A stretch of DNA of 45,504 nt from an uncultured Flavobacteriaceae bacterium (GTDB lineage: Bacteria; Bacteroidota; Bacteroidia; Flavobacteriales; Flavobacteriaceae). The stretch covers positions 1 through 45,504 of the forward strand of contig CAZGUB010000001.1 of the NCBI GenBank assembly GCA_964528935.1, in the 5' to 3' direction. Within the stretch, counting starts at the first letter, position 1. Every line of letters starts with the position of its first letter. Shown here piece after piece: positions 1 to 45,504 of the stretch. The position numbers were made by a program, and so were the translations under genes. Under the pieces are notes generated by a model. The model saw nothing but the letters and a program-made list of their open reading frames with translations. It had not been told where the DNA came from and ran no database searches.

Positions 1-3000
1 CTAATTGACCAGGACTGCTACCTATTACGGTCGCTCTGTTGATTATTTGGCCAGTAAATGCAGTATTTTGAGTAATAATGTAAGATGCCTGATATCTAGC
101 AATTTCACCTGCAACTAGGGTCCCGTCAACTGAATTATTTGAGCTAGATGTGAAAACCATGTTTCCATCATAACTTAAAGTGGTACCATTTCCATCTTGA
201 AGAAGGTCTACTATTCTTATATTATTGATCACTGCATTTCCTGTATTTTCAATAACTATAAGGTATTCAATACGGTCGCCTGTATCTATTTTTGAATTAT
301 TATTTAAATCAAAATGAGTTGAGGACTTAATTATATCAATTGAAAAATCAGTAGATGTAAGAATTATAGTAGGGTCATTAGTTGTGTTTCCATCTGTATC
401 ATCTCCATCATCAGATACGTCAGAAACATCTCCATTATTCCCTGGTGAAGAAGCAATAACAGAAACGGAGTTAATTACGCTACCGGAATTAGCAGCAACT
501 TGCTCAATCGTGTATGAAGTTGTATAGGTTAAAGCTTCTCCTGAACTAATGGTATTATCCGCATCAATGATATTGAAGTTAGATCCCATCTGGGGATGTG
601 CCGAACAATAATAATATAAGTTATCAATACTTTGATCAACTTTTATTTGAACAAATGACCCATTATTTCCAGCAATTCCCTCCACTATTACATTATCTGA
701 ATATTCACTTCCAGCGTTATGGGTCCCATCTGAATTCAAACTCAACCTGAATGGATGACCATTATTACTAGTATCTGACTGGATAAATTTGTAAGTCTTT
801 CCTCTTTCTAAATTAATTTGATTACTCTCAACACCATCTAGAAAATATTTATTTCCTTGTCCAGTATTTGAGACAGTTATTGAGATTTCCCGAATTGTAG
901 TTTCAGTAATTGCTGAGGATAAACTTAATGGATTTCCACTGCCGTCCACAATTGTATCAGTAATTTGAAGATCTGTCAATTCTATGTTACCAGTATTTTG
1001 AACTAAAATTGTGTAGACAATTATATCACCAGCATCATTTGTTTGGTTACCATCGTTTTGAACAACTTCGGCAATCTTAGTTACCTCAATTGATACATCT
1101 GACATTGTCTCAACAACTGTTGGATCATCAACTGTATTTCCATCTGTATCATCACCATCATCTGATACGTCAGTTACATCATTGGTGTTTCCAGGACTAG
1201 AAGCCGTTACAGAAACAGTATTAACTATTCCTCCAGTATTTGCTGAATTTTGATCTATTACATATTGTAGTTCATAAACTAAACTCCCCCCGGCCAATAA
1301 TGTAGCTTGGCTAGAACCATCAGTAGCACTTAGTAAATTTGGATCAGGGGTATTTATTTCATTTCCGTTGTTATCTCTTAACAAATCAGATAAATTAACC
1401 CCACTTAGAGTAACATTACCCGTATTTGTGACGGTTATAGTATATTCGATTAAATCTCCCTGATCGTTCTGACCGTTATTATTCGTATCAATTACATTTG
1501 AGATTTTAGATATTTCAATACTAGGTCTTGGTGTTATTTCAATAACAGTAATATCATCCTCTGTATTACCATCAGTATCATCTCCATCATCCGAGGTATC
1601 ACTAACATTGTTTGTCTGTCCTGGACTACTTGCTATCGCCACAGCTGTATTCCTTATCTCTAGCGTTGCCGCTGCTGCATCTGATATTATATAATAAGCT
1701 ATATAAGTTGCCGTCTCTCCTGCCTGCAGTGTTCCCGTATTTGAACCCCTATCTGATCCAGAGAATGATGGACCTGTACTCATGGTCAAGGCATCCCCAT
1801 TACCATCCGTTATTGTGTCGCTTACCGTTAAACCAGTTAAGGCAACATTCCCTGTATTCTCTACAGTTATAGTATAATTTATCACATCTCCTGCTCCCAC
1901 AAATCCATCTCCCTCATCAGTTACTGTGGCTATCTTAGTTACTTCTATTGCAGGTACCGGATCGATATCTACAACTGTTGCATCATTAGCCTGAGCTGTG
2001 GTCGGATCATCACTCTGATCCGTGACTATATTTGATCCACCTTGACCACTAGCTTGGACAGAAGCTCTATTAATTATTCTTCCAGAATAAGAAGCTTCAT
2101 CAGTTATTGTAAAATTCGCAGTAAAAGTTACAATCCCCGAAATAGCAATAAAGGTTGCGCTGGATCCATTTGTAGCAGAAGCAAAAGTTGGAAGAGTTGT
2201 GAGTGCTAAATTATTAGAGTTTCCATCAGTTAGAATATCAGTAACCAATAAATTCTCAAGAGGAACTCCTCCGGTATTTGTAACACCTATTTGATAATAA
2301 ATAATATCTCCAGAATCAGTTAGATTATTTGCGTTGGTGTCAGATACAGTTGCAGTTTTAATTATTTCAATTGAAGCTTCAGCGGAAGTACTTATTTCAG
2401 TTTTATCATTGAATTCATTACCATCCGTGTCATCTCCGTTATCACTAATGTCACTAACATTTATTCCTCCACCAATTGCGGATACGGTTACTTGGTTTTT
2501 AATTTTTGTAGAGAAAGCAGCTGCAGGTTCGATTGTGTAGGTAGCAGTGTAAGTAGCAATCTCAGAAAATCCTAATTTCCCCTCATTAGAACCATTTGAA
2601 GAGGATACATATGTCGGTCCGCTATCTAGTGATAATTCATTGTCGTTATTATCAGTTAATAAGTCGATAAGTGTAATACCTGTTAAAGTAACATTTCCAG
2701 TATTAACAACTGTAATAGTATAGACAATTGTATCGAGTGGATCATTAACTCCATTTGAGTTATTGTCTAGTACTTGAGCTGTTTTAGTAGCCTCAATTTT
2801 AGGATTGGGAGAAATTTCAACTATTGTTGGATCATCTTCCGTGTTTCCATCTAAATCGTCTCCATTATCTGAAGTGTCAGTAACATTATTTGTTTGTCCT
2901 GGACTACTTGCAGTAGCAATTGCACTATTAGAGATAAATGGTGTCTGGGCTGCAGCAGCTGAAATAAGATAAATAGATGTGTAGGTGTGATATTCCCCTG

Positions 3001-5819
3001 GCAGGGCAGTGCCCTGAGGGGAACCTTTACTTCCGTTAAGTCCGTCGTATGTTGGTCCGTTAAGCAAATTTAATACCTGTCCATTACCATCGGTCAAGAT
3101 TTCTTGAATAGAAATTCCTGTTAGGGTCTGCTCTCCATTATTTTCAACTTTGATTGTATAATAAATCAAATCATTCTGACCAATTACACCATCACCGCTT
3201 GAATCAGTTACAGAGACAGTCTTTGTTACTTCAAGTGATGGAGTAGTTGTAATTGAAACTGCTGTCGGATCCTCAGGGGTTACAGTATTTGGATCATCTG
3301 AAAGGTCATCAACTGTGACACCTTGTGGAGTTGTCCCAAAGGCTTGAGCAACATTAGAAACTTGACCCGAGTCAACAGCCTGTTGGTTTACAATAAAGAA
3401 GCCTATGTAATTGACAATTTCACCTGGGATCAAATAACCTTGTGGTGAACCTCTATTTGAACCAGCATAAAACAGTCCACTACTCATATTTAGTAGAGCT
3501 CCAGTTCCATCAGTCAGCGTATCGCTAACAGTAATATTACTTAAAGTGATATCACCTGTATTTTGGATGGAGATGTCATATTGAAGAATATCTCCCTTCC
3601 CTAATTTATTATCTCCATTGTCTGTAACCGAAACTGTTTTTTCTACGAGTAATGATGGTGATGAAGTAAATGAAATTGCAGTAGGATCGTCACTATCTAT
3701 TGTAGTAGGGTCATCTGATGTGTCACTAACATTTAAGCTATTTCCAGGACTACTAGCAATAATTGTCGCCTGATTAATTAGGCTTCCAGAATCTATTGCA
3801 TTTTGATCAATAATAAGATCAGCTTGATACTCTATTTGCTCTCCAACAAGAAATTGATTTGGACTGCCTGAAACTAATGAGGGGGGGTTGTCAAATGAGT
3901 ATGAATTACCATTTCCATCTGTCAATATATCTTGTATCGTTACATCTCTTAATGTAAGGCCTCCGGTGTTTGAAACGACTATAGAATAAGTAATTCTATC
4001 TCCAAGACTAGCCACTCCATTACCATCGAGATCAGTCAGAGATGCTGTTTTACTAACCTCCAATTCAGCCAAGACATTTATATTAATGTTTGTTGGATCA
4101 TTTTGCTCTACCGTGCTTGGATCATCTGATGTAGCTGAAGCTACTGAGGTAACGTCAAGAACGCTACTTGCGCTTACAAGCACTTGATTAGAAACACCTC
4201 CTGCATCGACTGATTGCTGATTAATTGTGAATCTAGCTTCAAATATAGCTACTCCATTAACATCAATTGAAGTGGCTGTTGCATCTGTACCTGAAACAAA
4301 GGATGGTGATGAGGTCAGTGTTAAATCTAATCCATTATAGTCTGTAATTATATCATTTAAAGAAAGGTTATTTAAGTTAACATTTCCCGTATTAGAAATC
4401 GTAATTGTATAATCAATTGAGTCTCCTAAGTCAATTATATTATTACCGTTATTTTGAGTAACAGTTGCAGTTTTTGAAACTTCAATTTGAGGAGTTAAAT
4501 CAATATTAATAATTGTAGGATCATCTAAAACATTCCCGTCTGTATCATCATTATCATCGCTAATATCAACTACTATTGTTCCGTCTAGATTGCTTGTTGC
4601 AGATACAGTAACGGTATTAATTATGCTTCCAGTTAAAGCAGCAGCCTCTTGAATTACATATGAAGCTCTATAACGAGTAGTTTCACCTGGGGCCAGGCTG
4701 CCCTCAGCAGAGCCTTGACTAGAGCTACCGTTTTCGTATGTTGGACCTGATGTTAGGGCCAATACTCCTCCATTAGCATCAGTAATAGTATCAACTAATG
4801 TTAGAGTCCCAACTGAGGTGATCCCAGTATTTTCTATAGTTATAATGTAGTTAATGGTGTCTCCGCTACCAACTACTCCATCCTCAACTCCATCAAATAC
4901 TGTTGCAGTTTTTATAACACTAATTTGAGCTGCAGCAAAAAGTGGAACTTCCGTTAAATCGTCTTCAGTATTTCCATCATTATCAATCCCATCATCGCTT
5001 ATGTCATTTACATCATCAACTCCGAAAGGACTGGAGGCGGTAACTTGTACATAGTTTTTGACTCCTCCAGAGTTAAATGCTTGGTCATTAATTATGAAAA
5101 TAGCTCTATAGACAGCTGACTCACCAATTTGAAGGGTTCCCAAAGTTGAACTTTGAGAAGCTGATATGAAATAGGGCCCATCATTGAGACTAAGTGGATT
5201 GTCATCGTCATCAACTAAAACATCTTCTAAAGTAATGCTTGTTAATATTGTGTTTCCTGCATTTTCAATTGTAATTATAAATCTTATTACATCCCCAACA
5301 GAAGTCTCTCCATCTCCATCTGAATCAATTATCTCATATGTTTTTGTAGCCTCAATCTTTCCGTCAGGTTCCATTATTGTGATGGTTGGATCATCCTCTG
5401 TGTTTCCATCTTCATCATCCCCGTCGTCTGAAGTATCAGATACGTTTGCTGATTGTCCTTTTGAGTCACCTGTTACAATTAAACTATTTGAAACAAATGG
5501 CGTTTTGAATGCATCTTGATTTATCGTGAATTGAGCAGAGTAAACCAAAACTTCCCCGGGAATTATAGTTCCTATTGGTGAGCCAGCTGAAGCAGATACT
5601 CTAATTGGTGGTGCTGTGTAGTTGAGTTGTTCACCCAAGGAATTTTCAAATATATCGGTCAACGTTAATCCAGTTATAGTAGTTTCTCCGGTGTTAGAAA
5701 TAGTAATAGTATAGCTTATTAAATCATTTAAGTTTATTTTTTGGTCATTATTTATATCCTGAACTACGGCTGTTTTTTCGACCTCTAATAATGAAATAGC
5801 TTCAATTTGAGTTACAGTA
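1..5819 (-). repeat. C-proximal array: 11 plain DUF11-like units, one unit carrying a cupredoxin-like insert, and one partial unit at the window edge
   Basis: Linker markers lie near 5385, 4950, 4515, 4095, 3680, 3265, 2825, 2400, 1980, 1550, 1120 and 370. Translated examples: GDLIEYTITVTNTGNVTLSGV, GDVINYTITVENTGNVALTGL, SDTSDDGDDTDGNTEDD. Confidence 0.85.
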
Positions 5820-8800
5820 GGATCGTCTTGCTGAGCCGTGCTTGGATCATCCGAAGTAGCACTAACTTGTGTTGATCGGATTGTTGTGGCGTTAACAATG
5901 GCTGAATTTCTTATCTCTCCCTTGTCAACCGCTTCTTGATTAATTTGATAAATCCCCGTGACAGTCATAGAACTATTAGAACTCAACGTTCCAATATATT
6001 GTCCAATATTTGCAGATCCTTTAGATTCTGACTGTCCATTAGTGAAAATATAGGGAGTAGCTCCAGCTCCTTGTTCAAGTTGCATACCCCATACATACGT
6101 ATAGGTACCATATACCCCAGGATTAAACCCTACAACTCCATTGGTTGCAAATTGACTAGTAGTAAATACCAGCTCAAATCTTTCAAACTTATTATTAAGC
6201 GAGAAGGTAAAAGTTTTTGATGCTGTTGATGAAGATAAATGGGTAGATTGGGCGCCAAGATTAAATCCTTCATGAGCAAATAAAGTAAAGTTCGTTCCCA
6301 AAGTTCCTTTTGCATAAATTGATAATGTGTAGGTAGTATTTGGTGAAAAAACGTAATTGTGTTCGTAAACTGCACTTGCAGTAGTTCCCCTTACTCCCAT
6401 AGCTCCTATATCAGATGAGGTAACAAGATGACCTCCTCCTGGATCGCTGGTGTTTTTGCTAATGATTCCTCTACCTTCTATCAAATAACCTTCCCACCCC
6501 AGGGAACCTCCAGTTGCACTTAATTGAGCGTTGCTAAACATCCCAGGCCTTAAATAATATTCAATTCCATCAGGTATAGTGTATGGTGTGCCTTGCTCTT
6601 GAATATTTAAGCTTGAAATATTCCCAGATCTATTATTATCGATATTATACGTTGGACCAGTGAGTAAATTAACAGCAGCTTCATCAGTTGCAATTTGTTG
6701 AATTAAATTATTATTGTTAGGATCTTTTAATTCATCTGTTATTGTAAAGTTTGAAACATCTGTATTACCTAGGTTAGTTACTGTGAATTTGTATTTAAGT
6801 ACATCATTTTTATCTATTATTCCATTTCCATTAACATCAATGTGATCATATTCCTTTAACAGGTCAATTCCTGAAACCTCTGGAATTTCAAATACTGTAG
6901 AGTCATCCAATTCTGCAGTATTTGGATCATCAGAAATATCAGTTACAGGTGTAGAAATACCAGAGGGTAAAGCGCTAACAACAATACTGTTTGAAACCAA
7001 CCCCGAATTGACCATAGATTGGTCAAGTGTAATAGATCCTTGTAAAGTAATATATCCTCCAACAAGAATTCTATTAAGGTCTGATCCGTTATTTGAGCCT
7101 GTTTGTGTTAAAGTCGGTGAGGCCAATAAATTATTATTCCCATCTACTATAGTATCTACTAATTGAACATTCAATAAATCAATATTGCCAGTATTTGAAA
7201 CAGTGATTGTATAGGTTATTATGTCTGCAACTCCTATAACTCCATCTCCATTATCACTGGTAAGCTCTACCGATTTAGTAATATTAATTCTTGGATCAGG
7301 ATTTAGTCTCACCTCGGTTTGATCATCCGATATGTTACCATCAGTATCATCCCCATCGTCTGACTTATCATTAATAACTCCTGCAGTTGAACTTGCCGAT
7401 GCAATTACGGAGTTTGCAATAAATGCACTACCCATCATTGTTCCAGTGATCGTCGTAGAGGCAATATATGTTGCAGTCTCACTCACTTGTAATGTCCCCT
7501 CGGGTGAACCAGCTGAAGAGCTAATAAATGTTGGACCTACTAATAAATTGTTATAGTTATTTAAAAAAGAATCGTAAAGAGTATCAGAAAGTGTTAATGA
7601 TGTTAACCTAATATTTCCAGTGTTAGTAACTACAATTGTGTAGGTGATGATATCCCCTGGATCATTTAAGCCATTAGCATTCACATCTGAAACGGTAGCT
7701 GTTTTAGTAACTTCAATTGATGGCAATCGAGTTAGTGTTACAATAGTTGGATCATCACCCGTATCATCTTGACCAGTATCTCCATCATCAGAAACATCTG
7801 TTACAGTCCCGCTTTTTGTGTCTGTTGCAGTAAATACAATTGAGTTAGATAATCCGCCGGACTCTAGATCTTCTTGAGTTACTGTATATGAAACTGTATA
7901 AGTATAAGAAGATCCAACATTTAAATCAGTAATAGTCCCGGAGGAAGTGTTTGATTGTTGTATTACAGAAGAGCCGTCTAGATTAAGTCCGGAATTATAA
8001 AAATACCACCACTCATCACTGTATATACTACCAAACTGATTCTCTTGGGTCTTTCTTAAAATTGCTCCTGTCCATAAATTTTGATAAGTATTAAAAGAAA
8101 AGCCTACAACAGTATTATACTCGTCAATGGTATTCCACTCCCACAGATAATAGCCAAGAGAAGATAGTTGTTCTACCCACCTAGAATAGGTCTTTCCATT
8201 GTATGATGCAAAGTATGAATGACCATTATATTGTCCTAAGAAAGTGACAGTTACCCCTGGTATAGCAATAGAATTCACTAGCTCGTCAACTTCTATAATA
8301 GCTCCATAGCTTGAATAAGAAGGTTGATCCTGAAGTCTTCTATTAGTTGAATTAGTGTAAGTGTATAAATAAGATGCATCATAAGAGTAGCCATTATTTG
8401 GTTCAGAACTATACCATAATGATGTTACGTCTTCTGACTCCAAGCCGCCGACTTGACCTGAAATAGAAGAGGATGAAGTTAAAGTAATTGAAGAGGTCTG
8501 TAATATTAAATCCCCGTCTAACTGAATTAGAGTATCAAAGTATGAAAGATTACTTAAATCTATATTTCCAGTATTAGTGACTGATATTGTAAATATGACA
8601 TCATCCCCTACGCCTATTTCACCATCCAGGTTATTGTCTACAGTTGAATAAGTTTTAACAGCTTCCAGCTCAGGGTCATATAATAAAGACGTTACAGCTG
8701 GATCATCAACAGTATTCCCGTCAGTATCATCTGCATTGTCAGATATATCAGTAACACTTTGCGATCTAGAAGTAATTATTATACTATTTGAAATTACTCC

Positions 8801-11800
8801 TGAATTAATATCATCTTGTGATATAGTATATTCAAATGTAAAACTAAGACTACTTCCTGCAGGAATTATATCTATAGTTTTTGTTTGTTTAGTGAGTTGA
8901 TTTCCTAAAACATCATTCCATCCTTCATCATATGAAATTGAGGAATTGGTTGGATCTGATTTTAATATTCCTGTCCAAAACCAAGTATTTGTATTTAATT
9001 CTTGAACAATCCAATCATGTTCCTCTTGAGAGTTGGGAATATACATATGAGCATCCTCCCCGAAATTATTCTTAAAATTATTATTAATAGAACTAATAGA
9101 ACTATTAAAACCAGAGGTGCCTGTAGACCTGTAATAATAATTATTATCGTAGCTTCCAATAAAAGTATACCCAGCTGGGGTTGCTGGCTGGGAGTTTTGA
9201 TTTTCAATCTCCGCAATATGATAATTTGAATAGCTCTCATAAATATTTCGATATTTTCCCTGATTTACCGAAGGGTTAATCATTACATAATTGTATCCAC
9301 TACTACTAGGCAATGCATTAGAGGATGGATTGCTAGAATCCCAATTTGTAAATGGTGCATTTGAAACTTCAGCAGAGGGATCCTCAGCCTCTAAATACAG
9401 ATCTGGCCCAACACCATATCTATAATCAACTCCATCAATATTCTCTACTGTCCATCCTGTACTATTATAATATGAGTAAATAAAATCTGAAGCAATGGGA
9501 CCTTCTTCAAGTTGAATCCCCCAAAATCTTGAATTACTACTTAAATCATTACCAGGGGGCCGGATACCTACTCTAGCATCTCCATTAATCGTAGAACTCG
9601 TTGTGAAAGTGTAAGTATATCTATTTAGTTCAGCAGTCTGATCTAACTCTATATCCTGAGATTTAAGGGCATTTTCCCAATTATAAGATAAATCAGATCC
9701 ATCGAATACAACAAATTTCCATGGACTATTAACTGCAGCAGCTTTTTTACCATAAACCGATACTGTATATTGAGTATTTGGTTTTAGTCTGACATTTTTA
9801 TAAACATAACAATCTTCACAAGAATTACCACTTCCATTTCTGTAGAGATACCACATGTAAGTGTCATTATCATAATTTTGATTAGTAACACCTGAATCCC
9901 CATCCTGATAATTGGGAAATGTTGAGCTCACATAGCTATCATTTCTATTGTTTAGATGTAAGTAAGGAATTTGTCCATATCCATTATCACCGACAGTACT
10001 TCCATAATTTGTACCTGATTCTGACCAGCCCCATTCATTGTCATCAACCGCCCAACTATATTGAAAATAATTTTGACTTTTTCCCACTAAAGGCTTGATT
10101 TCGATTGATTTTGTTCCCGTAGCGGTTGTCATGATGTCACTCAATTCAAAATCCTCCAAGTTGGTTTGTCCAGTATTAGTAATATTTACCTGATAAGTAA
10201 TAATATCTCCTATATCATTTTCTCCATTACCATTTTCATCTGAAATATTTATTACAAACTTTTCAACTTCAAGACCTTTGGAGTTGTCAAGGTTTACAAT
10301 AGTAGGATCTCCCAACTCGGCGGTATCTGGATCATCACTAACATTTGTAACTACTCCAGATGTCCCACCAGGTGTAATAAAACTTGAGACAATTGTTACT
10401 TGATTTCTTAACTCCTCTGCAGAATCTATCAGCTCTTGAGTAATTTCTATGGTCAAGGAATAAGTTGCTGAACCACCCGGGGGAAGATAGGTTTGTCTTG
10501 GATCAAATGTTCCTACGGTAGTTAGAGAATTAGATTTTGTTATTGGATTATCATAAGTGTATGTGTATATAGGAGAAGGCCCTACGCCCTCTTCAATCTG
10601 AAATCCGTAGAACCACATCCCAGTATTATCATTTCTAGGAGGTGCAATTCCAATCCTATAAAATTGTCCTGGATTCGAGCTACTTAAAAAAGTATGAGAA
10701 AACCTCTTCACTTCAAACTGTGAAAAAGATTTAAGGGGGGATACTTGTGAGTTATCATAATTGGTTATGTAATTAGAATCACTATCACTCCAATTATTAC
10801 CATCATGCCAAATGAATCTGAAACCTTTATAATATTCCGAACCAGTATAGGACGAACTGTTTGGCGTTGCCCATACCGAAACAGTATAATAGGTATTTGG
10901 TTTGATAAGTGCTGGATCAATTTCTTGGTAAAACCATCTTTTTGAATTGCTATCCCCTTCTGAAAAGTTACCAGTAGTATTCCTTAAATTTATAAATCTG
11001 TTAAAATAATTTGAATCAGCTAAATCTGCCATTGAACGCCCATTCCATGAAATATTAGAGGGTAGAATTTGATAACCGTCAACAAATCCTGTATTTGCAC
11101 TTGAAGCTCCTGACAAATCAGAGAAAAAGACCTCTATCCCGGCTGGTTGATAATGAAGTTCGCTATAATAACTTATGTAATTATATCTATCAGATCCTGT
11201 TTTATGCCAATAATTACTATTGAATGAAGCATAACTAAAATTGGAGGATCTTGTAGCTAAATTTTCAAGAGTGATGGTAGATTGAAAGGAGGAACTTTCG
11301 TGTTGCAAATTATAGAATCCTAGGCTTTGATCAAGTTCATTTTTTAATTCATCTGTCATGGAAATCTCTAAATCTACAATTCCCGTATTTGTTATTACAA
11401 TTGAGTAGCTAATTTTATCTCCAACAAGCATAAGACCATCTCCATCAACGTCAATCTCAGTAGCTGATTTTGTTATTGATATTCCTGGAAAAAAACATGC
11501 TACATCATAATTTAATTCTTGGTAATCTTTTATGTTATTTGAATTTGAGTCCAACGGAGTAGTATAACCGTCTGAACCGCTAGTTACTTTTCCCCATCCG
11601 TCTTGAGTGATTGGATTGTTTCCAAGAAGACCATCCCCATCATCATCTGTATAGCCTGCCTCAATGACATCACTACAGCCATCATCATCTGAATCCAACT
11701 CAAAAATGTCCAAAATTGTATCACTATCAGTATCTGTTGGAATAACTAACTCAATTCTGTCATCTGCACCATTAAAATTATCATCCACAAAACCTTGGTC

Positions 11801-14800
11801 ATTTGAATCTAAAACGCCATCATTATTAGAATCTAAAATACCATTTCCCCCCTCTACAAGGTCATATATCCCGTCATTATCTGAATCTAAATCGAAACCA
11901 TTGTCTACTCCATCCTGATCAACATCTCCAAAACAATTTTCTTCTGCGCTTAGTGCTATACCGTCTAATTGAACCGACACATTTTGACCTAAAGCGTAAG
12001 CAGAAATTAATATTGCAATTCTATAGGTATTTGCATCGGTTGTAAATTGAAAGGTGTTTTGCGTCCAATTTGTAGGTGCCTCTGTGAGCTGATCTACTGC
12101 AAAATCTGTATCTAATGATTGAACTTGGAGTAGTGTTGATCCTCCATCCCCATGTGACGCTGTCAGTAAGCCCCCATCTCTATGATAAAATGTTACATTA
12201 TATGTAGTGTTTGGGTAGACAAACTCCTCTACCATTATTCTATCAAATTCTCCTGTTCCAATCGAGCTCTCATCCCAAAATTCTCTGGTATTTGTTGGGC
12301 TAGTAGTCCCTGAGAGGTAGGCATTTTGTAGAAGTTCAATATAGTATTGTCCTTGTTGTGCTGACCATGTGTAATTATTACTATCTGTTCTGCTATCCCA
12401 TACTTCTCCGTCTCCATTTACTGAAGAAAATGGCGGTGCAACAACAGAGTTTGGGTATTGTGAATTTTTATTTTGAGTAGGATTCACAGGGCCATTTTGT
12501 AAATAATAAGATTCAAAGCTATTCCCATCTAATGCAAAATCAATACATTTTTCAAAGCTGTCTAACACCCCATCATTATCATCATCAATATCTAAATTAT
12601 CAGGAATGCCATCACTATCAGTATCAAGTCCTAGTGCAACAAAGGTTGGGTCATCTTCTGTGTTTCCATCATTATCGTCACCATCATCACTTACATCAAT
12701 TGAGTCGAACTCCAGTGGATTTGGATTTCTAAGTGATGATCCAGTTACTCTAACAGAATTATATACTCCTCCTTCCTTTAGTGAAACATCATTAACGGTA
12801 AATGTAGCTGTATAAGTTATTATTCCCCCTGCAGTTAGAGTAGTAGAACTAGAGCCATTAGTTCCACTTGAAAAAGTTGGTGAGGAATTTAGGCTTAAGG
12901 TCTTTCCCCTTGCAGAAGTTAAAGTATCCTCTAGAGTTATATTTTCAATTGTGTCATTTGAAGTATTAGATATTGTAATTGTAAATACAATCAAATCAGA
13001 TATGTCATCTCCTACGTTACCATTATCAATCTTAGTTGCAGTTTTTACCACTTTGAAAGAGGGCAATACACCTGTATAACTTATTGTTTTATCGTCTTCA
13101 AGGTTATCATCATTATCATCACCATCATCAGAAAGATCTTGAGCTCTAATTTCGGCTGGTTGTGAAAGTCCATTTGGATAGTAATAACTTATAACCTCAG
13201 CCTGATTCATAACTCCTCCGATTGTTTCATCTTGAGCAGTTACAGTATAATTGACTGTCCAAGTTGCAACTTCCCCAGAGATAAGAGTTCCTTGAGGGGA
13301 GCCAAGCGAGTTAGATTGAAAGTTTAATCCGCTGTCAAGAGATCTTGCATTGCCTTGAATATCGGTAATTACATCATTAATAAAGATTGATCTAAGAGTT
13401 ATGTTACCCGTGTTTGTTGCTCGTATAGTGTAGGTCAGGATATCTCCCTGCGAGATCACTCCATCACCATCTAAATCATTATTTACTACTGTTTTTACTA
13501 CATCTAAACTTGGGGTTGATTGTATTTCATAAACTGTTGGATCATCTCCTGTGTCTCCTACGCCAGTATCTCCATCATCACTAGTGTCATTAACAAAAAT
13601 ATTATTCGATAGATTTGCAGCGATAACAATAACAGAATTACTAACACCCCCATTATCAACATTGGACTGAGTGAGAACATAGTCAAGAGTATATGTTTTA
13701 ACTTGACCAGGCGCTAAAATATTGGGATCATTAGTTGTTGGTGAGGATAACAAAGCAAGATTATTTCCCAGTAAATCCGTTAAAGTTTCAGTAAGGATAA
13801 AGTCTTTTAAAGATTGATTACCTGTGTTTGTAATTTGAATCTCATATCTTAAGGTATCTCCATTTCCAATTTCTCCATCATTATCATTATCAATTCCTTG
13901 AACAGTTTTGGTAACTACAATTGATGGGCTTCCTATTAGAGGTGTTTCCACCGTGTTAGAAGTAGCAGTAACAGTTGATGTACTTCCTGTTCCTGTGGGA
14001 GCAATACCAATTACAGAAGCCACGTTTGATAATCCTCCATAATCTAGAGCAAGCTGGTCTATAGTATAGGAAATTCTATAGTCTGCTCTTTCACCTACTA
14101 AAAGTGTTTCAGAATCAGAATCGATTGTGTCACCTATAAAAGTTAAAGATTCCGTAAAAGATAGTTGACCTGTTTCAAGACCAGAGAGCGAGTCATTAAT
14201 TGAAAGTTGAGAGATGTCAACATTCCCTGTGTTACTTATTTGAATAGTATAAGTTACTATGTCTCCAATATCCGTGAGGTTATTATTGTTAACATCAGTA
14301 ATCGATGCAGTTTTAGATATTACAAGTTCTGGAACTGCATCTATAATAAATTCAGTAGGGTCATCAAATAAATTTCCATCAGTATCATTACCATCATCAC
14401 TTAAATCTTGAACGGCAGTTAATGTTGGATCAAGCATTGTAATAGATGCCTGATTAGAAATTCCTCCATTATTTATTGCCTGTTGATTTACAAGAAATGT
14501 TGCTATAAAAGTTGCCGTCTCTCCAGGTGCAATAACACCATATGAGGATCCGGCACTATTATTTGAAAAATTAAAGCTAGTAAGGGTTGGTGTATATTGT
14601 CCTGAAATGGTAGTAAAAATATCCTCAATAACTAAAGACCCTCCCCCTCCTCCAGGTGATCCTAATGTATTATTTCCGGTATTCTCAATTGTTATAGTAT
14701 AGTTTACTAAATCGCCAGATGATAATTCACCATCTGAGTCATTATCGGTATATGACTGAGTTTTTACAACTTCGATTGACGGATCAGGAGTGATGGGAGT

Positions 14801-17521
14801 TATAGTTGGGTCATCGGTTGTATCTCCGTCTAGATCGTCCCCGTCATCACTATCGTCGGATACCCAGGTTCCGTCTGGGTCTTGTCCTCTTATTTCAATT
14901 GTATTTTGAAATCCTGTCTGATCAATTGCCTGTTGGTTAACTGTAAAAGATGCAGTATATGTTGCTGATTCCCCTACCTGCAAAGTCCCTTCAGGCGATC
15001 CTCCTGAAGAGCTTACAAAAGCCACAGTATTATTGTTTAAATTAAGCGAGATCCCTCTAATACCTGAGAGCTGATCATCTAAAATTAAATTTGTTAAAAC
15101 TGTATTTCCCGTATTGGTGACAGTAATGGTATAAATCGCAGTGTCTCCTATTTGAATTTTGCTAGGATCTGCCTGAGTAAGTTCAACTGTTTTGGTGACA
15201 TCAAGCTCTCCGTCGAAGGTTAATAATACTTCAGTAGGGTCAGAATTCAAATTTCCGTCTGTATCATCTCCGTTATCACTAACATCTGTTACTTGGTTAT
15301 TTGCCGCACTTACATCATCTGCAACTACTGTAACTTGATTATTCAACAGCCCTGCATTCATATCATCAGCATTTACGGTATGTGTCGCAGTCCAACTTGC
15401 TATTTCTCCTGCTTGAAGGTGAAATGAATCAGAACCAGCTGTAGCACTTTCAAATGTTGGCCCGCTGTCCAATGGAACACTTGTAGTTCCAACACCATGA
15501 TTTTGTACATCAGTAAGGTTGATGTTTTCAAGGGTAATATTCCCTGTATTAATAACTTGAATGTAATAACTAATTACATCTCCTATGCTGGGCCTTCCAT
15601 CCCCATTATCGTTTAATACATAAGTTTTTACAACTTCAATTCCAGGCTGAACATTTAAGGCGGTAATGGTTGGATCATTAGTAGTATTTCCATCAGTATC
15701 AATTCCATCATCACTCAAATCAAAAACATCTGGCTCTGCTAAATTAGGATCTGATTTAGCGGTAACTGTAACCTGATTGGAAATTGAACCAGTTGCCTCA
15801 TCATTAGCTGTAATTATATATTGAGCTGTGTAAGTATAACTCTGGCCTGGTTGTAGTGGATTATTATAAGTAGGGTTAATTGCAGTGTTATAAGTCAATA
15901 CTGTTCCAGAGCCGTTTGTAAGAGCATCCTCAAAACTAATATCTGATAAAGCTATTTGCCCCGTGTTTAATACAGTTATTGTGTAAGTTATCGGATCACC
16001 TGGACCAATTTCACCATCAGCACCATTATCTACAACTGCTATTTTTGTTACTTCAACAGATTTAACAATTGTAACATCTACATCTGTAGAATCATCTTCT
16101 GTATTTCCATCATTATCAATTCCGTCATCACTAGTATCGGAAACATCACCGGTTAGATTTGGACTATCTCCCGTTGCTATTACTGAGTTTATTACCCTAC
16201 CTGAATTCGCCGCTGAGGCCTCAATTATATAACTTGCAATATATGTTTCTATTTCACCTACAGCTATTTCACCTTGTATATTAGAAATTGTTGATGAGCT
16301 AAAAGTGGGTCCTGAGCTTAGGGTTAAATTATTTCCATTAAAGTCCGTTAACTGATCATTAAGGCTAAGATTATCAATAGTAACATTTCCTTTGTTTTCA
16401 ATTAAAATCACATAATTTATTACATCTCCTACGTCATTTACGTTATTGTTATTTAAATCATCTACATTTGAAATCTTGGTTACTTCTAATATAGGGGAAT
16501 GGGGTAAATCAACATCAACACACTGATCTAAACTATCAGAGATAACAACTCCGGTTGACTCTGCAATTGCTTGAGCGGTTAAACAGTTTGTTAAATTTCC
16601 AGAATCAATTGCTTGTTGATCTAATACAAAAACAGCAGAATAATTGATTTCTTCACCGACAACTAATGTACCAGTGGTTGTTCCATTCCAAGTTCCATTA
16701 TTTTCAAGTCTTGAAATATTGCCATATGAAGAAGATTCAAAAACTGGTGATGGGGGTGTAAAGGGGGCGTCTAAAGGAACTGATCGACCGCCTCCGTCTC
16801 TCAGATCATCATCAGGCGCAACCGAAATTAGTTCTTGATAACCATCATTTAAAATGGTGACTATGTAATGGATTCTATCACCAACTGAGTATATACCATC
16901 GCCATCTACATCCTCATATCTATCAAAAATCTTATTAACTTCGATAGAAGCGATGTCATCATCCTTGGAAATTATATTAGGGTCATCCTCTGTATTACCG
17001 TCAGTATTATTTGCATCATCACTTGTGTCGCTAACATTAACATTGTCCGCACTAATTGCCTCGCCTAAAACAGAAAATGACAACCCCAAAATATTTTGAA
17101 TATCACTAAATTGATAAGAAGCCTTGTATGTTTCTTGTTCGCCGGGGATCAAAAATCCTGACGCATTTGATGCAGTGGAATCAAAATATGTGATTGATTG
17201 GACAAGGCTCAATATTGAGTTATCAATACCGAGCAAAGTTGATGATAATACTAAGCTATTTAGATTAATATTCCCCTTATTTGTTACAACTATCGTAAAG
17301 TTTACCTCATCTCCCTCGCTAATTATTCCATCAGGACTTCCTGGATTATCTATAACGTTAGTAAATATTTTTACTTCAAGCTCTCTGTTGATTTGAGATT
17401 GAATATTTTGAAAATTTAAAAGAAAAACGATTAAGAAAATGGGAGAGAAGGATATGAGGAGCTTCTTACTATTTAAAAAAGTCCCTTTAAACAGATCTCT
17501 GAAAAGATTGTTTTTAACCAT
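1..17521 (-). CDS. Giant secreted repetitive surface protein/adhesin, 3'-partial (at least 5,840 codons; C-terminus lies beyond the left edge). It has a signal peptide, about 30 DUF11/TIGR01451-like 'conserved repeat' units with Ca-binding-type acidic linkers, and nested lectin-like modules.
   Basis: Hand translation of the minus strand from ATG 17521-17519 gives MVKNNLFRDLFKGTFLNSKKLLISFSPIFLIVFLLNFQNIQSQINRELEVKIF... I followed this frame (codon top coordinate = 1 mod 3) down to position 2 and found no stop. The consensus GDxIxYTIxVxNTGNVxL...GxLxxGExxxYxAxYxIxQ...SDxSDDGxDxDGNTxDDPT recurs every ~420-440 nt. The ORF track lists no minus-strand ORF in this frame, consistent with one open frame running off the window. 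Confidence 0.95.
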   Translation of the reverse strand, partial: MVKNNLFRDLFKGTFLNSKKLLISFSPIFLIVFLLNFQNIQSQINRELEVKIFTNVIDNPGSPDGIISEGDEVNFTIVVTNKGNINLNSLVLSSTLLGIDNSILSLVQSITYFDSTASNASGFLIPGEQETYKASYQFSDIQNILGLSFSVLGEAISADNVNVSDTSDDANNTDGNTEDDPNIISKDDDIASIEVNKIFDRYEDVDGDGIYSVGDRIHYIVTILNDGYQELISVAPDDDLRDGGGRSVPLDAPFTPPSPVFESSSYGNISRLENNGTWNGTTTGTLVVGEEINYSAVFVLDQQAIDSGNLTNCLTAQAIAESTGVVISDSLDQCVDVDLPHSPILEVTKISNVDDLNNNNVNDVGDVINYVILIENKGNVTIDNLSLNDQLTDFNGNNLTLSSGPTFSSSTISNIQGEIAVGEIETYIASYIIEASAANSGRVINSVIATGDSPNLTGDVSDTSDDGIDNDGNTEDDSTDVDVTIVKSVEVTKIAVVDNGADGEIGPGDPITYTITVLNTGQIALSDISFEDALTNGSGTVLTYNTAINPTYNNPLQPGQSYTYTAQYIITANDEATGSISNQVTVTAKSDPNLAEPDVFDLSDDGIDTDGNTTNDPTITALNVQPGIEVVKTYVLNDNGDGRPSIGDVISYYIQVINTGNITLENINLTDVQNHGVGTTSVPLDSGPTFESATAGSDSFHLQAGEIASWTATHTVNADDMNAGLLNNQVTVVADDVSAANNQVTDVSDNGDDTDGNLNSDPTEVLLTFDGELDVTKTVELTQADPSKIQIGDTAIYTITVTNTGNTVLTNLILDDQLSGIRGISLNLNNNTVAFVSSSGGSPEGTLQVGESATYTASFTVNQQAIDQTGFQNTIEIRGQDPDGTWVSDDSDDGDDLDGDTTDDPTITPITPDPSIEVVKTQSYTDNDSDGELSSGDLVNYTITIENTGNNTLGSPGGGGGSLVIEDIFTTISGQYTPTLTSFNFSNNSAGSSYGVIAPGETATFIATFLVNQQAINNGGISNQASITMLDPTLTAVQDLSDDGNDTDGNLFDDPTEFIIDAVPELVISKTASITDVNNNNLTDIGDIVTYTIQISNTGNVDISQLSINDSLSGLETGQLSFTESLTFIGDTIDSDSETLLVGERADYRISYTIDQLALDYGGLSNVASVIGIAPTGTGSTSTVTATSNTVETPLIGSPSIVVTKTVQGIDNDNDGEIGNGDTLRYEIQITNTGNQSLKDFILTETLTDLLGNNLALLSSPTTNDPNILAPGQVKTYTLDYVLTQSNVDNGGVSNSVIVIAANLSNNIFVNDTSDDGDTGVGDTGDDPTVYEIQSTPSLDVVKTVVNNDLDGDGVISQGDILTYTIRATNTGNITLRSIFINDVITDIQGNARSLDSGLNFQSNSLGSPQGTLISGEVATWTVNYTVTAQDETIGGVMNQAEVISYYYPNGLSQPAEIRAQDLSDDGDDNDDNLEDDKTISYTGVLPSFKVVKTATKIDNGNVGDDISDLIVFTITISNTSNDTIENITLEDTLTSARGKTLSLNSSPTFSSGTNGSSSTTLTAGGIITYTATFTVNDVSLKEGGVYNSVRVTGSSLRNPNPLEFDSIDVSDDGDDNDGNTEDDPTFVALGLDTDSDGIPDNLDIDDDNDGVLDSFEKCIDFALDGNSFESYYLQNGPVNPTQNKNSQYPNSVVAPPFSSVNGDGEVWDSRTDSNNYTWSAQQGQYYIELLQNAYLSGTTSPTNTREFWDESSIGTGEFDRIMVEEFVYPNTTYNVTFYHRDGGLLTASHGDGGSTLLQVQSLDTDFAVDQLTEAPTNWTQNTFQFTTDANTYRIAILISAYALGQNVSVQLDGIALSAEENCFGDVDQDGVDNGFDLDSDNDGIYDLVEGGNGILDSNNDGVLDSNDQGFVDDNFNGADDRIELVIPTDTDSDTILDIFELDSDDDGCSDVIEAGYTDDDGDGLLGNNPITQDGWGKVTSGSDGYTTPLDSNSNNIKDYQELNYDVACFFPGISITKSATEIDVDGDGLMLVGDKISYSIVITNTGIVDLEISMTDELKNELDQSLGFYNLQHESSSFQSTITLENLATRSSNFSYASFNSNYWHKTGSDRYNYISYYSELHYQPAGIEVFFSDLSGASSANTGFVDGYQILPSNISWNGRSMADLADSNYFNRFINLRNTTGNFSEGDSNSKRWFYQEIDPALIKPNTYYTVSVWATPNSSSYTGSEYYKGFRFIWHDGNNWSDSDSNYITNYDNSQVSPLKSFSQFEVKRFSHTFLSSSNPGQFYRIGIAPPRNDNTGMWFYGFQIEEGVGPSPIYTYTYDNPITKSNSLTTVGTFDPRQTYLPPGGSATYSLTIEITQELIDSAEELRNQVTIVSSFITPGGTSGVVTNVSDDPDTAELGDPTIVNLDNSKGLEVEKFVINISDENGNGENDIGDIITYQVNITNTGQTNLEDFELSDIMTTATGTKSIEIKPLVGKSQNYFQYSWAVDDNEWGWSESGTNYGSTVGDNGYGQIPYLHLNNRNDSYVSSTFPNYQDGDSGVTNQNYDNDTYMWYLYRNGSGNSCEDCYVYKNVRLKPNTQYTVSVYGKKAAAVNSPWKFVVFDGSDLSYNWENALKSQDIELDQTAELNRYTYTFTTSSTINGDARVGIRPPGNDLSSNSRFWGIQLEEGPIASDFIYSYYNSTGWTVENIDGVDYRYGVGPDLYLEAEDPSAEVSNAPFTNWDSSNPSSNALPSSSGYNYVMINPSVNQGKYRNIYESYSNYHIAEIENQNSQPATPAGYTFIGSYDNNYYYRSTGTSGFNSSISSINNNFKNNFGEDAHMYIPNSQEEHDWIVQELNTNTWFWTGILKSDPTNSSISYDEGWNDVLGNQLTKQTKTIDIIPAGSSLSFTFEYTISQDDINSGVISNSIIITSRSQSVTDISDNADDTDGNTVDDPAVTSLLYDPELEAVKTYSTVDNNLDGEIGVGDDVIFTISVTNTGNIDLSNLSYFDTLIQLDGDLILQTSSITLTSSSSISGQVGGLESEDVTSLWYSSEPNNGYSYDASYLYTYTNSTNRRLQDQPSYSSYGAIIEVDELVNSIAIPGVTVTFLGQYNGHSYFASYNGKTYSRWVEQLSSLGYYLWEWNTIDEYNTVVGFSFNTYQNLWTGAILRKTQENQFGSIYSDEWWYFYNSGLNLDGSSVIQQSNTSSGTITDLNVGSSYTYTVSYTVTQEDLESGGLSNSIVFTATDTKSGTVTDVSDDGDTGQDDTGDDPTIVTLTRLPSIEVTKTATVSDVNANGLNDPGDIITYTIVVTNTGNIRLTSLTLSDTLYDSFLNNYNNLLVGPTFISSSAGSPEGTLQVSETATYIASTTITGTMMGSAFIANSVIASASSTAGVINDKSDDGDDTDGNISDDQTEVRLNPDPRINITKSVELTSDNGDGVIGVADIITYTITVSNTGNIDLLNVQLVDTIVDGNNNLLASPTLTQTGSNNGSDLNRILVGGYITLQGSITLDQSMVNSGLVSNSIVVSALPSGISTPVTDISDDPNTAELDDSTVFEIPEVSGIDLLKEYDHIDVNGNGIIDKNDVLKYKFTVTNLGNTDVSNFTITDELKDPNNNNLIQQIATDEAAVNLLTGPTYNIDNNRSGNISSLNIQEQGTPYTIPDGIEYYLRPGMFSNAQLSATGGSLGWEGYLIEGRGIISKNTSDPGGGHLVTSSDIGAMGVRGTTASAVYEHNYVFSPNTTYTLSIYAKGTLGTNFTLFAHEGFNLGAQSTHLSSSTASKTFTFSLNNKFERFELVFTTSQFATNGVVGFNPGVYGTYTYVWGMQLEQGAGATPYIFTNGQSESKGSANIGQYIGTLSSNSSMTVTGIYQINQEAVDKGEIRNSAIVNATTIRSTQVSATSDDPSTAQQDDPTVTQIEAISLLEVEKTAVVQDINNDQKINLNDLISYTITISNTGETTITGLTLTDIFENSLGEQLNYTAPPIRVSASAGSPIGTIIPGEVLVYSAQFTINQDAFKTPFVSNSLIVTGDSKGQSANVSDTSDDGDDEDGNTEDDPTITIMEPDGKIEATKTYEIIDSDGDGETSVGDVIRFIITIENAGNTILTSITLEDVLVDDDDNPLSLNDGPYFISASQSSTLGTLQIGESAVYRAIFIINDQAFNSGGVKNYVQVTASSPFGVDDVNDISDDGIDNDGNTEDDLTEVPLFAAAQISVIKTATVFDGVEDGVVGSGDTINYIITIENTGITSVGTLTLVDTITDANGGVLALTSGPTYENGSSSQGSAEGSLAPGETTRYRASYVIQEAAALTGSIINTVTVSATSNLDGTIVVDISDDNDDTDGNVLDDPTIINIDLTPQIEVSKTATVTQNNGNNIIDLGDSIDYTITISNTGNVNLNNLSLNDIITDYNGLDLTLTSSPSFVSGTDATATSIDVNGVAIFEARFTINQQSVDAGGVSNQVLVSASSVLDVTSVASATSDDPSTVEQNDPTNININVLAELEVSKTASLTDLDGNGVASLGDRITYSIVVSNTGGLTLRDVTIQDILTDGNGNSYSFDNPPSLVSGSPNQFLVGEQIEYQADLIIDQNAIDSGSLINQATIIASSPGNSLNVSDTSDDPTTIDSDDPTAISFTSSPSLLVEKTVSVTDNGDNKLGKGDILQYDISIQNTGDITLSNITVSDTLTDGTGALLNMSSGLFYAGSNRGSPQGYLIPGEIVNYIGFFIVNQQAVDSGQVSNVAQAFGTTPQGVTVDDLSDDPNTVTPEDPTAVSITTTPSLEVTKTVSVTDSSGDGVIGQNDLIYYTIKVENNGEQTLTGISIQEILTDGNGQVLNLLNGPTYDGLNGSKGSPQGTALPGEYHTYTSIYLISAAAAQTPFISNSAIATASSPGQTNNVTDTSDNGDDLDGNTEDDPTIVEISPNPKIEATKTAQVLDNNSNGVNDPLDTIVYTITVVNTGNVTLTGITLIDLLTDNNDNELSLDSGPTYVSSSNGSNEGKLGFSEIATYTATYTIEPAAAFSTKIKNQVTVSAIGGGINVSDISDNGDDTDGNEFNDKTEISTSAEASIEIIKTATVSDTNANNLTDSGDIIYYQIGVTNTGGVPLENLLVTDILTDGNSNNLALTTLPTFASATNGSSATFIAISGIVTFTANFTITDEASYSGRIINRASVQASGQGGSNIVTDQSDDPTTAQANDATVVDIDPVPAIEVTKIATVTDEGDGFVGAGDVINYTITVENTGNVALTGLTVSDTITDGNGDALTMSTGPSFSGSDRGSNTGTLQAGETATYIAYYIISDAAAATLEIRNTAVAIASSPGQTNNVSDTSDDGDDTDGNTEDDITVIEITPRPSIEISKISNVIDTNNNGQNDQGDLIEYTITVTNTGNVTLSGVNLSDLLRDNNGNEINTPDPNLLSATDGSSQATLLAGGSLVYELQYVIDQNSANTGGIVNTVSVTASSPGNTNDVTDVSDDGDDTDGNTVDDPTVVETMSDVSIEVTKIAEVVQNDGNQTNDAGDIIVYTILVQNTGNIELTDLQITDTIVDGSGNPLSLSSAITETTIREISITVSNTGQGNKYFLDGVESNQINLERGKTYKFIQSDTSNNGHPFRLSLNSDGTHNAGSEYSDNVIVEGIAGNNGSFVQIKVDQSIDNLYYYCSAHPQMGSNFNIIDADNTISSGEALTYTTSYTIEQVAANSGSVINSVSVIASSPGNNGDVSDVSDDGDDTDGNTTNDPTIILTSTDFSIDIIKSSTHFDLNNNSKIDTGDRIEYLIVIENTGNAVINNIRIVDLLQDGNGTTLSYDGNMVFTSSSNNSVDGTLVAGEIARYQASYIITQNTAFTGQIINRATVIGSSPGQL
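575..900 (-). other. Cupredoxin-like (type-1-copper-site-like) insert
   Basis: ISITVSNTGQGNKYFLDGVESNQINLERGKTYKFIQSDTSNNGHPFRLSLNSDGTHNAGSEYSDNVIVEGIAGNNGSFVQIKVDQSIDNLYYYCSAHPQMGSNFNI. Candidate ligand set: His (755-757), then 50 residues on, Cys (605-607)-x2-His (596-598)-x2-Met (587-589). Confidence 0.5.
6000..6640 (-). other. Jelly-roll/lectin-like insert A
   Basis: ...SAVYEHNYVFSPNTTYTLSIYAKGTLGTNFTLFAHEGFN...KTFTFSLNNKFERFELVFTTSQFATNGVVGFNPGVYGTYTYVWGMQLEQGAGATPYIFTNG, followed by the host-unit tail MTVTGIYQINQEAVDKGEIRNSAIV. Confidence 0.6.
7970..8445 (-). other. C-type-lectin-like insert 2 (retains an EPN tripeptide)
   Basis: SLWYSSEPNNGYSYDASYLY...YGAIIEVD...VTFLGQYNGHSYFASYNGKTYSRWVEQLSSLGYYLWEWNTIDEYNTVVGFSFNTYQNLWTGAILRK...IYSDEWWYFYNSG. 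The EPN codons are at 8396-8404, in frame. Confidence 0.5.
8900..9360 (-). other. C-type-lectin-like insert 1
   Basis: FTNWDSSNPSSN...GYNYVMIN...YHIAEIEN...AGYTFIGSYDNNYYYRSTGTSGF...GEDAHMYIPNSQEEHDWIVQELNTNTWFWTGILKSD...DEGWNDV. This resembles CTLD hallmarks as I remember them (Y-x-S, I-x-S-x-x-E-x-x-F/W, W-I/T-G, G-x-W-N-D). Confidence 0.5.
9470..10095 (-). other. Jelly-roll/lectin-like insert E
   Basis: QNYFQYSWAVDDNEWGW...CYVYKNVRLKPNTQYTVSVYGKKAAAVNSPWKFVVFDGSD...NRYTYTFTTSSTINGDARVGIRPPGNDLSSNSRFWGIQLEEGPIASDFIYSY. It shares the PNTxYTxS and WGxQLEEG motifs with inserts D and A. Confidence 0.6.
10550..11320 (-). other. Jelly-roll/lectin-like insert D
   Basis: ...RWFYQEIDPALIKPNTYYTVSVWATPNSS...GFRFIWHDGNNW...FSQFEVKRFSHTFLSSSNPGQFYRIGIAPPRNDNTGMWFYGFQIEEGVGPSPIYTYTY. 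It lies between ITNTGIVDLEISMTDEL and the unit tail GGSATYSLTIEITQELIDSAEELRNQV. Confidence 0.6.
11480..12640 (-). other. Central hub: a thrombospondin-type-3-like Asp-rich Ca-binding run, a Cys-bracketed jelly-roll (CBM/DUF642-like) domain, then a second, longer TSP3-like run
   Basis: Translated: LDTDSDGIPDNLDIDDDNDGVLDSFEKC-IDFALDGNSFESYYLQNG...WSAQQGQYYIELLQNAY...YNVTFYHRDGG...NTYRIAILISAYALGQNVSVQLDGIALSAEENC-FGDVDQDGVDNGFDLDSDNDGIYDLVEGGNGILDSNNDGVLDSNDQGFVDD...DTDSDTILDIFELDSDDDGCSDVIEAGYTDDDGDGLLG. Confidence 0.7.
12641..17392 (-). repeat. N-terminal array of 11 tandem DUF11-like units (~140-150 aa each, diverged at DNA level)
   Basis: Acidic linker markers such as SDDGIDNDGNTEDD and SDDGIDTDGNTTNDPT lie near 16980, 16090, 15670, 15235, 14810, 14355, 13530, 13090 and 12650. 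Boundaries near 16520 and 13950 are degenerate. Core motif examples: GDPITYTITVLNTGQIAL, GDVINYVILIENKGNVTI. Confidence 0.8.
17393..17521 (-). other. N-terminal signal peptide of the giant protein
   Basis: MVKNNLFRDLFKGTFLNSKK (basic n-region), LLISFSPIFLIVFLL (hydrophobic core), then NFQNIQSQ. Confidence 0.7.
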
Positions 17522-17611
17522 AAAAGACAAGCAACAAGATGAATTATAAATTCATTTTATTATTACTTATTTTTAAAATTAAAATATTAAGGTGTTGGTA
17601 TTTTTTAAAAC

Positions 17612-17619
17612 CAAAATTA
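17612..17619 (-). promoter_or_regulatory. Candidate Bacteroidota -7 promoter box (TAnnTTTG) upstream of the giant gene
   Basis: The minus strand reads TAATTTTG about 91 nt upstream of the ATG. No properly spaced -33 TTTG is present (the nearest is only 7 nt away), so support is weak. Confidence 0.25.
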
Positions 17620-17689
17620 GTATTAACAAAGGCTGTTAATAATGGTTTTAAAGTAAAAATGCAGTATTAAAATGCAAATATAAATTAGC

Positions 17690-19429
17690 TTAAATAGAGT
17701 GAATGAAAGAATTAAGTTTTGATCCGTCTTTAAGGTTTAACTTTTTGGATACTCTGTATCTTTGAGATTCAACAGTTCTTTTAGAAATGCTAGAAATCAT
17801 TACAATATCATCAACAGATAAATTCATTTTAATATAAGCACATAATCTAATTTCTGTCTTTGAAAGATTGAACTCTTTGTTAAGCTTAGTGAAAAAATTT
17901 GGGAATACATCATTAAAAATCTTTTCAAATTCTGAGTAGTATTTTTCAGCTTTTAACAACTTATCAAATTCATTTTCCAATATTTTCTTGTCAATTTGAT
18001 TTTCAGTTAGGTTTACTGCAATTTTTTTCTTTAAAAGTCTGAGACTTTCATTTCTTTGTAAGATAAAATTTGTTTTGCTTAACAGATCCCTCTGATTGTT
18101 CTGGAGTTGAATTTTTATGTTTTGATTAGTTAGCTCGAGGGATTTTGAATTAGCTTTTTGAAAATCATATTTAGATTTCACCAAAAGCACTGTAAGTGTA
18201 AGCAAAAGTAAGCCTATAAAAAGAAAAATAAAATATAAATTATATTTCTTCATTTGGATTTCGTTGTCATTTTCAAGATTTATTATTTTAATTTTTGTTT
18301 CTAATTCTCCCAAACTTTTAGTTAGAGCATTTGAATTAGTGTTTGCTTGAAATGTTATAATGCTATCCTTGATGCGAATTAGGTCATTTAGTCTGTTTTC
18401 TTTAGAATAAATCATCTCCAATACATCAAGATTATATTTCCTCTCTTTACTACTTAAACCTTTTTTTTGAAGATTTAGGTTGGCCAAATTCTCAGCTTTT
18501 GAGAATTCTCCAAGCCCTTTATAACACTGGGCTAATCTTGTACTTAGTTCATATTGTATAGATTGAAAACCCGTAAAATATTTTTGACTTTTTATTAGAT
18601 ATTTTATTGCAATTTCAAAATATTTTTGGGATTGGAAGTATGCTGCCGTAACCAAATATGAATAGCCATAATTGCGCCTAATCAAGGTATTTTTTGAAAG
18701 ATTAGGATCATAAATTATTTCTTTGTACAACTGATCTGTTATTTCAAGTTGACCTAGCGCATCCTCACCTTTTCTTTTTAATTCAACTGCTAAAACTTGA
18801 GCATAAGAATAAAAGATATCTTCATAATTATTATCAGTGATTTTATTCTCTAAAATTTTATTATAAATTTCATAAGCACTATCTAAATCTCCAGTCAATT
18901 CGGCTATTAATCCCAGGTTTGAAGATACAGTATTCAGCCCATTTACCTTTGCATCAGAATCTGATAATTTTTGAAATAATGACTGTGACTCCAAATATTT
19001 GATTTTAGCCAAATCATATCTTCCAGCATGTAAATATACATTTCCAATATTTAGTATTATCCATGGAGGAAAATTTAAATTGGGAAATTTTCTTTTTGGT
19101 ATATCAAGTTCCCTGTAAGTTAAAATAGCTTTTTCGAAATAGTTAAGGGATGAATTATAATAGCCATTTTCAAGAAAAATCTGACCGATTCTGCCATAGG
19201 TTTGTTGAATAAAGTTGGTTGGCGATAAATCTTTTGCCAATTCTGAAAATTTTATGGAAAAATCAATGGCTTTAGAAGGATTAGTAAATTCATACTTTAA
19301 TATGGAATCTCTTGTGTTAACTAATTCCTGTCCAATTGATAGAACTAAATTTCCGTAAGAAAAATATGCCAAACACAACAGGGTTAATTTGAAATTCTTG
19401 TGAAAGTATGATGAATATAGCTTAACCAA
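17690..19429 (-). CDS. One-component transmembrane regulator: N-terminal signal/anchor, TPR repeats, one TM helix, a coiled coil and a C-terminal LuxR-type HTH
   Basis: TPR-like segments include YYNSSLNYFEKAILTYREL, GNVYLHAGRYDLAKIKYLES and AQCYKGLGEFSKAENL. The TM helix is YNLYFIFLFIGLLLLTLTVLLV. The C-terminus LSKTEIRLCAYIKMNLSVDDIVMISSISKRTVESQRYRVSKKLNL looks like a LuxR/GerE HTH. The start must be TTG at 19429, because an in-frame TAA lies two codons upstream and the first internal Met is more than 300 aa downstream. Confidence 0.75.
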   Translation of the reverse strand: MVKLYSSYFHKNFKLTLLCLAYFSYGNLVLSIGQELVNTRDSILKYEFTNPSKAIDFSIKFSELAKDLSPTNFIQQTYGRIGQIFLENGYYNSSLNYFEKAILTYRELDIPKRKFPNLNFPPWIILNIGNVYLHAGRYDLAKIKYLESQSLFQKLSDSDAKVNGLNTVSSNLGLIAELTGDLDSAYEIYNKILENKITDNNYEDIFYSYAQVLAVELKRKGEDALGQLEITDQLYKEIIYDPNLSKNTLIRRNYGYSYLVTAAYFQSQKYFEIAIKYLIKSQKYFTGFQSIQYELSTRLAQCYKGLGEFSKAENLANLNLQKKGLSSKERKYNLDVLEMIYSKENRLNDLIRIKDSIITFQANTNSNALTKSLGELETKIKIINLENDNEIQMKKYNLYFIFLFIGLLLLTLTVLLVKSKYDFQKANSKSLELTNQNIKIQLQNNQRDLLSKTNFILQRNESLRLLKKKIAVNLTENQIDKKILENEFDKLLKAEKYYSEFEKIFNDVFPNFFTKLNKEFNLSKTEIRLCAYIKMNLSVDDIVMISSISKRTVESQRYRVSKKLNLKDGSKLNSFIHSI

Positions 19430-19755
19430 AATTTATTTATTAATCCTCTTGTCTTCGTAAGCTTTTTTCATTTTCAAGAATTTAACTTTGTCGAGTCTAT
19501 GGCCTTTGTAAACAACAGTCTTCACCCCTGCAGGAAAATCATTTAAAAATAAAAAATCTAAATCCTTCATTTACATTATTTTAATTTTAAAATTAATGCT
19601 TAAAGTATTAAGTAAAAATAAAAGGTGTACTGCATTTATACTTTATTAAAAAACAAAAACTGAAAAAAAGATGAAATCCATAAGGTTTTTAGATCTTTCT
19701 AGATATATGACCAAAACATCATAATACTGCTGCATGAAATATACTAATCATATTA

Positions 19756-20652
19756 CTAGAAATTAAATTTTCTAGAAATCGAAATATTAAGATAATTGTG
19801 TCTTTTGGTTTTTTGTAAACGAGTGTCTTGTGAAATACTACTTACAATGGATCTAATAACATATTTAGAAATGTATACCATAACTCCTATTTCAAATTTG
19901 TTTTTCAAAAAAACAGGGTCAAAAACAAAAGGTGTTTCACTATCAAATAAACTTCCAGAAATCATAAAATCATGAAAACGATATTCTTGACTACTACCAA
20001 AATAGATTGCATATCCATTTTTATTGTTTACAATAGGGCTCTCAAAAAAAGATAATATCGGTAGGTTACCCAGTAAAAAACCAATACTCCCTCCCAAATT
20101 AATACGCTGGGTTCCTAAAGTTCCAAAGTACTCATAAAGGAACGCTAACCTAGGGCTCAAATCCCATCGTCTCCTAAAAATAATATTTATGTTTAAATGA
20201 ATTCTTTCAGGAACAGCTTGCTCCCAGCTAACCTCGCGCAGGCCTAGGACATTTTTGTGATAAAGGTTTTGAAGATAGGGCGCAAGAGATGCCCTGCCTG
20301 TAACACCAAACTTAAAAGACAAGTTCATGGCCCGATTTGAAGAATAGTAGTTTTCTTCTAGTCGCTCCAAAAACAACCACCCACCATATGGGTAATCAAA
20401 GCTCTCCACATCAGTGCTATAACGATTTGAAGGAGTGAAAATTTCTTGTCCCAAAGTCCAATGAACATATTTTTTGAAATAATCATCTCGATTAAAATCT
20501 CTTTTTTCAGCTCCAGAACTGATAAAAACGCCACTTGAATAATAACGATCCGAGCCGAAATATAGGTCATTATCCACCGAAAGGTTTAGGTATTGCTGGG
20601 CCAAGCATGGGCAATAAATGAACATCAAAATGATAATCCCTAAAATTCTCAT
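19756..20652 (-). CDS. Outer-membrane LpxR-like (DUF2219, lipid A 3'-O-deacylase family) protein
   Basis: Signal peptide MRILGIIILMFIYCPCLAQ (ATG at 20652; the track start at 20670 is a TTG). Family-like motifs: NLSVDNDLYFGSDRYYSSGVFIS, WTLGQEIFTPSN, DYPYGGWLFL. Ends in the aromatic residue F, typical of a beta-barrel protein. Confidence 0.65.
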   Translation of the reverse strand: MRILGIIILMFIYCPCLAQQYLNLSVDNDLYFGSDRYYSSGVFISSGAEKRDFNRDDYFKKYVHWTLGQEIFTPSNRYSTDVESFDYPYGGWLFLERLEENYYSSNRAMNLSFKFGVTGRASLAPYLQNLYHKNVLGLREVSWEQAVPERIHLNINIIFRRRWDLSPRLAFLYEYFGTLGTQRINLGGSIGFLLGNLPILSFFESPIVNNKNGYAIYFGSSQEYRFHDFMISGSLFDSETPFVFDPVFLKNKFEIGVMVYISKYVIRSIVSSISQDTRLQKTKRHNYLNISISRKFNF

Positions 20653-20764
20653 AGTATTTGTTGAAACCAATTTAGGTAACCTTTTTTAAAAACATGAAAA
20701 AAAGGAGTACGATTGGGTAGAGACACTTCTTAAAACAAAATAGAATGGTTATTTTTGAGGCTAT

Positions 20765-21508
20765 ATGGAAGCCAACGTAAAACTCACTCATAAAGATCGG
20801 ATTGGAAGGATCTATTTTTCCCATCCCAAGGGCAATAGCCTGCCCAGCGAAATGCTACAAGCCTTGATCAATGCTTTGGAAAAAGCAGATCGAGATCCAA
20901 ACATTGGTGTGGTGGTTTTGGAAAGTCGGGGGAATGCCTTTTGTGCGGGTGCCTCCTTGGCCGAGCTCAAAGAGCTTCGTACCGTAGAAGCGGCTACTGT
21001 CTTCTTCATGGGCTTTGCCCGCTTGATAAATGCCCTTCGTAAACTGTCAAAATTTGTCTTGGCCAGGGTTCACGGAAAAGTGGTCGGTGGGGGGGTTGGT
21101 TTGGTTGCGGCCTGTGATGCGGCCTATGCAACTCCAGCTGCGCAAATCAAGCTCTCCGAATTGTCCATCGGCATCGGGCCCTATGTAATCGAGCCGGCCC
21201 TGAGCCGTAAAATCGGACCCACTGCCTTTGCCCAGTTGTCCTTGGACAGCCACCAGTGGAAAAGCGCAGACTGGGGATTGGAAAAAGGCTTGTACGCCAA
21301 GCTATTTGATGAGCCAACCTTGCTGGACCAAGCTCTTAACGCCCAAGCGCAACAACTGGCCTCCTATCCCCCCCAAGCCTGCCACGAACTGCGAAAACTT
21401 CACTGGAAAGACACGAAAAACTGGGAAACCCTTTTGGCCAAAAATGCACAGGTTACTGGCCAATTGGCCCTGTCGGATTTTACCCAAAAAATCATTCAAT
21501 CACTCTAA
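20765..21508 (+). CDS. Enoyl-CoA hydratase/isomerase (crotonase) family protein
   Basis: Crotonase-like motifs AFCAGASLAEL and VHGKVVGGGVGLVAACD; 247 aa. Confidence 0.85.
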   Translation: MEANVKLTHKDRIGRIYFSHPKGNSLPSEMLQALINALEKADRDPNIGVVVLESRGNAFCAGASLAELKELRTVEAATVFFMGFARLINALRKLSKFVLARVHGKVVGGGVGLVAACDAAYATPAAQIKLSELSIGIGPYVIEPALSRKIGPTAFAQLSLDSHQWKSADWGLEKGLYAKLFDEPTLLDQALNAQAQQLASYPPQACHELRKLHWKDTKNWETLLAKNAQVTGQLALSDFTQKIIQSL

Positions 21509-21511
21509 GGC

Positions 21512-21964
21512 ATGAAGCATAAAATTCGCGTTACTAAACAGTTTAAATTTGAAACCGGACACGCCCTTTACGGCTACGATGGGCTGTGCAAAAATGTACA
21601 CGGTCATAGCTACAAACTTGACGTAACGGTCATTGGCGCGCCCATCGATGACCCCGATCAGGTCAAAAATGGGATGGTGATTGACTTTGGAGACCTCAAG
21701 GCCATTGTGAACCGGGAAATTGTAGACCCCTTTGACCACGCCACGGTACTCAATACCAACTCCCCCCACTTGGAGGTGGCCGATGAGATGGAATCTCGGG
21801 GGCACAAAATCGTTCGGGTCACCTATCAGCCCACCAGCGAGTTGATGTTGTTAGATTTTGCCGACAAGCTACTGCAAAAACTGCCCCGCCACCTGAAACT
21901 TTTTTCACTAAAATTGCGGGAAACCGACACTGCCTATGCAGAATGGTACGCCGAGGATGTGTAA
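21512..21964 (+). CDS. queD: 6-carboxy-5,6,7,8-tetrahydropterin synthase (6-pyruvoyl-tetrahydropterin synthase family)
   Basis: LCKNVHGHSYKLDVTV (C-x3-HGH motif), 150 aa. The start is 4 nt after the crotonase stop. Confidence 0.85.
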   Translation: MKHKIRVTKQFKFETGHALYGYDGLCKNVHGHSYKLDVTVIGAPIDDPDQVKNGMVIDFGDLKAIVNREIVDPFDHATVLNTNSPHLEVADEMESRGHKIVRVTYQPTSELMLLDFADKLLQKLPRHLKLFSLKLRETDTAYAEWYAEDV

Positions 21965-22021
21965 ATCCCTTTTGCTTTTTTTTCCTGAAAAAATAGAGTT
22001 CAGCCTTAAAATGGAGTTGAC

Positions 22022-24352
22022 CTAAAAGCCCAGTTCTTCTAAATCGGCTTGGGGTTGGTTAGGAATAGTTGGATCGGTATCGTTTTCATGGTCTTCACAA
22101 TCAAGCGTAATACTAACCTGCTCGGGAGCCAAAAACTCCTCTTGGGATATCCCCAAGGCCTCGTCTTCGTAAACCGCTTTCATGTATAGTCCCCAGATGG
22201 GCAGGGCCATAGTAGCCCCCTGTCCAAAACCGATTTCCTTGAAGTGGACAGAGCGGTCTTCTCCGCCTACCCAAACCCCGGTGACCAGATTGGGCACCAT
22301 ACCCATAAACCATCCATCACTTTGGTTTTGGGTGGTTCCGGTCTTTCCTGCAATGGGGTTTTCAAAGATGTAGGGGTAGCCTGTCACTACCTTTTCGTAA
22401 ATATAATTGGTTTTCTCCAGCCCTGCATGACGCAATCTGGCTCCCGAACCGTGTTCAGTGACCCCCTGCATCAGGTTTAGGGTCACATAGGCCGCCTCCT
22501 CGCTGATCACGTCTTTGGTCTTGGGTATCACCTCGAACAAAGCCATATTGTTTTTGTCCTCGATGCGGGTAATGACGATGGGTTCGATGTAGATACCTTG
22601 ATTGGCAAAGGTACCGTAGGCCCCCACCAACTCAAACAGGCTGATGTCGGGCGTGCCAAGCGCAATTGAAGGCACGGCAGGAATGTGGGAGCTCACCCCC
22701 GTTTTTTTGAGCAAATCGATCACCGGTCGTGGGCCCACCATGTCTATAATGCGGGCACTGATGGTATTGACCGAGTTGGCCAAGGCGTTTTTTAGTGTTC
22801 GCGTCTGACCATAGCGGTCACCGGAATTTTTAGGACACCAAGGGTCAATGTTTCCGTGCTTCATGGCGTCGATACAATAGAGGGCATCGGGGAGTTGATC
22901 GCAGGGCGAGAGCTTGAGCTGATCGATGGCCGTGGCGTACAAAAAGGGCTTGAAAGTGGAGCCGATTTGACGAAGACCTTGCTTGACCTGATCATATTGG
23001 AAGTGCTTGTAGTTGAAACCGCCAACCCAGGCTTTGACATGCCCCGTTTGGGGTTCCATAGACATCATGGACGCACGTAAGAAGTGCTTGTAGTAGCGGA
23101 TCGAATCCATGGGGGTCATCAGGGTGTCGATCTCTCCCTTCCAACTGAAAACCTGCATGGGTTCCTTTTTATAAAAAGTTTTCATTAGAGCCTCGTCGTC
23201 CATCCCGGCGATTTTACCTTTGCGCCAGCGTTCGCTGCGGTAGGCCGAACGCCGCATCAAGGTGTCGATTTCTCCATCGCGCAAATCCAAAAAGGGAGCG
23301 GTGGGGTTGAGACTTCGGGTGTTTTGACGGAAAAACTCTTCTTGAAGGTTTTTCATGTGCTGGTTTACAGCATCTTCGCCAAGGGCCTGCAGACGAGAGT
23401 CGATGGTGGTATAGATCTTCAGACCATCGCGATAGAGGTTGTATGAGGACCCGTCGGGGCTTGGATTTTCTTGGATCCACTGTTTCATAAACTCTTGGAG
23501 GTAGGCCCTAAAATATGTTGCCAGTCCCTCGCGGTGGGACTCGGGGGTAAAGTTGATTTTTAAGGGTAGGGCTGACAGAGAGTCTTTTTCGGCAGGGGTA
23601 ATCAACTGGTTTCTGAGCATCTGCTGAAAGACGACGTTGCGCCTTTCTCGCACCATATCTGGTCGGCGGAGGGGGTTGTAGAGGGAAGAGTTTTTGAGCA
23701 TACCCACCAAGGTGGCCGACTGCTCGAGGCTAAGGCCCTTGGGGGTGGTGTCAAAATAGATCTTGGCCGCAGAACGCACTCCGTCAGCATTGTAACCAAA
23801 GTCGTAGATGTTGAGGTACATGGCGATGATTTCTTCTTTGGTGTATCGTCTTTCCAGCTGAACGGACAGAACCCATTCTTTGATTTTTTGGACTAAGGCT
23901 TCTTTTTTATTGCGGGAGCGCACCCCAACAAAAAGCTGGCGCGCCAGCTGCTGGGTTATAGTACTGGCTCCGCCTTTTTTACCTAGATATAAAAGAGCCC
24001 GCAGCGTCCCCCGCAAGTCGATTCCGGCGTGGTCATAGTAGCGTTCGTCTTCGGTGGCGATCAAGGCCAGAACGATATTTTGTGGCAGCTCGTCGTAGGT
24101 GATAGGCGTCCGGTTATCGTTGAAGTAAAATTTCCCCAATTCCACCCCATCGCTGGAGAAAATCTGGGTGGCCAGATTGGTTTTGGGATTTTCCAGTTGC
24201 TCCAAGGGGGGCATATCTCCCAAATATCCCAGCGCAGCAACGACAAAGATGCCTCCACTACCCAATAGCCCCAACAAGAAGAAAAACCAAAAAGCAAAGA
24301 TGAACTTTTTGAAATTTGGCTTATGGGATTTTTTTCTTTTGGACCTAATCAT
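22022..24352 (-). CDS. mrcA: Bifunctional class A penicillin-binding protein 1A (glycosyltransferase 51 plus transpeptidase)
   Basis: ATEDERYYDHAGID (GT51), STFKP (SxxK), SVN, KTGTT. N-terminal membrane anchor FIFAFWFFFLLGLLGSGGIFVVA. Confidence 0.95.
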   Translation of the reverse strand: MIRSKRKKSHKPNFKKFIFAFWFFFLLGLLGSGGIFVVAALGYLGDMPPLEQLENPKTNLATQIFSSDGVELGKFYFNDNRTPITYDELPQNIVLALIATEDERYYDHAGIDLRGTLRALLYLGKKGGASTITQQLARQLFVGVRSRNKKEALVQKIKEWVLSVQLERRYTKEEIIAMYLNIYDFGYNADGVRSAAKIYFDTTPKGLSLEQSATLVGMLKNSSLYNPLRRPDMVRERRNVVFQQMLRNQLITPAEKDSLSALPLKINFTPESHREGLATYFRAYLQEFMKQWIQENPSPDGSSYNLYRDGLKIYTTIDSRLQALGEDAVNQHMKNLQEEFFRQNTRSLNPTAPFLDLRDGEIDTLMRRSAYRSERWRKGKIAGMDDEALMKTFYKKEPMQVFSWKGEIDTLMTPMDSIRYYKHFLRASMMSMEPQTGHVKAWVGGFNYKHFQYDQVKQGLRQIGSTFKPFLYATAIDQLKLSPCDQLPDALYCIDAMKHGNIDPWCPKNSGDRYGQTRTLKNALANSVNTISARIIDMVGPRPVIDLLKKTGVSSHIPAVPSIALGTPDISLFELVGAYGTFANQGIYIEPIVITRIEDKNNMALFEVIPKTKDVISEEAAYVTLNLMQGVTEHGSGARLRHAGLEKTNYIYEKVVTGYPYIFENPIAGKTGTTQNQSDGWFMGMVPNLVTGVWVGGEDRSVHFKEIGFGQGATMALPIWGLYMKAVYEDEALGISQEEFLAPEQVSITLDCEDHENDTDPTIPNQPQADLEELGF

Positions 24353-24836
24353 CTCGGTTTTGAATTGCTTCTATGGCAAAGCCCACGCCGACCACTCCCG
24401 GGAGGGGGTCGGTAGCATTTTCGTCTCCGTTGTAGCGCAGTGCGTGTTCTATTTCTACAGTAGAGGGCTGTGAGGGGAGACTATAATTTTCTTTCCACCA
24501 CAGCTTGCTTTCTTTGACTTCCAAAAATCCCTCGCCCAGCCACTGTCCTCTGGGGTTGGCCATGGCGTATTCGAGGGTATCGCAAGCCCAGAGGGAGTCG
24601 CCGCTACTGAGGCGGGCGATTAGAAAGAGGTTGGAAAAAGGGTAATCGGCGTTGTTGCGCACATAGATCATGAGGTTTGCCGGTTGGTCGGTGTGGACAT
24701 CGACGACAAAAACGGCTTTTTGGTTAGCCGGCCATCCATTTGCAAAATTGCGGTAGTCCATTTGTAAAACCGAAGGGCCACAAGCCGCCCAAAGCCCCAG
24801 AAGCAAAAATGAAAAAACATAAAATTTAGGCTTCAT
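24345..24836 (-). CDS. gldH: Gliding motility lipoprotein GldH
   Basis: Start corrected to the ATG at 24836: MKPKFYVFSFLLLGLWAAC (lipobox). NNADYPFSNLFLIARL...DTLEYAMANPRGQWLGEGFLEVKESKLWWKENY matches the GldH pattern as I remember it. The PSP1-gldH-PBP1A neighbourhood is typical. Confidence 0.85.
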   Translation of the reverse strand: MKPKFYVFSFLLLGLWAACGPSVLQMDYRNFANGWPANQKAVFVVDVHTDQPANLMIYVRNNADYPFSNLFLIARLSSGDSLWACDTLEYAMANPRGQWLGEGFLEVKESKLWWKENYSLPSQPSTVEIEHALRYNGDENATDPLPGVVGVGFAIEAIQNRDD

Positions 24837-25998
24837 TTTTTCTTCCGTTTTTGGGTTTTCGGTTTTTCCTTCTCTCTTTGTAATTGGGGCTTTTGAAACG
24901 ATCAAAACGTGTAAGGCTGTCTTGGCCCACTACATTTTCGAATACTTTTTCGGCCAGTTCCTTAGGTGTTGCCTCGGCATCGAGGGCGTAGTCCTCGAGG
25001 GCCGCGACCTTTTCATTGTTTTTGTTTTTGGCAATGATTTCTTGAACGGCATGGAGGGAGAGGGTGTGCCAATTCATCCATTCGCCTTTGTAGGCATACC
25101 ACAGCTGTTCTTTGAAGATGTCCATTTTTTGGAGTAGGGCGACCCCTTTTTCGGTTAGTAGCTTGGTGTCGCTGCGGGGAAAGCCTTTGAGGGCTTTTCG
25201 GTAGGTGTCCAATTCGTAGTTTAGACAGCATTTGAGCTTGCCACACTGTCCGGCCAGCTTGAGGGGGTTGAGGGACAGCTGCTGGTAGCGGGCGGCAGAA
25301 GTAGACACCGAGCGGAAGTCGGTGAGCCACGTGGAGCAGCACAGCTCGCGACCACAGGAGCCGATGCCCCCCAGCCGGGAGGCTTCCTGCCGCAGGCCTA
25401 TTTGGCGCATTTCGATGCGGATGGAAAAGGCCTGGGCCATGTCTTTGATCAGCTGTCGGAAATCGACGCGGCTCTCGGCGGTATAGTAGAAAGTGGCTTT
25501 TTTGCCGTCGCCTTGGAATTCAACGTCCGAGAGTTTCATCTTTAGGTCCAAAGCGATGGCCATCTCGCGGGCGCGCTTTTGGATCTCGGGCTCCTTGTCC
25601 CGCAGGGCGTGCCAAAGGTCGATTTCTTCTTGGGTGGCTTTTCGCAATATTTTTCCGACCTCCTCGCTGTCTTGGGCAACGTTTTTCTTTTTCATTTGGA
25701 AGCGCACCAGCTCGCCGGTAAGGGTCACCAAGCCCAGGTCGTAGCCCTTGTCCACTTGGGTGATCACAGGGTCGCCCACCGCCACCTGCAGATCGGTGAC
25801 CAAGGTATAAAAGGCTTTACGGCTATTCTTGAAGCGTACCTCTACCGCCGAAAAGGGGACCGCACCGCCCGGTGACTGCATATTGCCCAGCCAGTCAAAG
25901 ACGGTGAGTTTGTTGCAGCTGTCTGTCCCACAACTGCCGTTGTTCTTACAACCGCGTGGGGATCCTTTTGATTTAACGGCACAGGAAGCGCAACTCAT
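24826..25998 (-). CDS. PSP1 domain protein (RicT/YaaT-like)
   Basis: Cys-rich N-terminus MSCASCAVKSKGSPRGCKNNGSCGTDSC. PSP1-type core ...GIGSCGRELCCSTWLTDF...AGQCGKLKCCLNYE. Confidence 0.85.
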   Translation of the reverse strand: MSCASCAVKSKGSPRGCKNNGSCGTDSCNKLTVFDWLGNMQSPGGAVPFSAVEVRFKNSRKAFYTLVTDLQVAVGDPVITQVDKGYDLGLVTLTGELVRFQMKKKNVAQDSEEVGKILRKATQEEIDLWHALRDKEPEIQKRAREMAIALDLKMKLSDVEFQGDGKKATFYYTAESRVDFRQLIKDMAQAFSIRIEMRQIGLRQEASRLGGIGSCGRELCCSTWLTDFRSVSTSAARYQQLSLNPLKLAGQCGKLKCCLNYELDTYRKALKGFPRSDTKLLTEKGVALLQKMDIFKEQLWYAYKGEWMNWHTLSLHAVQEIIAKNKNNEKVAALEDYALDAEATPKELAEKVFENVVGQDSLTRFDRFKSPNYKERRKNRKPKNGRKNEA

Positions 25999-26062
25999 GG
26001 TCTGATCTTGAGGGTTAAAGATAAGCTTTATTGGAGGGAATCGGGAAATGCAAAATCTTAAT

Positions 26063-27094
26063 TTATTGTTTAAATTTTAACCGGGGCGAACGTCCCTTTC
26101 TGAATATTTTGTTGCTGTTGTGGTGGCCTTTTCGAAATTTCTTTTGGATTTCCAAGGGGAGGTTTACCACGGTCTGGCAGTCGGTGGAGCAGCAGCTTTG
26201 CCTCTTTTGACTGCAATCTTCGCACTGGATAAAGAGGAGATGGCAGGCCTCGTTGGCGCAGTTGACGTGGGTGTCGCAAGGGGTGCCACACTGGTGGCAT
26301 TGAGCAATTACATGCGCACTGATCCGTTCGGCTCGACGCTGGTCGAAGACGAAATTTTTGCCGATAAAATGGTTTTCCAGCCCTTTTTCATTGACCTGAC
26401 GGGCGTATTCGATGATGCCACCCTCGAGTTGGTAGACTTTTTTAAAGCCTTTGTGTTTGAAGTAAGCACTAGCTTTTTCGCAGCGGATACCTCCAGTACA
26501 GTACATGAGGAGGTTTTTGTCTTCCTTGTGGGAAGCCAGTTGCTGTTCGATTAGGGGGAGGGAGGCTCGGAAGGTATCTACATCGGGGGTGATGGCTCCT
26601 TTGAAGTGGCCGATTTCGCTTTCGTAATGGTTGCGCATGTCCAAACAGATGGTTTGTGGGTCGCCCAGCAAGGCGTTGAATTTTTGAGCGTTGAGGTGGG
26701 TGCCGATCTGGGTTACATCGAAGGTGGCGTCGTCCAAGCCATCGGCCACAATTTTGTCGCGCACCTTGATGGTGAGTTTCAGAAAAGAGGCGTTGTCATG
26801 TTCTACGGCAATATTGAGGCGAACGCCATTAAGGAAGTCGATGCCGTCCAAGAATTTTTTAAAATCGTTGAAGCGGCGGGCGGGCACCGACAGCTGGGCG
26901 TTGATACCCTCTTGGGCCACGTAAATACGACCCAGTACCTCCATGTCGTTCCAGTGTAGGAATAGGTAGTCTCTAAAAAAGGGCGGATTTTGGATGCGGT
27001 GGTACTGATAAAACGAAAGCGTAAGTCGTTCGGTGCCGGCTGCGGCAATCAGCTGGCGTCGTTCTTCAGCGCTCAGTTTGTTGTACAGTTGCAT
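26063..27094 (-). CDS. trhO: Rhodanese-domain tRNA U34 hydroxylase (UPF0176/YceA family)
   Basis: Rhodanese active-site loop YCTGGIRCEKA, with a Cys-rich C-terminal extension CHQCGTPCDTHVNCANEACHLLFIQCEDC. Confidence 0.85.
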   Translation of the reverse strand: MQLYNKLSAEERRQLIAAAGTERLTLSFYQYHRIQNPPFFRDYLFLHWNDMEVLGRIYVAQEGINAQLSVPARRFNDFKKFLDGIDFLNGVRLNIAVEHDNASFLKLTIKVRDKIVADGLDDATFDVTQIGTHLNAQKFNALLGDPQTICLDMRNHYESEIGHFKGAITPDVDTFRASLPLIEQQLASHKEDKNLLMYCTGGIRCEKASAYFKHKGFKKVYQLEGGIIEYARQVNEKGLENHFIGKNFVFDQRRAERISAHVIAQCHQCGTPCDTHVNCANEACHLLFIQCEDCSQKRQSCCSTDCQTVVNLPLEIQKKFRKGHHNSNKIFRKGRSPRLKFKQ

Positions 27095-27221
27095 GCTATA
27101 AACATTTTGGTGTTGAAATACAAAGGTAAAAAATTGGCCCTGTTTTTTTTGTTTTTTAAAGGGGGTTCTGCTTCAAACTCCAAAAAATGTGTACTTTAAT
27201 TTTCCCTTAGAGATTACTACC

Positions 27222-27572
27222 ATGAAATTACGATGCATTTTACTACTGTTTTGTGTTTAATTTTCTTTTGCACAGATTTACAACAACCACGCCCAACTGA
27301 TGGCCCAAGGGGTTTCCGGTCAGTGGAAGGAGGGTGCGGTGGTTTTGAACGACGGCCGGACCTTGGAAGGACAAGCCCAAGGCCAAACCTACAAAGGAAA
27401 CGATGTTCAGTCGTTACTCTACCGAAAAGAAAAAGGCACCCATGCGGTGACTAACAAGGCCGACGATTACCCTCAGGTGATCTACGACGGCCTGAATGTG
27501 GTGGCCTGCAGCGTCCCCGCCGGCGGCACTCGAGGCCTTGGGATCTTGGTACACCGACAGCTTTTTGCCTAA
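27222..27572 (+). pseudogene. Small secreted hypothetical protein interrupted by an in-frame TAA within its signal peptide
   Basis: ATG 27222 gives MKLRCILLLFCV, then TAA (27258-27260), then FSFAQIYNNHAQL, running in the same frame into track ORF 27300..27572 (MAQGVSGQWKEGAVVLNDGRTLEGQ...). Confidence 0.5.
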
Positions 27573-27731
27573 GTAGAGGGCGATGTATAAGCGTTTTTTA
27601 CCGTTGGGTTTTTTTGAGGTTTTTAGGCACGGCCTGATCTTCTGTAGGAATTATTCCCTAGGTTGGTCAAGGGTCAAATTAATCTACCCAATATGTCTCG
27701 TTTTTTTATACTTTTAAAATTTCCTGATGAG

Positions 27732-29150
27732 ATGATTTCAATTAAAAAAGTAGTTGTATTGCTCCCCCTCAGTGGGTTGTTTATTTTTAATGCTTGCAGG
27801 ACCGAAAAAGTGGCGGCGTCCCAACCTAATGTGTTGTTTATTGCCGTAGACGATTTGAGACCAGAGCTGAATTGCTACGGTGCGAGTCAGATCAACTCCC
27901 CCCATCTGGATCAACTTTCGGCCCAAGGCGTTCAATTCAACCGGGCTTATTGCAACTACGCCTCTTGCGGAGCCTCCCGAGCCAGTTTATTGACCGGCCT
28001 CAGGCCCGCCCGAAATCGTTTTACCTCATTCGACACCCGAAAAGAGGTGGATGCGCCTCAGGCCATTTCTCTCCCCAAAATATTTAAAGAAAATGGATAT
28101 CACACCATTTCCAACGGTAAGGTTTTTCATCACCGCACAGACGATAAAGCAGCCTGGGACGAAGTCTGGTATCCAGAAGCTACCGCCCAAGACTACGCAT
28201 TGGAAAAAAATATACTTTTGGCACAAAGGGAAGGCAAAAGGGGGCAGGCCTACGAAAATGCAGATGTACCCGATTCTACCTACAAAGACGGAAAAATTGC
28301 CGACAAAGGAATTCGCGATCTTAAGCAATTAAAAAAGAGTGGAGCCCCCTTTTTTCTTGCCTTGGGTTTTGTAAAGCCTCATTTGCCCTTTAATGCCCCA
28401 AAAAAATATTGGGATCTCTACGACGTAAATAAGGTACAATTGCCCGAAAATTTCATTCAGCCCGAGGGCACTCCCAATAAGGCTTTTCACACTTCCGGGG
28501 AACTCAGAAAGTATGAGGGTATCCCCCAAAAAGGGCATTTTTCGGAAGAAATGAGTATAAAATTGATACAAGCTTACTACGCCAGCGTGAGTTATGTCGA
28601 TGCCCAGATCGGTCGGGTACTCACCGCTTTGAATGAAATGGAAATTAGTCAAAATACCATTGTCGTACTTTGGGGCGATCACGGTTACAACCTGGGCGAC
28701 CACAAAATGTTTTGTAAACATTCTACTTTTGAATCCTCCCTCCAGGTTCCCCTGATTATTCGAGCGCCTCAGATCCAAGCTGGACAAAAATTAGACCATG
28801 TCGTAGAACTCATTGACCTTTACCCCACCCTTTGCGAGTTGGCAGGAATTCAGCCTCCAGAGGAGATAGAAGGGGAAAGTATGGTTGCTTTGTTGCAAGG
28901 AAAAAAACGCAAAAAAGATTATGCTATAGCAAAATTTGGTGATGCTGTCGCCATTATTAGAGATCAGTTTTTTTACACCGAATGGACCGACGATCGAGGT
29001 AATGCCTACGAACGCATGTTGTTTGACCACGCTCAAGATCCATTGGAGCTCCATAACTTATCCGAAAAAAGAGAATATCAACCAGTCGTGGAAGGATTGT
29101 CCTCAGCACTTCACCAAAACTGGGGTAAAGATTTTATCGCTCGTGATTGA
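27732..29150 (+). CDS. Sulfatase (iduronate-2-sulfatase-like, formylglycine-dependent), probable lipoprotein
   Basis: Start corrected to the ATG at 27732: [22 protein letters not shown] (lipobox). [18 protein letters not shown]...[15 protein letters not shown] carries a C-x-A-x-R formylglycine motif. [10 protein letters not shown] is also present. Confidence 0.9.
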
Positions 29151-29239
29151 CTCATTCCCCAGCAATTGTTAATAATCCTTTGGCCGGACTATTGCCCCCC
29201 AGCACTAGAAATAGTAATTTCGCTAAAAAAGAGTATATT

Positions 29240-30244
29240 ATGGCAGACGCAAATGAAGCAAAAAAGAAAGCCCTCCAGCTTACCCTTGACAAGCTAGATA
29301 AAACCTACGGCAAAGGAGCCGTCATGAAATTGGGCGATGAAGCTTTAGAAGAAGTAGAAGCCATCTCTTCGGGATCCATCGGTCTGGACCTGGCCCTGGG
29401 GGTGGGCGGTTACCCCCGTGGTAGGGTGATCGAAATCTACGGCCCTGAGTCCTCGGGAAAAACCACCTTGACCCTCCACGCTATCGCCGAATGCCAAAAA
29501 GCAGGAGGCATCGCCGCCTTTATCGATGCAGAGCACGCCTTCGACCGATTCTATGCCGAAAAACTGGGCGTGGATGTGAGCGAACTCATCATTTCACAGC
29601 CCGACCATGGCGAGCAGGCCCTCGAAATCGCCGACAACCTCATTCGTTCCGGTGCCATCGACATCGTGGTGGTGGACTCCGTCGCCGCCCTCACCCCCAA
29701 AAGCGAAATCGAAGGAGAAATGGGCGACTCCAAAATGGGGCTCCACGCCCGACTCATGTCTCAGGCCCTGCGCAAGCTCACCGCTTCGATCAGCAAAACC
29801 AATTGTACCGTATTTTTTATCAACCAATTGCGGGAAAAAATTGGCGTCATGTTTGGCAACCCCGAAACCACTACCGGTGGAAACGCATTGAAATTTTACG
29901 CCTCGGTGCGTCTCGACATCCGACGTTCGACACAGATCAAAGGCGGAGACGCCGAAGTCCTCGGAAACAAAACCAGGGTCAAGGTAGTTAAAAACAAAGT
30001 CGCTCCACCTTTCCGTACCACCGAATTCGATATTCTCTACGGTGAAGGTATCTCCAAAATTGGGGAGATCATCGACCTGGGGGTCAACTATGAGATCATC
30101 AAAAAATCAGGATCTTGGTTTAGCTATGGCGAGACCAAGCTGGGACAAGGTCGCGATGCCGTAAAAGCCCTGCTGGAAGACAACCCCGAGCTGATGGAAG
30201 AACTGGAAACTCAGATCATGGAAACCGTAAAGGCGGTGGAATAA
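29240..30244 (+). CDS. recA: Recombinase RecA
   Basis: Start corrected to the ATG at 29240 ([33 protein letters not shown]). Walker [10 protein letters not shown]. 334 aa. Confidence 0.97.
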
Positions 30245-30268
30245 TCCCCCCGAATCCCCTCATAGGCA

Positions 30269-31240
30269 TTGGATCTCTCCACGTTTAAAGCGAAAATGTC
30301 GGCCTTGGCTTTGGCCCAAAAGCCCTTTTTTTTTCTGATGGACTACGAAATGAAAAAACCGGTGGTCTGCTCCATTGAGGAGGCCCAAAGCCTGGGATTT
30401 CATTTCGAAATCAAAGGAAAGGGCAATTTTCCAGCCCAAAACCGCAAACCCACCCCCCAACCCCTTTCCATCGCTCCCGTTTCCAAAGCTATCTATGGCG
30501 AGGCCTACCACAAAGTAGTCGCAGAAATCAATCAGGGCAATACATTTTTACTCAACCTCACCTTTCCGTCAGTCATACAAACCGATCTGGATCTGGAAGA
30601 TGTCTTCCACTGGGCCAAAGCTCCCTACAAGCTCTACTACAAAGACCGATTTGTGGTCTATTCGCCCGAGTGTTTTGTCAAAATCCAAGACGGAAACATC
30701 TACTCCTACCCCATGAAAGGCACCATAGACGCTCAAGTGCCCAAGGCCAAAAAAAAATTACAAAACGATCCCAAAGAAATCAACGAGCACAACACCATCG
30801 TGGACCTGATCCGCAACGATCTTTCCAAGGTGGCCAAAGAAGTAACGGTCACCCGTTTCCGCTACCTCGAAAAAATCAAAACCCAAAAAAATGAAATCTA
30901 CCACACCAGCTCGGAAATCAGTGGAAAACTCCCCCCCGATTGGAAAGCCCAACTTCCGGAAATCCTACTGGGCATGCTCCCGGCAGGATCCATCTGTGGT
31001 GCCCCCAAAGCAAAAACCTGCTCCATCATAGAAGCGGTAGAACAAGAAGCCCGGGGATATTATACAGGAATTTTTGGCCATTTCGACGGCAACCATCTGG
31101 ACAGTGCCGTCAACATCCGTTACCTCGAAAAAAAAGACGGCCAGCTGCGCTATCGCAGCGGAGGCGGTATTACCTTCCTCAGTGATTTGGAGGCCGAATA
31201 CCACGAACTCATCAAAAAAATCTATGTTCCCGTTGTTTGA
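30269..31240 (+). CDS. pabB: Aminodeoxychorismate synthase component I (short chorismate-binding enzyme)
   Basis: PFFFLMDYEMKKP N-terminus, then PAGSICGAPK...YTGIFG...SGGGITFLSD. The only possible starts are TTG 30269 (a stop lies two codons upstream) or ATG 30296. Confidence 0.8.
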   Translation: MDLSTFKAKMSALALAQKPFFFLMDYEMKKPVVCSIEEAQSLGFHFEIKGKGNFPAQNRKPTPQPLSIAPVSKAIYGEAYHKVVAEINQGNTFLLNLTFPSVIQTDLDLEDVFHWAKAPYKLYYKDRFVVYSPECFVKIQDGNIYSYPMKGTIDAQVPKAKKKLQNDPKEINEHNTIVDLIRNDLSKVAKEVTVTRFRYLEKIKTQKNEIYHTSSEISGKLPPDWKAQLPEILLGMLPAGSICGAPKAKTCSIIEAVEQEARGYYTGIFGHFDGNHLDSAVNIRYLEKKDGQLRYRSGGGITFLSDLEAEYHELIKKIYVPVV

Positions 31241-31820
31241 ATCCCTTTGCGTACAAGATGGCAAGGTCCTGAACGAGCAATGGCACCGCCTGCGTTTTGA
31301 AAAAGCCTATCGGTACTTGTTCGGCCACCCACCCACTTTCGAGCTGTTGGAAGGCATTGCCCTCCCCTCCCAATACCGCCATGGAACCGTAAAATTGAGA
31401 ATCCATTACAACGAAAAAGACCGAAAGCTGCATTTTGAAAACTACAGCCCAAAAAACATCCAAAGTCTGAAAGTGGTGACTGCCACTAGCCTGGACTACA
31501 GCCACAAGTATAGCGATCGAAAAAAATTGAACGCCTTGTTTTCCCAACGGAATCAATGCGACGATGTGCTGATCGTAAGACAGGGATGGCTCACAGACAG
31601 TTCCTATGCCAATGTGGTTTTATTTGATGGAGATAAATGGTGGACGCCCCAACGACCCCTGCTGGAAGGCACTTGCCGAGCACGGCTACTGGCCGCCGGA
31701 GCCATCCAAGAGGCGGCCCTTCAGCTTACAGATCTAAAAAATTTTAAAGGGCTAAAGCTAATCAACGCAATGCGGGGGATGGATCAGCCAATGATCTCCG
31801 TCAACCGACTGGTTTACTAG
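31224..31820 (+). CDS. pabC: Aminodeoxychorismate lyase-like (class IV aminotransferase fold)
   Basis: Start corrected to the ATG at 31224 (MFPLFESLCVQDGKVLNEQWHRLRFEKAY), overlapping the pabB stop by 17 nt. The longer track ORF from 31074 is an out-of-frame extension inside pabB. Confidence 0.7.
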   Translation: MFPLFESLCVQDGKVLNEQWHRLRFEKAYRYLFGHPPTFELLEGIALPSQYRHGTVKLRIHYNEKDRKLHFENYSPKNIQSLKVVTATSLDYSHKYSDRKKLNALFSQRNQCDDVLIVRQGWLTDSSYANVVLFDGDKWWTPQRPLLEGTCRARLLAAGAIQEAALQLTDLKNFKGLKLINAMRGMDQPMISVNRLVY

Positions 31821-32599
31821 GCGATCTTTTTGATTTTTTTCCATAGTTCGATGGCCTCGATGGCCATCTGCTGGGGATCGTTTTGCAATTCGGAATGAAT
31901 GAGGTCGTAAGTATTTTGCTTCAACCTTGGGATATCGGTTTCCGTAAGCCCCTCTGTAGGCATGGGAGGATGAATCGCCACCCGCAGCACCCCCGGATAG
32001 CCGTGGGTGGTATACCATGGAAATTTGCGCTTGCAGTCCAAAAAAACCATCGGACAAATGGGCAGCTGATGATCGATGGCAATCTTAAATGCGCCCTGCT
32101 TAAAGGGATTGAGTAAAATGGTTTGGTCTACATATTCTTTTTCAGGAAAAATACATACGCTGTATCCTTTTTTCAAAACTTTCTCCGCCCGACCATAGAC
32201 CGCAAAACGGCTTTTGGCACTGCCACGGTCGACCATAATGGCAGCCCGCTTGAAGAGGTATCCGAAAACGGGAATCTTGACCAGTTCTTTTTTGCCTAAA
32301 AAAACGAAAGGATAAGGTGCGGCCAAGAGCATCACCATCACATCGATATAACTGGAATGGTTGGCGACCAAAAGGTAATTTTGATTGGGATCCAAACGGG
32401 TTTTATGGATTTTGGAAAGGCGAAATCCCATGCCCCAAAGAACCCAACGGGCCCAAAAGTTACGTGCTATCCAAAAAAAGGGTCGATAGCCGCCCGGAAA
32501 AATCAATATCAGCGATAAAAGCGGAAACAGTAAAACCACCGGCAGAGCCGAAAGCAGATAGAACCAAATCCGCCATAGCACAATCAACAACTTCTTCAC
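31817..32599 (-). CDS. plsC: 1-acyl-sn-glycerol-3-phosphate acyltransferase
   Basis: HX4D motif VANHSSYIDV, IFPEKEY block, N-terminal membrane helices, GTG start. Confidence 0.85.
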   Translation of the reverse strand: MKKLLIVLWRIWFYLLSALPVVLLFPLLSLILIFPGGYRPFFWIARNFWARWVLWGMGFRLSKIHKTRLDPNQNYLLVANHSSYIDVMVMLLAAPYPFVFLGKKELVKIPVFGYLFKRAAIMVDRGSAKSRFAVYGRAEKVLKKGYSVCIFPEKEYVDQTILLNPFKQGAFKIAIDHQLPICPMVFLDCKRKFPWYTTHGYPGVLRVAIHPPMPTEGLTETDIPRLKQNTYDLIHSELQNDPQQMAIEAIELWKKIKKIA

Positions 32600-32701
32600 C
32601 CAGTAAAAATACGTTTTCTGAAAATGCCGAGAAAGGTAATGGGCAAACTTTGTCCAACCGGGGAAAAAAAATATCTTTGCATTGCTTTATCGTCCACCAA
32701 T

Positions 32702-33670
32702 ATGGCTAGAATCCTTACCGGAGTACAATCGACTGGCGTTCCGCATTTGGGAAATTTGTTGGGGGCTGTCCTTCCAGCCATCCAGATGGCAGCCGCAGCA
32801 GATAACACCTCCTTTTTGTTTATTGCCGACCTCCACTCTATCACCCAAATCAAGGATGGGGAGCAGCTGTCCAAAAACACTTTTGCCACAGCAGCCACTT
32901 GGCTGGCCTGTGGGTTGGATATCGAAAAAACGGTTTTTTACCGTCAAAGCGATGTAAGCCAAGTGACTGAATTAGCTTGGTTTCTAAGTTGCTTTTTCCC
33001 CTACCAACGGCTCACGCTTGCGCACTCCTTTAAAGACAAAGCGGAGCAGTTGGCCGATGTCAACACTGGCTTGTTTACCTATCCCATGCTCATGGCGGCA
33101 GATATCTTGATCTATGATGCCGAAGTAGTGCCGGTGGGTAAAGACCAGCTCCAGCACCTGGAGATGACCCGCGATGTGGCCGCACGCTTCAACCACCAGA
33201 TGGGAGAGACTTTTGTCCTCCCCAAAGCCAAAATTCAAGAAAACACCCAATATGTAATTGGTACAGATGGCAACAAAATGTCCAAGTCCAAAAACAACAT
33301 CATCAATATTTTTCAGTCCGATAAGGCCCTACGCAAACAGATCATGGGGATACAGACAGATAGCAAAAGCCTAGAGGAACCCAAAGCTCCTGAAAACTGC
33401 AATGTCTTTAAAATCTTTTCCCTTTTGGGTAGCCCTGCCCAAATCGAAGATTTGAGAAAACAATATCTGGCAGGAGGAATGGGCTACGGCCATGCCAAGC
33501 AAGCATTATATGAGCTAATGGTAGAAAAATTTAAGGTGGAACGTGCCAAATTCAACTACTACAACGAGCATCCGGCCGAGGTAGAAGTGGCACTGGCCAA
33601 GGGTGCACTAAAAGCCAGCAAAATCGCCGATGAAGTATTGCTGCGCGTCCGCAGAAAACTGGGGTACTAA
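32702..33670 (+). CDS. trpS: Tryptophan--tRNA ligase
   Basis: Start corrected to the ATG at 32702 (MARILTGVQSTGVPHLGNLLGA carries the HIGH-type motif). An exact KMSKS motif is present. Confidence 0.95.
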   Translation: MARILTGVQSTGVPHLGNLLGAVLPAIQMAAAADNTSFLFIADLHSITQIKDGEQLSKNTFATAATWLACGLDIEKTVFYRQSDVSQVTELAWFLSCFFPYQRLTLAHSFKDKAEQLADVNTGLFTYPMLMAADILIYDAEVVPVGKDQLQHLEMTRDVAARFNHQMGETFVLPKAKIQENTQYVIGTDGNKMSKSKNNIINIFQSDKALRKQIMGIQTDSKSLEEPKAPENCNVFKIFSLLGSPAQIEDLRKQYLAGGMGYGHAKQALYELMVEKFKVERAKFNYYNEHPAEVEVALAKGALKASKIADEVLLRVRRKLGY

Positions 33671-34769
33671 ACCCATTCAAAAAATTTTCCGGGCAAGGGT
33701 TTTACACAACCTTTCATTTCTAATTGCAAAAGTAGGGCCGCCGTCTGTCCAACCGAACGATCGCTGGCCCGTGCAATATTGTCCAAACTGTCGGCCACAG
33801 GGGATTTGAGATGGTCAAAAATGATTTTTTCTTCTTGGCTAAGTTCTACAAATAGTTGTTTTTGGACAGCTGGTCTGGCGGTTTGAGATCCCCATCCCAT
33901 AGCTTCAATCAGATCTGAAGGGTCGCGCAGCAGTTGGCCTTACTGACTATGGATTAGGGCATTGCAACCTTGGTGCAAGCGGTCGGTCACGGCTCCGGGA
34001 AAGGCAAACAACTCGCGCTGCTACTGATGGGCAAAATGGGCCGTGATCATACTGCCACCCTCCAATAGTGATTGTACCACCACGGTGGTATCGGACAAAC
34101 CGGCAATAAGGGGGTTACGGATAAGAAAGTTTTTGCGGTCAAATTTTTCGGCAGTGGTAAAATCAGAAACAAAAGCCCCCTGCTCCAAGATTTTTTCTAT
34201 ATATTCTTGGTGCTCCGGCGGGTAGGTACGGTCCAAATCATGGGCCATACAGGCGATGGTGGACAGCTGGCTCTTGAGAGCTTGGTCGTGGGCAATGATG
34301 TCTATTCCAAGGGCAAACCGGAGACAATGGTGGGCTGTAGCTCTCGCAGTTCGGAGATCAGCTTGCAACACATATTCTCTCCAGCGGCATCTCCCGAACG
34401 GGTGCCCACAATACTGATCCGTTTGCAGGGGCCAAAAACAGAAATTCCCTTGTAGAGAAAAAACCAAGGGGGCATCGGTACAAAAAGATAGGGTTTTGGG
34501 ATAATCTGGATCTCCCAGATACAGGGTTTGGCCCTGCTGTTCGTGAATTTTTTCTTCTTCGCGGGCTACCGCATTGGTATATTTTTTCCAGGGTTTAAGT
34601 CGCTCAAGCAGGACCATACGAAAGTCTTTTTTGTCTGAAATAACTGTTGGGGTTCTTCAAAAATGGCTTCGACACTGCCGGCGGCTTCCCACAGTTTGCG
34701 CGCATTAATGTTGCCAATTCCGGGCAGAAAGCGCAAATATAGGCAGGCCTGCAAGCGGGTCATGGTCAT
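33667..34769 (-). pseudogene. dprA: DNA-processing protein DprA (Smf), disrupted by three frameshifts and two in-frame stop codons
   Basis: The DprA-like sequence is spread over two frames. MTMTRLQACLYLRFLPGIGNINARKLWEAAGSVEAIF sits in the frame whose codon top coordinate is 2 mod 3. ...YLGDPDYPKTL...APLVFSLQGN sits in the 0-mod-3 frame. KRISIVGTRSGDAAGENMCCKLISELRELQPTIVSGL is back in the 2-mod-3 frame. ALGIDIIAHDQAL...RNPLIAGLSDTTVVVQSLLEGGSMITAHFAHQ is in the 0-mod-3 frame. Then come TAG (34021-34023), QRELFAFPGAVTDRLHQGCNALIHSQ, TAA (33940-33942) and GQLLRDPSDLIEAMGWG... Confidence 0.85.
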
Positions 34770-34852
34770 GGGGGCTAAAAATTTATTCTTATAAATATAC
34801 TAACATAAATATTGATCGTTATTAAAGGGAAGAAATATTGTTATATTTGGGG

Positions 34853-35836
34853 ATGCTGTTGCCTCTGTACATAAAAGAATTGCTCTATCAACACGAATGT
34901 GTGACCATTCCTCATTTTGGTGCTTTTCTGACCCACACCGTCAATGCGTGGATACAACAAGAAAACGGTATCTTTAACCCGCCCAAGAAGGAGGTTAGCT
35001 TTAACAGATTGCTGAGCAGCAATGATGGTGTATTGGCGCATTATATGGCTCAAAAAGAAAAAATTTCCTTCGAAAGTGCCCTGCGAAAAATCGAAAAAGA
35101 AGTGATCGTTTGGAAACAGCGATTGAATACGCAGCCCCTAACTTTTCCGGGGGTAGGAGAAATTCGCCTCAATGCGGAAAAGAAATTTGTTTTTTCGCCC
35201 TACGGAGGGGTCAACTTTGACCTAACTACCTTCGGATTGGGCTCCTTTATAAGAAAACCTCTATATTATAAATCCATTCATGTTGAAAAACCCAAAACCT
35301 CACCTATTATGGAAAATGAAAACAAAGAAAATTTGATGTTTACTCCCCAGAGGAACAAAAACACCAATAAGCCCTCACTACTAATGCGATATGCCGCTAT
35401 CGGTGTGATTGGTATAGCCTTGGTAGGCGTCATCTATTATTTTGGTGATCAATATGTCACATCAGAAAAAGCCAAAGCTACTAAGCTGGCACAGAAAAAA
35501 ATTGAAACTAACGTTCAGGAGGCTACCTTCGATCTCGGCATTATGGCTGCCGTAGAGTTGAATCTAAACGCCCAGCCCGAAGTGGTGGAGAATACGCCAT
35601 TGGCCCAGCCCTACTACAGCGTAATTGCGGGCTCCTATCGCCTTATGGAAAATGCCAACAACAAATTGGCGCAACTAAAAGCAGAAGGTTTCGACGCGGC
35701 ATTTACCGAGGTAAATCCAGAGGGTTTACTCCGTGTGGCCTATGGCCGTTTTACTTCCAAAAGAGAAGCCCTGAACCTGCTCAACTACATCCGTATTACA
35801 CTCAAAGAAGAGGCCTGGTACCTAGAGGAAAAATAA
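34853..35836 (+). CDS. HU-like (CCDC81-type) N-terminal domain plus C-terminal SPOR-domain protein with one TM helix
   Basis: N-terminus LYIKELLYQHECVTIPHFGAFLTHTV...SFNRLLSSNDGVLAHYMAQ. TM helix YAAIGVIGIALVGVIYYF. C-terminal SPOR-like YYSVIAGSYRLMENANNKLAQLKAEGFDAAF...RVAYGRFTSKREALNLLNYIR. Confidence 0.75.
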   Translation: MLLPLYIKELLYQHECVTIPHFGAFLTHTVNAWIQQENGIFNPPKKEVSFNRLLSSNDGVLAHYMAQKEKISFESALRKIEKEVIVWKQRLNTQPLTFPGVGEIRLNAEKKFVFSPYGGVNFDLTTFGLGSFIRKPLYYKSIHVEKPKTSPIMENENKENLMFTPQRNKNTNKPSLLMRYAAIGVIGIALVGVIYYFGDQYVTSEKAKATKLAQKKIETNVQEATFDLGIMAAVELNLNAQPEVVENTPLAQPYYSVIAGSYRLMENANNKLAQLKAEGFDAAFTEVNPEGLLRVAYGRFTSKREALNLLNYIRITLKEEAWYLEEK

Positions 35837-37060
35837 CTACATGCGGTAAATCCAACTGTTTGGATTCTGTGGAGTAGAGTTGTTGAAGACACTAAATTGC
35901 AAGGCAGTTTTACCCGTCTGTGGATGGGTAAAGACCTCCCCTATAGGTTGTTTGGCCTTTACTTTATCTCCTTTTTTTACATATACCTTGCCCATATTTT
36001 TGTAGGTGGTGATAAAATTCCCGTGGCGAATCAAAATGGTAGGATTACTGCCTTTAAAACTCAAAATGGTCATCACCTCTCCTTCGAAAACAGATCGGGC
36101 CACGGCATTGGGGGTGGTGGCAATGGTAACGCCATTGCTTTTGATCATGGTGGTTTTGACCACCGGATGGGGCTGGGTACCAAAACGCTGAACCACGACC
36201 CCTTTTTCTACCGGCCAGGGCAATTTGCCTTTGTTAGCCACAAAATTGGCGGCCAAAAGGCGGGCTTCGGGAGTTAGGGCAAAGCTAGTATTGGCCTTGT
36301 TTCCTGCGGCTTTATTGGAAGCGGCAATGGCCGTACGGATCAACCGTTCGATTTCTAGATCTATGGCTTCTGCCTTTTGTTGTTTTTGTTTGATCTCGCC
36401 GGCCAAAGAACGTGACCGTCTCTTCAAGCTGCTGATGAGTTTTTGCTGAGATTTACGTTCTTGTTCCAAGGCTTCTTGTATTTTTCTGTTTTCCTGCACC
36501 AAGGCCTCTTTTTGGGATTTTTGTTCCAAGAGGGTCTGGTTTAAGGCTTGTAGGGTTTGGGTTTTCAGGGCAATATCCTTCCCTTGCTTTTTTCTATAAT
36601 TGGCGTATTGCTTCATGTATTGAATCCGCTTGTAGGCTTGTAAAAAATCTTGTGAGGAAAACAGAAACATCAGGCGGTTTTGTGAAGACTTGCTTTTGTA
36701 TGATTTTCGAATCATCTCGGCATAGTCGTCTTTTAAAGCTTGAAGTTCCTTCCGCAGGTCGGAGATATTTCGCTGATTGACGTTGATTTGTCGGGTGAGC
36801 ATATTGGCTTGCTGGTTGTTGACTTTGACCAGGTCGCTTCTCACAGCAATTTTTACGTTGAGGTCTTCGACCTGCGACAATACTGATTTTTCTTTTTTGG
36901 TGTTTCTAAACAGCAAGGTGTTGATCTGTTTGATCTCTTCTTCCAGTCTTTTTTTCTGATTTTCTAAGGCTTTTTGACGGGCTTCATGGGTCTGTGCCCC
37001 ACCGAATGTGGAGGACAAGATGGCCAGGGTCAAAAATATCGGGAAAAAGCGATGCATCAC
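35837..37060 (-). CDS. EnvC-like murein hydrolase activator: coiled coil plus a degenerate (probably non-catalytic) LytM/M23 domain
   Basis: Long Q/K/E-rich coiled coil (aa ~25-250). In the C-terminal M23 fold the HxxxD position reads SNGVTI and the HxH position reads LQFSV. Confidence 0.8.
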   Translation of the reverse strand: MMHRFFPIFLTLAILSSTFGGAQTHEARQKALENQKKRLEEEIKQINTLLFRNTKKEKSVLSQVEDLNVKIAVRSDLVKVNNQQANMLTRQINVNQRNISDLRKELQALKDDYAEMIRKSYKSKSSQNRLMFLFSSQDFLQAYKRIQYMKQYANYRKKQGKDIALKTQTLQALNQTLLEQKSQKEALVQENRKIQEALEQERKSQQKLISSLKRRSRSLAGEIKQKQQKAEAIDLEIERLIRTAIAASNKAAGNKANTSFALTPEARLLAANFVANKGKLPWPVEKGVVVQRFGTQPHPVVKTTMIKSNGVTIATTPNAVARSVFEGEVMTILSFKGSNPTILIRHGNFITTYKNMGKVYVKKGDKVKAKQPIGEVFTHPQTGKTALQFSVFNNSTPQNPNSWIYRM

Positions 37061-37848
37061 ATTTCTATGGGTTGATATCCGTAGGGAATGTCAAAGGGCA
37101 AGCTGAGGCGGTCGGGAAAATCGGGGCGGGTGTATTCCAAGTCGACCTTTTTCAATTGGGTTCCGTCGAAAAGGGAAATCTCTATGGATCCGGGCACAAA
37201 TTCACCCTCCAGTTTTTGGTGGTTGAGGTATTTTATGGTCAGCGATTGCTGGGTGCCGGGGACCATAAAGCGTTGCTCCAGCAACAGAAAGCTATTGGGA
37301 TCGAAAAAAAAGGTGGGACGGAATCGCAATTTGGAAGATTTGGGGGTCAGGATATAATATTGGGGGTGAGAAACGGTCTCCCAACGGCCCTTACTGAGGT
37401 CGCTGAGGGGAAGCCCCATAAGAAGGTTTTGCAGGTCTTTGAACTCAAAGTTGGTGTTGAACTGACGGTTGATAAAAGTGAGGTCACCTTCAAAAAAGGT
37501 CTTTTGAAATCTCTCGTAGAACGCCACCTTGTCGGGTGTAATCAGTAGCTTGGCAATGGGTACCAGCATGTTGGCACTCATCCAGATGGATTTTGATTTT
37601 TCCATCCTGAGGTTGATGATGATCTGCTGTTTTCGCTTGCCATCGTTGTAGGTGGTTTTTACACGAGAACGGAACGTTTTGTATTTGACTTGGTTTTTGA
37701 CGATGGATTTGGTGAGTTCTTTGGCACCAATATCGGTGATGGGGGTTCTGCTGGGGGACAGTGCAGGTGCCTTGCAAGCCATCACCAAGAAGAACAGCAG
37801 TCCAATCAGGCCAAGCGATCGGAGAAAAAGTAAAGGATTGGGTTTCAT
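37057..37848 (-). CDS. Lipoprotein, DUF4292-like (LolB-like fold)
   Basis: Lipobox LFFLVMAC. About 260 aa. It sits between the nucleotidyltransferase and the M23/EnvC-like gene with 4-nt overlaps on both sides, a neighbourhood I recall as conserved in Bacteroidota. The family assignment is from memory only. Confidence 0.5.
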   Translation of the reverse strand: MKPNPLLFLRSLGLIGLLFFLVMACKAPALSPSRTPITDIGAKELTKSIVKNQVKYKTFRSRVKTTYNDGKRKQQIIINLRMEKSKSIWMSANMLVPIAKLLITPDKVAFYERFQKTFFEGDLTFINRQFNTNFEFKDLQNLLMGLPLSDLSKGRWETVSHPQYYILTPKSSKLRFRPTFFFDPNSFLLLEQRFMVPGTQQSLTIKYLNHQKLEGEFVPGSIEISLFDGTQLKKVDLEYTRPDFPDRLSLPFDIPYGYQPIEM

Positions 37849-38867
37849 GAGGGGGAGAGTTCTGAATAATCGCCCAGATTGACAAAATCGAATTGGCCGT
37901 TGTATTTCACAAAATTGCCCATCATGGCACCTTTGAGGTTGGCGTTCTGAATGTGGGTGTGTTTTTGTATCAGGCTGTTTTGGAGGCTGCTGTTTTCGAT
38001 TCGGCTTCCCGCTCCGATTGCGGTATGGGGACCTACTGTGGCGTTTTTCAATACCACACCCGGCCCGATATAGCAGGGGGGAATAATTTTACTGTTGTCC
38101 AATTCAAGGTCATCGGCCACCAGGGACTTGCCTTCTTGGGAGAGTATGTCGAGCATTTTGGCATTGGTCTGCAGCGTGATCTTGGGATTGCCACAGTCCA
38201 TCCATTGCTGAACTGTTCCGGGGGTAAAGACCGCGCCTTTTTCCATCATGGCGAGGATACCGTCGTTGAGCAAATATTCTTGTCCTTCAGCAAGGGGTTT
38301 GGCCATGACTTTTTGGAGCTCGGATTTGAGTACCGCAGCGTCTTTAAAATAATAGATGCCGATAACAGCCAAGTCGGAAACAAACTCTTGTGGTTTTTCG
38401 ACCAAGGCAGCGATATGCTGGTCTTCGTTGAGTTGAACAACCCCATAGGATTTGGGGTTTTCTACTTTTTTTACCCAAATCATGCCATCGACTTTGGGAT
38501 CTAGGGTGAGATCAGTACGGATGATGGCATCGGCATAAGCGACGATAATGGGTCCGGAAAGGGAATCGGCAGCACACATTACGGCATGGCCCGTTCCCAA
38601 AGGCTCCAATTGTCGATAAATGGAAGCTTTGGCCCCGAGCTTTTTGGCGACTTGGGTGAGTTGTTCTTCTATTTCGGCTCCAAAAAAAACGGGATCTCCG
38701 AGGATATAGGCGACTTCCTCTATGGGTTGTGCAACCACGCGGGCAATTTCTTCGACCAATTGGGCGACGATAGGGGCTCCGGCCACCGGCAACATGGGTT
38801 TGGGTATGGTGAGGCTGTGAGGTCTCAATCGTGAACCTCTTCCAGCCATAGGAACAATGATTTTCAA
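37845..38867 (-). CDS. Sugar-phosphate nucleotidyltransferase with a C-terminal left-handed beta-helix
   Basis: MKIIVPMAGRGSRLRPHSLTIPKPMLPVAG (the G-x-G-x-R-L signature). Hexapeptide-like C-terminus IGPGVVLKNATVGPHTAIGAGSRIENS. Confidence 0.8.
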   Translation of the reverse strand: MKIIVPMAGRGSRLRPHSLTIPKPMLPVAGAPIVAQLVEEIARVVAQPIEEVAYILGDPVFFGAEIEEQLTQVAKKLGAKASIYRQLEPLGTGHAVMCAADSLSGPIIVAYADAIIRTDLTLDPKVDGMIWVKKVENPKSYGVVQLNEDQHIAALVEKPQEFVSDLAVIGIYYFKDAAVLKSELQKVMAKPLAEGQEYLLNDGILAMMEKGAVFTPGTVQQWMDCGNPKITLQTNAKMLDILSQEGKSLVADDLELDNSKIIPPCYIGPGVVLKNATVGPHTAIGAGSRIENSSLQNSLIQKHTHIQNANLKGAMMGNFVKYNGQFDFVNLGDYSELSPS

Positions 38868-38904
38868 TTATTTAAACTTTATTTTATAAATCAATGGTTT
38901 AATT

Positions 38905-39342
38905 TTATTTTTCGCCAGTGCTTCCAAAACCTCCTGCTCCCCTTGTGGAGGTTGGAAGTTGGGACACTGGATCCCAAGCCACACTACTGTATTGTGCAAC
39001 AACCAGCTGGGCAATCCGATCGTTGGGGGCAATGGTAAATGGTTCGTGAGAGAGGTTGACCAAGATCACCCCGATGTCTCCTCGATAATCGGCGTCGATG
39101 GTTCCAGGGCTATTGAGGACGGTGATACCGTGTTTGGCGGCCAACCCACTTCGGGGCCGAACTTGGGCTTCGTAGCCTGCGGGTAAAGCGATAGACAAGC
39201 CTGTGGGAATCATCTTTCTTTCCAAAGAATTTAGGGTAATGGGGGAATCGATATGGGCGCGCAAGTCCATCCCTGCAGACATGGGGGTCGCCTGCTGTGG
39301 TAACTCTCCTTTTCCGGAATAGAGGACAGGAATTTTAATCAT
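38905..39342 (-). CDS. dut: dUTP diphosphatase
   Basis: AGMDLRA, RPRSGLAAKHGI, GTIDADYRGD, RGAGGFGSTG; 145 aa. Confidence 0.95.
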   Translation of the reverse strand: MIKIPVLYSGKGELPQQATPMSAGMDLRAHIDSPITLNSLERKMIPTGLSIALPAGYEAQVRPRSGLAAKHGITVLNSPGTIDADYRGDIGVILVNLSHEPFTIAPNDRIAQLVVAQYSSVAWDPVSQLPTSTRGAGGFGSTGEK

Positions 39343-39474
39343 TACAAAGGTTTATTCAAAAATACGAAAAGCACCCCGATCCCCAGCGTATGGAGTCAAT
39401 GTTAATGTTTTTTTAAGATTTGTTATTGCCCAAGCGGGCGCAAAAATCCGGGGTAATAAATCGGCAAGGGGCTG

Positions 39475-40575
39475 TCAATAGTTTTGAAGCAAGGCCAAAA
39501 TTTGTTCCCGAGAGAGGCGGATAAAAGCGTTTTGGGTATAATCGTCTTTTTCGAAAAAAACACCCAAATCATTGTTTTCCAAAAGGCAAATGGCTGCATA
39601 GGCTGCAGAGCCAGTGTAGATGGTTTGGGAAATGGGCCAAGTTTTGCCGTCGTCTTTGCTAATTCTCAGAGTAAGGTTTTTGCGGTCGGTGGGGTGGTTG
39701 GCGTTGACAAACAACAGATAGCCGGGGTTGAGGTTTTGTGGATCGGGAGTCCATCTGATGATTCCTGCGTTGCAAGCGGGATCAACGAGCTGGTCATCGC
39801 GATATGTGGTCCAAGTTTTGCCTTGATCGGCAGAGCGGTGAATCTGCCTAAAGCCTTTTTGGTTGACCCGGGAGTTGACCATCCAGCTGCCGTCACCGGC
39901 TTGTACGACCTTGGACTCATCCCCTGGGATCAAGGGATAGTCGATCAGTTGCCAGCTACTGCCGTGGTCATCGCTCTTGAAAAGATGCAGGCCGTTGTTG
40001 AGATTTACCAAGGTATGCAACAGGGTTCCCTCTCGGGTTTGGATGCCCCTACCGGAGGTAATGAATTTGAAGTCGTGGTGCCACTGTGACTTGGAGACTT
40101 GGTCGGTGATGTCGACGGGTTGGGACCAGGTCTTTCCGTTGTTTCGACTTTTGACGTATTTCAGATAGTAGATTTGGGACTCACGATCGAGATCCATATA
40201 ATTGAAGAACATAAAAATGGTCTGGGTGTCTCGGTCAACGATCATGGAAGGATCGGAGGCCGATTGCCCTTCAGGATAGTCGACAATGGTTTGAATGGGG
40301 GTCCAGGTTTTTCCGTTGTCACTACTGCGGCGCCCAATGATGTTGATGTTTTTGTTGTCCCGAAGGTCGGCGCAAGAGGGAATTCGCTCATCGATGACGG
40401 CGACCAAGTCGCCGTTGGGTGCTGAAACAATTGCGGGAATTCTGTAACAGGCAATGTGGTCTTGACGGGGAAAGAGGTCGATAAATTCAGTCTCTTGTGA
40501 AAATGCCAGCCCACCACAAAGCAGGGTTACGACCATCGTCCGTCTCAGGATTCGTATTGTTTTATGAATAATCAT
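39475..40575 (-). CDS. Secreted exo-alpha-sialidase (GH33-type, BNR/Asp-box beta-propeller)
   Basis: Signal peptide MIIHKTIRILRRTMVVTLLCGGLAFSQ. RIP motif CYRIPAIV. Five Asp-boxes: SSDNGKTW, SRNNGKTW, SDDHGSSW, SADQGKTW, SKDDGKTW. Confidence 0.9.
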   Translation of the reverse strand: MIIHKTIRILRRTMVVTLLCGGLAFSQETEFIDLFPRQDHIACYRIPAIVSAPNGDLVAVIDERIPSCADLRDNKNINIIGRRSSDNGKTWTPIQTIVDYPEGQSASDPSMIVDRDTQTIFMFFNYMDLDRESQIYYLKYVKSRNNGKTWSQPVDITDQVSKSQWHHDFKFITSGRGIQTREGTLLHTLVNLNNGLHLFKSDDHGSSWQLIDYPLIPGDESKVVQAGDGSWMVNSRVNQKGFRQIHRSADQGKTWTTYRDDQLVDPACNAGIIRWTPDPQNLNPGYLLFVNANHPTDRKNLTLRISKDDGKTWPISQTIYTGSAAYAAICLLENNDLGVFFEKDDYTQNAFIRLSREQILALLQNY

Positions 40576-40631
40576 GTGTGGATATTTTTGGTTCAGACCA
40601 GTGGCTATAGGGTTTTGGACAAGGATGGTGA

Positions 40632-41744
40632 TTATACTTTAATAAAGGTTTTGTTTTTGTACATGTACCACAACAAAAGATAAAGCAGGCCAAAACCACC
40701 GATAACAGTAATCAACTCATAATATTTACCGGTGTAGGGAGCCAATCCATAGAGGACAAAGTCTACGATTTTGGGAAAAGGAAAAACATGGGTGATGACA
40801 TAGGCCGTAATGGCGTTCCTACCGATGATCTTGAGAAAAAAGGCCCATTTGTATTGTTGTTTTACGTCTATGATCCAATAAAAAATAGCCAGCAAGAGGT
40901 AACAAATTCCGGAAGAAACCAACACAAAAGAGGAGGACCAAATTTTCTTTACGACGGGGTGCCAAGGGTTGGCCAGGATTCCTGTGCCAACAAAAACCGC
41001 CCCCAGGAGGAGCAAAGTTTTGAAAACTTTTGTTCTGTCTTTGCTGTTTTTAATCCGTTCGCCCGCAAAGAGTCCCGAGAGGGTGGTGGCCGTAAACCCC
41101 AGTCCGGTCAACAACCAAGTGTATTGTTTACCATCGTCAAAAGATCCGAAAACCAAATGATCGACATACAAAGCAAAGTTGACGTCGGGGGCAAGGGTGC
41201 TTCTTCCTATTCCGGGGATCACCGGCAGGGTGAGCAATATTGCATAGAGCATCAGGCAGCCCACAAATAGCAGATAGCGATGGAAGGGCTTTAGGTAGAG
41301 ATAAGCCAAGGATGTAAATATATAGCCTACGGCAATGGCCTGTAGGGTGTTGCTGAATATTTTGAAAGTAGAAAGGTCAAAGTCCAGAAGGTTGCCCTGA
41401 ACGATCCACCCCAAGAAAAAAAGGATTAAAAATCGTTGCAGCAGTTTGGGAAACAAGCTGCTTTTGGGGGTATCACTTTGCATACGCTTGGACAGGGAAA
41501 ACGGGATAACGGCGCCCACCACAAACAAAAATAAGGGCATGATGATGTCGTAAAACCTGAATCCAAACCACTGGGGATGGGAAAACTGTAAAGCCAATGC
41601 CTCGGTAAAATTACTTCCTGCACCTTCGTGCAATTTGGAAAAAAACTGATCGGCAAAAACGATCATCAGCATATCAAAGCCGCGCAGGGCATCAATGGAA
41701 CGAATGCGGTACTCGGAAACGGCCGTAGGGGTCATGTTGCGCAT
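40632..41744 (-). CDS. Polytopic membrane acyltransferase-like protein (HGSNAT/DUF1624/DUF5009-like)
   Basis: N-terminal RIRSIDALRGFDMLMIVFADQF, followed by roughly 10 hydrophobic helices; 370 aa. Confidence 0.6.
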   Translation of the reverse strand: MRNMTPTAVSEYRIRSIDALRGFDMLMIVFADQFFSKLHEGAGSNFTEALALQFSHPQWFGFRFYDIIMPLFLFVVGAVIPFSLSKRMQSDTPKSSLFPKLLQRFLILFFLGWIVQGNLLDFDLSTFKIFSNTLQAIAVGYIFTSLAYLYLKPFHRYLLFVGCLMLYAILLTLPVIPGIGRSTLAPDVNFALYVDHLVFGSFDDGKQYTWLLTGLGFTATTLSGLFAGERIKNSKDRTKVFKTLLLLGAVFVGTGILANPWHPVVKKIWSSSFVLVSSGICYLLLAIFYWIIDVKQQYKWAFFLKIIGRNAITAYVITHVFPFPKIVDFVLYGLAPYTGKYYELITVIGGFGLLYLLLWYMYKNKTFIKV

Positions 41745-41877
41745 ATTAATTCCAATAAATGTATTAAAAAAATCAAAACCCTGCTGTTTGTTCCCCTCCC
41801 TTAAAAGGAGGGCGCATAGGCAGGTCCTATGATCGCGGGTTGTGATCGGAAAAGGTAAAATTGCGTTTTGTTGAGGA

Positions 41878-42741
41878 CTACTGGTTCAAGGCCTCTGCCC
41901 CGCCTACAATTTCGAGGATTTCGTTGGTTATGGCGGCTTGTCGGGCTTTGTTGTAGGTGAGTTTGAGTTGGTCTCTGAGCTCGGTGGCGTTGTCGGTGGC
42001 TTTGTGCATGGCGGTCATACGGGCACCGTGTTCACTGGCAAAAGAGTCTCTAAGGGCTTTGAAGAGTTGCATCTTCAGTGACTTGGGCAACAATTCGTTT
42101 ACGATGGCCGCTTGTGAGGGTTCGTATATATAATCTGCCGGAGCCTGCTGTAGGGTGTTTTCCTCGGACACTATGGGCAGGAATTGCTCTACCGTTACAA
42201 TTTGTGTGGCGGCATTTTTGAACTGATTGTAGACCAACAAAACTTTGTCATACTGGCCTTGGGCAAAGGCGTCCATGGCCCTTACAGCGATCTGGGAGGC
42301 ATTGCCAAAATTGAGGTCATCGTAGATGGCATCGTGACGGCTTTTGAGGGTCAAGGATTTGGAAAGGATGTCTGTTCCTTTTTTCCCGATCCCCATAAAT
42401 TCAATGTTTTTTCCAACATGGTCTTCCTTGGCAAGCCTGAGGGTTTCTTTTACGATGTTGGAGTTAAACGCCCCGCACAAGCCCCTGTTGGAAGTGATGG
42501 CGATGAGGAGTATTTTTTCCTCGGATCGCCGGATTGTATAGGGGTTTTGCCCATCGCCGTCTAGGCTTCCGCTAAGGTTTTGTATCAGCTCTGTGAGCTT
42601 GTTGGCATACGGCCGCATAGCGGTAATGGCGTCCTGTGCCTTCTTCAGTTTTGCAGCAGAGACCATTTTCATGGCACTGGTGATCTGCATGGTCGAAGAG
42701 ACAGAGGCAATACGGTTTCGTATTTCTTTTAGGTTGGCCAT
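41878..42741 (-). CDS. atpG: F1 ATP synthase gamma subunit
   Basis: MANLKEIRNRIASVSSTMQITSAMKMVSAAKL... and the C-terminus ARQAAITNEILEIVGGAEAL. Confidence 0.97.
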   Translation of the reverse strand: MANLKEIRNRIASVSSTMQITSAMKMVSAAKLKKAQDAITAMRPYANKLTELIQNLSGSLDGDGQNPYTIRRSEEKILLIAITSNRGLCGAFNSNIVKETLRLAKEDHVGKNIEFMGIGKKGTDILSKSLTLKSRHDAIYDDLNFGNASQIAVRAMDAFAQGQYDKVLLVYNQFKNAATQIVTVEQFLPIVSEENTLQQAPADYIYEPSQAAIVNELLPKSLKMQLFKALRDSFASEHGARMTAMHKATDNATELRDQLKLTYNKARQAAITNEILEIVGGAEALNQ

Positions 42742-44319
42742 CTATTCGAATGCTTTGGAGGTTTCTTGGGCCACGGCGTTGAGGGTGTCGAGTACGTTGT
42801 CGGTCAACTTTCCGGCTTTGAGTTCTGCCAAGACCTTTTTGTGTTTCTTTTTTAGGGTGGCCAAAAAAGCGGTTTCGAATGCTTTGACTTTTTCAACGGG
42901 CACATTTCTGAGCAGGTTTTTTGAACCTGCATAGATGATGGCGACTTGTTCCTCTACAGTAAAAGGGTCGTTTTGTGCTTGTTTAAGAATTTCTACGTTA
43001 CGTCGTCCTTTTTCGATCACGTTGAGGGTGGCGGCATCTAGATCGGAGCCGAACTTGGCAAAGGCCTCCAACTCGCGAAATTGTGCTTGGTCGAGTTTTA
43101 GGGTTCCAGCCACTTTTTTCATGGATTTGATCTGCGCAGATCCCCCTACTCTGGATACAGAAATCCCCACGTTGATCGCTGGACGTACCCCAGAGTTGAA
43201 GAGGTCTGACTCCAAGAATATCTGACCATCGGTAATGGAAATTACGTTGGTCGGGATATAGGCCGAAACATCTCCTGCCTGGGTTTCGATAATGGGCAAA
43301 GCGGTGAGAGATCCTCCTCCTTTTACTTTGTCCTTGAGGGAATCGGGCAGGTCGTTCATGCCTTTGGCAATGTCGTCGTCGGCAATGACTTTTGCAGCGC
43401 GTTCAAGGAGTCTGGAGTGGAGATAGAAAACGTCTCCAGGGTAGGCTTCTCGTCCGGGTGGACGACGAAGTAAGAGGGAAACTTCTCTATAGGCAACGGC
43501 TTGTTTGGACAGGTCGTCGTATATGATCAAAGCCGGGCGACCGGTATCTCTAAAATATTCTCCGATGGCAGCACCGGCAAAGGGTGCGTAAACTTGCATG
43601 GGAGCAGGGTCGGAGGCGTTGGCCGCGACAATGGTGGTGTAGGCCAAGGCTCCTTTGTCTTCCAATATTTTTGAAATTCCGGCAACGGTGGAGGCCTTTT
43701 GTCCTACAGCCACATAAATACAATATACGGGCTCGCCGGCATCATAAAATTCTTTTTGGTTGAGGATGGTATCGATACACACAGTGGTCTTTCCGGTTTG
43801 ACGGTCGCCAATAACCAATTCCCTTTGTCCTCTCCCCACGGGAATCATGGCATCGATGGATTTGATCCCGGTTTGGAGGGGTTCGTTTACGGGTTGTCTA
43901 AAGATGACCCCGGGGGCTTTACGCTCGAGTGGCATCTGGTAGGTTTCTCCTTCTATGGGTCCTTTACCGTCTATAGGGTTTCCAAGGGTGTCTACCACCC
44001 TGCCCACTATGCCCTCGCCAACATTAATGGAGGCGATTTTTTTGGTGCGTTTTACGGTATTTCCTTCTTTGATTTCCTTGGAGGGGCCCAGGAGTACGAC
44101 CCCGACGTTGTCTTCTTCAAGGTTGAGTACCATCCCATCCATTCCGTTTTCGAAAGTGACGAGCTCGCCATATTCGGCATGGGTCAGACCATAGACTCTG
44201 GCAATTCCGTCTCCTACTTCGAGTACGGTTCCCACCTCGTCCAAAGAAGCGGTGGCTTCAAATCCTGCCAATTGATTTTTTAGTATTGCTGACACTTCAG
44301 CGGGCTTCACATCTGCCAT
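42742..44319 (-). CDS. atpA: F1 ATP synthase alpha subunit
   Basis: Walker A GDRQTGKT; 525 aa; the stop abuts the atpG start. Confidence 0.98.
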
Positions 44320-44334
44320 GATTTTTTTTTACAG

Positions 44335-44871
44335 TTAGGGTGTGATTAATTCTCTTTTTAAGGTTTCCAAGCGATTGGCTAAGCTGGCGTTGTATTGCAG
44401 ATCTCCTACCCTAAGGATGAATCCTCCTTTTATGTCGGGATCTACGATGTTTTTCAATTCAATTTTGAACGGGGTCAAGGCACCGGCTTTTTTGAGTACT
44501 TCTTTTTCCAAAGGTTCCGTGAGGGGAACGGCGGTGGTTACGGTGGCCGGCATTATGCCTTGGTGTTTGTCGTAGAGCTGAACAAACTGGCTGGCTACAG
44601 CCCCCAAGATTCCTTCGCGGTTGTTTTGGGCCAACAAATCAAAGAGGCGTTGGGTCGTTTTGGAGGTATTGGAAAAGACCGCTCCGATAATCTTTCTTTT
44701 TTGGGATCCAGGCAAAACAGGGCTACTCAAAGCTTCTTGCAACTCGGGGTTGCTTTCCATGGTAGAAAGGATGGTATGCATTTCCTCTACCACCGATTTT
44801 TCCTTTTGATTTTCTAAAGCAAATTCCAAAAGTGCTTTGGCATAGCGTATAGAGGCTCTTCCTACTTTCAT
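44335..44871 (-). CDS. atpH: F1 ATP synthase delta (OSCP) subunit
   Basis: 178 aa, RYAKALLEFALE N-terminus, located between atpF and atpA. Confidence 0.9.
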   Translation of the reverse strand: MKVGRASIRYAKALLEFALENQKEKSVVEEMHTILSTMESNPELQEALSSPVLPGSQKRKIIGAVFSNTSKTTQRLFDLLAQNNREGILGAVASQFVQLYDKHQGIMPATVTTAVPLTEPLEKEVLKKAGALTPFKIELKNIVDPDIKGGFILRVGDLQYNASLANRLETLKRELITP

Positions 44872-44874
44872 GGT

Positions 44875-45372
44875 CTAAAGGTCGGCGTCTTTTAATAGTT
44901 TTTCGACCAGTTGGGCTTGCTTGTCTTTGCTTTGTAGTTCGGAATCGATGACTTTTTCCGCAATCTCTAAAGAAATTTGTCCCACTTGGTTTTTGAGCTC
45001 GTTGATGGCGGCACGTTTTTCATTTTGGATGGCTTCCTGTGCCTGGGCGATGATCTTGTCCGCTTCGGCTTTGGCATCGGCTTTGGCTTGGGCAACAATT
45101 TCAGCACCATTGGTTCGGGCTTCCTTGAGGAGTGCCTCTCGCTCTGCTCGGGCTTCTTTGAGTACCTTTTGGTTGTCTTCCTGTATGGAAGCCATTTCTT
45201 TTTTGGCTTCCTCGGCCGCATTCATGGCGTCTTTGATAGAGGATTCTCTTTCGTTGACGGCATCCAAAATGGGTTTCCATGCAAATTTTCTGAGCAATAG
45301 AATCAGCCCAATGAAAATAAGCAGTTGCCAAAAAAACAGACCAAATGAAAATTCATTGATTAATTTTTCCAT
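44875..45372 (-). CDS. atpF: F0 ATP synthase subunit b
   Basis: Single N-terminal TM helix FWQLLIFIGLILLL, then a long charged helix (AEEAKKEMASIQEDNQKVLKEARAEREALLKEAR). Confidence 0.9.
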   Translation of the reverse strand: MEKLINEFSFGLFFWQLLIFIGLILLLRKFAWKPILDAVNERESSIKDAMNAAEEAKKEMASIQEDNQKVLKEARAEREALLKEARTNGAEIVAQAKADAKAEADKIIAQAQEAIQNEKRAAINELKNQVGQISLEIAEKVIDSELQSKDKQAQLVEKLLKDADL

Positions 45373-45417
45373 TCTTTAAGATTTAAACCGAACGAACGGG
45401 TTGCGCATTTACGATTT

Positions 45418-45504
45418 TTAGACGGCAAACAATGCGGCAAAACCACTTCCTTCGACAAGGGCGGCTGCGATAAGCATGACCGATTGGATTTTTCCGGTAG
45501 CATC
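45418..45504 (-). CDS. atpE: F0 ATP synthase subunit c, C-terminal 28 codons plus stop (5' end outside the window)
   Basis: Hand translation gives ...DATGKIQSVMLIAAALVEGSGFAALFAV followed by TAA at 45418-45420. It lies upstream of atpF. It is not in the ORF track because it runs off the right edge. Confidence 0.85.
   Translation of the reverse strand, partial: DATGKIQSVMLIAAALVEGSGFAALFAV

Follow-up and report, generated by a model that had tools for sequence, protein, structure and literature searches.

The window analyzed here is a 45,504-nt stretch of contig from an uncultured Flavobacteriaceae bacterium, and its first 17.5 kb are taken up by a single minus-strand open reading frame (2..17521) that begins at ATG 17521 and runs open to the window edge, with its stop codon outside the window. 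On the same strand upstream of this giant gene lie a gene for a TPR/LuxR-type protein and one for an LpxR-like outer-membrane protein, with gldH about 7 kb from the giant gene. Translation from position 17521 to 2 gave 5,840 codons with zero stops. The nearest upstream in-frame stop is 11 codons before ATG 17521, and an independent gene caller chose the same ATG (gene start 16832 in L001, equal to 17521 in the window). At the base composition of the frame, stops should make up about 6% of codons, which puts the calculated probability of a 5,840-codon frame without any stop at about e^-363. The sequence-only reading had proposed one continuous frame from this ATG covering 38% of the window, and both statements hold (17,521/45,504). 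It had also attributed the absence of the frame from the ORF listing to the missing stop codon. This explanation is correct: the listing for 1..17521 contains thirteen shadow ORFs of 60-111 aa and nothing longer, because the tool omits frames that run off the end of its source. Scans for tRNA genes and Rfam families returned no matches.

Four other, independent metagenome assemblies match the gene at 99.6-99.99% identity, and over as many as 3,277 codons none of them shows a frameshift or a stop. In two of the four, products of 5,211 and 5,745 aa were called, each up to the end of its own contig, and all assemblies break within the giant gene. Mean amino acid identity between the repeat units is 35% (maximum 55%), the longest exact DNA repeat in the array is 20 nt, no internal DNA repeat exceeds 90 nt at 78% identity, and TRF found no tandem DNA repeats. 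Because of this low unit identity, the short exact repeats, the lack of TRF matches and the four concordant assemblies, collapse or expansion of the array during assembly is unlikely. A frameshift or an array artefact had been named beforehand as grounds for abandoning the gene, and these checks speak against both. The open frame is confirmed as real but incomplete, the 5′ start of a very large gene.

Using a purpose-built HMM of the repeat unit, we obtained 35 matches that resolve to 30 units of ~142 aa, of which 24 are intact, 5 are interrupted by inserts, and the last is truncated at the window edge, in agreement with the roughly 30 copies of a ~143-aa unit reported earlier. The motifs described then are also present, as the consensus includes ...GD.I.YTItV.NTGN.tL... 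and ...VsD.SDDGDDtDGNT. DUF7507 (PF24346) scored 469.8 and 638.6 bits against a cut-off of 27 (E=8e-144 and 2.5e-196; 12 + 19, or 31, stretches), DUF11 (PF01345) 156.7 and 171.4 bits against 24.6, and TIGR01451 173 and 265 bits against 24. Among the models suggested by the sequence-only reading, these three were therefore strong matches, while Calx-beta and TSP3 had no match in the giant ORF. Judged by profile scores above the Pfam gathering threshold, the units belong to DUF7507 (CLIPPER_2) and DUF11 (CLIPPER), as the two families have been renamed (PMC12617251).

An N-terminal stalk of 11 tandem Ig-like CLIPPER_2/DUF7507 units (12659..17410, minus strand; aa 38-1621) is joined by acidic SDDGDDtDGNT-DDPT linkers. 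Two further intact units lie at 6905..7753 (aa 3257-3539) and 11 more form a distal stalk at 1133..5824 (aa 3900-5463), while the thirtieth unit (2..376; aa 5716-5840) is cut by the window edge at model position 124/143; all are on the minus strand. The array is not uniform. Its central part (aa 1622-3899) contains a module that is not a repeat as well as lectin-type domains set within units, so the earlier description of a repeat protein was right about the units but missed these elements.

CLIPPER domains have been placed in fibrillar-adhesin stalks, and a Lys-Asp-Asn isopeptide bond has been described in the family (PDB 9IFR; PMC12617251). In the unit HMM alignment, Lys17 is present in 29/30 units, Asp57 in 27/30, and Asn114 in 29/30. 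The Lys-to-Asp spacing of 40 equals that of the published DUF7507 example, Lys72/Asp112 (PMC12617251). In an alignment of 15 split units, K14, D53, and N369 are invariant despite an insert of ~200 aa between D and N. By alignment, then, the predicted triad is retained in nearly all units.

In the five split units (all on the minus strand), the loop leading from the catalytic Asp of the triad to its bond-forming Asn accommodates the inserts, which comprise three beta-sandwiches of CBM4/9-like type, two C-type-lectin-like modules, and an element of 51 aa. Insert B (aa 2101-2316; nt 10574-11221) divides the unit at 10316..11497 and is flanked by unit HMM halves 11-83 and 68-139, which were modeled by AF2 as beta-strands at pLDDT ~85. 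The AF2 model had a pLDDT of 73.9, and Foldseek gave matches to CBM16 (2zey) and CBM4-2 (4bj0/2y64) at a TM of ~0.5; the score of insert B against NF048003 was 29.3 bits (cut-off 36). These fold matches are modest, and insert B is best described as a CBM4/9/16-like, GTA head-spike-fibre-like beta-sandwich. Multi-domain matches to CDTb and GH101, also from Foldseek with model 1, were discounted as composite alignments (TM ~0.2, rmsd >20 Å).

Insert C (aa 2492-2844; nt 8990-10048), in the split unit at 8711..10309, consists of a CBM-like part, C1 (aa 2492-2690), followed by a C-type-lectin-like part, C2 (aa 2691 to ~2886). C1 is the sole insert to pass the 36-bit NF048003 cut-off, at 37.6 bits. 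Insert E (aa 3650-3812; nt 6086-6574), in the split unit at 5825..6904, is the third CBM-like module. It scored 33.8 bits against NF048003 (cut-off 36) and 24.7 bits (E=3.3e-5) against Pfam CBM_4_9 (PF02018), under the cut-off of 25.9, and inserts B and C gave no match to CBM_4_9. Inserts B, C1, and E form one module family. Since the CBM_4_9 gathering score was missed throughout and the NF048003 cut-off was reached by C1 only, we describe them as CBM4/9-like rather than as members of CBM_4_9. A Reprolysin_4 match in the per-insert Pfam scan was judged spurious.

Insert D (aa 3040-3166; nt 8024-8404), in the split unit at 7760..8704, is part of a second C-type-lectin-like module that reaches to ~aa 3190 and contains an EPN tripeptide; it had no direct Pfam match. 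Against a lectin-module HMM built without the window sequences, the two copies in the window scored 1e-24 (1.2e-24 for C2) and 8e-20. The profile of this lectin-like family matches the CRDs of Mincle, DC-SIGN, and CD69 at ~1e-9, and Pfam Lectin_C was matched by 5/12 family members. C2 scored 13.6 bits against PF00059 in its native order and 18.8 bits when re-permuted, both under the cut-off of 22.6, and the two modules are possibly circularly permuted. As the PF00059 gathering score was not reached, C2 and D are best termed C-type-lectin-like and divergent. The AF2 model of the lectin-bearing unit (model 2) was weak (pLDDT 64.6), and the fold search with it returned nothing significant; 9IFR ranked second, at a non-significant E=0.037. 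Insert F (RGKTYKFIQSDTSNNGHPFRLS...; aa 5573-5623; nt 653-805), the 51-aa element in the split unit at 383..1126, is kept in 10 relatives and had no family match in Pfam or NCBIfam.

Module A (11498..12658, minus strand; aa 1622-2008, 387 aa) lies between units 11 and 12 and is not nested. DxDxDG-rich acidic repeats lie on either side of its beta-rich core, which bears a weak resemblance to the CBM-like inserts. Module A is the best conserved part of the protein, with 73% identity to the orthologue of AG-914-G02, and was found in 30/245 relatives. It had no notable sequence match in Pfam, NCBIfam or the PDB. A BamM-like assignment was rejected as a spurious 27-residue match, as were the polyubiquitin entries that topped a PDB search with the A1 profile, a 28-residue chance match multiplied by the polyubiquitin repeats.

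The signal peptide noted at the N-terminus in the sequence-only reading was borne out by hydropathy and by a cleavage site conserved in orthologues. In the predicted Sec signal peptide (17396..17521, minus strand; aa 1-42), the n-region is basic and is followed by a hydrophobic core (LLISFSPIFLIVFLLNF; aa 21-37) with a Kyte-Doolittle maximum of 2.79 at aa 21-35. Cleavage is predicted between IQS and QIN, which leaves Gln as the mature N-terminus and fits the Bacteroidetes Q-rule (PMC5837995). A site of the form (A/S)x(S/A)-Q is common to the orthologues: AFS-Q in P0001 and L014 (AG-914-G02), SWS-Q in P0011, and LTA-Q in P0013. By Kyte-Doolittle analysis, there are no other hydrophobic segments in the 5,840 aa, and no transmembrane segment.

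We looked for the continuation of the gene past the window edge in several ways. With the last 500 aa as query, a protein search gave no near-identical overlap, and neither did the last 400 aa when run against GTDB genomes and JGI metagenomes. None of the contigs carrying the neighboring genes, all of which were listed, overlaps past the window edge, and when the last 1,200 aa were searched exhaustively, the best identity was 74%, on a 231-aa fragment. No T9SS domain was found in six-frame translations of the window, L014 or the sister-species contigs L101-L103, none of which reaches the C-terminus. The same HMM matches 72/245 relatives, and PF13585 is carried by 39/120. All six complete relatives with module A end in TIGR04131 (38-61 bits, cut-off 35). 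From these more distant complete relatives alone, we infer that the protein would be secreted and anchored through a T9SS type-B CTD.

The family comprises 7,642 clusters. Among the representatives of the top 150, 37 have a length of at least 5,000 aa (5,000-7,892 aa). The earlier remark that proteins this large are uncommon is thus true in general but not for this family. The orthologue in AG-914-G02 stays open over at least 5,347 codons at 50-56% amino acid identity. In the sister species, walking the orthologue via P0001, P0026, and P0051 showed that the gene continues into frameshifted fragments and then a contig end. Copies from this species are split into many ORFs, with frame shifts in mid-unit at different places in different noisy long-read assemblies, as indel errors do. 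Two of its assemblies also differ by ~3 kb within a duplicated block, and such block duplications make extrapolation of length from the sister species unreliable. With this in mind, the orthologues are roughly 9,000-10,000 codons long or more, and the window would hold the 5′ two-thirds or less of the gene.

The TPR/LuxR-type gene (17690..19429, minus strand) encodes a protein of 560-579 aa with TPR repeats (TPR_12, 1.1e-10), one transmembrane helix (aa ~396-420), and a C-terminal LuxR/GerE-type HTH (GerE, 3.3e-4, under its cut-off). A homologue (31% identity, E=3e-50) lies directly upstream of the giant orthologue in AG-914-G02, and no such regulator was found beside the giant gene of the sister species L101. 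There is no terminator between the two genes, and scans of sigma-70 promoters and terminators were at background. The 168-bp AT-rich spacer upstream of the giant gene contains a candidate -7 box, TAATTTTG (TAnnTTTG; 17612..17619, minus strand), read by eye 91 nt upstream of the ATG, and this putative Bacteroidetes-type element is a weak lead. Judging from its domains and position, the TPR/LuxR-type protein is a candidate regulator that probably controls expression of the giant gene.

The giant gene, the regulator, and lpxR (19756..20652, minus strand; Pfam LpxR, 4.6e-36) form a block of low GC3 (22/23/30%, compared to 44-66% outside). The lpxR gene is a divergent low-GC allele (GC3 30%) whose identity to relatives drops from 90% to 55% across the gene (proteins 64% identical), and the variable block has its edge within or at the 5′ end of lpxR, at ~20,700. 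Close relatives (L104-L106) have an empty site at the same chromosomal position, without the regulator and the giant gene. The block junction was reproduced in four assemblies; a chimeric assembly as the source of the GC step was rejected, as the junction is common to four independent assemblies. GC3 of the L101 orthologue is also below that of its flanks (25-30% compared to 33-40%), so low GC3 is partly a property of the giant gene itself. These data place the giant gene on a strain-variable genomic island as an accessory gene, and the block was probably acquired by recombination from a lower-GC relative.

Taken together, we consider it likely that the locus encodes a giant cell-surface fibrillar, glycan-binding adhesin of one uncultured marine member of the Flavobacteriia, carried on a low-GC accessory block. 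In the mechanism we propose, isopeptide bonds and calcium bound to the acidic linkers would give a stiff stalk that resists force and proteases. The Lys-Asn staple would couple both halves of each split unit, allowing tension to bypass the side-mounted lectin modules, and the lectin-type modules are predicted to bind polysaccharides on other cells, on particles or on algae. Expression would probably be under the control of the neighboring transmembrane TPR/LuxR-type protein, and regulator, giant gene, and lpxR were probably acquired together by recombination from a lower-GC relative. A more specific version, in which nested modules with a staple load bypass and permuted lectin heads are carried by a polypeptide of >9,000 aa and the gene and regulator form a cassette exchanged via lpxR, is tentative and has perhaps one chance in a few of being right in full.

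One alternative is that the protein is a SprB-like mobile gliding adhesin, a type-B CTD cargo driven along the surface whose job is movement. In its favor are the precedent of SprB, a highly repetitive 669 kDa adhesin anchored by SprF, with a type-B CTD (PMC9143113), the 'gliding motility-associated C-terminal domain' annotation and the PF13585/TIGR04131 domains of relatives, and the position of gldH 7 kb away. However, non-motile cargo also bears type-B CTDs (PMC9143113), and the absence of the giant gene from the same site in close relatives would be expected of an accessory adhesin more than of core motility equipment. The window shows no sprF/porP-like gene; gldH is the sole T9SS/gliding-type gene seen there, and since gldH keeps its position in relatives without the island, it is not linked to the giant gene. 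We therefore regard a gliding role as unlikely.

Somewhat less probable still is a structural coat, sheath, aggregation matrix or shed polymer in which the lectin-like modules serve self-association. DUF11 repeats are indeed known from S-layer porins of archaea and from cell-aggregation proteins of Methanothermobacter (PMC12617251), and the protein is very long without a transmembrane segment. Yet a single-copy, strain-variable gene of at least 9,000 codons is unlikely to encode a main coat protein, the relatives bear a surface-anchoring T9SS domain, and carbohydrate-binding and lectin modules on a stalk match the layout of fibrillar adhesins. Finally, it is very improbable that the frame is an artefact of chimeric or mis-expanded assembly, or a pseudogene in decay that is open by chance: every assembly breaks inside the gene, sister-species copies are shattered and in two assemblies ~3 kb apart in length, and the sharp GC step could mark a chimeric join, but a frame of this length is impossible by chance, four assemblies from different samples agree without indels also across the GC step, long internal DNA repeats are lacking, the AG-914-G02 orthologue stays open, and the sister-species breaks are scattered like indel errors.

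Among the main consumers of algal polysaccharides and particles are the marine Flavobacteriia, whose attachment is poorly characterized. For the fibrillar adhesin that we favor, the locus offers a clean, error-free 17.5-kb reading of a gene class usually broken or corrupted in assemblies, with a defined order of stalk units and lectin-type modules and a regulator inherited along with the gene. As close relatives have an empty site, such adhesins can be assigned to the flexible genome, and the nested-module design could inform how isopeptide-stapled stalks present binding domains. If the more specific version is true, one polypeptide would carry several side-mounted glycan-binding heads of differing specificity, and lpxR-mediated exchange of the cassette between flavobacterial lineages would diversify attachment specificity. 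The domain family, giant size, and likely secretion route are already documented in relatives, and current understanding is not overturned; the protein class is a common one, and this gene is a large and well-preserved member of it rather than a system of a new kind.

Among known systems, the CLIPPER/CLIPPER_2 fibrillar adhesins (9IFR, PMC12617251) share with the window protein the HMM matches, tandem stalk, signal peptide, and Lys-Asp-Asn triad with equal Lys-to-Asp spacing, and adhesive and sorting domains co-occur in relatives. The window protein differs in size (at least 5,840 aa visible here, and orthologues of roughly at least 9,000 aa) and in that its lectin-type modules are nested in stalk units, between catalytic Asp and bonding Asn, and not at the tip. 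SprB of Flavobacterium johnsoniae, with its PorP-like SprF anchor (PMC9143113), is likewise a giant, repetitive flavobacterial surface protein, and its type of sorting domain, type B (TIGR04131/PF13585), is also found at the end of relatives of the window protein. Here, however, the gene is accessory and missing from close relatives.

The GBS104 pilus-tip adhesin (PDB 3TXA) also has a binding domain within an isopeptide-bonded Ig-like domain, with the cross-link spanning the insertion (GBS104-like_Ig covers residues 137-211 and 587-717; PMC12617251, Table 1). Its domain family and inserted-domain type are different, it has one insertion compared to five in the window protein, and it belongs to sortase-assembled Gram-positive pili rather than to one giant polypeptide. 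CBM4/9/16/22 modules and the RcGTA head spike fibre (NF048003, PDB 6TB9, PMC10218006) resemble inserts B, C1, and E by profile matches and insert B by predicted fold. Known members bind polysaccharides, as the RcGTA fibre does with capsular polysaccharide (PMC10218006), while the scores here are at or below cut-offs except for C1, and the modules sit on a stalk repeat, not on an enzyme or virion. The 16,944-aa Calx-beta protein of Kordia antarctica, whose gene has deviating G+C (PMC7477175), is similarly a very long repeat protein of one domain family with atypical base composition; the window gene encodes CLIPPER_2 rather than Calx-beta repeats, and its accessory status is shown by the empty site.

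Translation of the window gave a frame of 5,840 stop-free codons on the minus strand, from ATG 17521 to position 2, in agreement with the uninterrupted ORF of at least 5,840 codons proposed by the sequence-only reading. The nearest upstream in-frame stop lies 11 codons before ATG 17521, and an independent gene caller picked the same start on other assemblies of the locus. At the base composition of the giant ORF, stops are expected at ~6% of codons; the probability of so long an open stretch is ~e^-363, which excludes chance. The ORF listing of 1 to 17521 shows nothing but thirteen shadow ORFs (60-111 aa); as the same reading had explained, the giant ORF is missing because its stop lies outside the window and the lister omits ORFs that run off the sequence.

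Using an HMM seeded with one repeat unit and then iterated, we obtained 35 matches that resolve to 30 units of ~142 aa each (about 30 copies of ~143 aa had been predicted): 24 intact, five in two halves and one truncated at the window edge. These units are old and diverged, with a mean pairwise identity of 35.5% and a maximum of 55%. Within the giant gene the longest exact repeated DNA word is 20 nt, the best blastn self-match spans 90 nt at 78%, and TRF reported no tandem DNA repeats. Since the units are this diverged, confusion of copies by the assembler is ruled out. At least four further assemblies, made from different samples (ENA ERZ27275810, ERZ23498582 and ERZ27257198; Logan SRR15213103), contain the locus as well and match the window at 99.6-99.99% identity with essentially no gaps. 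Where the giant gene could be compared in these four (3,277 codons at most), the differences are substitutions only, the longest of the comparisons having 15 that are synonymous and 18 that are not, and there is no stop; in each, the gene reaches the contig end, after 828, 1,620, 5,211 or 5,745 codons. Because the assemblies agree, are stop-free and all break at contig ends, the gene is real, intact over its visible part and longer than any contig shows. Of the faults that the sequence-only reading had raised, neither a stop nor a frameshift was present in the codons compared, and a collapsed or expanded array is unlikely; its observation is correct in all particulars, and its interpretation as a giant secreted repeat protein is supported.

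The units match Pfam DUF7507 (E=8e-144 and 2.5e-196, 31 stretches), and the protein also matches DUF11 and TIGR01451, all three being families suggested beforehand, with weaker, overlapping matches to DUF7619 and DUF7927 of the same group. A 2025 survey renamed DUF11 as CLIPPER and DUF7507 as CLIPPER_2 (PMC12617251). In the unit alignment, residues of the isopeptide triad are present as Lys17 in 29/30, Asp57 in 27/30 and Asn114 in 29/30 units, and the Lys-to-Asp spacing of 40 equals that of the published DUF7507 example, Lys72/Asp112. The units are connected by an acidic linker, VsD.SDDGDDtDGNT..DDPT, which we take to be a putative calcium-binding motif of the DxDxDG type. The expected signal peptide was found at the N-terminus, where a basic stretch and a 17-residue hydrophobic core precede a predicted cleavage between IQS and QIN. 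A Ser/Ala-Gln cleavage site is common to the orthologues, and the predicted site agrees with the 'Q-rule' described for signal peptidase I substrates in Bacteroidetes (PMC5837995). There was no further hydrophobic segment across the 5,840 residues.

The repeat array is interrupted across aa 1622-3899. Module A (aa 1622-2008), which lies between units 11 and 12, combines a beta-rich core with flanking acidic repeats rich in DxDxDG and had no match of note in database searches. It is the best-conserved part of the protein, at 73% identity in the single-cell genome AG-914-G02, and occurs in 30/245 collected relatives. In the five split units, the two halves of the unit model lie on either side of an insert, and these inserts group into families seen again in relatives. 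Type I inserts (B, C1 and E) share the motif PNTxYT(V/L)S(V/I)(W/Y) and are CBM-like: E scores 24.7 bits against Pfam CBM_4_9, just under the cut-off of 25.9, and the insert-B split unit, as modelled with AlphaFold at pLDDT 73.9, resembles structures of CBM16 and CBM4-2 (target-relative TM ~0.5). All three match the NCBIfam 'phage head spike fibre' domain, with only C1 above the cut-off; for the RcGTA head spike fibre, binding to capsular polysaccharide is documented (PMC10218006).

Profile comparison identified the type II inserts, C2 (window ~8,860-9,450) and D (~7,950-8,430), as divergent C-type-lectin-like modules. The family profile matches the CRDs of Mincle, DC-SIGN, CD69 and others at ~1e-9, and 5/12 family members match Pfam Lectin_C (best 1.7e-12). 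Alone, C2 and D fall under the Pfam threshold, and they match a type II HMM built without them at 1e-24 and 8e-20, respectively. Modelling of a type II-bearing unit gave a structure of too low quality to bear out the fold. In C2, D and three relatives (P0011, P0024 and P0039), the 'W..(E/Q)P(N/D)' part precedes beta1/alpha1/alpha2, an order in which the lectin-like inserts appear circularly permuted. Re-permuted order raised the Lectin_C score in 3/3 pairs (13.6 to 18.8, 16.9 to 18.5 and 21.3 to 26.2 bits), and D had no Lectin_C match in either native or re-permuted order. The lectin-type tripeptide differs by copy (EPN, QPD, LPN, YPD and NPS), as would be expected if sugar specificity differs among copies. 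Insert F (window 653-805, aa 5573-5623; 51 aa, RGKTYKFIQSDTSNNGHPFRLSLNSDGTHNAGSEYSDNVIVEGIAGNNGSF) is nested in one unit and kept in ten relatives; family searches gave no match for it.

In a 15-sequence alignment of split units, the triad Lys14, Asp53 and Asn369 is invariant despite the ~200 insert residues that separate Asp53 from Asn369, which argues that the two halves almost certainly form one folded CLIPPER_2 domain. The bond, if formed, would link the first strand with the strand beyond the insert, and load along the stalk may thus skirt the inserted lectin modules, which would project sideways. Gram-positive pilus adhesins, in which a split isopeptide domain also hosts an inserted binding domain, offer a precedent; the GBS104-like_Ig domain of 3TXA comprises residues 137-211 and 587-717 (Table 1, PMC12617251).

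To extend the gene, we searched protein collections, GTDB genomes and JGI metagenomes with the last 400-1,200 visible residues and found no overlapping fragment. AG-914-G02 carries a collinear ORF open past 5,347 codons, 56% identical over window aa 17-2473 and 50% thereafter, with one additional duplicated block of ~1,370 aa in the latter part; its 5,347 codons reach only window aa 3963. In long-read assemblies of a sister species, the gene is broken by mid-unit frameshifts whose positions differ by assembly, an indel-error pattern. Two of these assemblies, joined, give ~9,400-10,400 codons with the end still not reached, and one ORF of this species is 55.6% identical to window aa 4443-5838 and runs on for 892 or more residues beyond it. 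These lengths are soft because the two assemblies disagree by ~3 kb within a block of recent duplication and a third lineage carries a 4.8-kb block in triplicate. Recent block duplications of 1.7-3.4 kb (82-96% DNA identity) occur in the sister-species loci L101, L102 and L103, the last being the one with the 4.8-kb block in three copies; large recent duplications are absent from the window's gene. Repeat number in this family evolves via multi-unit block duplication.

Partial orthologue sequences, which stop short of the C-terminus, contain no type-B T9SS domain. PF13585 is present in 39/120 relatives, and TIGR04131 terminates 6/6 complete, more distant module-A relatives with scores above cut-off. 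SprB of F. johnsoniae, a 669 kDa repetitive type-B cargo held at the surface by the PorP-like SprF (PMC9143113), provides a precedent. By analogy, these findings suggest that T9SS export of the giant protein is likely. Searched exhaustively, the final 1,200 visible residues returned 7,642 cluster representatives at E<=1e-3 (902 at E<=1e-30), and 37 of the best 150 of the 7,642 are 5,000-7,892 aa long. Giant genes with deviating G+C are known from Flavobacteriaceae, such as that for a 16,944-aa Calx-beta protein of Kordia antarctica (PMC7477175). Given this large family and the giants already described, the window gene belongs to a known protein class. Collectively, we consider it quite probable that the product is an isopeptide-stapled fibrillar adhesin, probably T9SS-exported, with CBM-like and C-type-lectin-like modules. 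Its specialist interest lies in the five nested modules and possible circular permutation of the lectin-like module, as well as in the clean empty-site evidence for an adhesin-plus-regulator cassette.

Sources name the carriers of RecA and PBP1a proteins at least 90% identical to the window's as uncultured marine Flavobacteriia or Flavobacteriaceae, the group to which this population is assigned. Immediately upstream of the giant gene, in the same orientation, lies a candidate regulator gene whose product (560-579 aa) combines TPR repeats and a single transmembrane helix with a LuxR-type HTH at the C-terminus. AG-914-G02 has a homologue at the corresponding position, while the sister species has none there; in AG-914-G02 the full-length regulator upstream of the giant ORF is also adjoined by a second LuxR-type HTH ORF, a partial one with 116 aa in the locus (L014 nt 1-2,546). 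The giant gene has a GC3 of 22%, the regulator 23% and the LpxR-like gene next upstream 30%, versus 44-66% in the window's other 18 genes, with an abrupt composition step near 20,700 (1-20,700 vs 20,765-45,504). This step is where homology to relatives without the giant gene fails. Close relatives (PBP1a at least 90% identical, flank DNA ~90-95%) keep the order RecA...GldH-PBP1a-PTPS-ECH-LpxR and lack both the regulator and the giant gene; in them lpxR is followed by small ORFs and by genes for an acetyltransferase, LysE and an M3 peptidase. DNA identity to them is ~90% down to 20,700, drops from 81% to 55% through lpxR and is gone by 19,715, and the LpxR proteins are 64% identical. The empty site and loss of homology at lpxR thus show that the regulator and giant gene form an accessory block, the far boundary of which lies beyond the window. 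Homologous recombination with a lower-GC relative may have introduced the block together with a foreign lpxR allele. The low GC3 is partly intrinsic to the giant gene, since the sister-species copy is also ~10 points under its flanks.

Among the housekeeping genes are a sulfatase gene (27,663-29,150) and a BNR/sialidase-like gene (39,475-40,575), with glycan-processing functions and no evident connection with the giant gene. A second variable spot lies between the sulfatase and rhodanese genes (window ~27,506-27,631 vs 2,436-6,848 of the empty-site locus L104), where relatives carry an extra ~4.4 kb absent from the window. That segment encodes a 583-aa ORF, a 501-aa Spond_N/cadherin-like protein, a HIRAN protein and a 231-aa ORF, and a 116-132-bp inverted match is present at the junction.

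Follow-up and report, generated by a model that had tools for sequence, protein, structure and literature searches.

Modules nested in a single loop of CLIPPER_2 stalk repeats in a giant, probably adhesive protein of an uncultured marine flavobacterium

Split domains in known adhesins and the giant gene

Split domains of RTX adhesins are reportedly the subject of Graham et al. 2024, Proteins 92:933. In such adhesins (MpIBP, FrhA, AhLap) ligand-binding domains project from split domains (PMC12077191, PMC10865825), and in the Gram-positive pilins and adhesins RrgA, Spy0125/Cpa and GBS104 other domains are inserted into CnaA/CnaB-like isopeptide domains (PMC12617251). The principle of nesting is already known from these proteins (PMC12077191, PMC12617251). 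CLIPPER and CLIPPER_2 (DUF11 and DUF7507; PDB 9IFR) are isopeptide domains of the CnaA-like type that build the stalks of fibrillar adhesins, where they are described as uninterrupted tandem repeats with the adhesive domains as neighbours (PMC12617251). Insertions into CLIPPER or CLIPPER_2 are not mentioned in that work, and in the literature that we searched we found no report of nested modules for either family.

The window analyzed here is a stretch of 45,504 nt from an uncultured Flavobacteriaceae bacterium. It contains a giant ORF (2..17521) on the minus strand, a strand that the earlier note had not given, reading from 17521 to 2, which gives the first 5840 residues of a protein, numbered from the Met of the ATG at 17521, whose C-terminus lies beyond the window. 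The N-terminal segment is signal-peptide-like. An HMM built from the protein's own sequence finds 30 units of about 143 aa each, as the earlier note had estimated, with a start-to-start spacing of 135–152 aa (mostly 139–146). The units match Pfam DUF7507 (CLIPPER_2, PF24346) above the gathering score of 27 bits, plain units scoring 48.1 and 62.5 bits, and by these matches the host repeat belongs to DUF7507/CLIPPER_2, a relative of DUF11. The earlier note had regarded the layout as undescribed for DUF11-type adhesins. This agrees with our literature search on CLIPPER and CLIPPER_2, but the family is DUF7507 and the principle has precedents in other adhesins. GldH is found among the neighbours of the giant gene, and the neighbours point to Bacteroidota.

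The likeness to RTX adhesins lies in a giant, presumably fibrillar protein with an Ig-like beta-sandwich interrupted by a putative ligand-binding module (in RTX adhesins often a CBM), which would bud out before the chain returns to finish the sandwich, the module termini adjoining each other. The host, however, is a BIg-type split domain there and a CLIPPER_2 isopeptide-type stalk repeat here, the extender units are DUF7507 and not BIg, and the GGxGxD motif of the RTX nonapeptide does not occur in the 5840 residues. In addition, the split units studied here belong to the stalk repeat family like any other unit, stand mid-stalk and are interrupted in the same loop every time. Type I secretion is improbable for a member of Bacteroidota, to which GldH assigns the organism, and the protein is probably exported by the type IX route. 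With the Gram-positive proteins it shares an isopeptide-type Ig-like host and a large insert between the putative bond-forming residues, which the cross-link would span. In the GBS104-like Ig domain (PDB 3TXA; residues 137–211 and 587–717; Lys188, Asp597, Asn692; PMC12617251) the insert lies between Lys and Asp, whereas here it lies between Asp and Asn. The inserts of the Gram-positive proteins are vWFA, thioester or CnaB domains, and the pilins that bear them are short and sortase-assembled; in the present case a single Gram-negative protein of more than 5800 aa contains several inserts of CBM-like and lectin-like type, and no LPXTG motif occurs in the part inside the window. The protein agrees with the CLIPPER and CLIPPER_2 stalks in its length, its presumed surface location and its tandem repeats, in the DUF7507 score and in the Lys/Asp/Asn triad, and differs in the insertions.

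Split units of the window and their relatives

Positions 5820 to 11480 (aa 2014–3901) cover six units, of which four are split, and a fifth split unit is located at 359–1096; these are the same five that the earlier note had picked out as expanded. All features given below lie on the minus strand. Split unit 1 consists of an N-half (11273..11488; aa 2012–2083, HMM 1–74) with two of the triad residues, Lys and Asp, insert 1, which is the jelly roll J1 (10553..11272; aa 2084–2323, 240 aa), a paralogue of the jelly rolls J2 and J3, and a C-half (10292..10552; aa 2324–2410, HMM 54–138) carrying the Asn. In split unit 2 the N-half (10106..10276; aa 2416–2472, HMM 3–57) and the C-half (8687..8890; aa 2878–2945, HMM 69–137) are separated by 405 aa, and this gap holds two modules in tandem within one loop, namely J2 (insert 2a, 9452..10105; about aa 2473–2690) and the C-type-lectin-like module C2 (insert 2b, 8891..9451; about aa 2691–2877). 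Split unit 3 (N-half 8456..8674, aa 2950–3022, HMM 1–73; C-half 7736..7993, aa 3177–3262, HMM 55–137) harbors insert 3, the C-type-lectin-like module C1 (7994..8455; aa 3023–3176, 154 aa). Two plain units follow (6887..7723; aa 3267–3405 and 3410–3545) and lead to split unit 4 (N-half 6587..6874, aa 3550–3645, HMM 3–84; C-half 5807..6034, aa 3830–3905, HMM 61–137) with insert 4, the CBM4/9/16-like jelly roll J3 (6035..6586; aa 3646–3829, 184 aa). Split unit 5 (N-half 896..1096, aa 5476–5542, HMM 2–67; C-half 359..574, aa 5650–5721, HMM 69–137) contains insert 5, a cupredoxin-like module with GHPF ... YYCSAHPQMG (575..895; aa 5543–5649, 107 aa). The HMM matches themselves cover aa 2417–2472 and 2878–2944 in unit 2, aa 3177–3261 in the C-half of unit 3, aa 3552–3645 and 3830–3904 in unit 4, and aa 5477–5542 and 5650–5720 in unit 5. 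Linkers included, the expanded units measure 251–534 aa, close to the 250–537 aa proposed before, and the inserts 107–405 aa; the earlier note had rightly counted three jelly rolls, two lectin-like modules and one that is cupredoxin-like.

Profile comparisons show that these five units have a split architecture with a common insertion site. The half-units are recognized by the unit HMM with E-values of 1e-14 to 1e-24, the HMM coordinates of N-half and C-half are complementary in all five, and the insert junctions show neither a duplicated nor a missing unit. The Pfam DUF7507 model breaks the same five units at profile position 47–56 of 105, and in the MAFFT alignment every insert of the window falls between the 'GPTFxS' strand and the 'xxGSxxGxL' strand. 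When the inserts were excised in silico, each unit gave a single continuous DUF7507 match over 82–103 of the 105 profile positions, the scores going from 38–48 bits as found to 45.6–61.4 bits. The HMM halves, the Pfam split and the excision all indicate that the module leaves and re-enters one Ig-like domain. Thus half-units, and not complete units, flank each insert, and the insertion points coincide after alignment, as the earlier note had predicted.

The triad of this family consists of a Lys in the first strand, a catalytic Asp/Glu and an Asn in the strand before the last. Across 20 plain units there is no variation at K7 and N104 and almost none at D47. The triad is present in the window in 5/5 split and 24/25 plain units, and in relatives in 95/96 split and 334/367 plain units, so that 100 of the 101 split units have kept it although the insert divides it, with Lys and Asp in front and Asn behind. 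The spacing from Lys to Asp is 40 residues, the same as in the Pfam DUF7507 reference protein (Lys72/Asp112; PMC12617251). These residues suggest that an isopeptide bond may form in the units.

AF2 models of two expanded units, calculated from an alignment that included plain units which guided the models, gave both host halves with a pLDDT of about 82–96, a confidence that is not independent of those plain units. Four host strands precede the insert and five follow it (pLDDT 82–96), where a CnaA-like sandwich has 7–9 strands; in the second model a host strand (residues 64–69) stands directly before the insert and another (248–251) after it. Foldseek searches with these two models returned no match to a CnaA-like structure, the second model gave no significant match of any kind, and large parts of both modelled inserts have a pLDDT below 50. 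The models are compatible with a host sandwich that would close around the insert in three dimensions.

The earlier note had suggested looking for the same insertion site in homologues. We find the nested layout in about 24 genomes of marine Flavobacteriaceae with 96 split and 367 plain units, in intact ORFs of up to 6845 codons. In the 96 split units the last position of the N-half lies within 51–67 of 67 and the first position of the C-half within 1–13 of 73. About 12 insert types of 107–715 aa occupy the same loop across these relatives, which supports the view of the unit as a display scaffold put forward before. Among the inserts of the relatives are an FG-GAP propeller (211.7 bits), Lectin_C domains (52.5 and 46.7 bits), which are canonical C-type lectin domains, and Fib_succ_major (79.9 bits). 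Among the 150 best-matching CLIPPER_2-rich proteins only two, P0070 and P0144, have truly split units.

Identity of the inserts

For insert 4 Foldseek finds CBM16, CBM4 and a porphyran-binding CBM (probability 1.0, E = 2e-5) with target-normalised TM-scores of 0.5–0.56 covering the well-modelled two thirds of J3. The score against Pfam CBM_4_9 is 24.2 bits, below the curated cut-off of 25.9. The predicted structure points to a CBM-like fold for this one insert; J1 and J2 are tied to J3 by paralogy alone (E = 1e-4 to 1e-8).

A profile of 13 C1-type inserts, that of the window included, matches C-type lectin domains in the PDB with E = 1.7e-9 to 1e-6, among them DEC-205 (1.7e-9), factor IX/X-binding protein (5.5e-8) and Dectin-1 (9e-7). 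The orthologous insert of locus L014 scores 26.6 bits against PF00059, above the cut-off of 22.6; searched singly, neither lectin-like insert of the window gives a Pfam match. At the profile level this shows the lectin-like inserts to be real relatives of C-type lectins. The canonical segment order (beta1-alpha1-alpha2-WIGL ... EPN/WND-beta5) is not found in the C1-type inserts, where a 'W..EPNN ... IIEVD' segment stands upstream of the other lectin part. Exchanging the two parts lengthens the Lectin_C match to profile positions 18–104 (L013) and 14–95 (L008); the upstream part searched alone found no lectin. Both lectin-like inserts of the window look circularly permuted.

Insert 5 reaches 14.1 bits against Copper-bind (PF00127; cut-off 21.2), a match is seen in only one of five orthologues, and a PDB profile search with this insert found no cupredoxin. 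The His/Cys/His/Met copper ligands (H47, C97, H100, M103) are invariant in the orthologues (n = 5), and the insert is a putative cupredoxin. The 5840 residues contain only 9 Cys, among them C5639.

Proposed architecture and alternatives

Taken as a whole we consider it likely that the product of the gene is a giant fibrillar protein of the cell surface, probably an adhesin, with a CLIPPER_2 stalk and modules nested in one loop. The chain would exit the sandwich after the 'GPTFxS' strand, fold one or two independent modules and re-enter at 'GSxxGxL', and the modules would bud sideways from a cluster of four units in the middle of the stalk and from a fifth unit closer to where the sequence of the window stops. 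With Lys and Asp on the N-terminal side of the insert and Asn on its C-terminal side, an isopeptide bond, if formed, would span the insert and close a covalent loop around it, and tension along the stalk would bypass the inserted module. The modules would bind glycans, and the protein would mediate adhesion.

If the extra segments were instead placed between units like beads on a string, the flanking halves would have to be remnants of degenerate units, cut short and not folding with each other. This layout is indeed used once in the protein: a non-unit region between two complete units (11489..12637; aa 1629–2011), with a divergent fourth jelly roll and flanking Asp-rich repeats, is tandem and not nested. 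The earlier claim of nesting stands for the five split units but does not extend to this region just outside the range for which it was made. Many apparent N-half-only matches also came up in surveys of other CLIPPER_2 giants, but these (e.g., P0059 and P0143) proved to be divergent tandem units. The complementary halves in the window and in the 96 units of relatives, the full-length matches restored by excision, the triad divided across the insert and the clean junctions make such an arrangement of the five units highly improbable. That a chimeric contig or collapsed repeats created false junctions inside units is scarcely credible at all: GC3 is 0.22–0.30 in the giant gene and two neighbours and 0.44–0.61 in the rest of the contig, and a related long-read locus (L001) is full of frameshifts, but about 24 independent genomes repeat this order of split and plain units, each time within one intact reading frame, and the junction of the giant gene with the higher-GC genes is present in four independent assemblies.

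Nesting could also be real and the inserts be structural or enzymatic decorations or spacers, the protein then being no adhesin but for example a component of a surface layer or of polysaccharide capture. The weak family scores of the window inserts would fit this, as would a cupredoxin-like module, which is odd in an adhesin, and the mid-stalk position, as the ligand-binding domains of RTX adhesins are near-distal (PMC12077191). However, the recognized families, here or in relatives, are CBM, C-type lectin and FG-GAP propeller, which are typical binding modules, together with Fib_succ_major, and CLIPPER-type repeats mark the stalks of fibrillar adhesins (PMC12617251). We regard this explanation as rather unlikely and prefer the adhesin with nested binding modules.

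For this adhesin, the loop between 'GPTFxS' and 'GSxxGxL' would be a permissive cassette site at which other modules have been placed in related genomes. More tentatively, and with some doubt on our side, the loop might be a natural cassette site, exchangeable in evolution and spanned by the isopeptide bond, accepting anything from the 107-aa cupredoxin-like module to a 700-aa propeller-plus-lectin free of stalk tension, and the permuted C-type lectins might form at least one cassette family, with termini shifted to the long-loop side. If true, this would amount to a C-type-lectin topology not described before and to a protein display scaffold that comes ready-made and covalently stapled.

The nested CLIPPER_2 modules do not overturn the current understanding. 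With them, the rule by which a split domain signals a ligand-binding module in RTX adhesins and in Gram-positive pilins is extended to CLIPPER_2 repeats in Bacteroidota. For giant genes of this kind in marine Flavobacteriaceae, searches for domains yield hardly more than the label 'repeat protein' (e.g., P0001), and interrupted units in such genes point straight to the functional modules. For this uncultured clade of marine flavobacteria the CBM, C-type lectin, FG-GAP propeller and Fib_succ_major modules may serve to attach the cells to glycans of algae or particles, and an isopeptide-type domain that naturally takes inserts of 107–715 aa at a single loop might be of use in engineering as a display scaffold.

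Split units and their common insertion loop

The giant protein is encoded on the minus strand in a single frame that starts with an ATG at 17521, runs down to position 2 and leaves the window at its left end after 5840 residues; we number from this Met, residue i beginning at base 17521-3(i-1). The protein begins with a signal-peptide-like segment, and its C-terminus lies outside the window, all related loci and assemblies likewise stopping within the gene; no C-terminal sorting domain was found. With a profile iterated from a single plain (uninterrupted) unit we found 30 units, spaced 135-152 aa from start to start, most of them 139-146 aa. The unit family is Pfam DUF7507 (PF24346), for which one plain unit scored 48.1 and another 62.5 bits at a cut-off of 27; the DUF11 (PF01345) score was lower and close to the cut-off of that family. 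DUF7507 and DUF11 have lately been renamed CLIPPER_2 and CLIPPER (PMC12617251); they make up the stalks of fibrillar adhesins and have a CnaA-like Ig fold, in which an Asp catalyses the formation of an isopeptide bond between Lys and Asn (PMC12617251; PDB 9IFR). In 20 plain units of the giant protein K7 and N104 never vary, and D47 is almost invariant.

Five units are split by an insert into an N-half and a C-half, which our own unit profile recognised with E-values of 1e-14 to 1e-24. In split unit 1 the halves are aa 2012-2083 (HMM 1-74) and aa 2324-2410 (HMM 54-138), separated by 240 aa; in unit 2 they are aa 2417-2472 (HMM 3-57) and aa 2878-2944 (HMM 69-137) with a gap of 405 aa, and in unit 3 aa 2950-3022 (HMM 1-73) and aa 3177-3261 (HMM 55-137) with a gap of 154 aa. 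Unit 4 comprises aa 3552-3645 (HMM 3-84) and aa 3830-3904 (HMM 61-137), 184 aa apart, and unit 5 aa 5477-5542 (HMM 2-67) and aa 5650-5720 (HMM 69-137), 107 aa apart. The independent Pfam DUF7507 model interrupts the same five units at position 47-56 of its 105, and a MAFFT alignment with plain units puts every insert after their 'GPTFxS' strand and before their 'xxGSxxGxL' strand. The half-unit boundaries, the Pfam break and the alignment thus agree with the earlier note, which had placed the inserts at one site of the unit and estimated the expanded units at 250-537 aa (measured, 251-534 aa).

At the level of sequence the two halves of each split unit are one domain. When the insert was removed in silico, every split unit gave one continuous DUF7507 match of 45.6-61.4 bits (plain units 48.1 and 62.5), covering positions 2-93, 12-103, 2-104, 4-104 and 7-99 of the 105 profile positions. 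In all five the Lys and Asp of the bond-forming triad are in the N-half and the Asn is in the C-half. Both host halves reach a pLDDT of about 82-96 in the AlphaFold2 models of two expanded units (aa 3550-3905 and 2950-3262), and in the latter model a host strand (residues 64-69, 'TLTSSS', equivalent to 'PTFxS') stands directly before the insert and another (residues 248-251) after it. Judged from these models the host sandwich would close around the insert, the input alignments having included plain units, which guided the modelling towards closure. The segment aa 2950-3262 was modelled instead of the double-insert unit aa 2416-2945, for which the MAFFT alignments misaligned jelly rolls with the lectin part. 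Sequence searches of the PDB with whole expanded units gave nothing useful.

Nature of the inserts

The three jelly-roll inserts J1, J2 and J3 (split units 1, 2 and 4) are paralogues with 26-34% identity (E = 1e-4 to 1e-8) and have the motifs 'PNTTYTVSVY' and 'FWGxQLEEG' in common. The well-modelled two thirds of J3 resemble CBM16, CBM4 and a porphyran-binding CBM (Foldseek, probability 1.0, E = 2e-5), and Pfam CBM_4_9 scores J3 with 24.2 bits, slightly below its cut-off. A divergent fourth jelly roll is found in a non-unit region between two complete units (aa 1629-2011, window 11489-12637, minus strand), that is, in tandem with the units and not nested. It is flanked by Asp-rich repeats (DTDSDGIPDNLDIDDDNDGVLD ...) which by eye resemble thrombospondin type-3 calcium-binding repeats, and the region is kept in orthologues as the pattern 'C-36-J-152-N'.

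A profile of C1, the lectin-like insert of split unit 3, and 12 orthologues matched C-type lectin domains in the PDB, among them those of DEC-205 (1.7e-9), snake-venom factor IX/X-binding protein (5.5e-8) and Dectin-1 (9e-7). The match is confined to the N-terminal 60% of such a domain, from beta1 via 'WIGL' to 'W.W'. A segment 'W..EPNN ... D ... IIEVD' resembling the C-terminal third of a lectin domain sits upstream in the lectin-like inserts, and the apparent order, EPN/beta5-like part first and beta1-to-WIGL part last, is seen in the window (7994-8455 and 8891-9451, minus strand) and in the related loci L008, L013 and L014. Swapping the two parts widened the Pfam Lectin_C match to positions 18-104 in L013 and 14-95 in L008; in the native order L008 matched only at 14-61 and L013 gave no match. 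The motifs and this rearrangement suggest that the lectin-like inserts are circularly permuted, which is unproven because the upstream part, used alone as a profile, found no lectin in the PDB. An hhalign comparison with relatives' lectin inserts of canonical order gave no information, and a Foldseek search with the aa 2950-3262 model returned no significant match because the insert is poorly modelled. In other lineages lectin-like inserts with, by eye, the canonical order occupy the same loop (e.g., L011:14594-15151, which has no Pfam match).

The cupredoxin-like insert of split unit 5 carries 'GHPF' and 'YYCSAHPQMG'. The His, Cys, His and Met do not vary among five orthologues, and the giant protein has only nine Cys residues in all, this one included. 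Pfam Copper-bind scores the insert with only 14.1 bits. A profile of it found no cupredoxin in the PDB, the only matches there being antibody heavy chains hit through the 'YYC' motif.

The loop in related proteins

Protein searches returned only fragments of orthologous genes, since public gene calls of such proteins are fragments; one of these, P0001, is 48% identical across a whole expanded unit. The jelly-roll alignment, used to scan genomes, brought up 28 loci, about 24 of which are from marine Flavobacteriaceae or 'uncultured Bacteroidetes' genomes obtained from metagenomes or single cells, with intact giant ORFs of up to 6845 codons. In L001 (JGI 3300046170, a 1.28-Mb contig) the orthologous gene is broken by frameshifts into at least 11 called genes, probably through long-read errors in the repeats. 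The window and its relatives have a common layout: plain units, the non-unit region with a jelly roll, a split unit with a jelly roll, one with jelly roll and lectin, one with lectin, two plain units, a further split unit with a jelly roll and then plain units.

The relatives' loci contain 96 split and 367 plain units. Without exception the N-half stops at position 51-67 of 67 and the C-half starts at 1-13 of 73, so that the search for the same site in homologous giants, proposed earlier, found all 96 cut at the same loop; 95 of them keep the whole triad. About 12 insert types of 107-715 aa occupy this loop, among them a Fib_succ_major domain (Pfam, 79.9 bits; L011:12887-14170, 428 aa), a Lectin_C-containing insert (52.5 bits; L025:12053-13015, 321 aa) and a 686-aa insert (L029:13574-15631) that combines an FG-GAP propeller (211.7 bits) with a Lectin_C domain (46.7 bits). 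In some lineages a jelly roll is found where the window has a lectin. As the cut site is conserved and the inserts differ, we regard the loop as a conserved site with exchangeable content.

An exhaustive search covered 1.84 billion representative proteins, and among the 150 best-scoring CLIPPER_2 giants screened only P0070 and P0144 had a truly split unit, detection being weaker for distant proteins. Both are distant giants from outside the clade of the window's relatives, and one unit of each has a segment of 175-200 aa nested in it at the same place (P0070 aa 1775-2066; P0144 aa 3320-3617), by eye another Ig/CLIPPER-like domain ('GDEIGIVFRLNNAGEAPLTSI'). Most candidates of a first automatic screen turned out to be divergent tandem units (e.g., P0059 and P0143).

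Possible mechanism, known systems and gene neighbourhood

In CnaA-like domains the isopeptide bond runs from the first strand to the penultimate one (PMC12617251). In the split units the insert comes after the catalytic Asp and before the Asn, so that the bond would close a covalent loop with the insert inside it; stalk tension would be carried by the bond and the module spared. Strand counts in the models hint that the loop may sit at the unit's N-terminal end, close to where the preceding unit joins, in which case the modules might project sideways from the stalk. As a surface fibril the protein would likely serve for multivalent binding of glycans of algae or particles. In one plain unit the Lys, Asp and Asn columns are occupied by Ile, Ser and Phe, and going by these residues the bond could not form there; judged by eye it is the first unit (aa 46-185, window 17383-16967, minus strand), with 'ELEVKIF' aligned at the Lys column. 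The units at aa 191-340 and 1064-1195 are without the Asp-rich C-terminal linker.

Ligand-binding domains of RTX adhesins, CBMs included, 'project out of companion split domains' (PMC12077191, PMC10865825), and the nesting of a ligand-binding-type module in a split domain is therefore an established principle. The giant protein is not a member of this group: it has no RTX motif and its extenders are CLIPPER_2, not BIg. Insertions are also known in CnaA-/CnaB-like isopeptide domains of the Gram-positive pilins RrgA, Spy0125 and GBS104 (PMC12617251), but in GBS104 the insert is placed between Lys188 and Asp597, thus in another loop than here, where it separates Asp from Asn. In the literature searched a single paper deals with CLIPPER_2 (PMC12617251), and it makes no mention of insertions into CLIPPER domains. 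What is added here to the known principle is that one loop is used again and again, that the cargo is wide-ranging and that a lectin is possibly permuted.

The neighbouring genes (GldH, a PBP1-type penicillin-binding protein, RecA, LpxR) indicate Bacteroidota, which makes type IX secretion of the giant protein plausible. GC3 is 0.22 in the giant gene, 0.23 in the upstream TPR/LuxR-type gene and 0.30 in the LpxR gene, compared with 0.44-0.61 in the genes to the right, and there is a sharp compositional break between window 1-20670 and 20765-45504. A chimeric contig was considered for this jump and dismissed, the junction being present in four independent assemblies (L030-L033); the break could reflect horizontal acquisition or a strong amino-acid and codon bias. 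The gene directly upstream of the giant gene (17690-19429, minus strand), AT-rich like the latter, encodes a 579-aa TPR-repeat protein with a weak C-terminal match to a GerE/LuxR-type HTH (E = 3e-4). It is a candidate for a dedicated regulator, and its pairing with the giant gene is kept in L030-L033.
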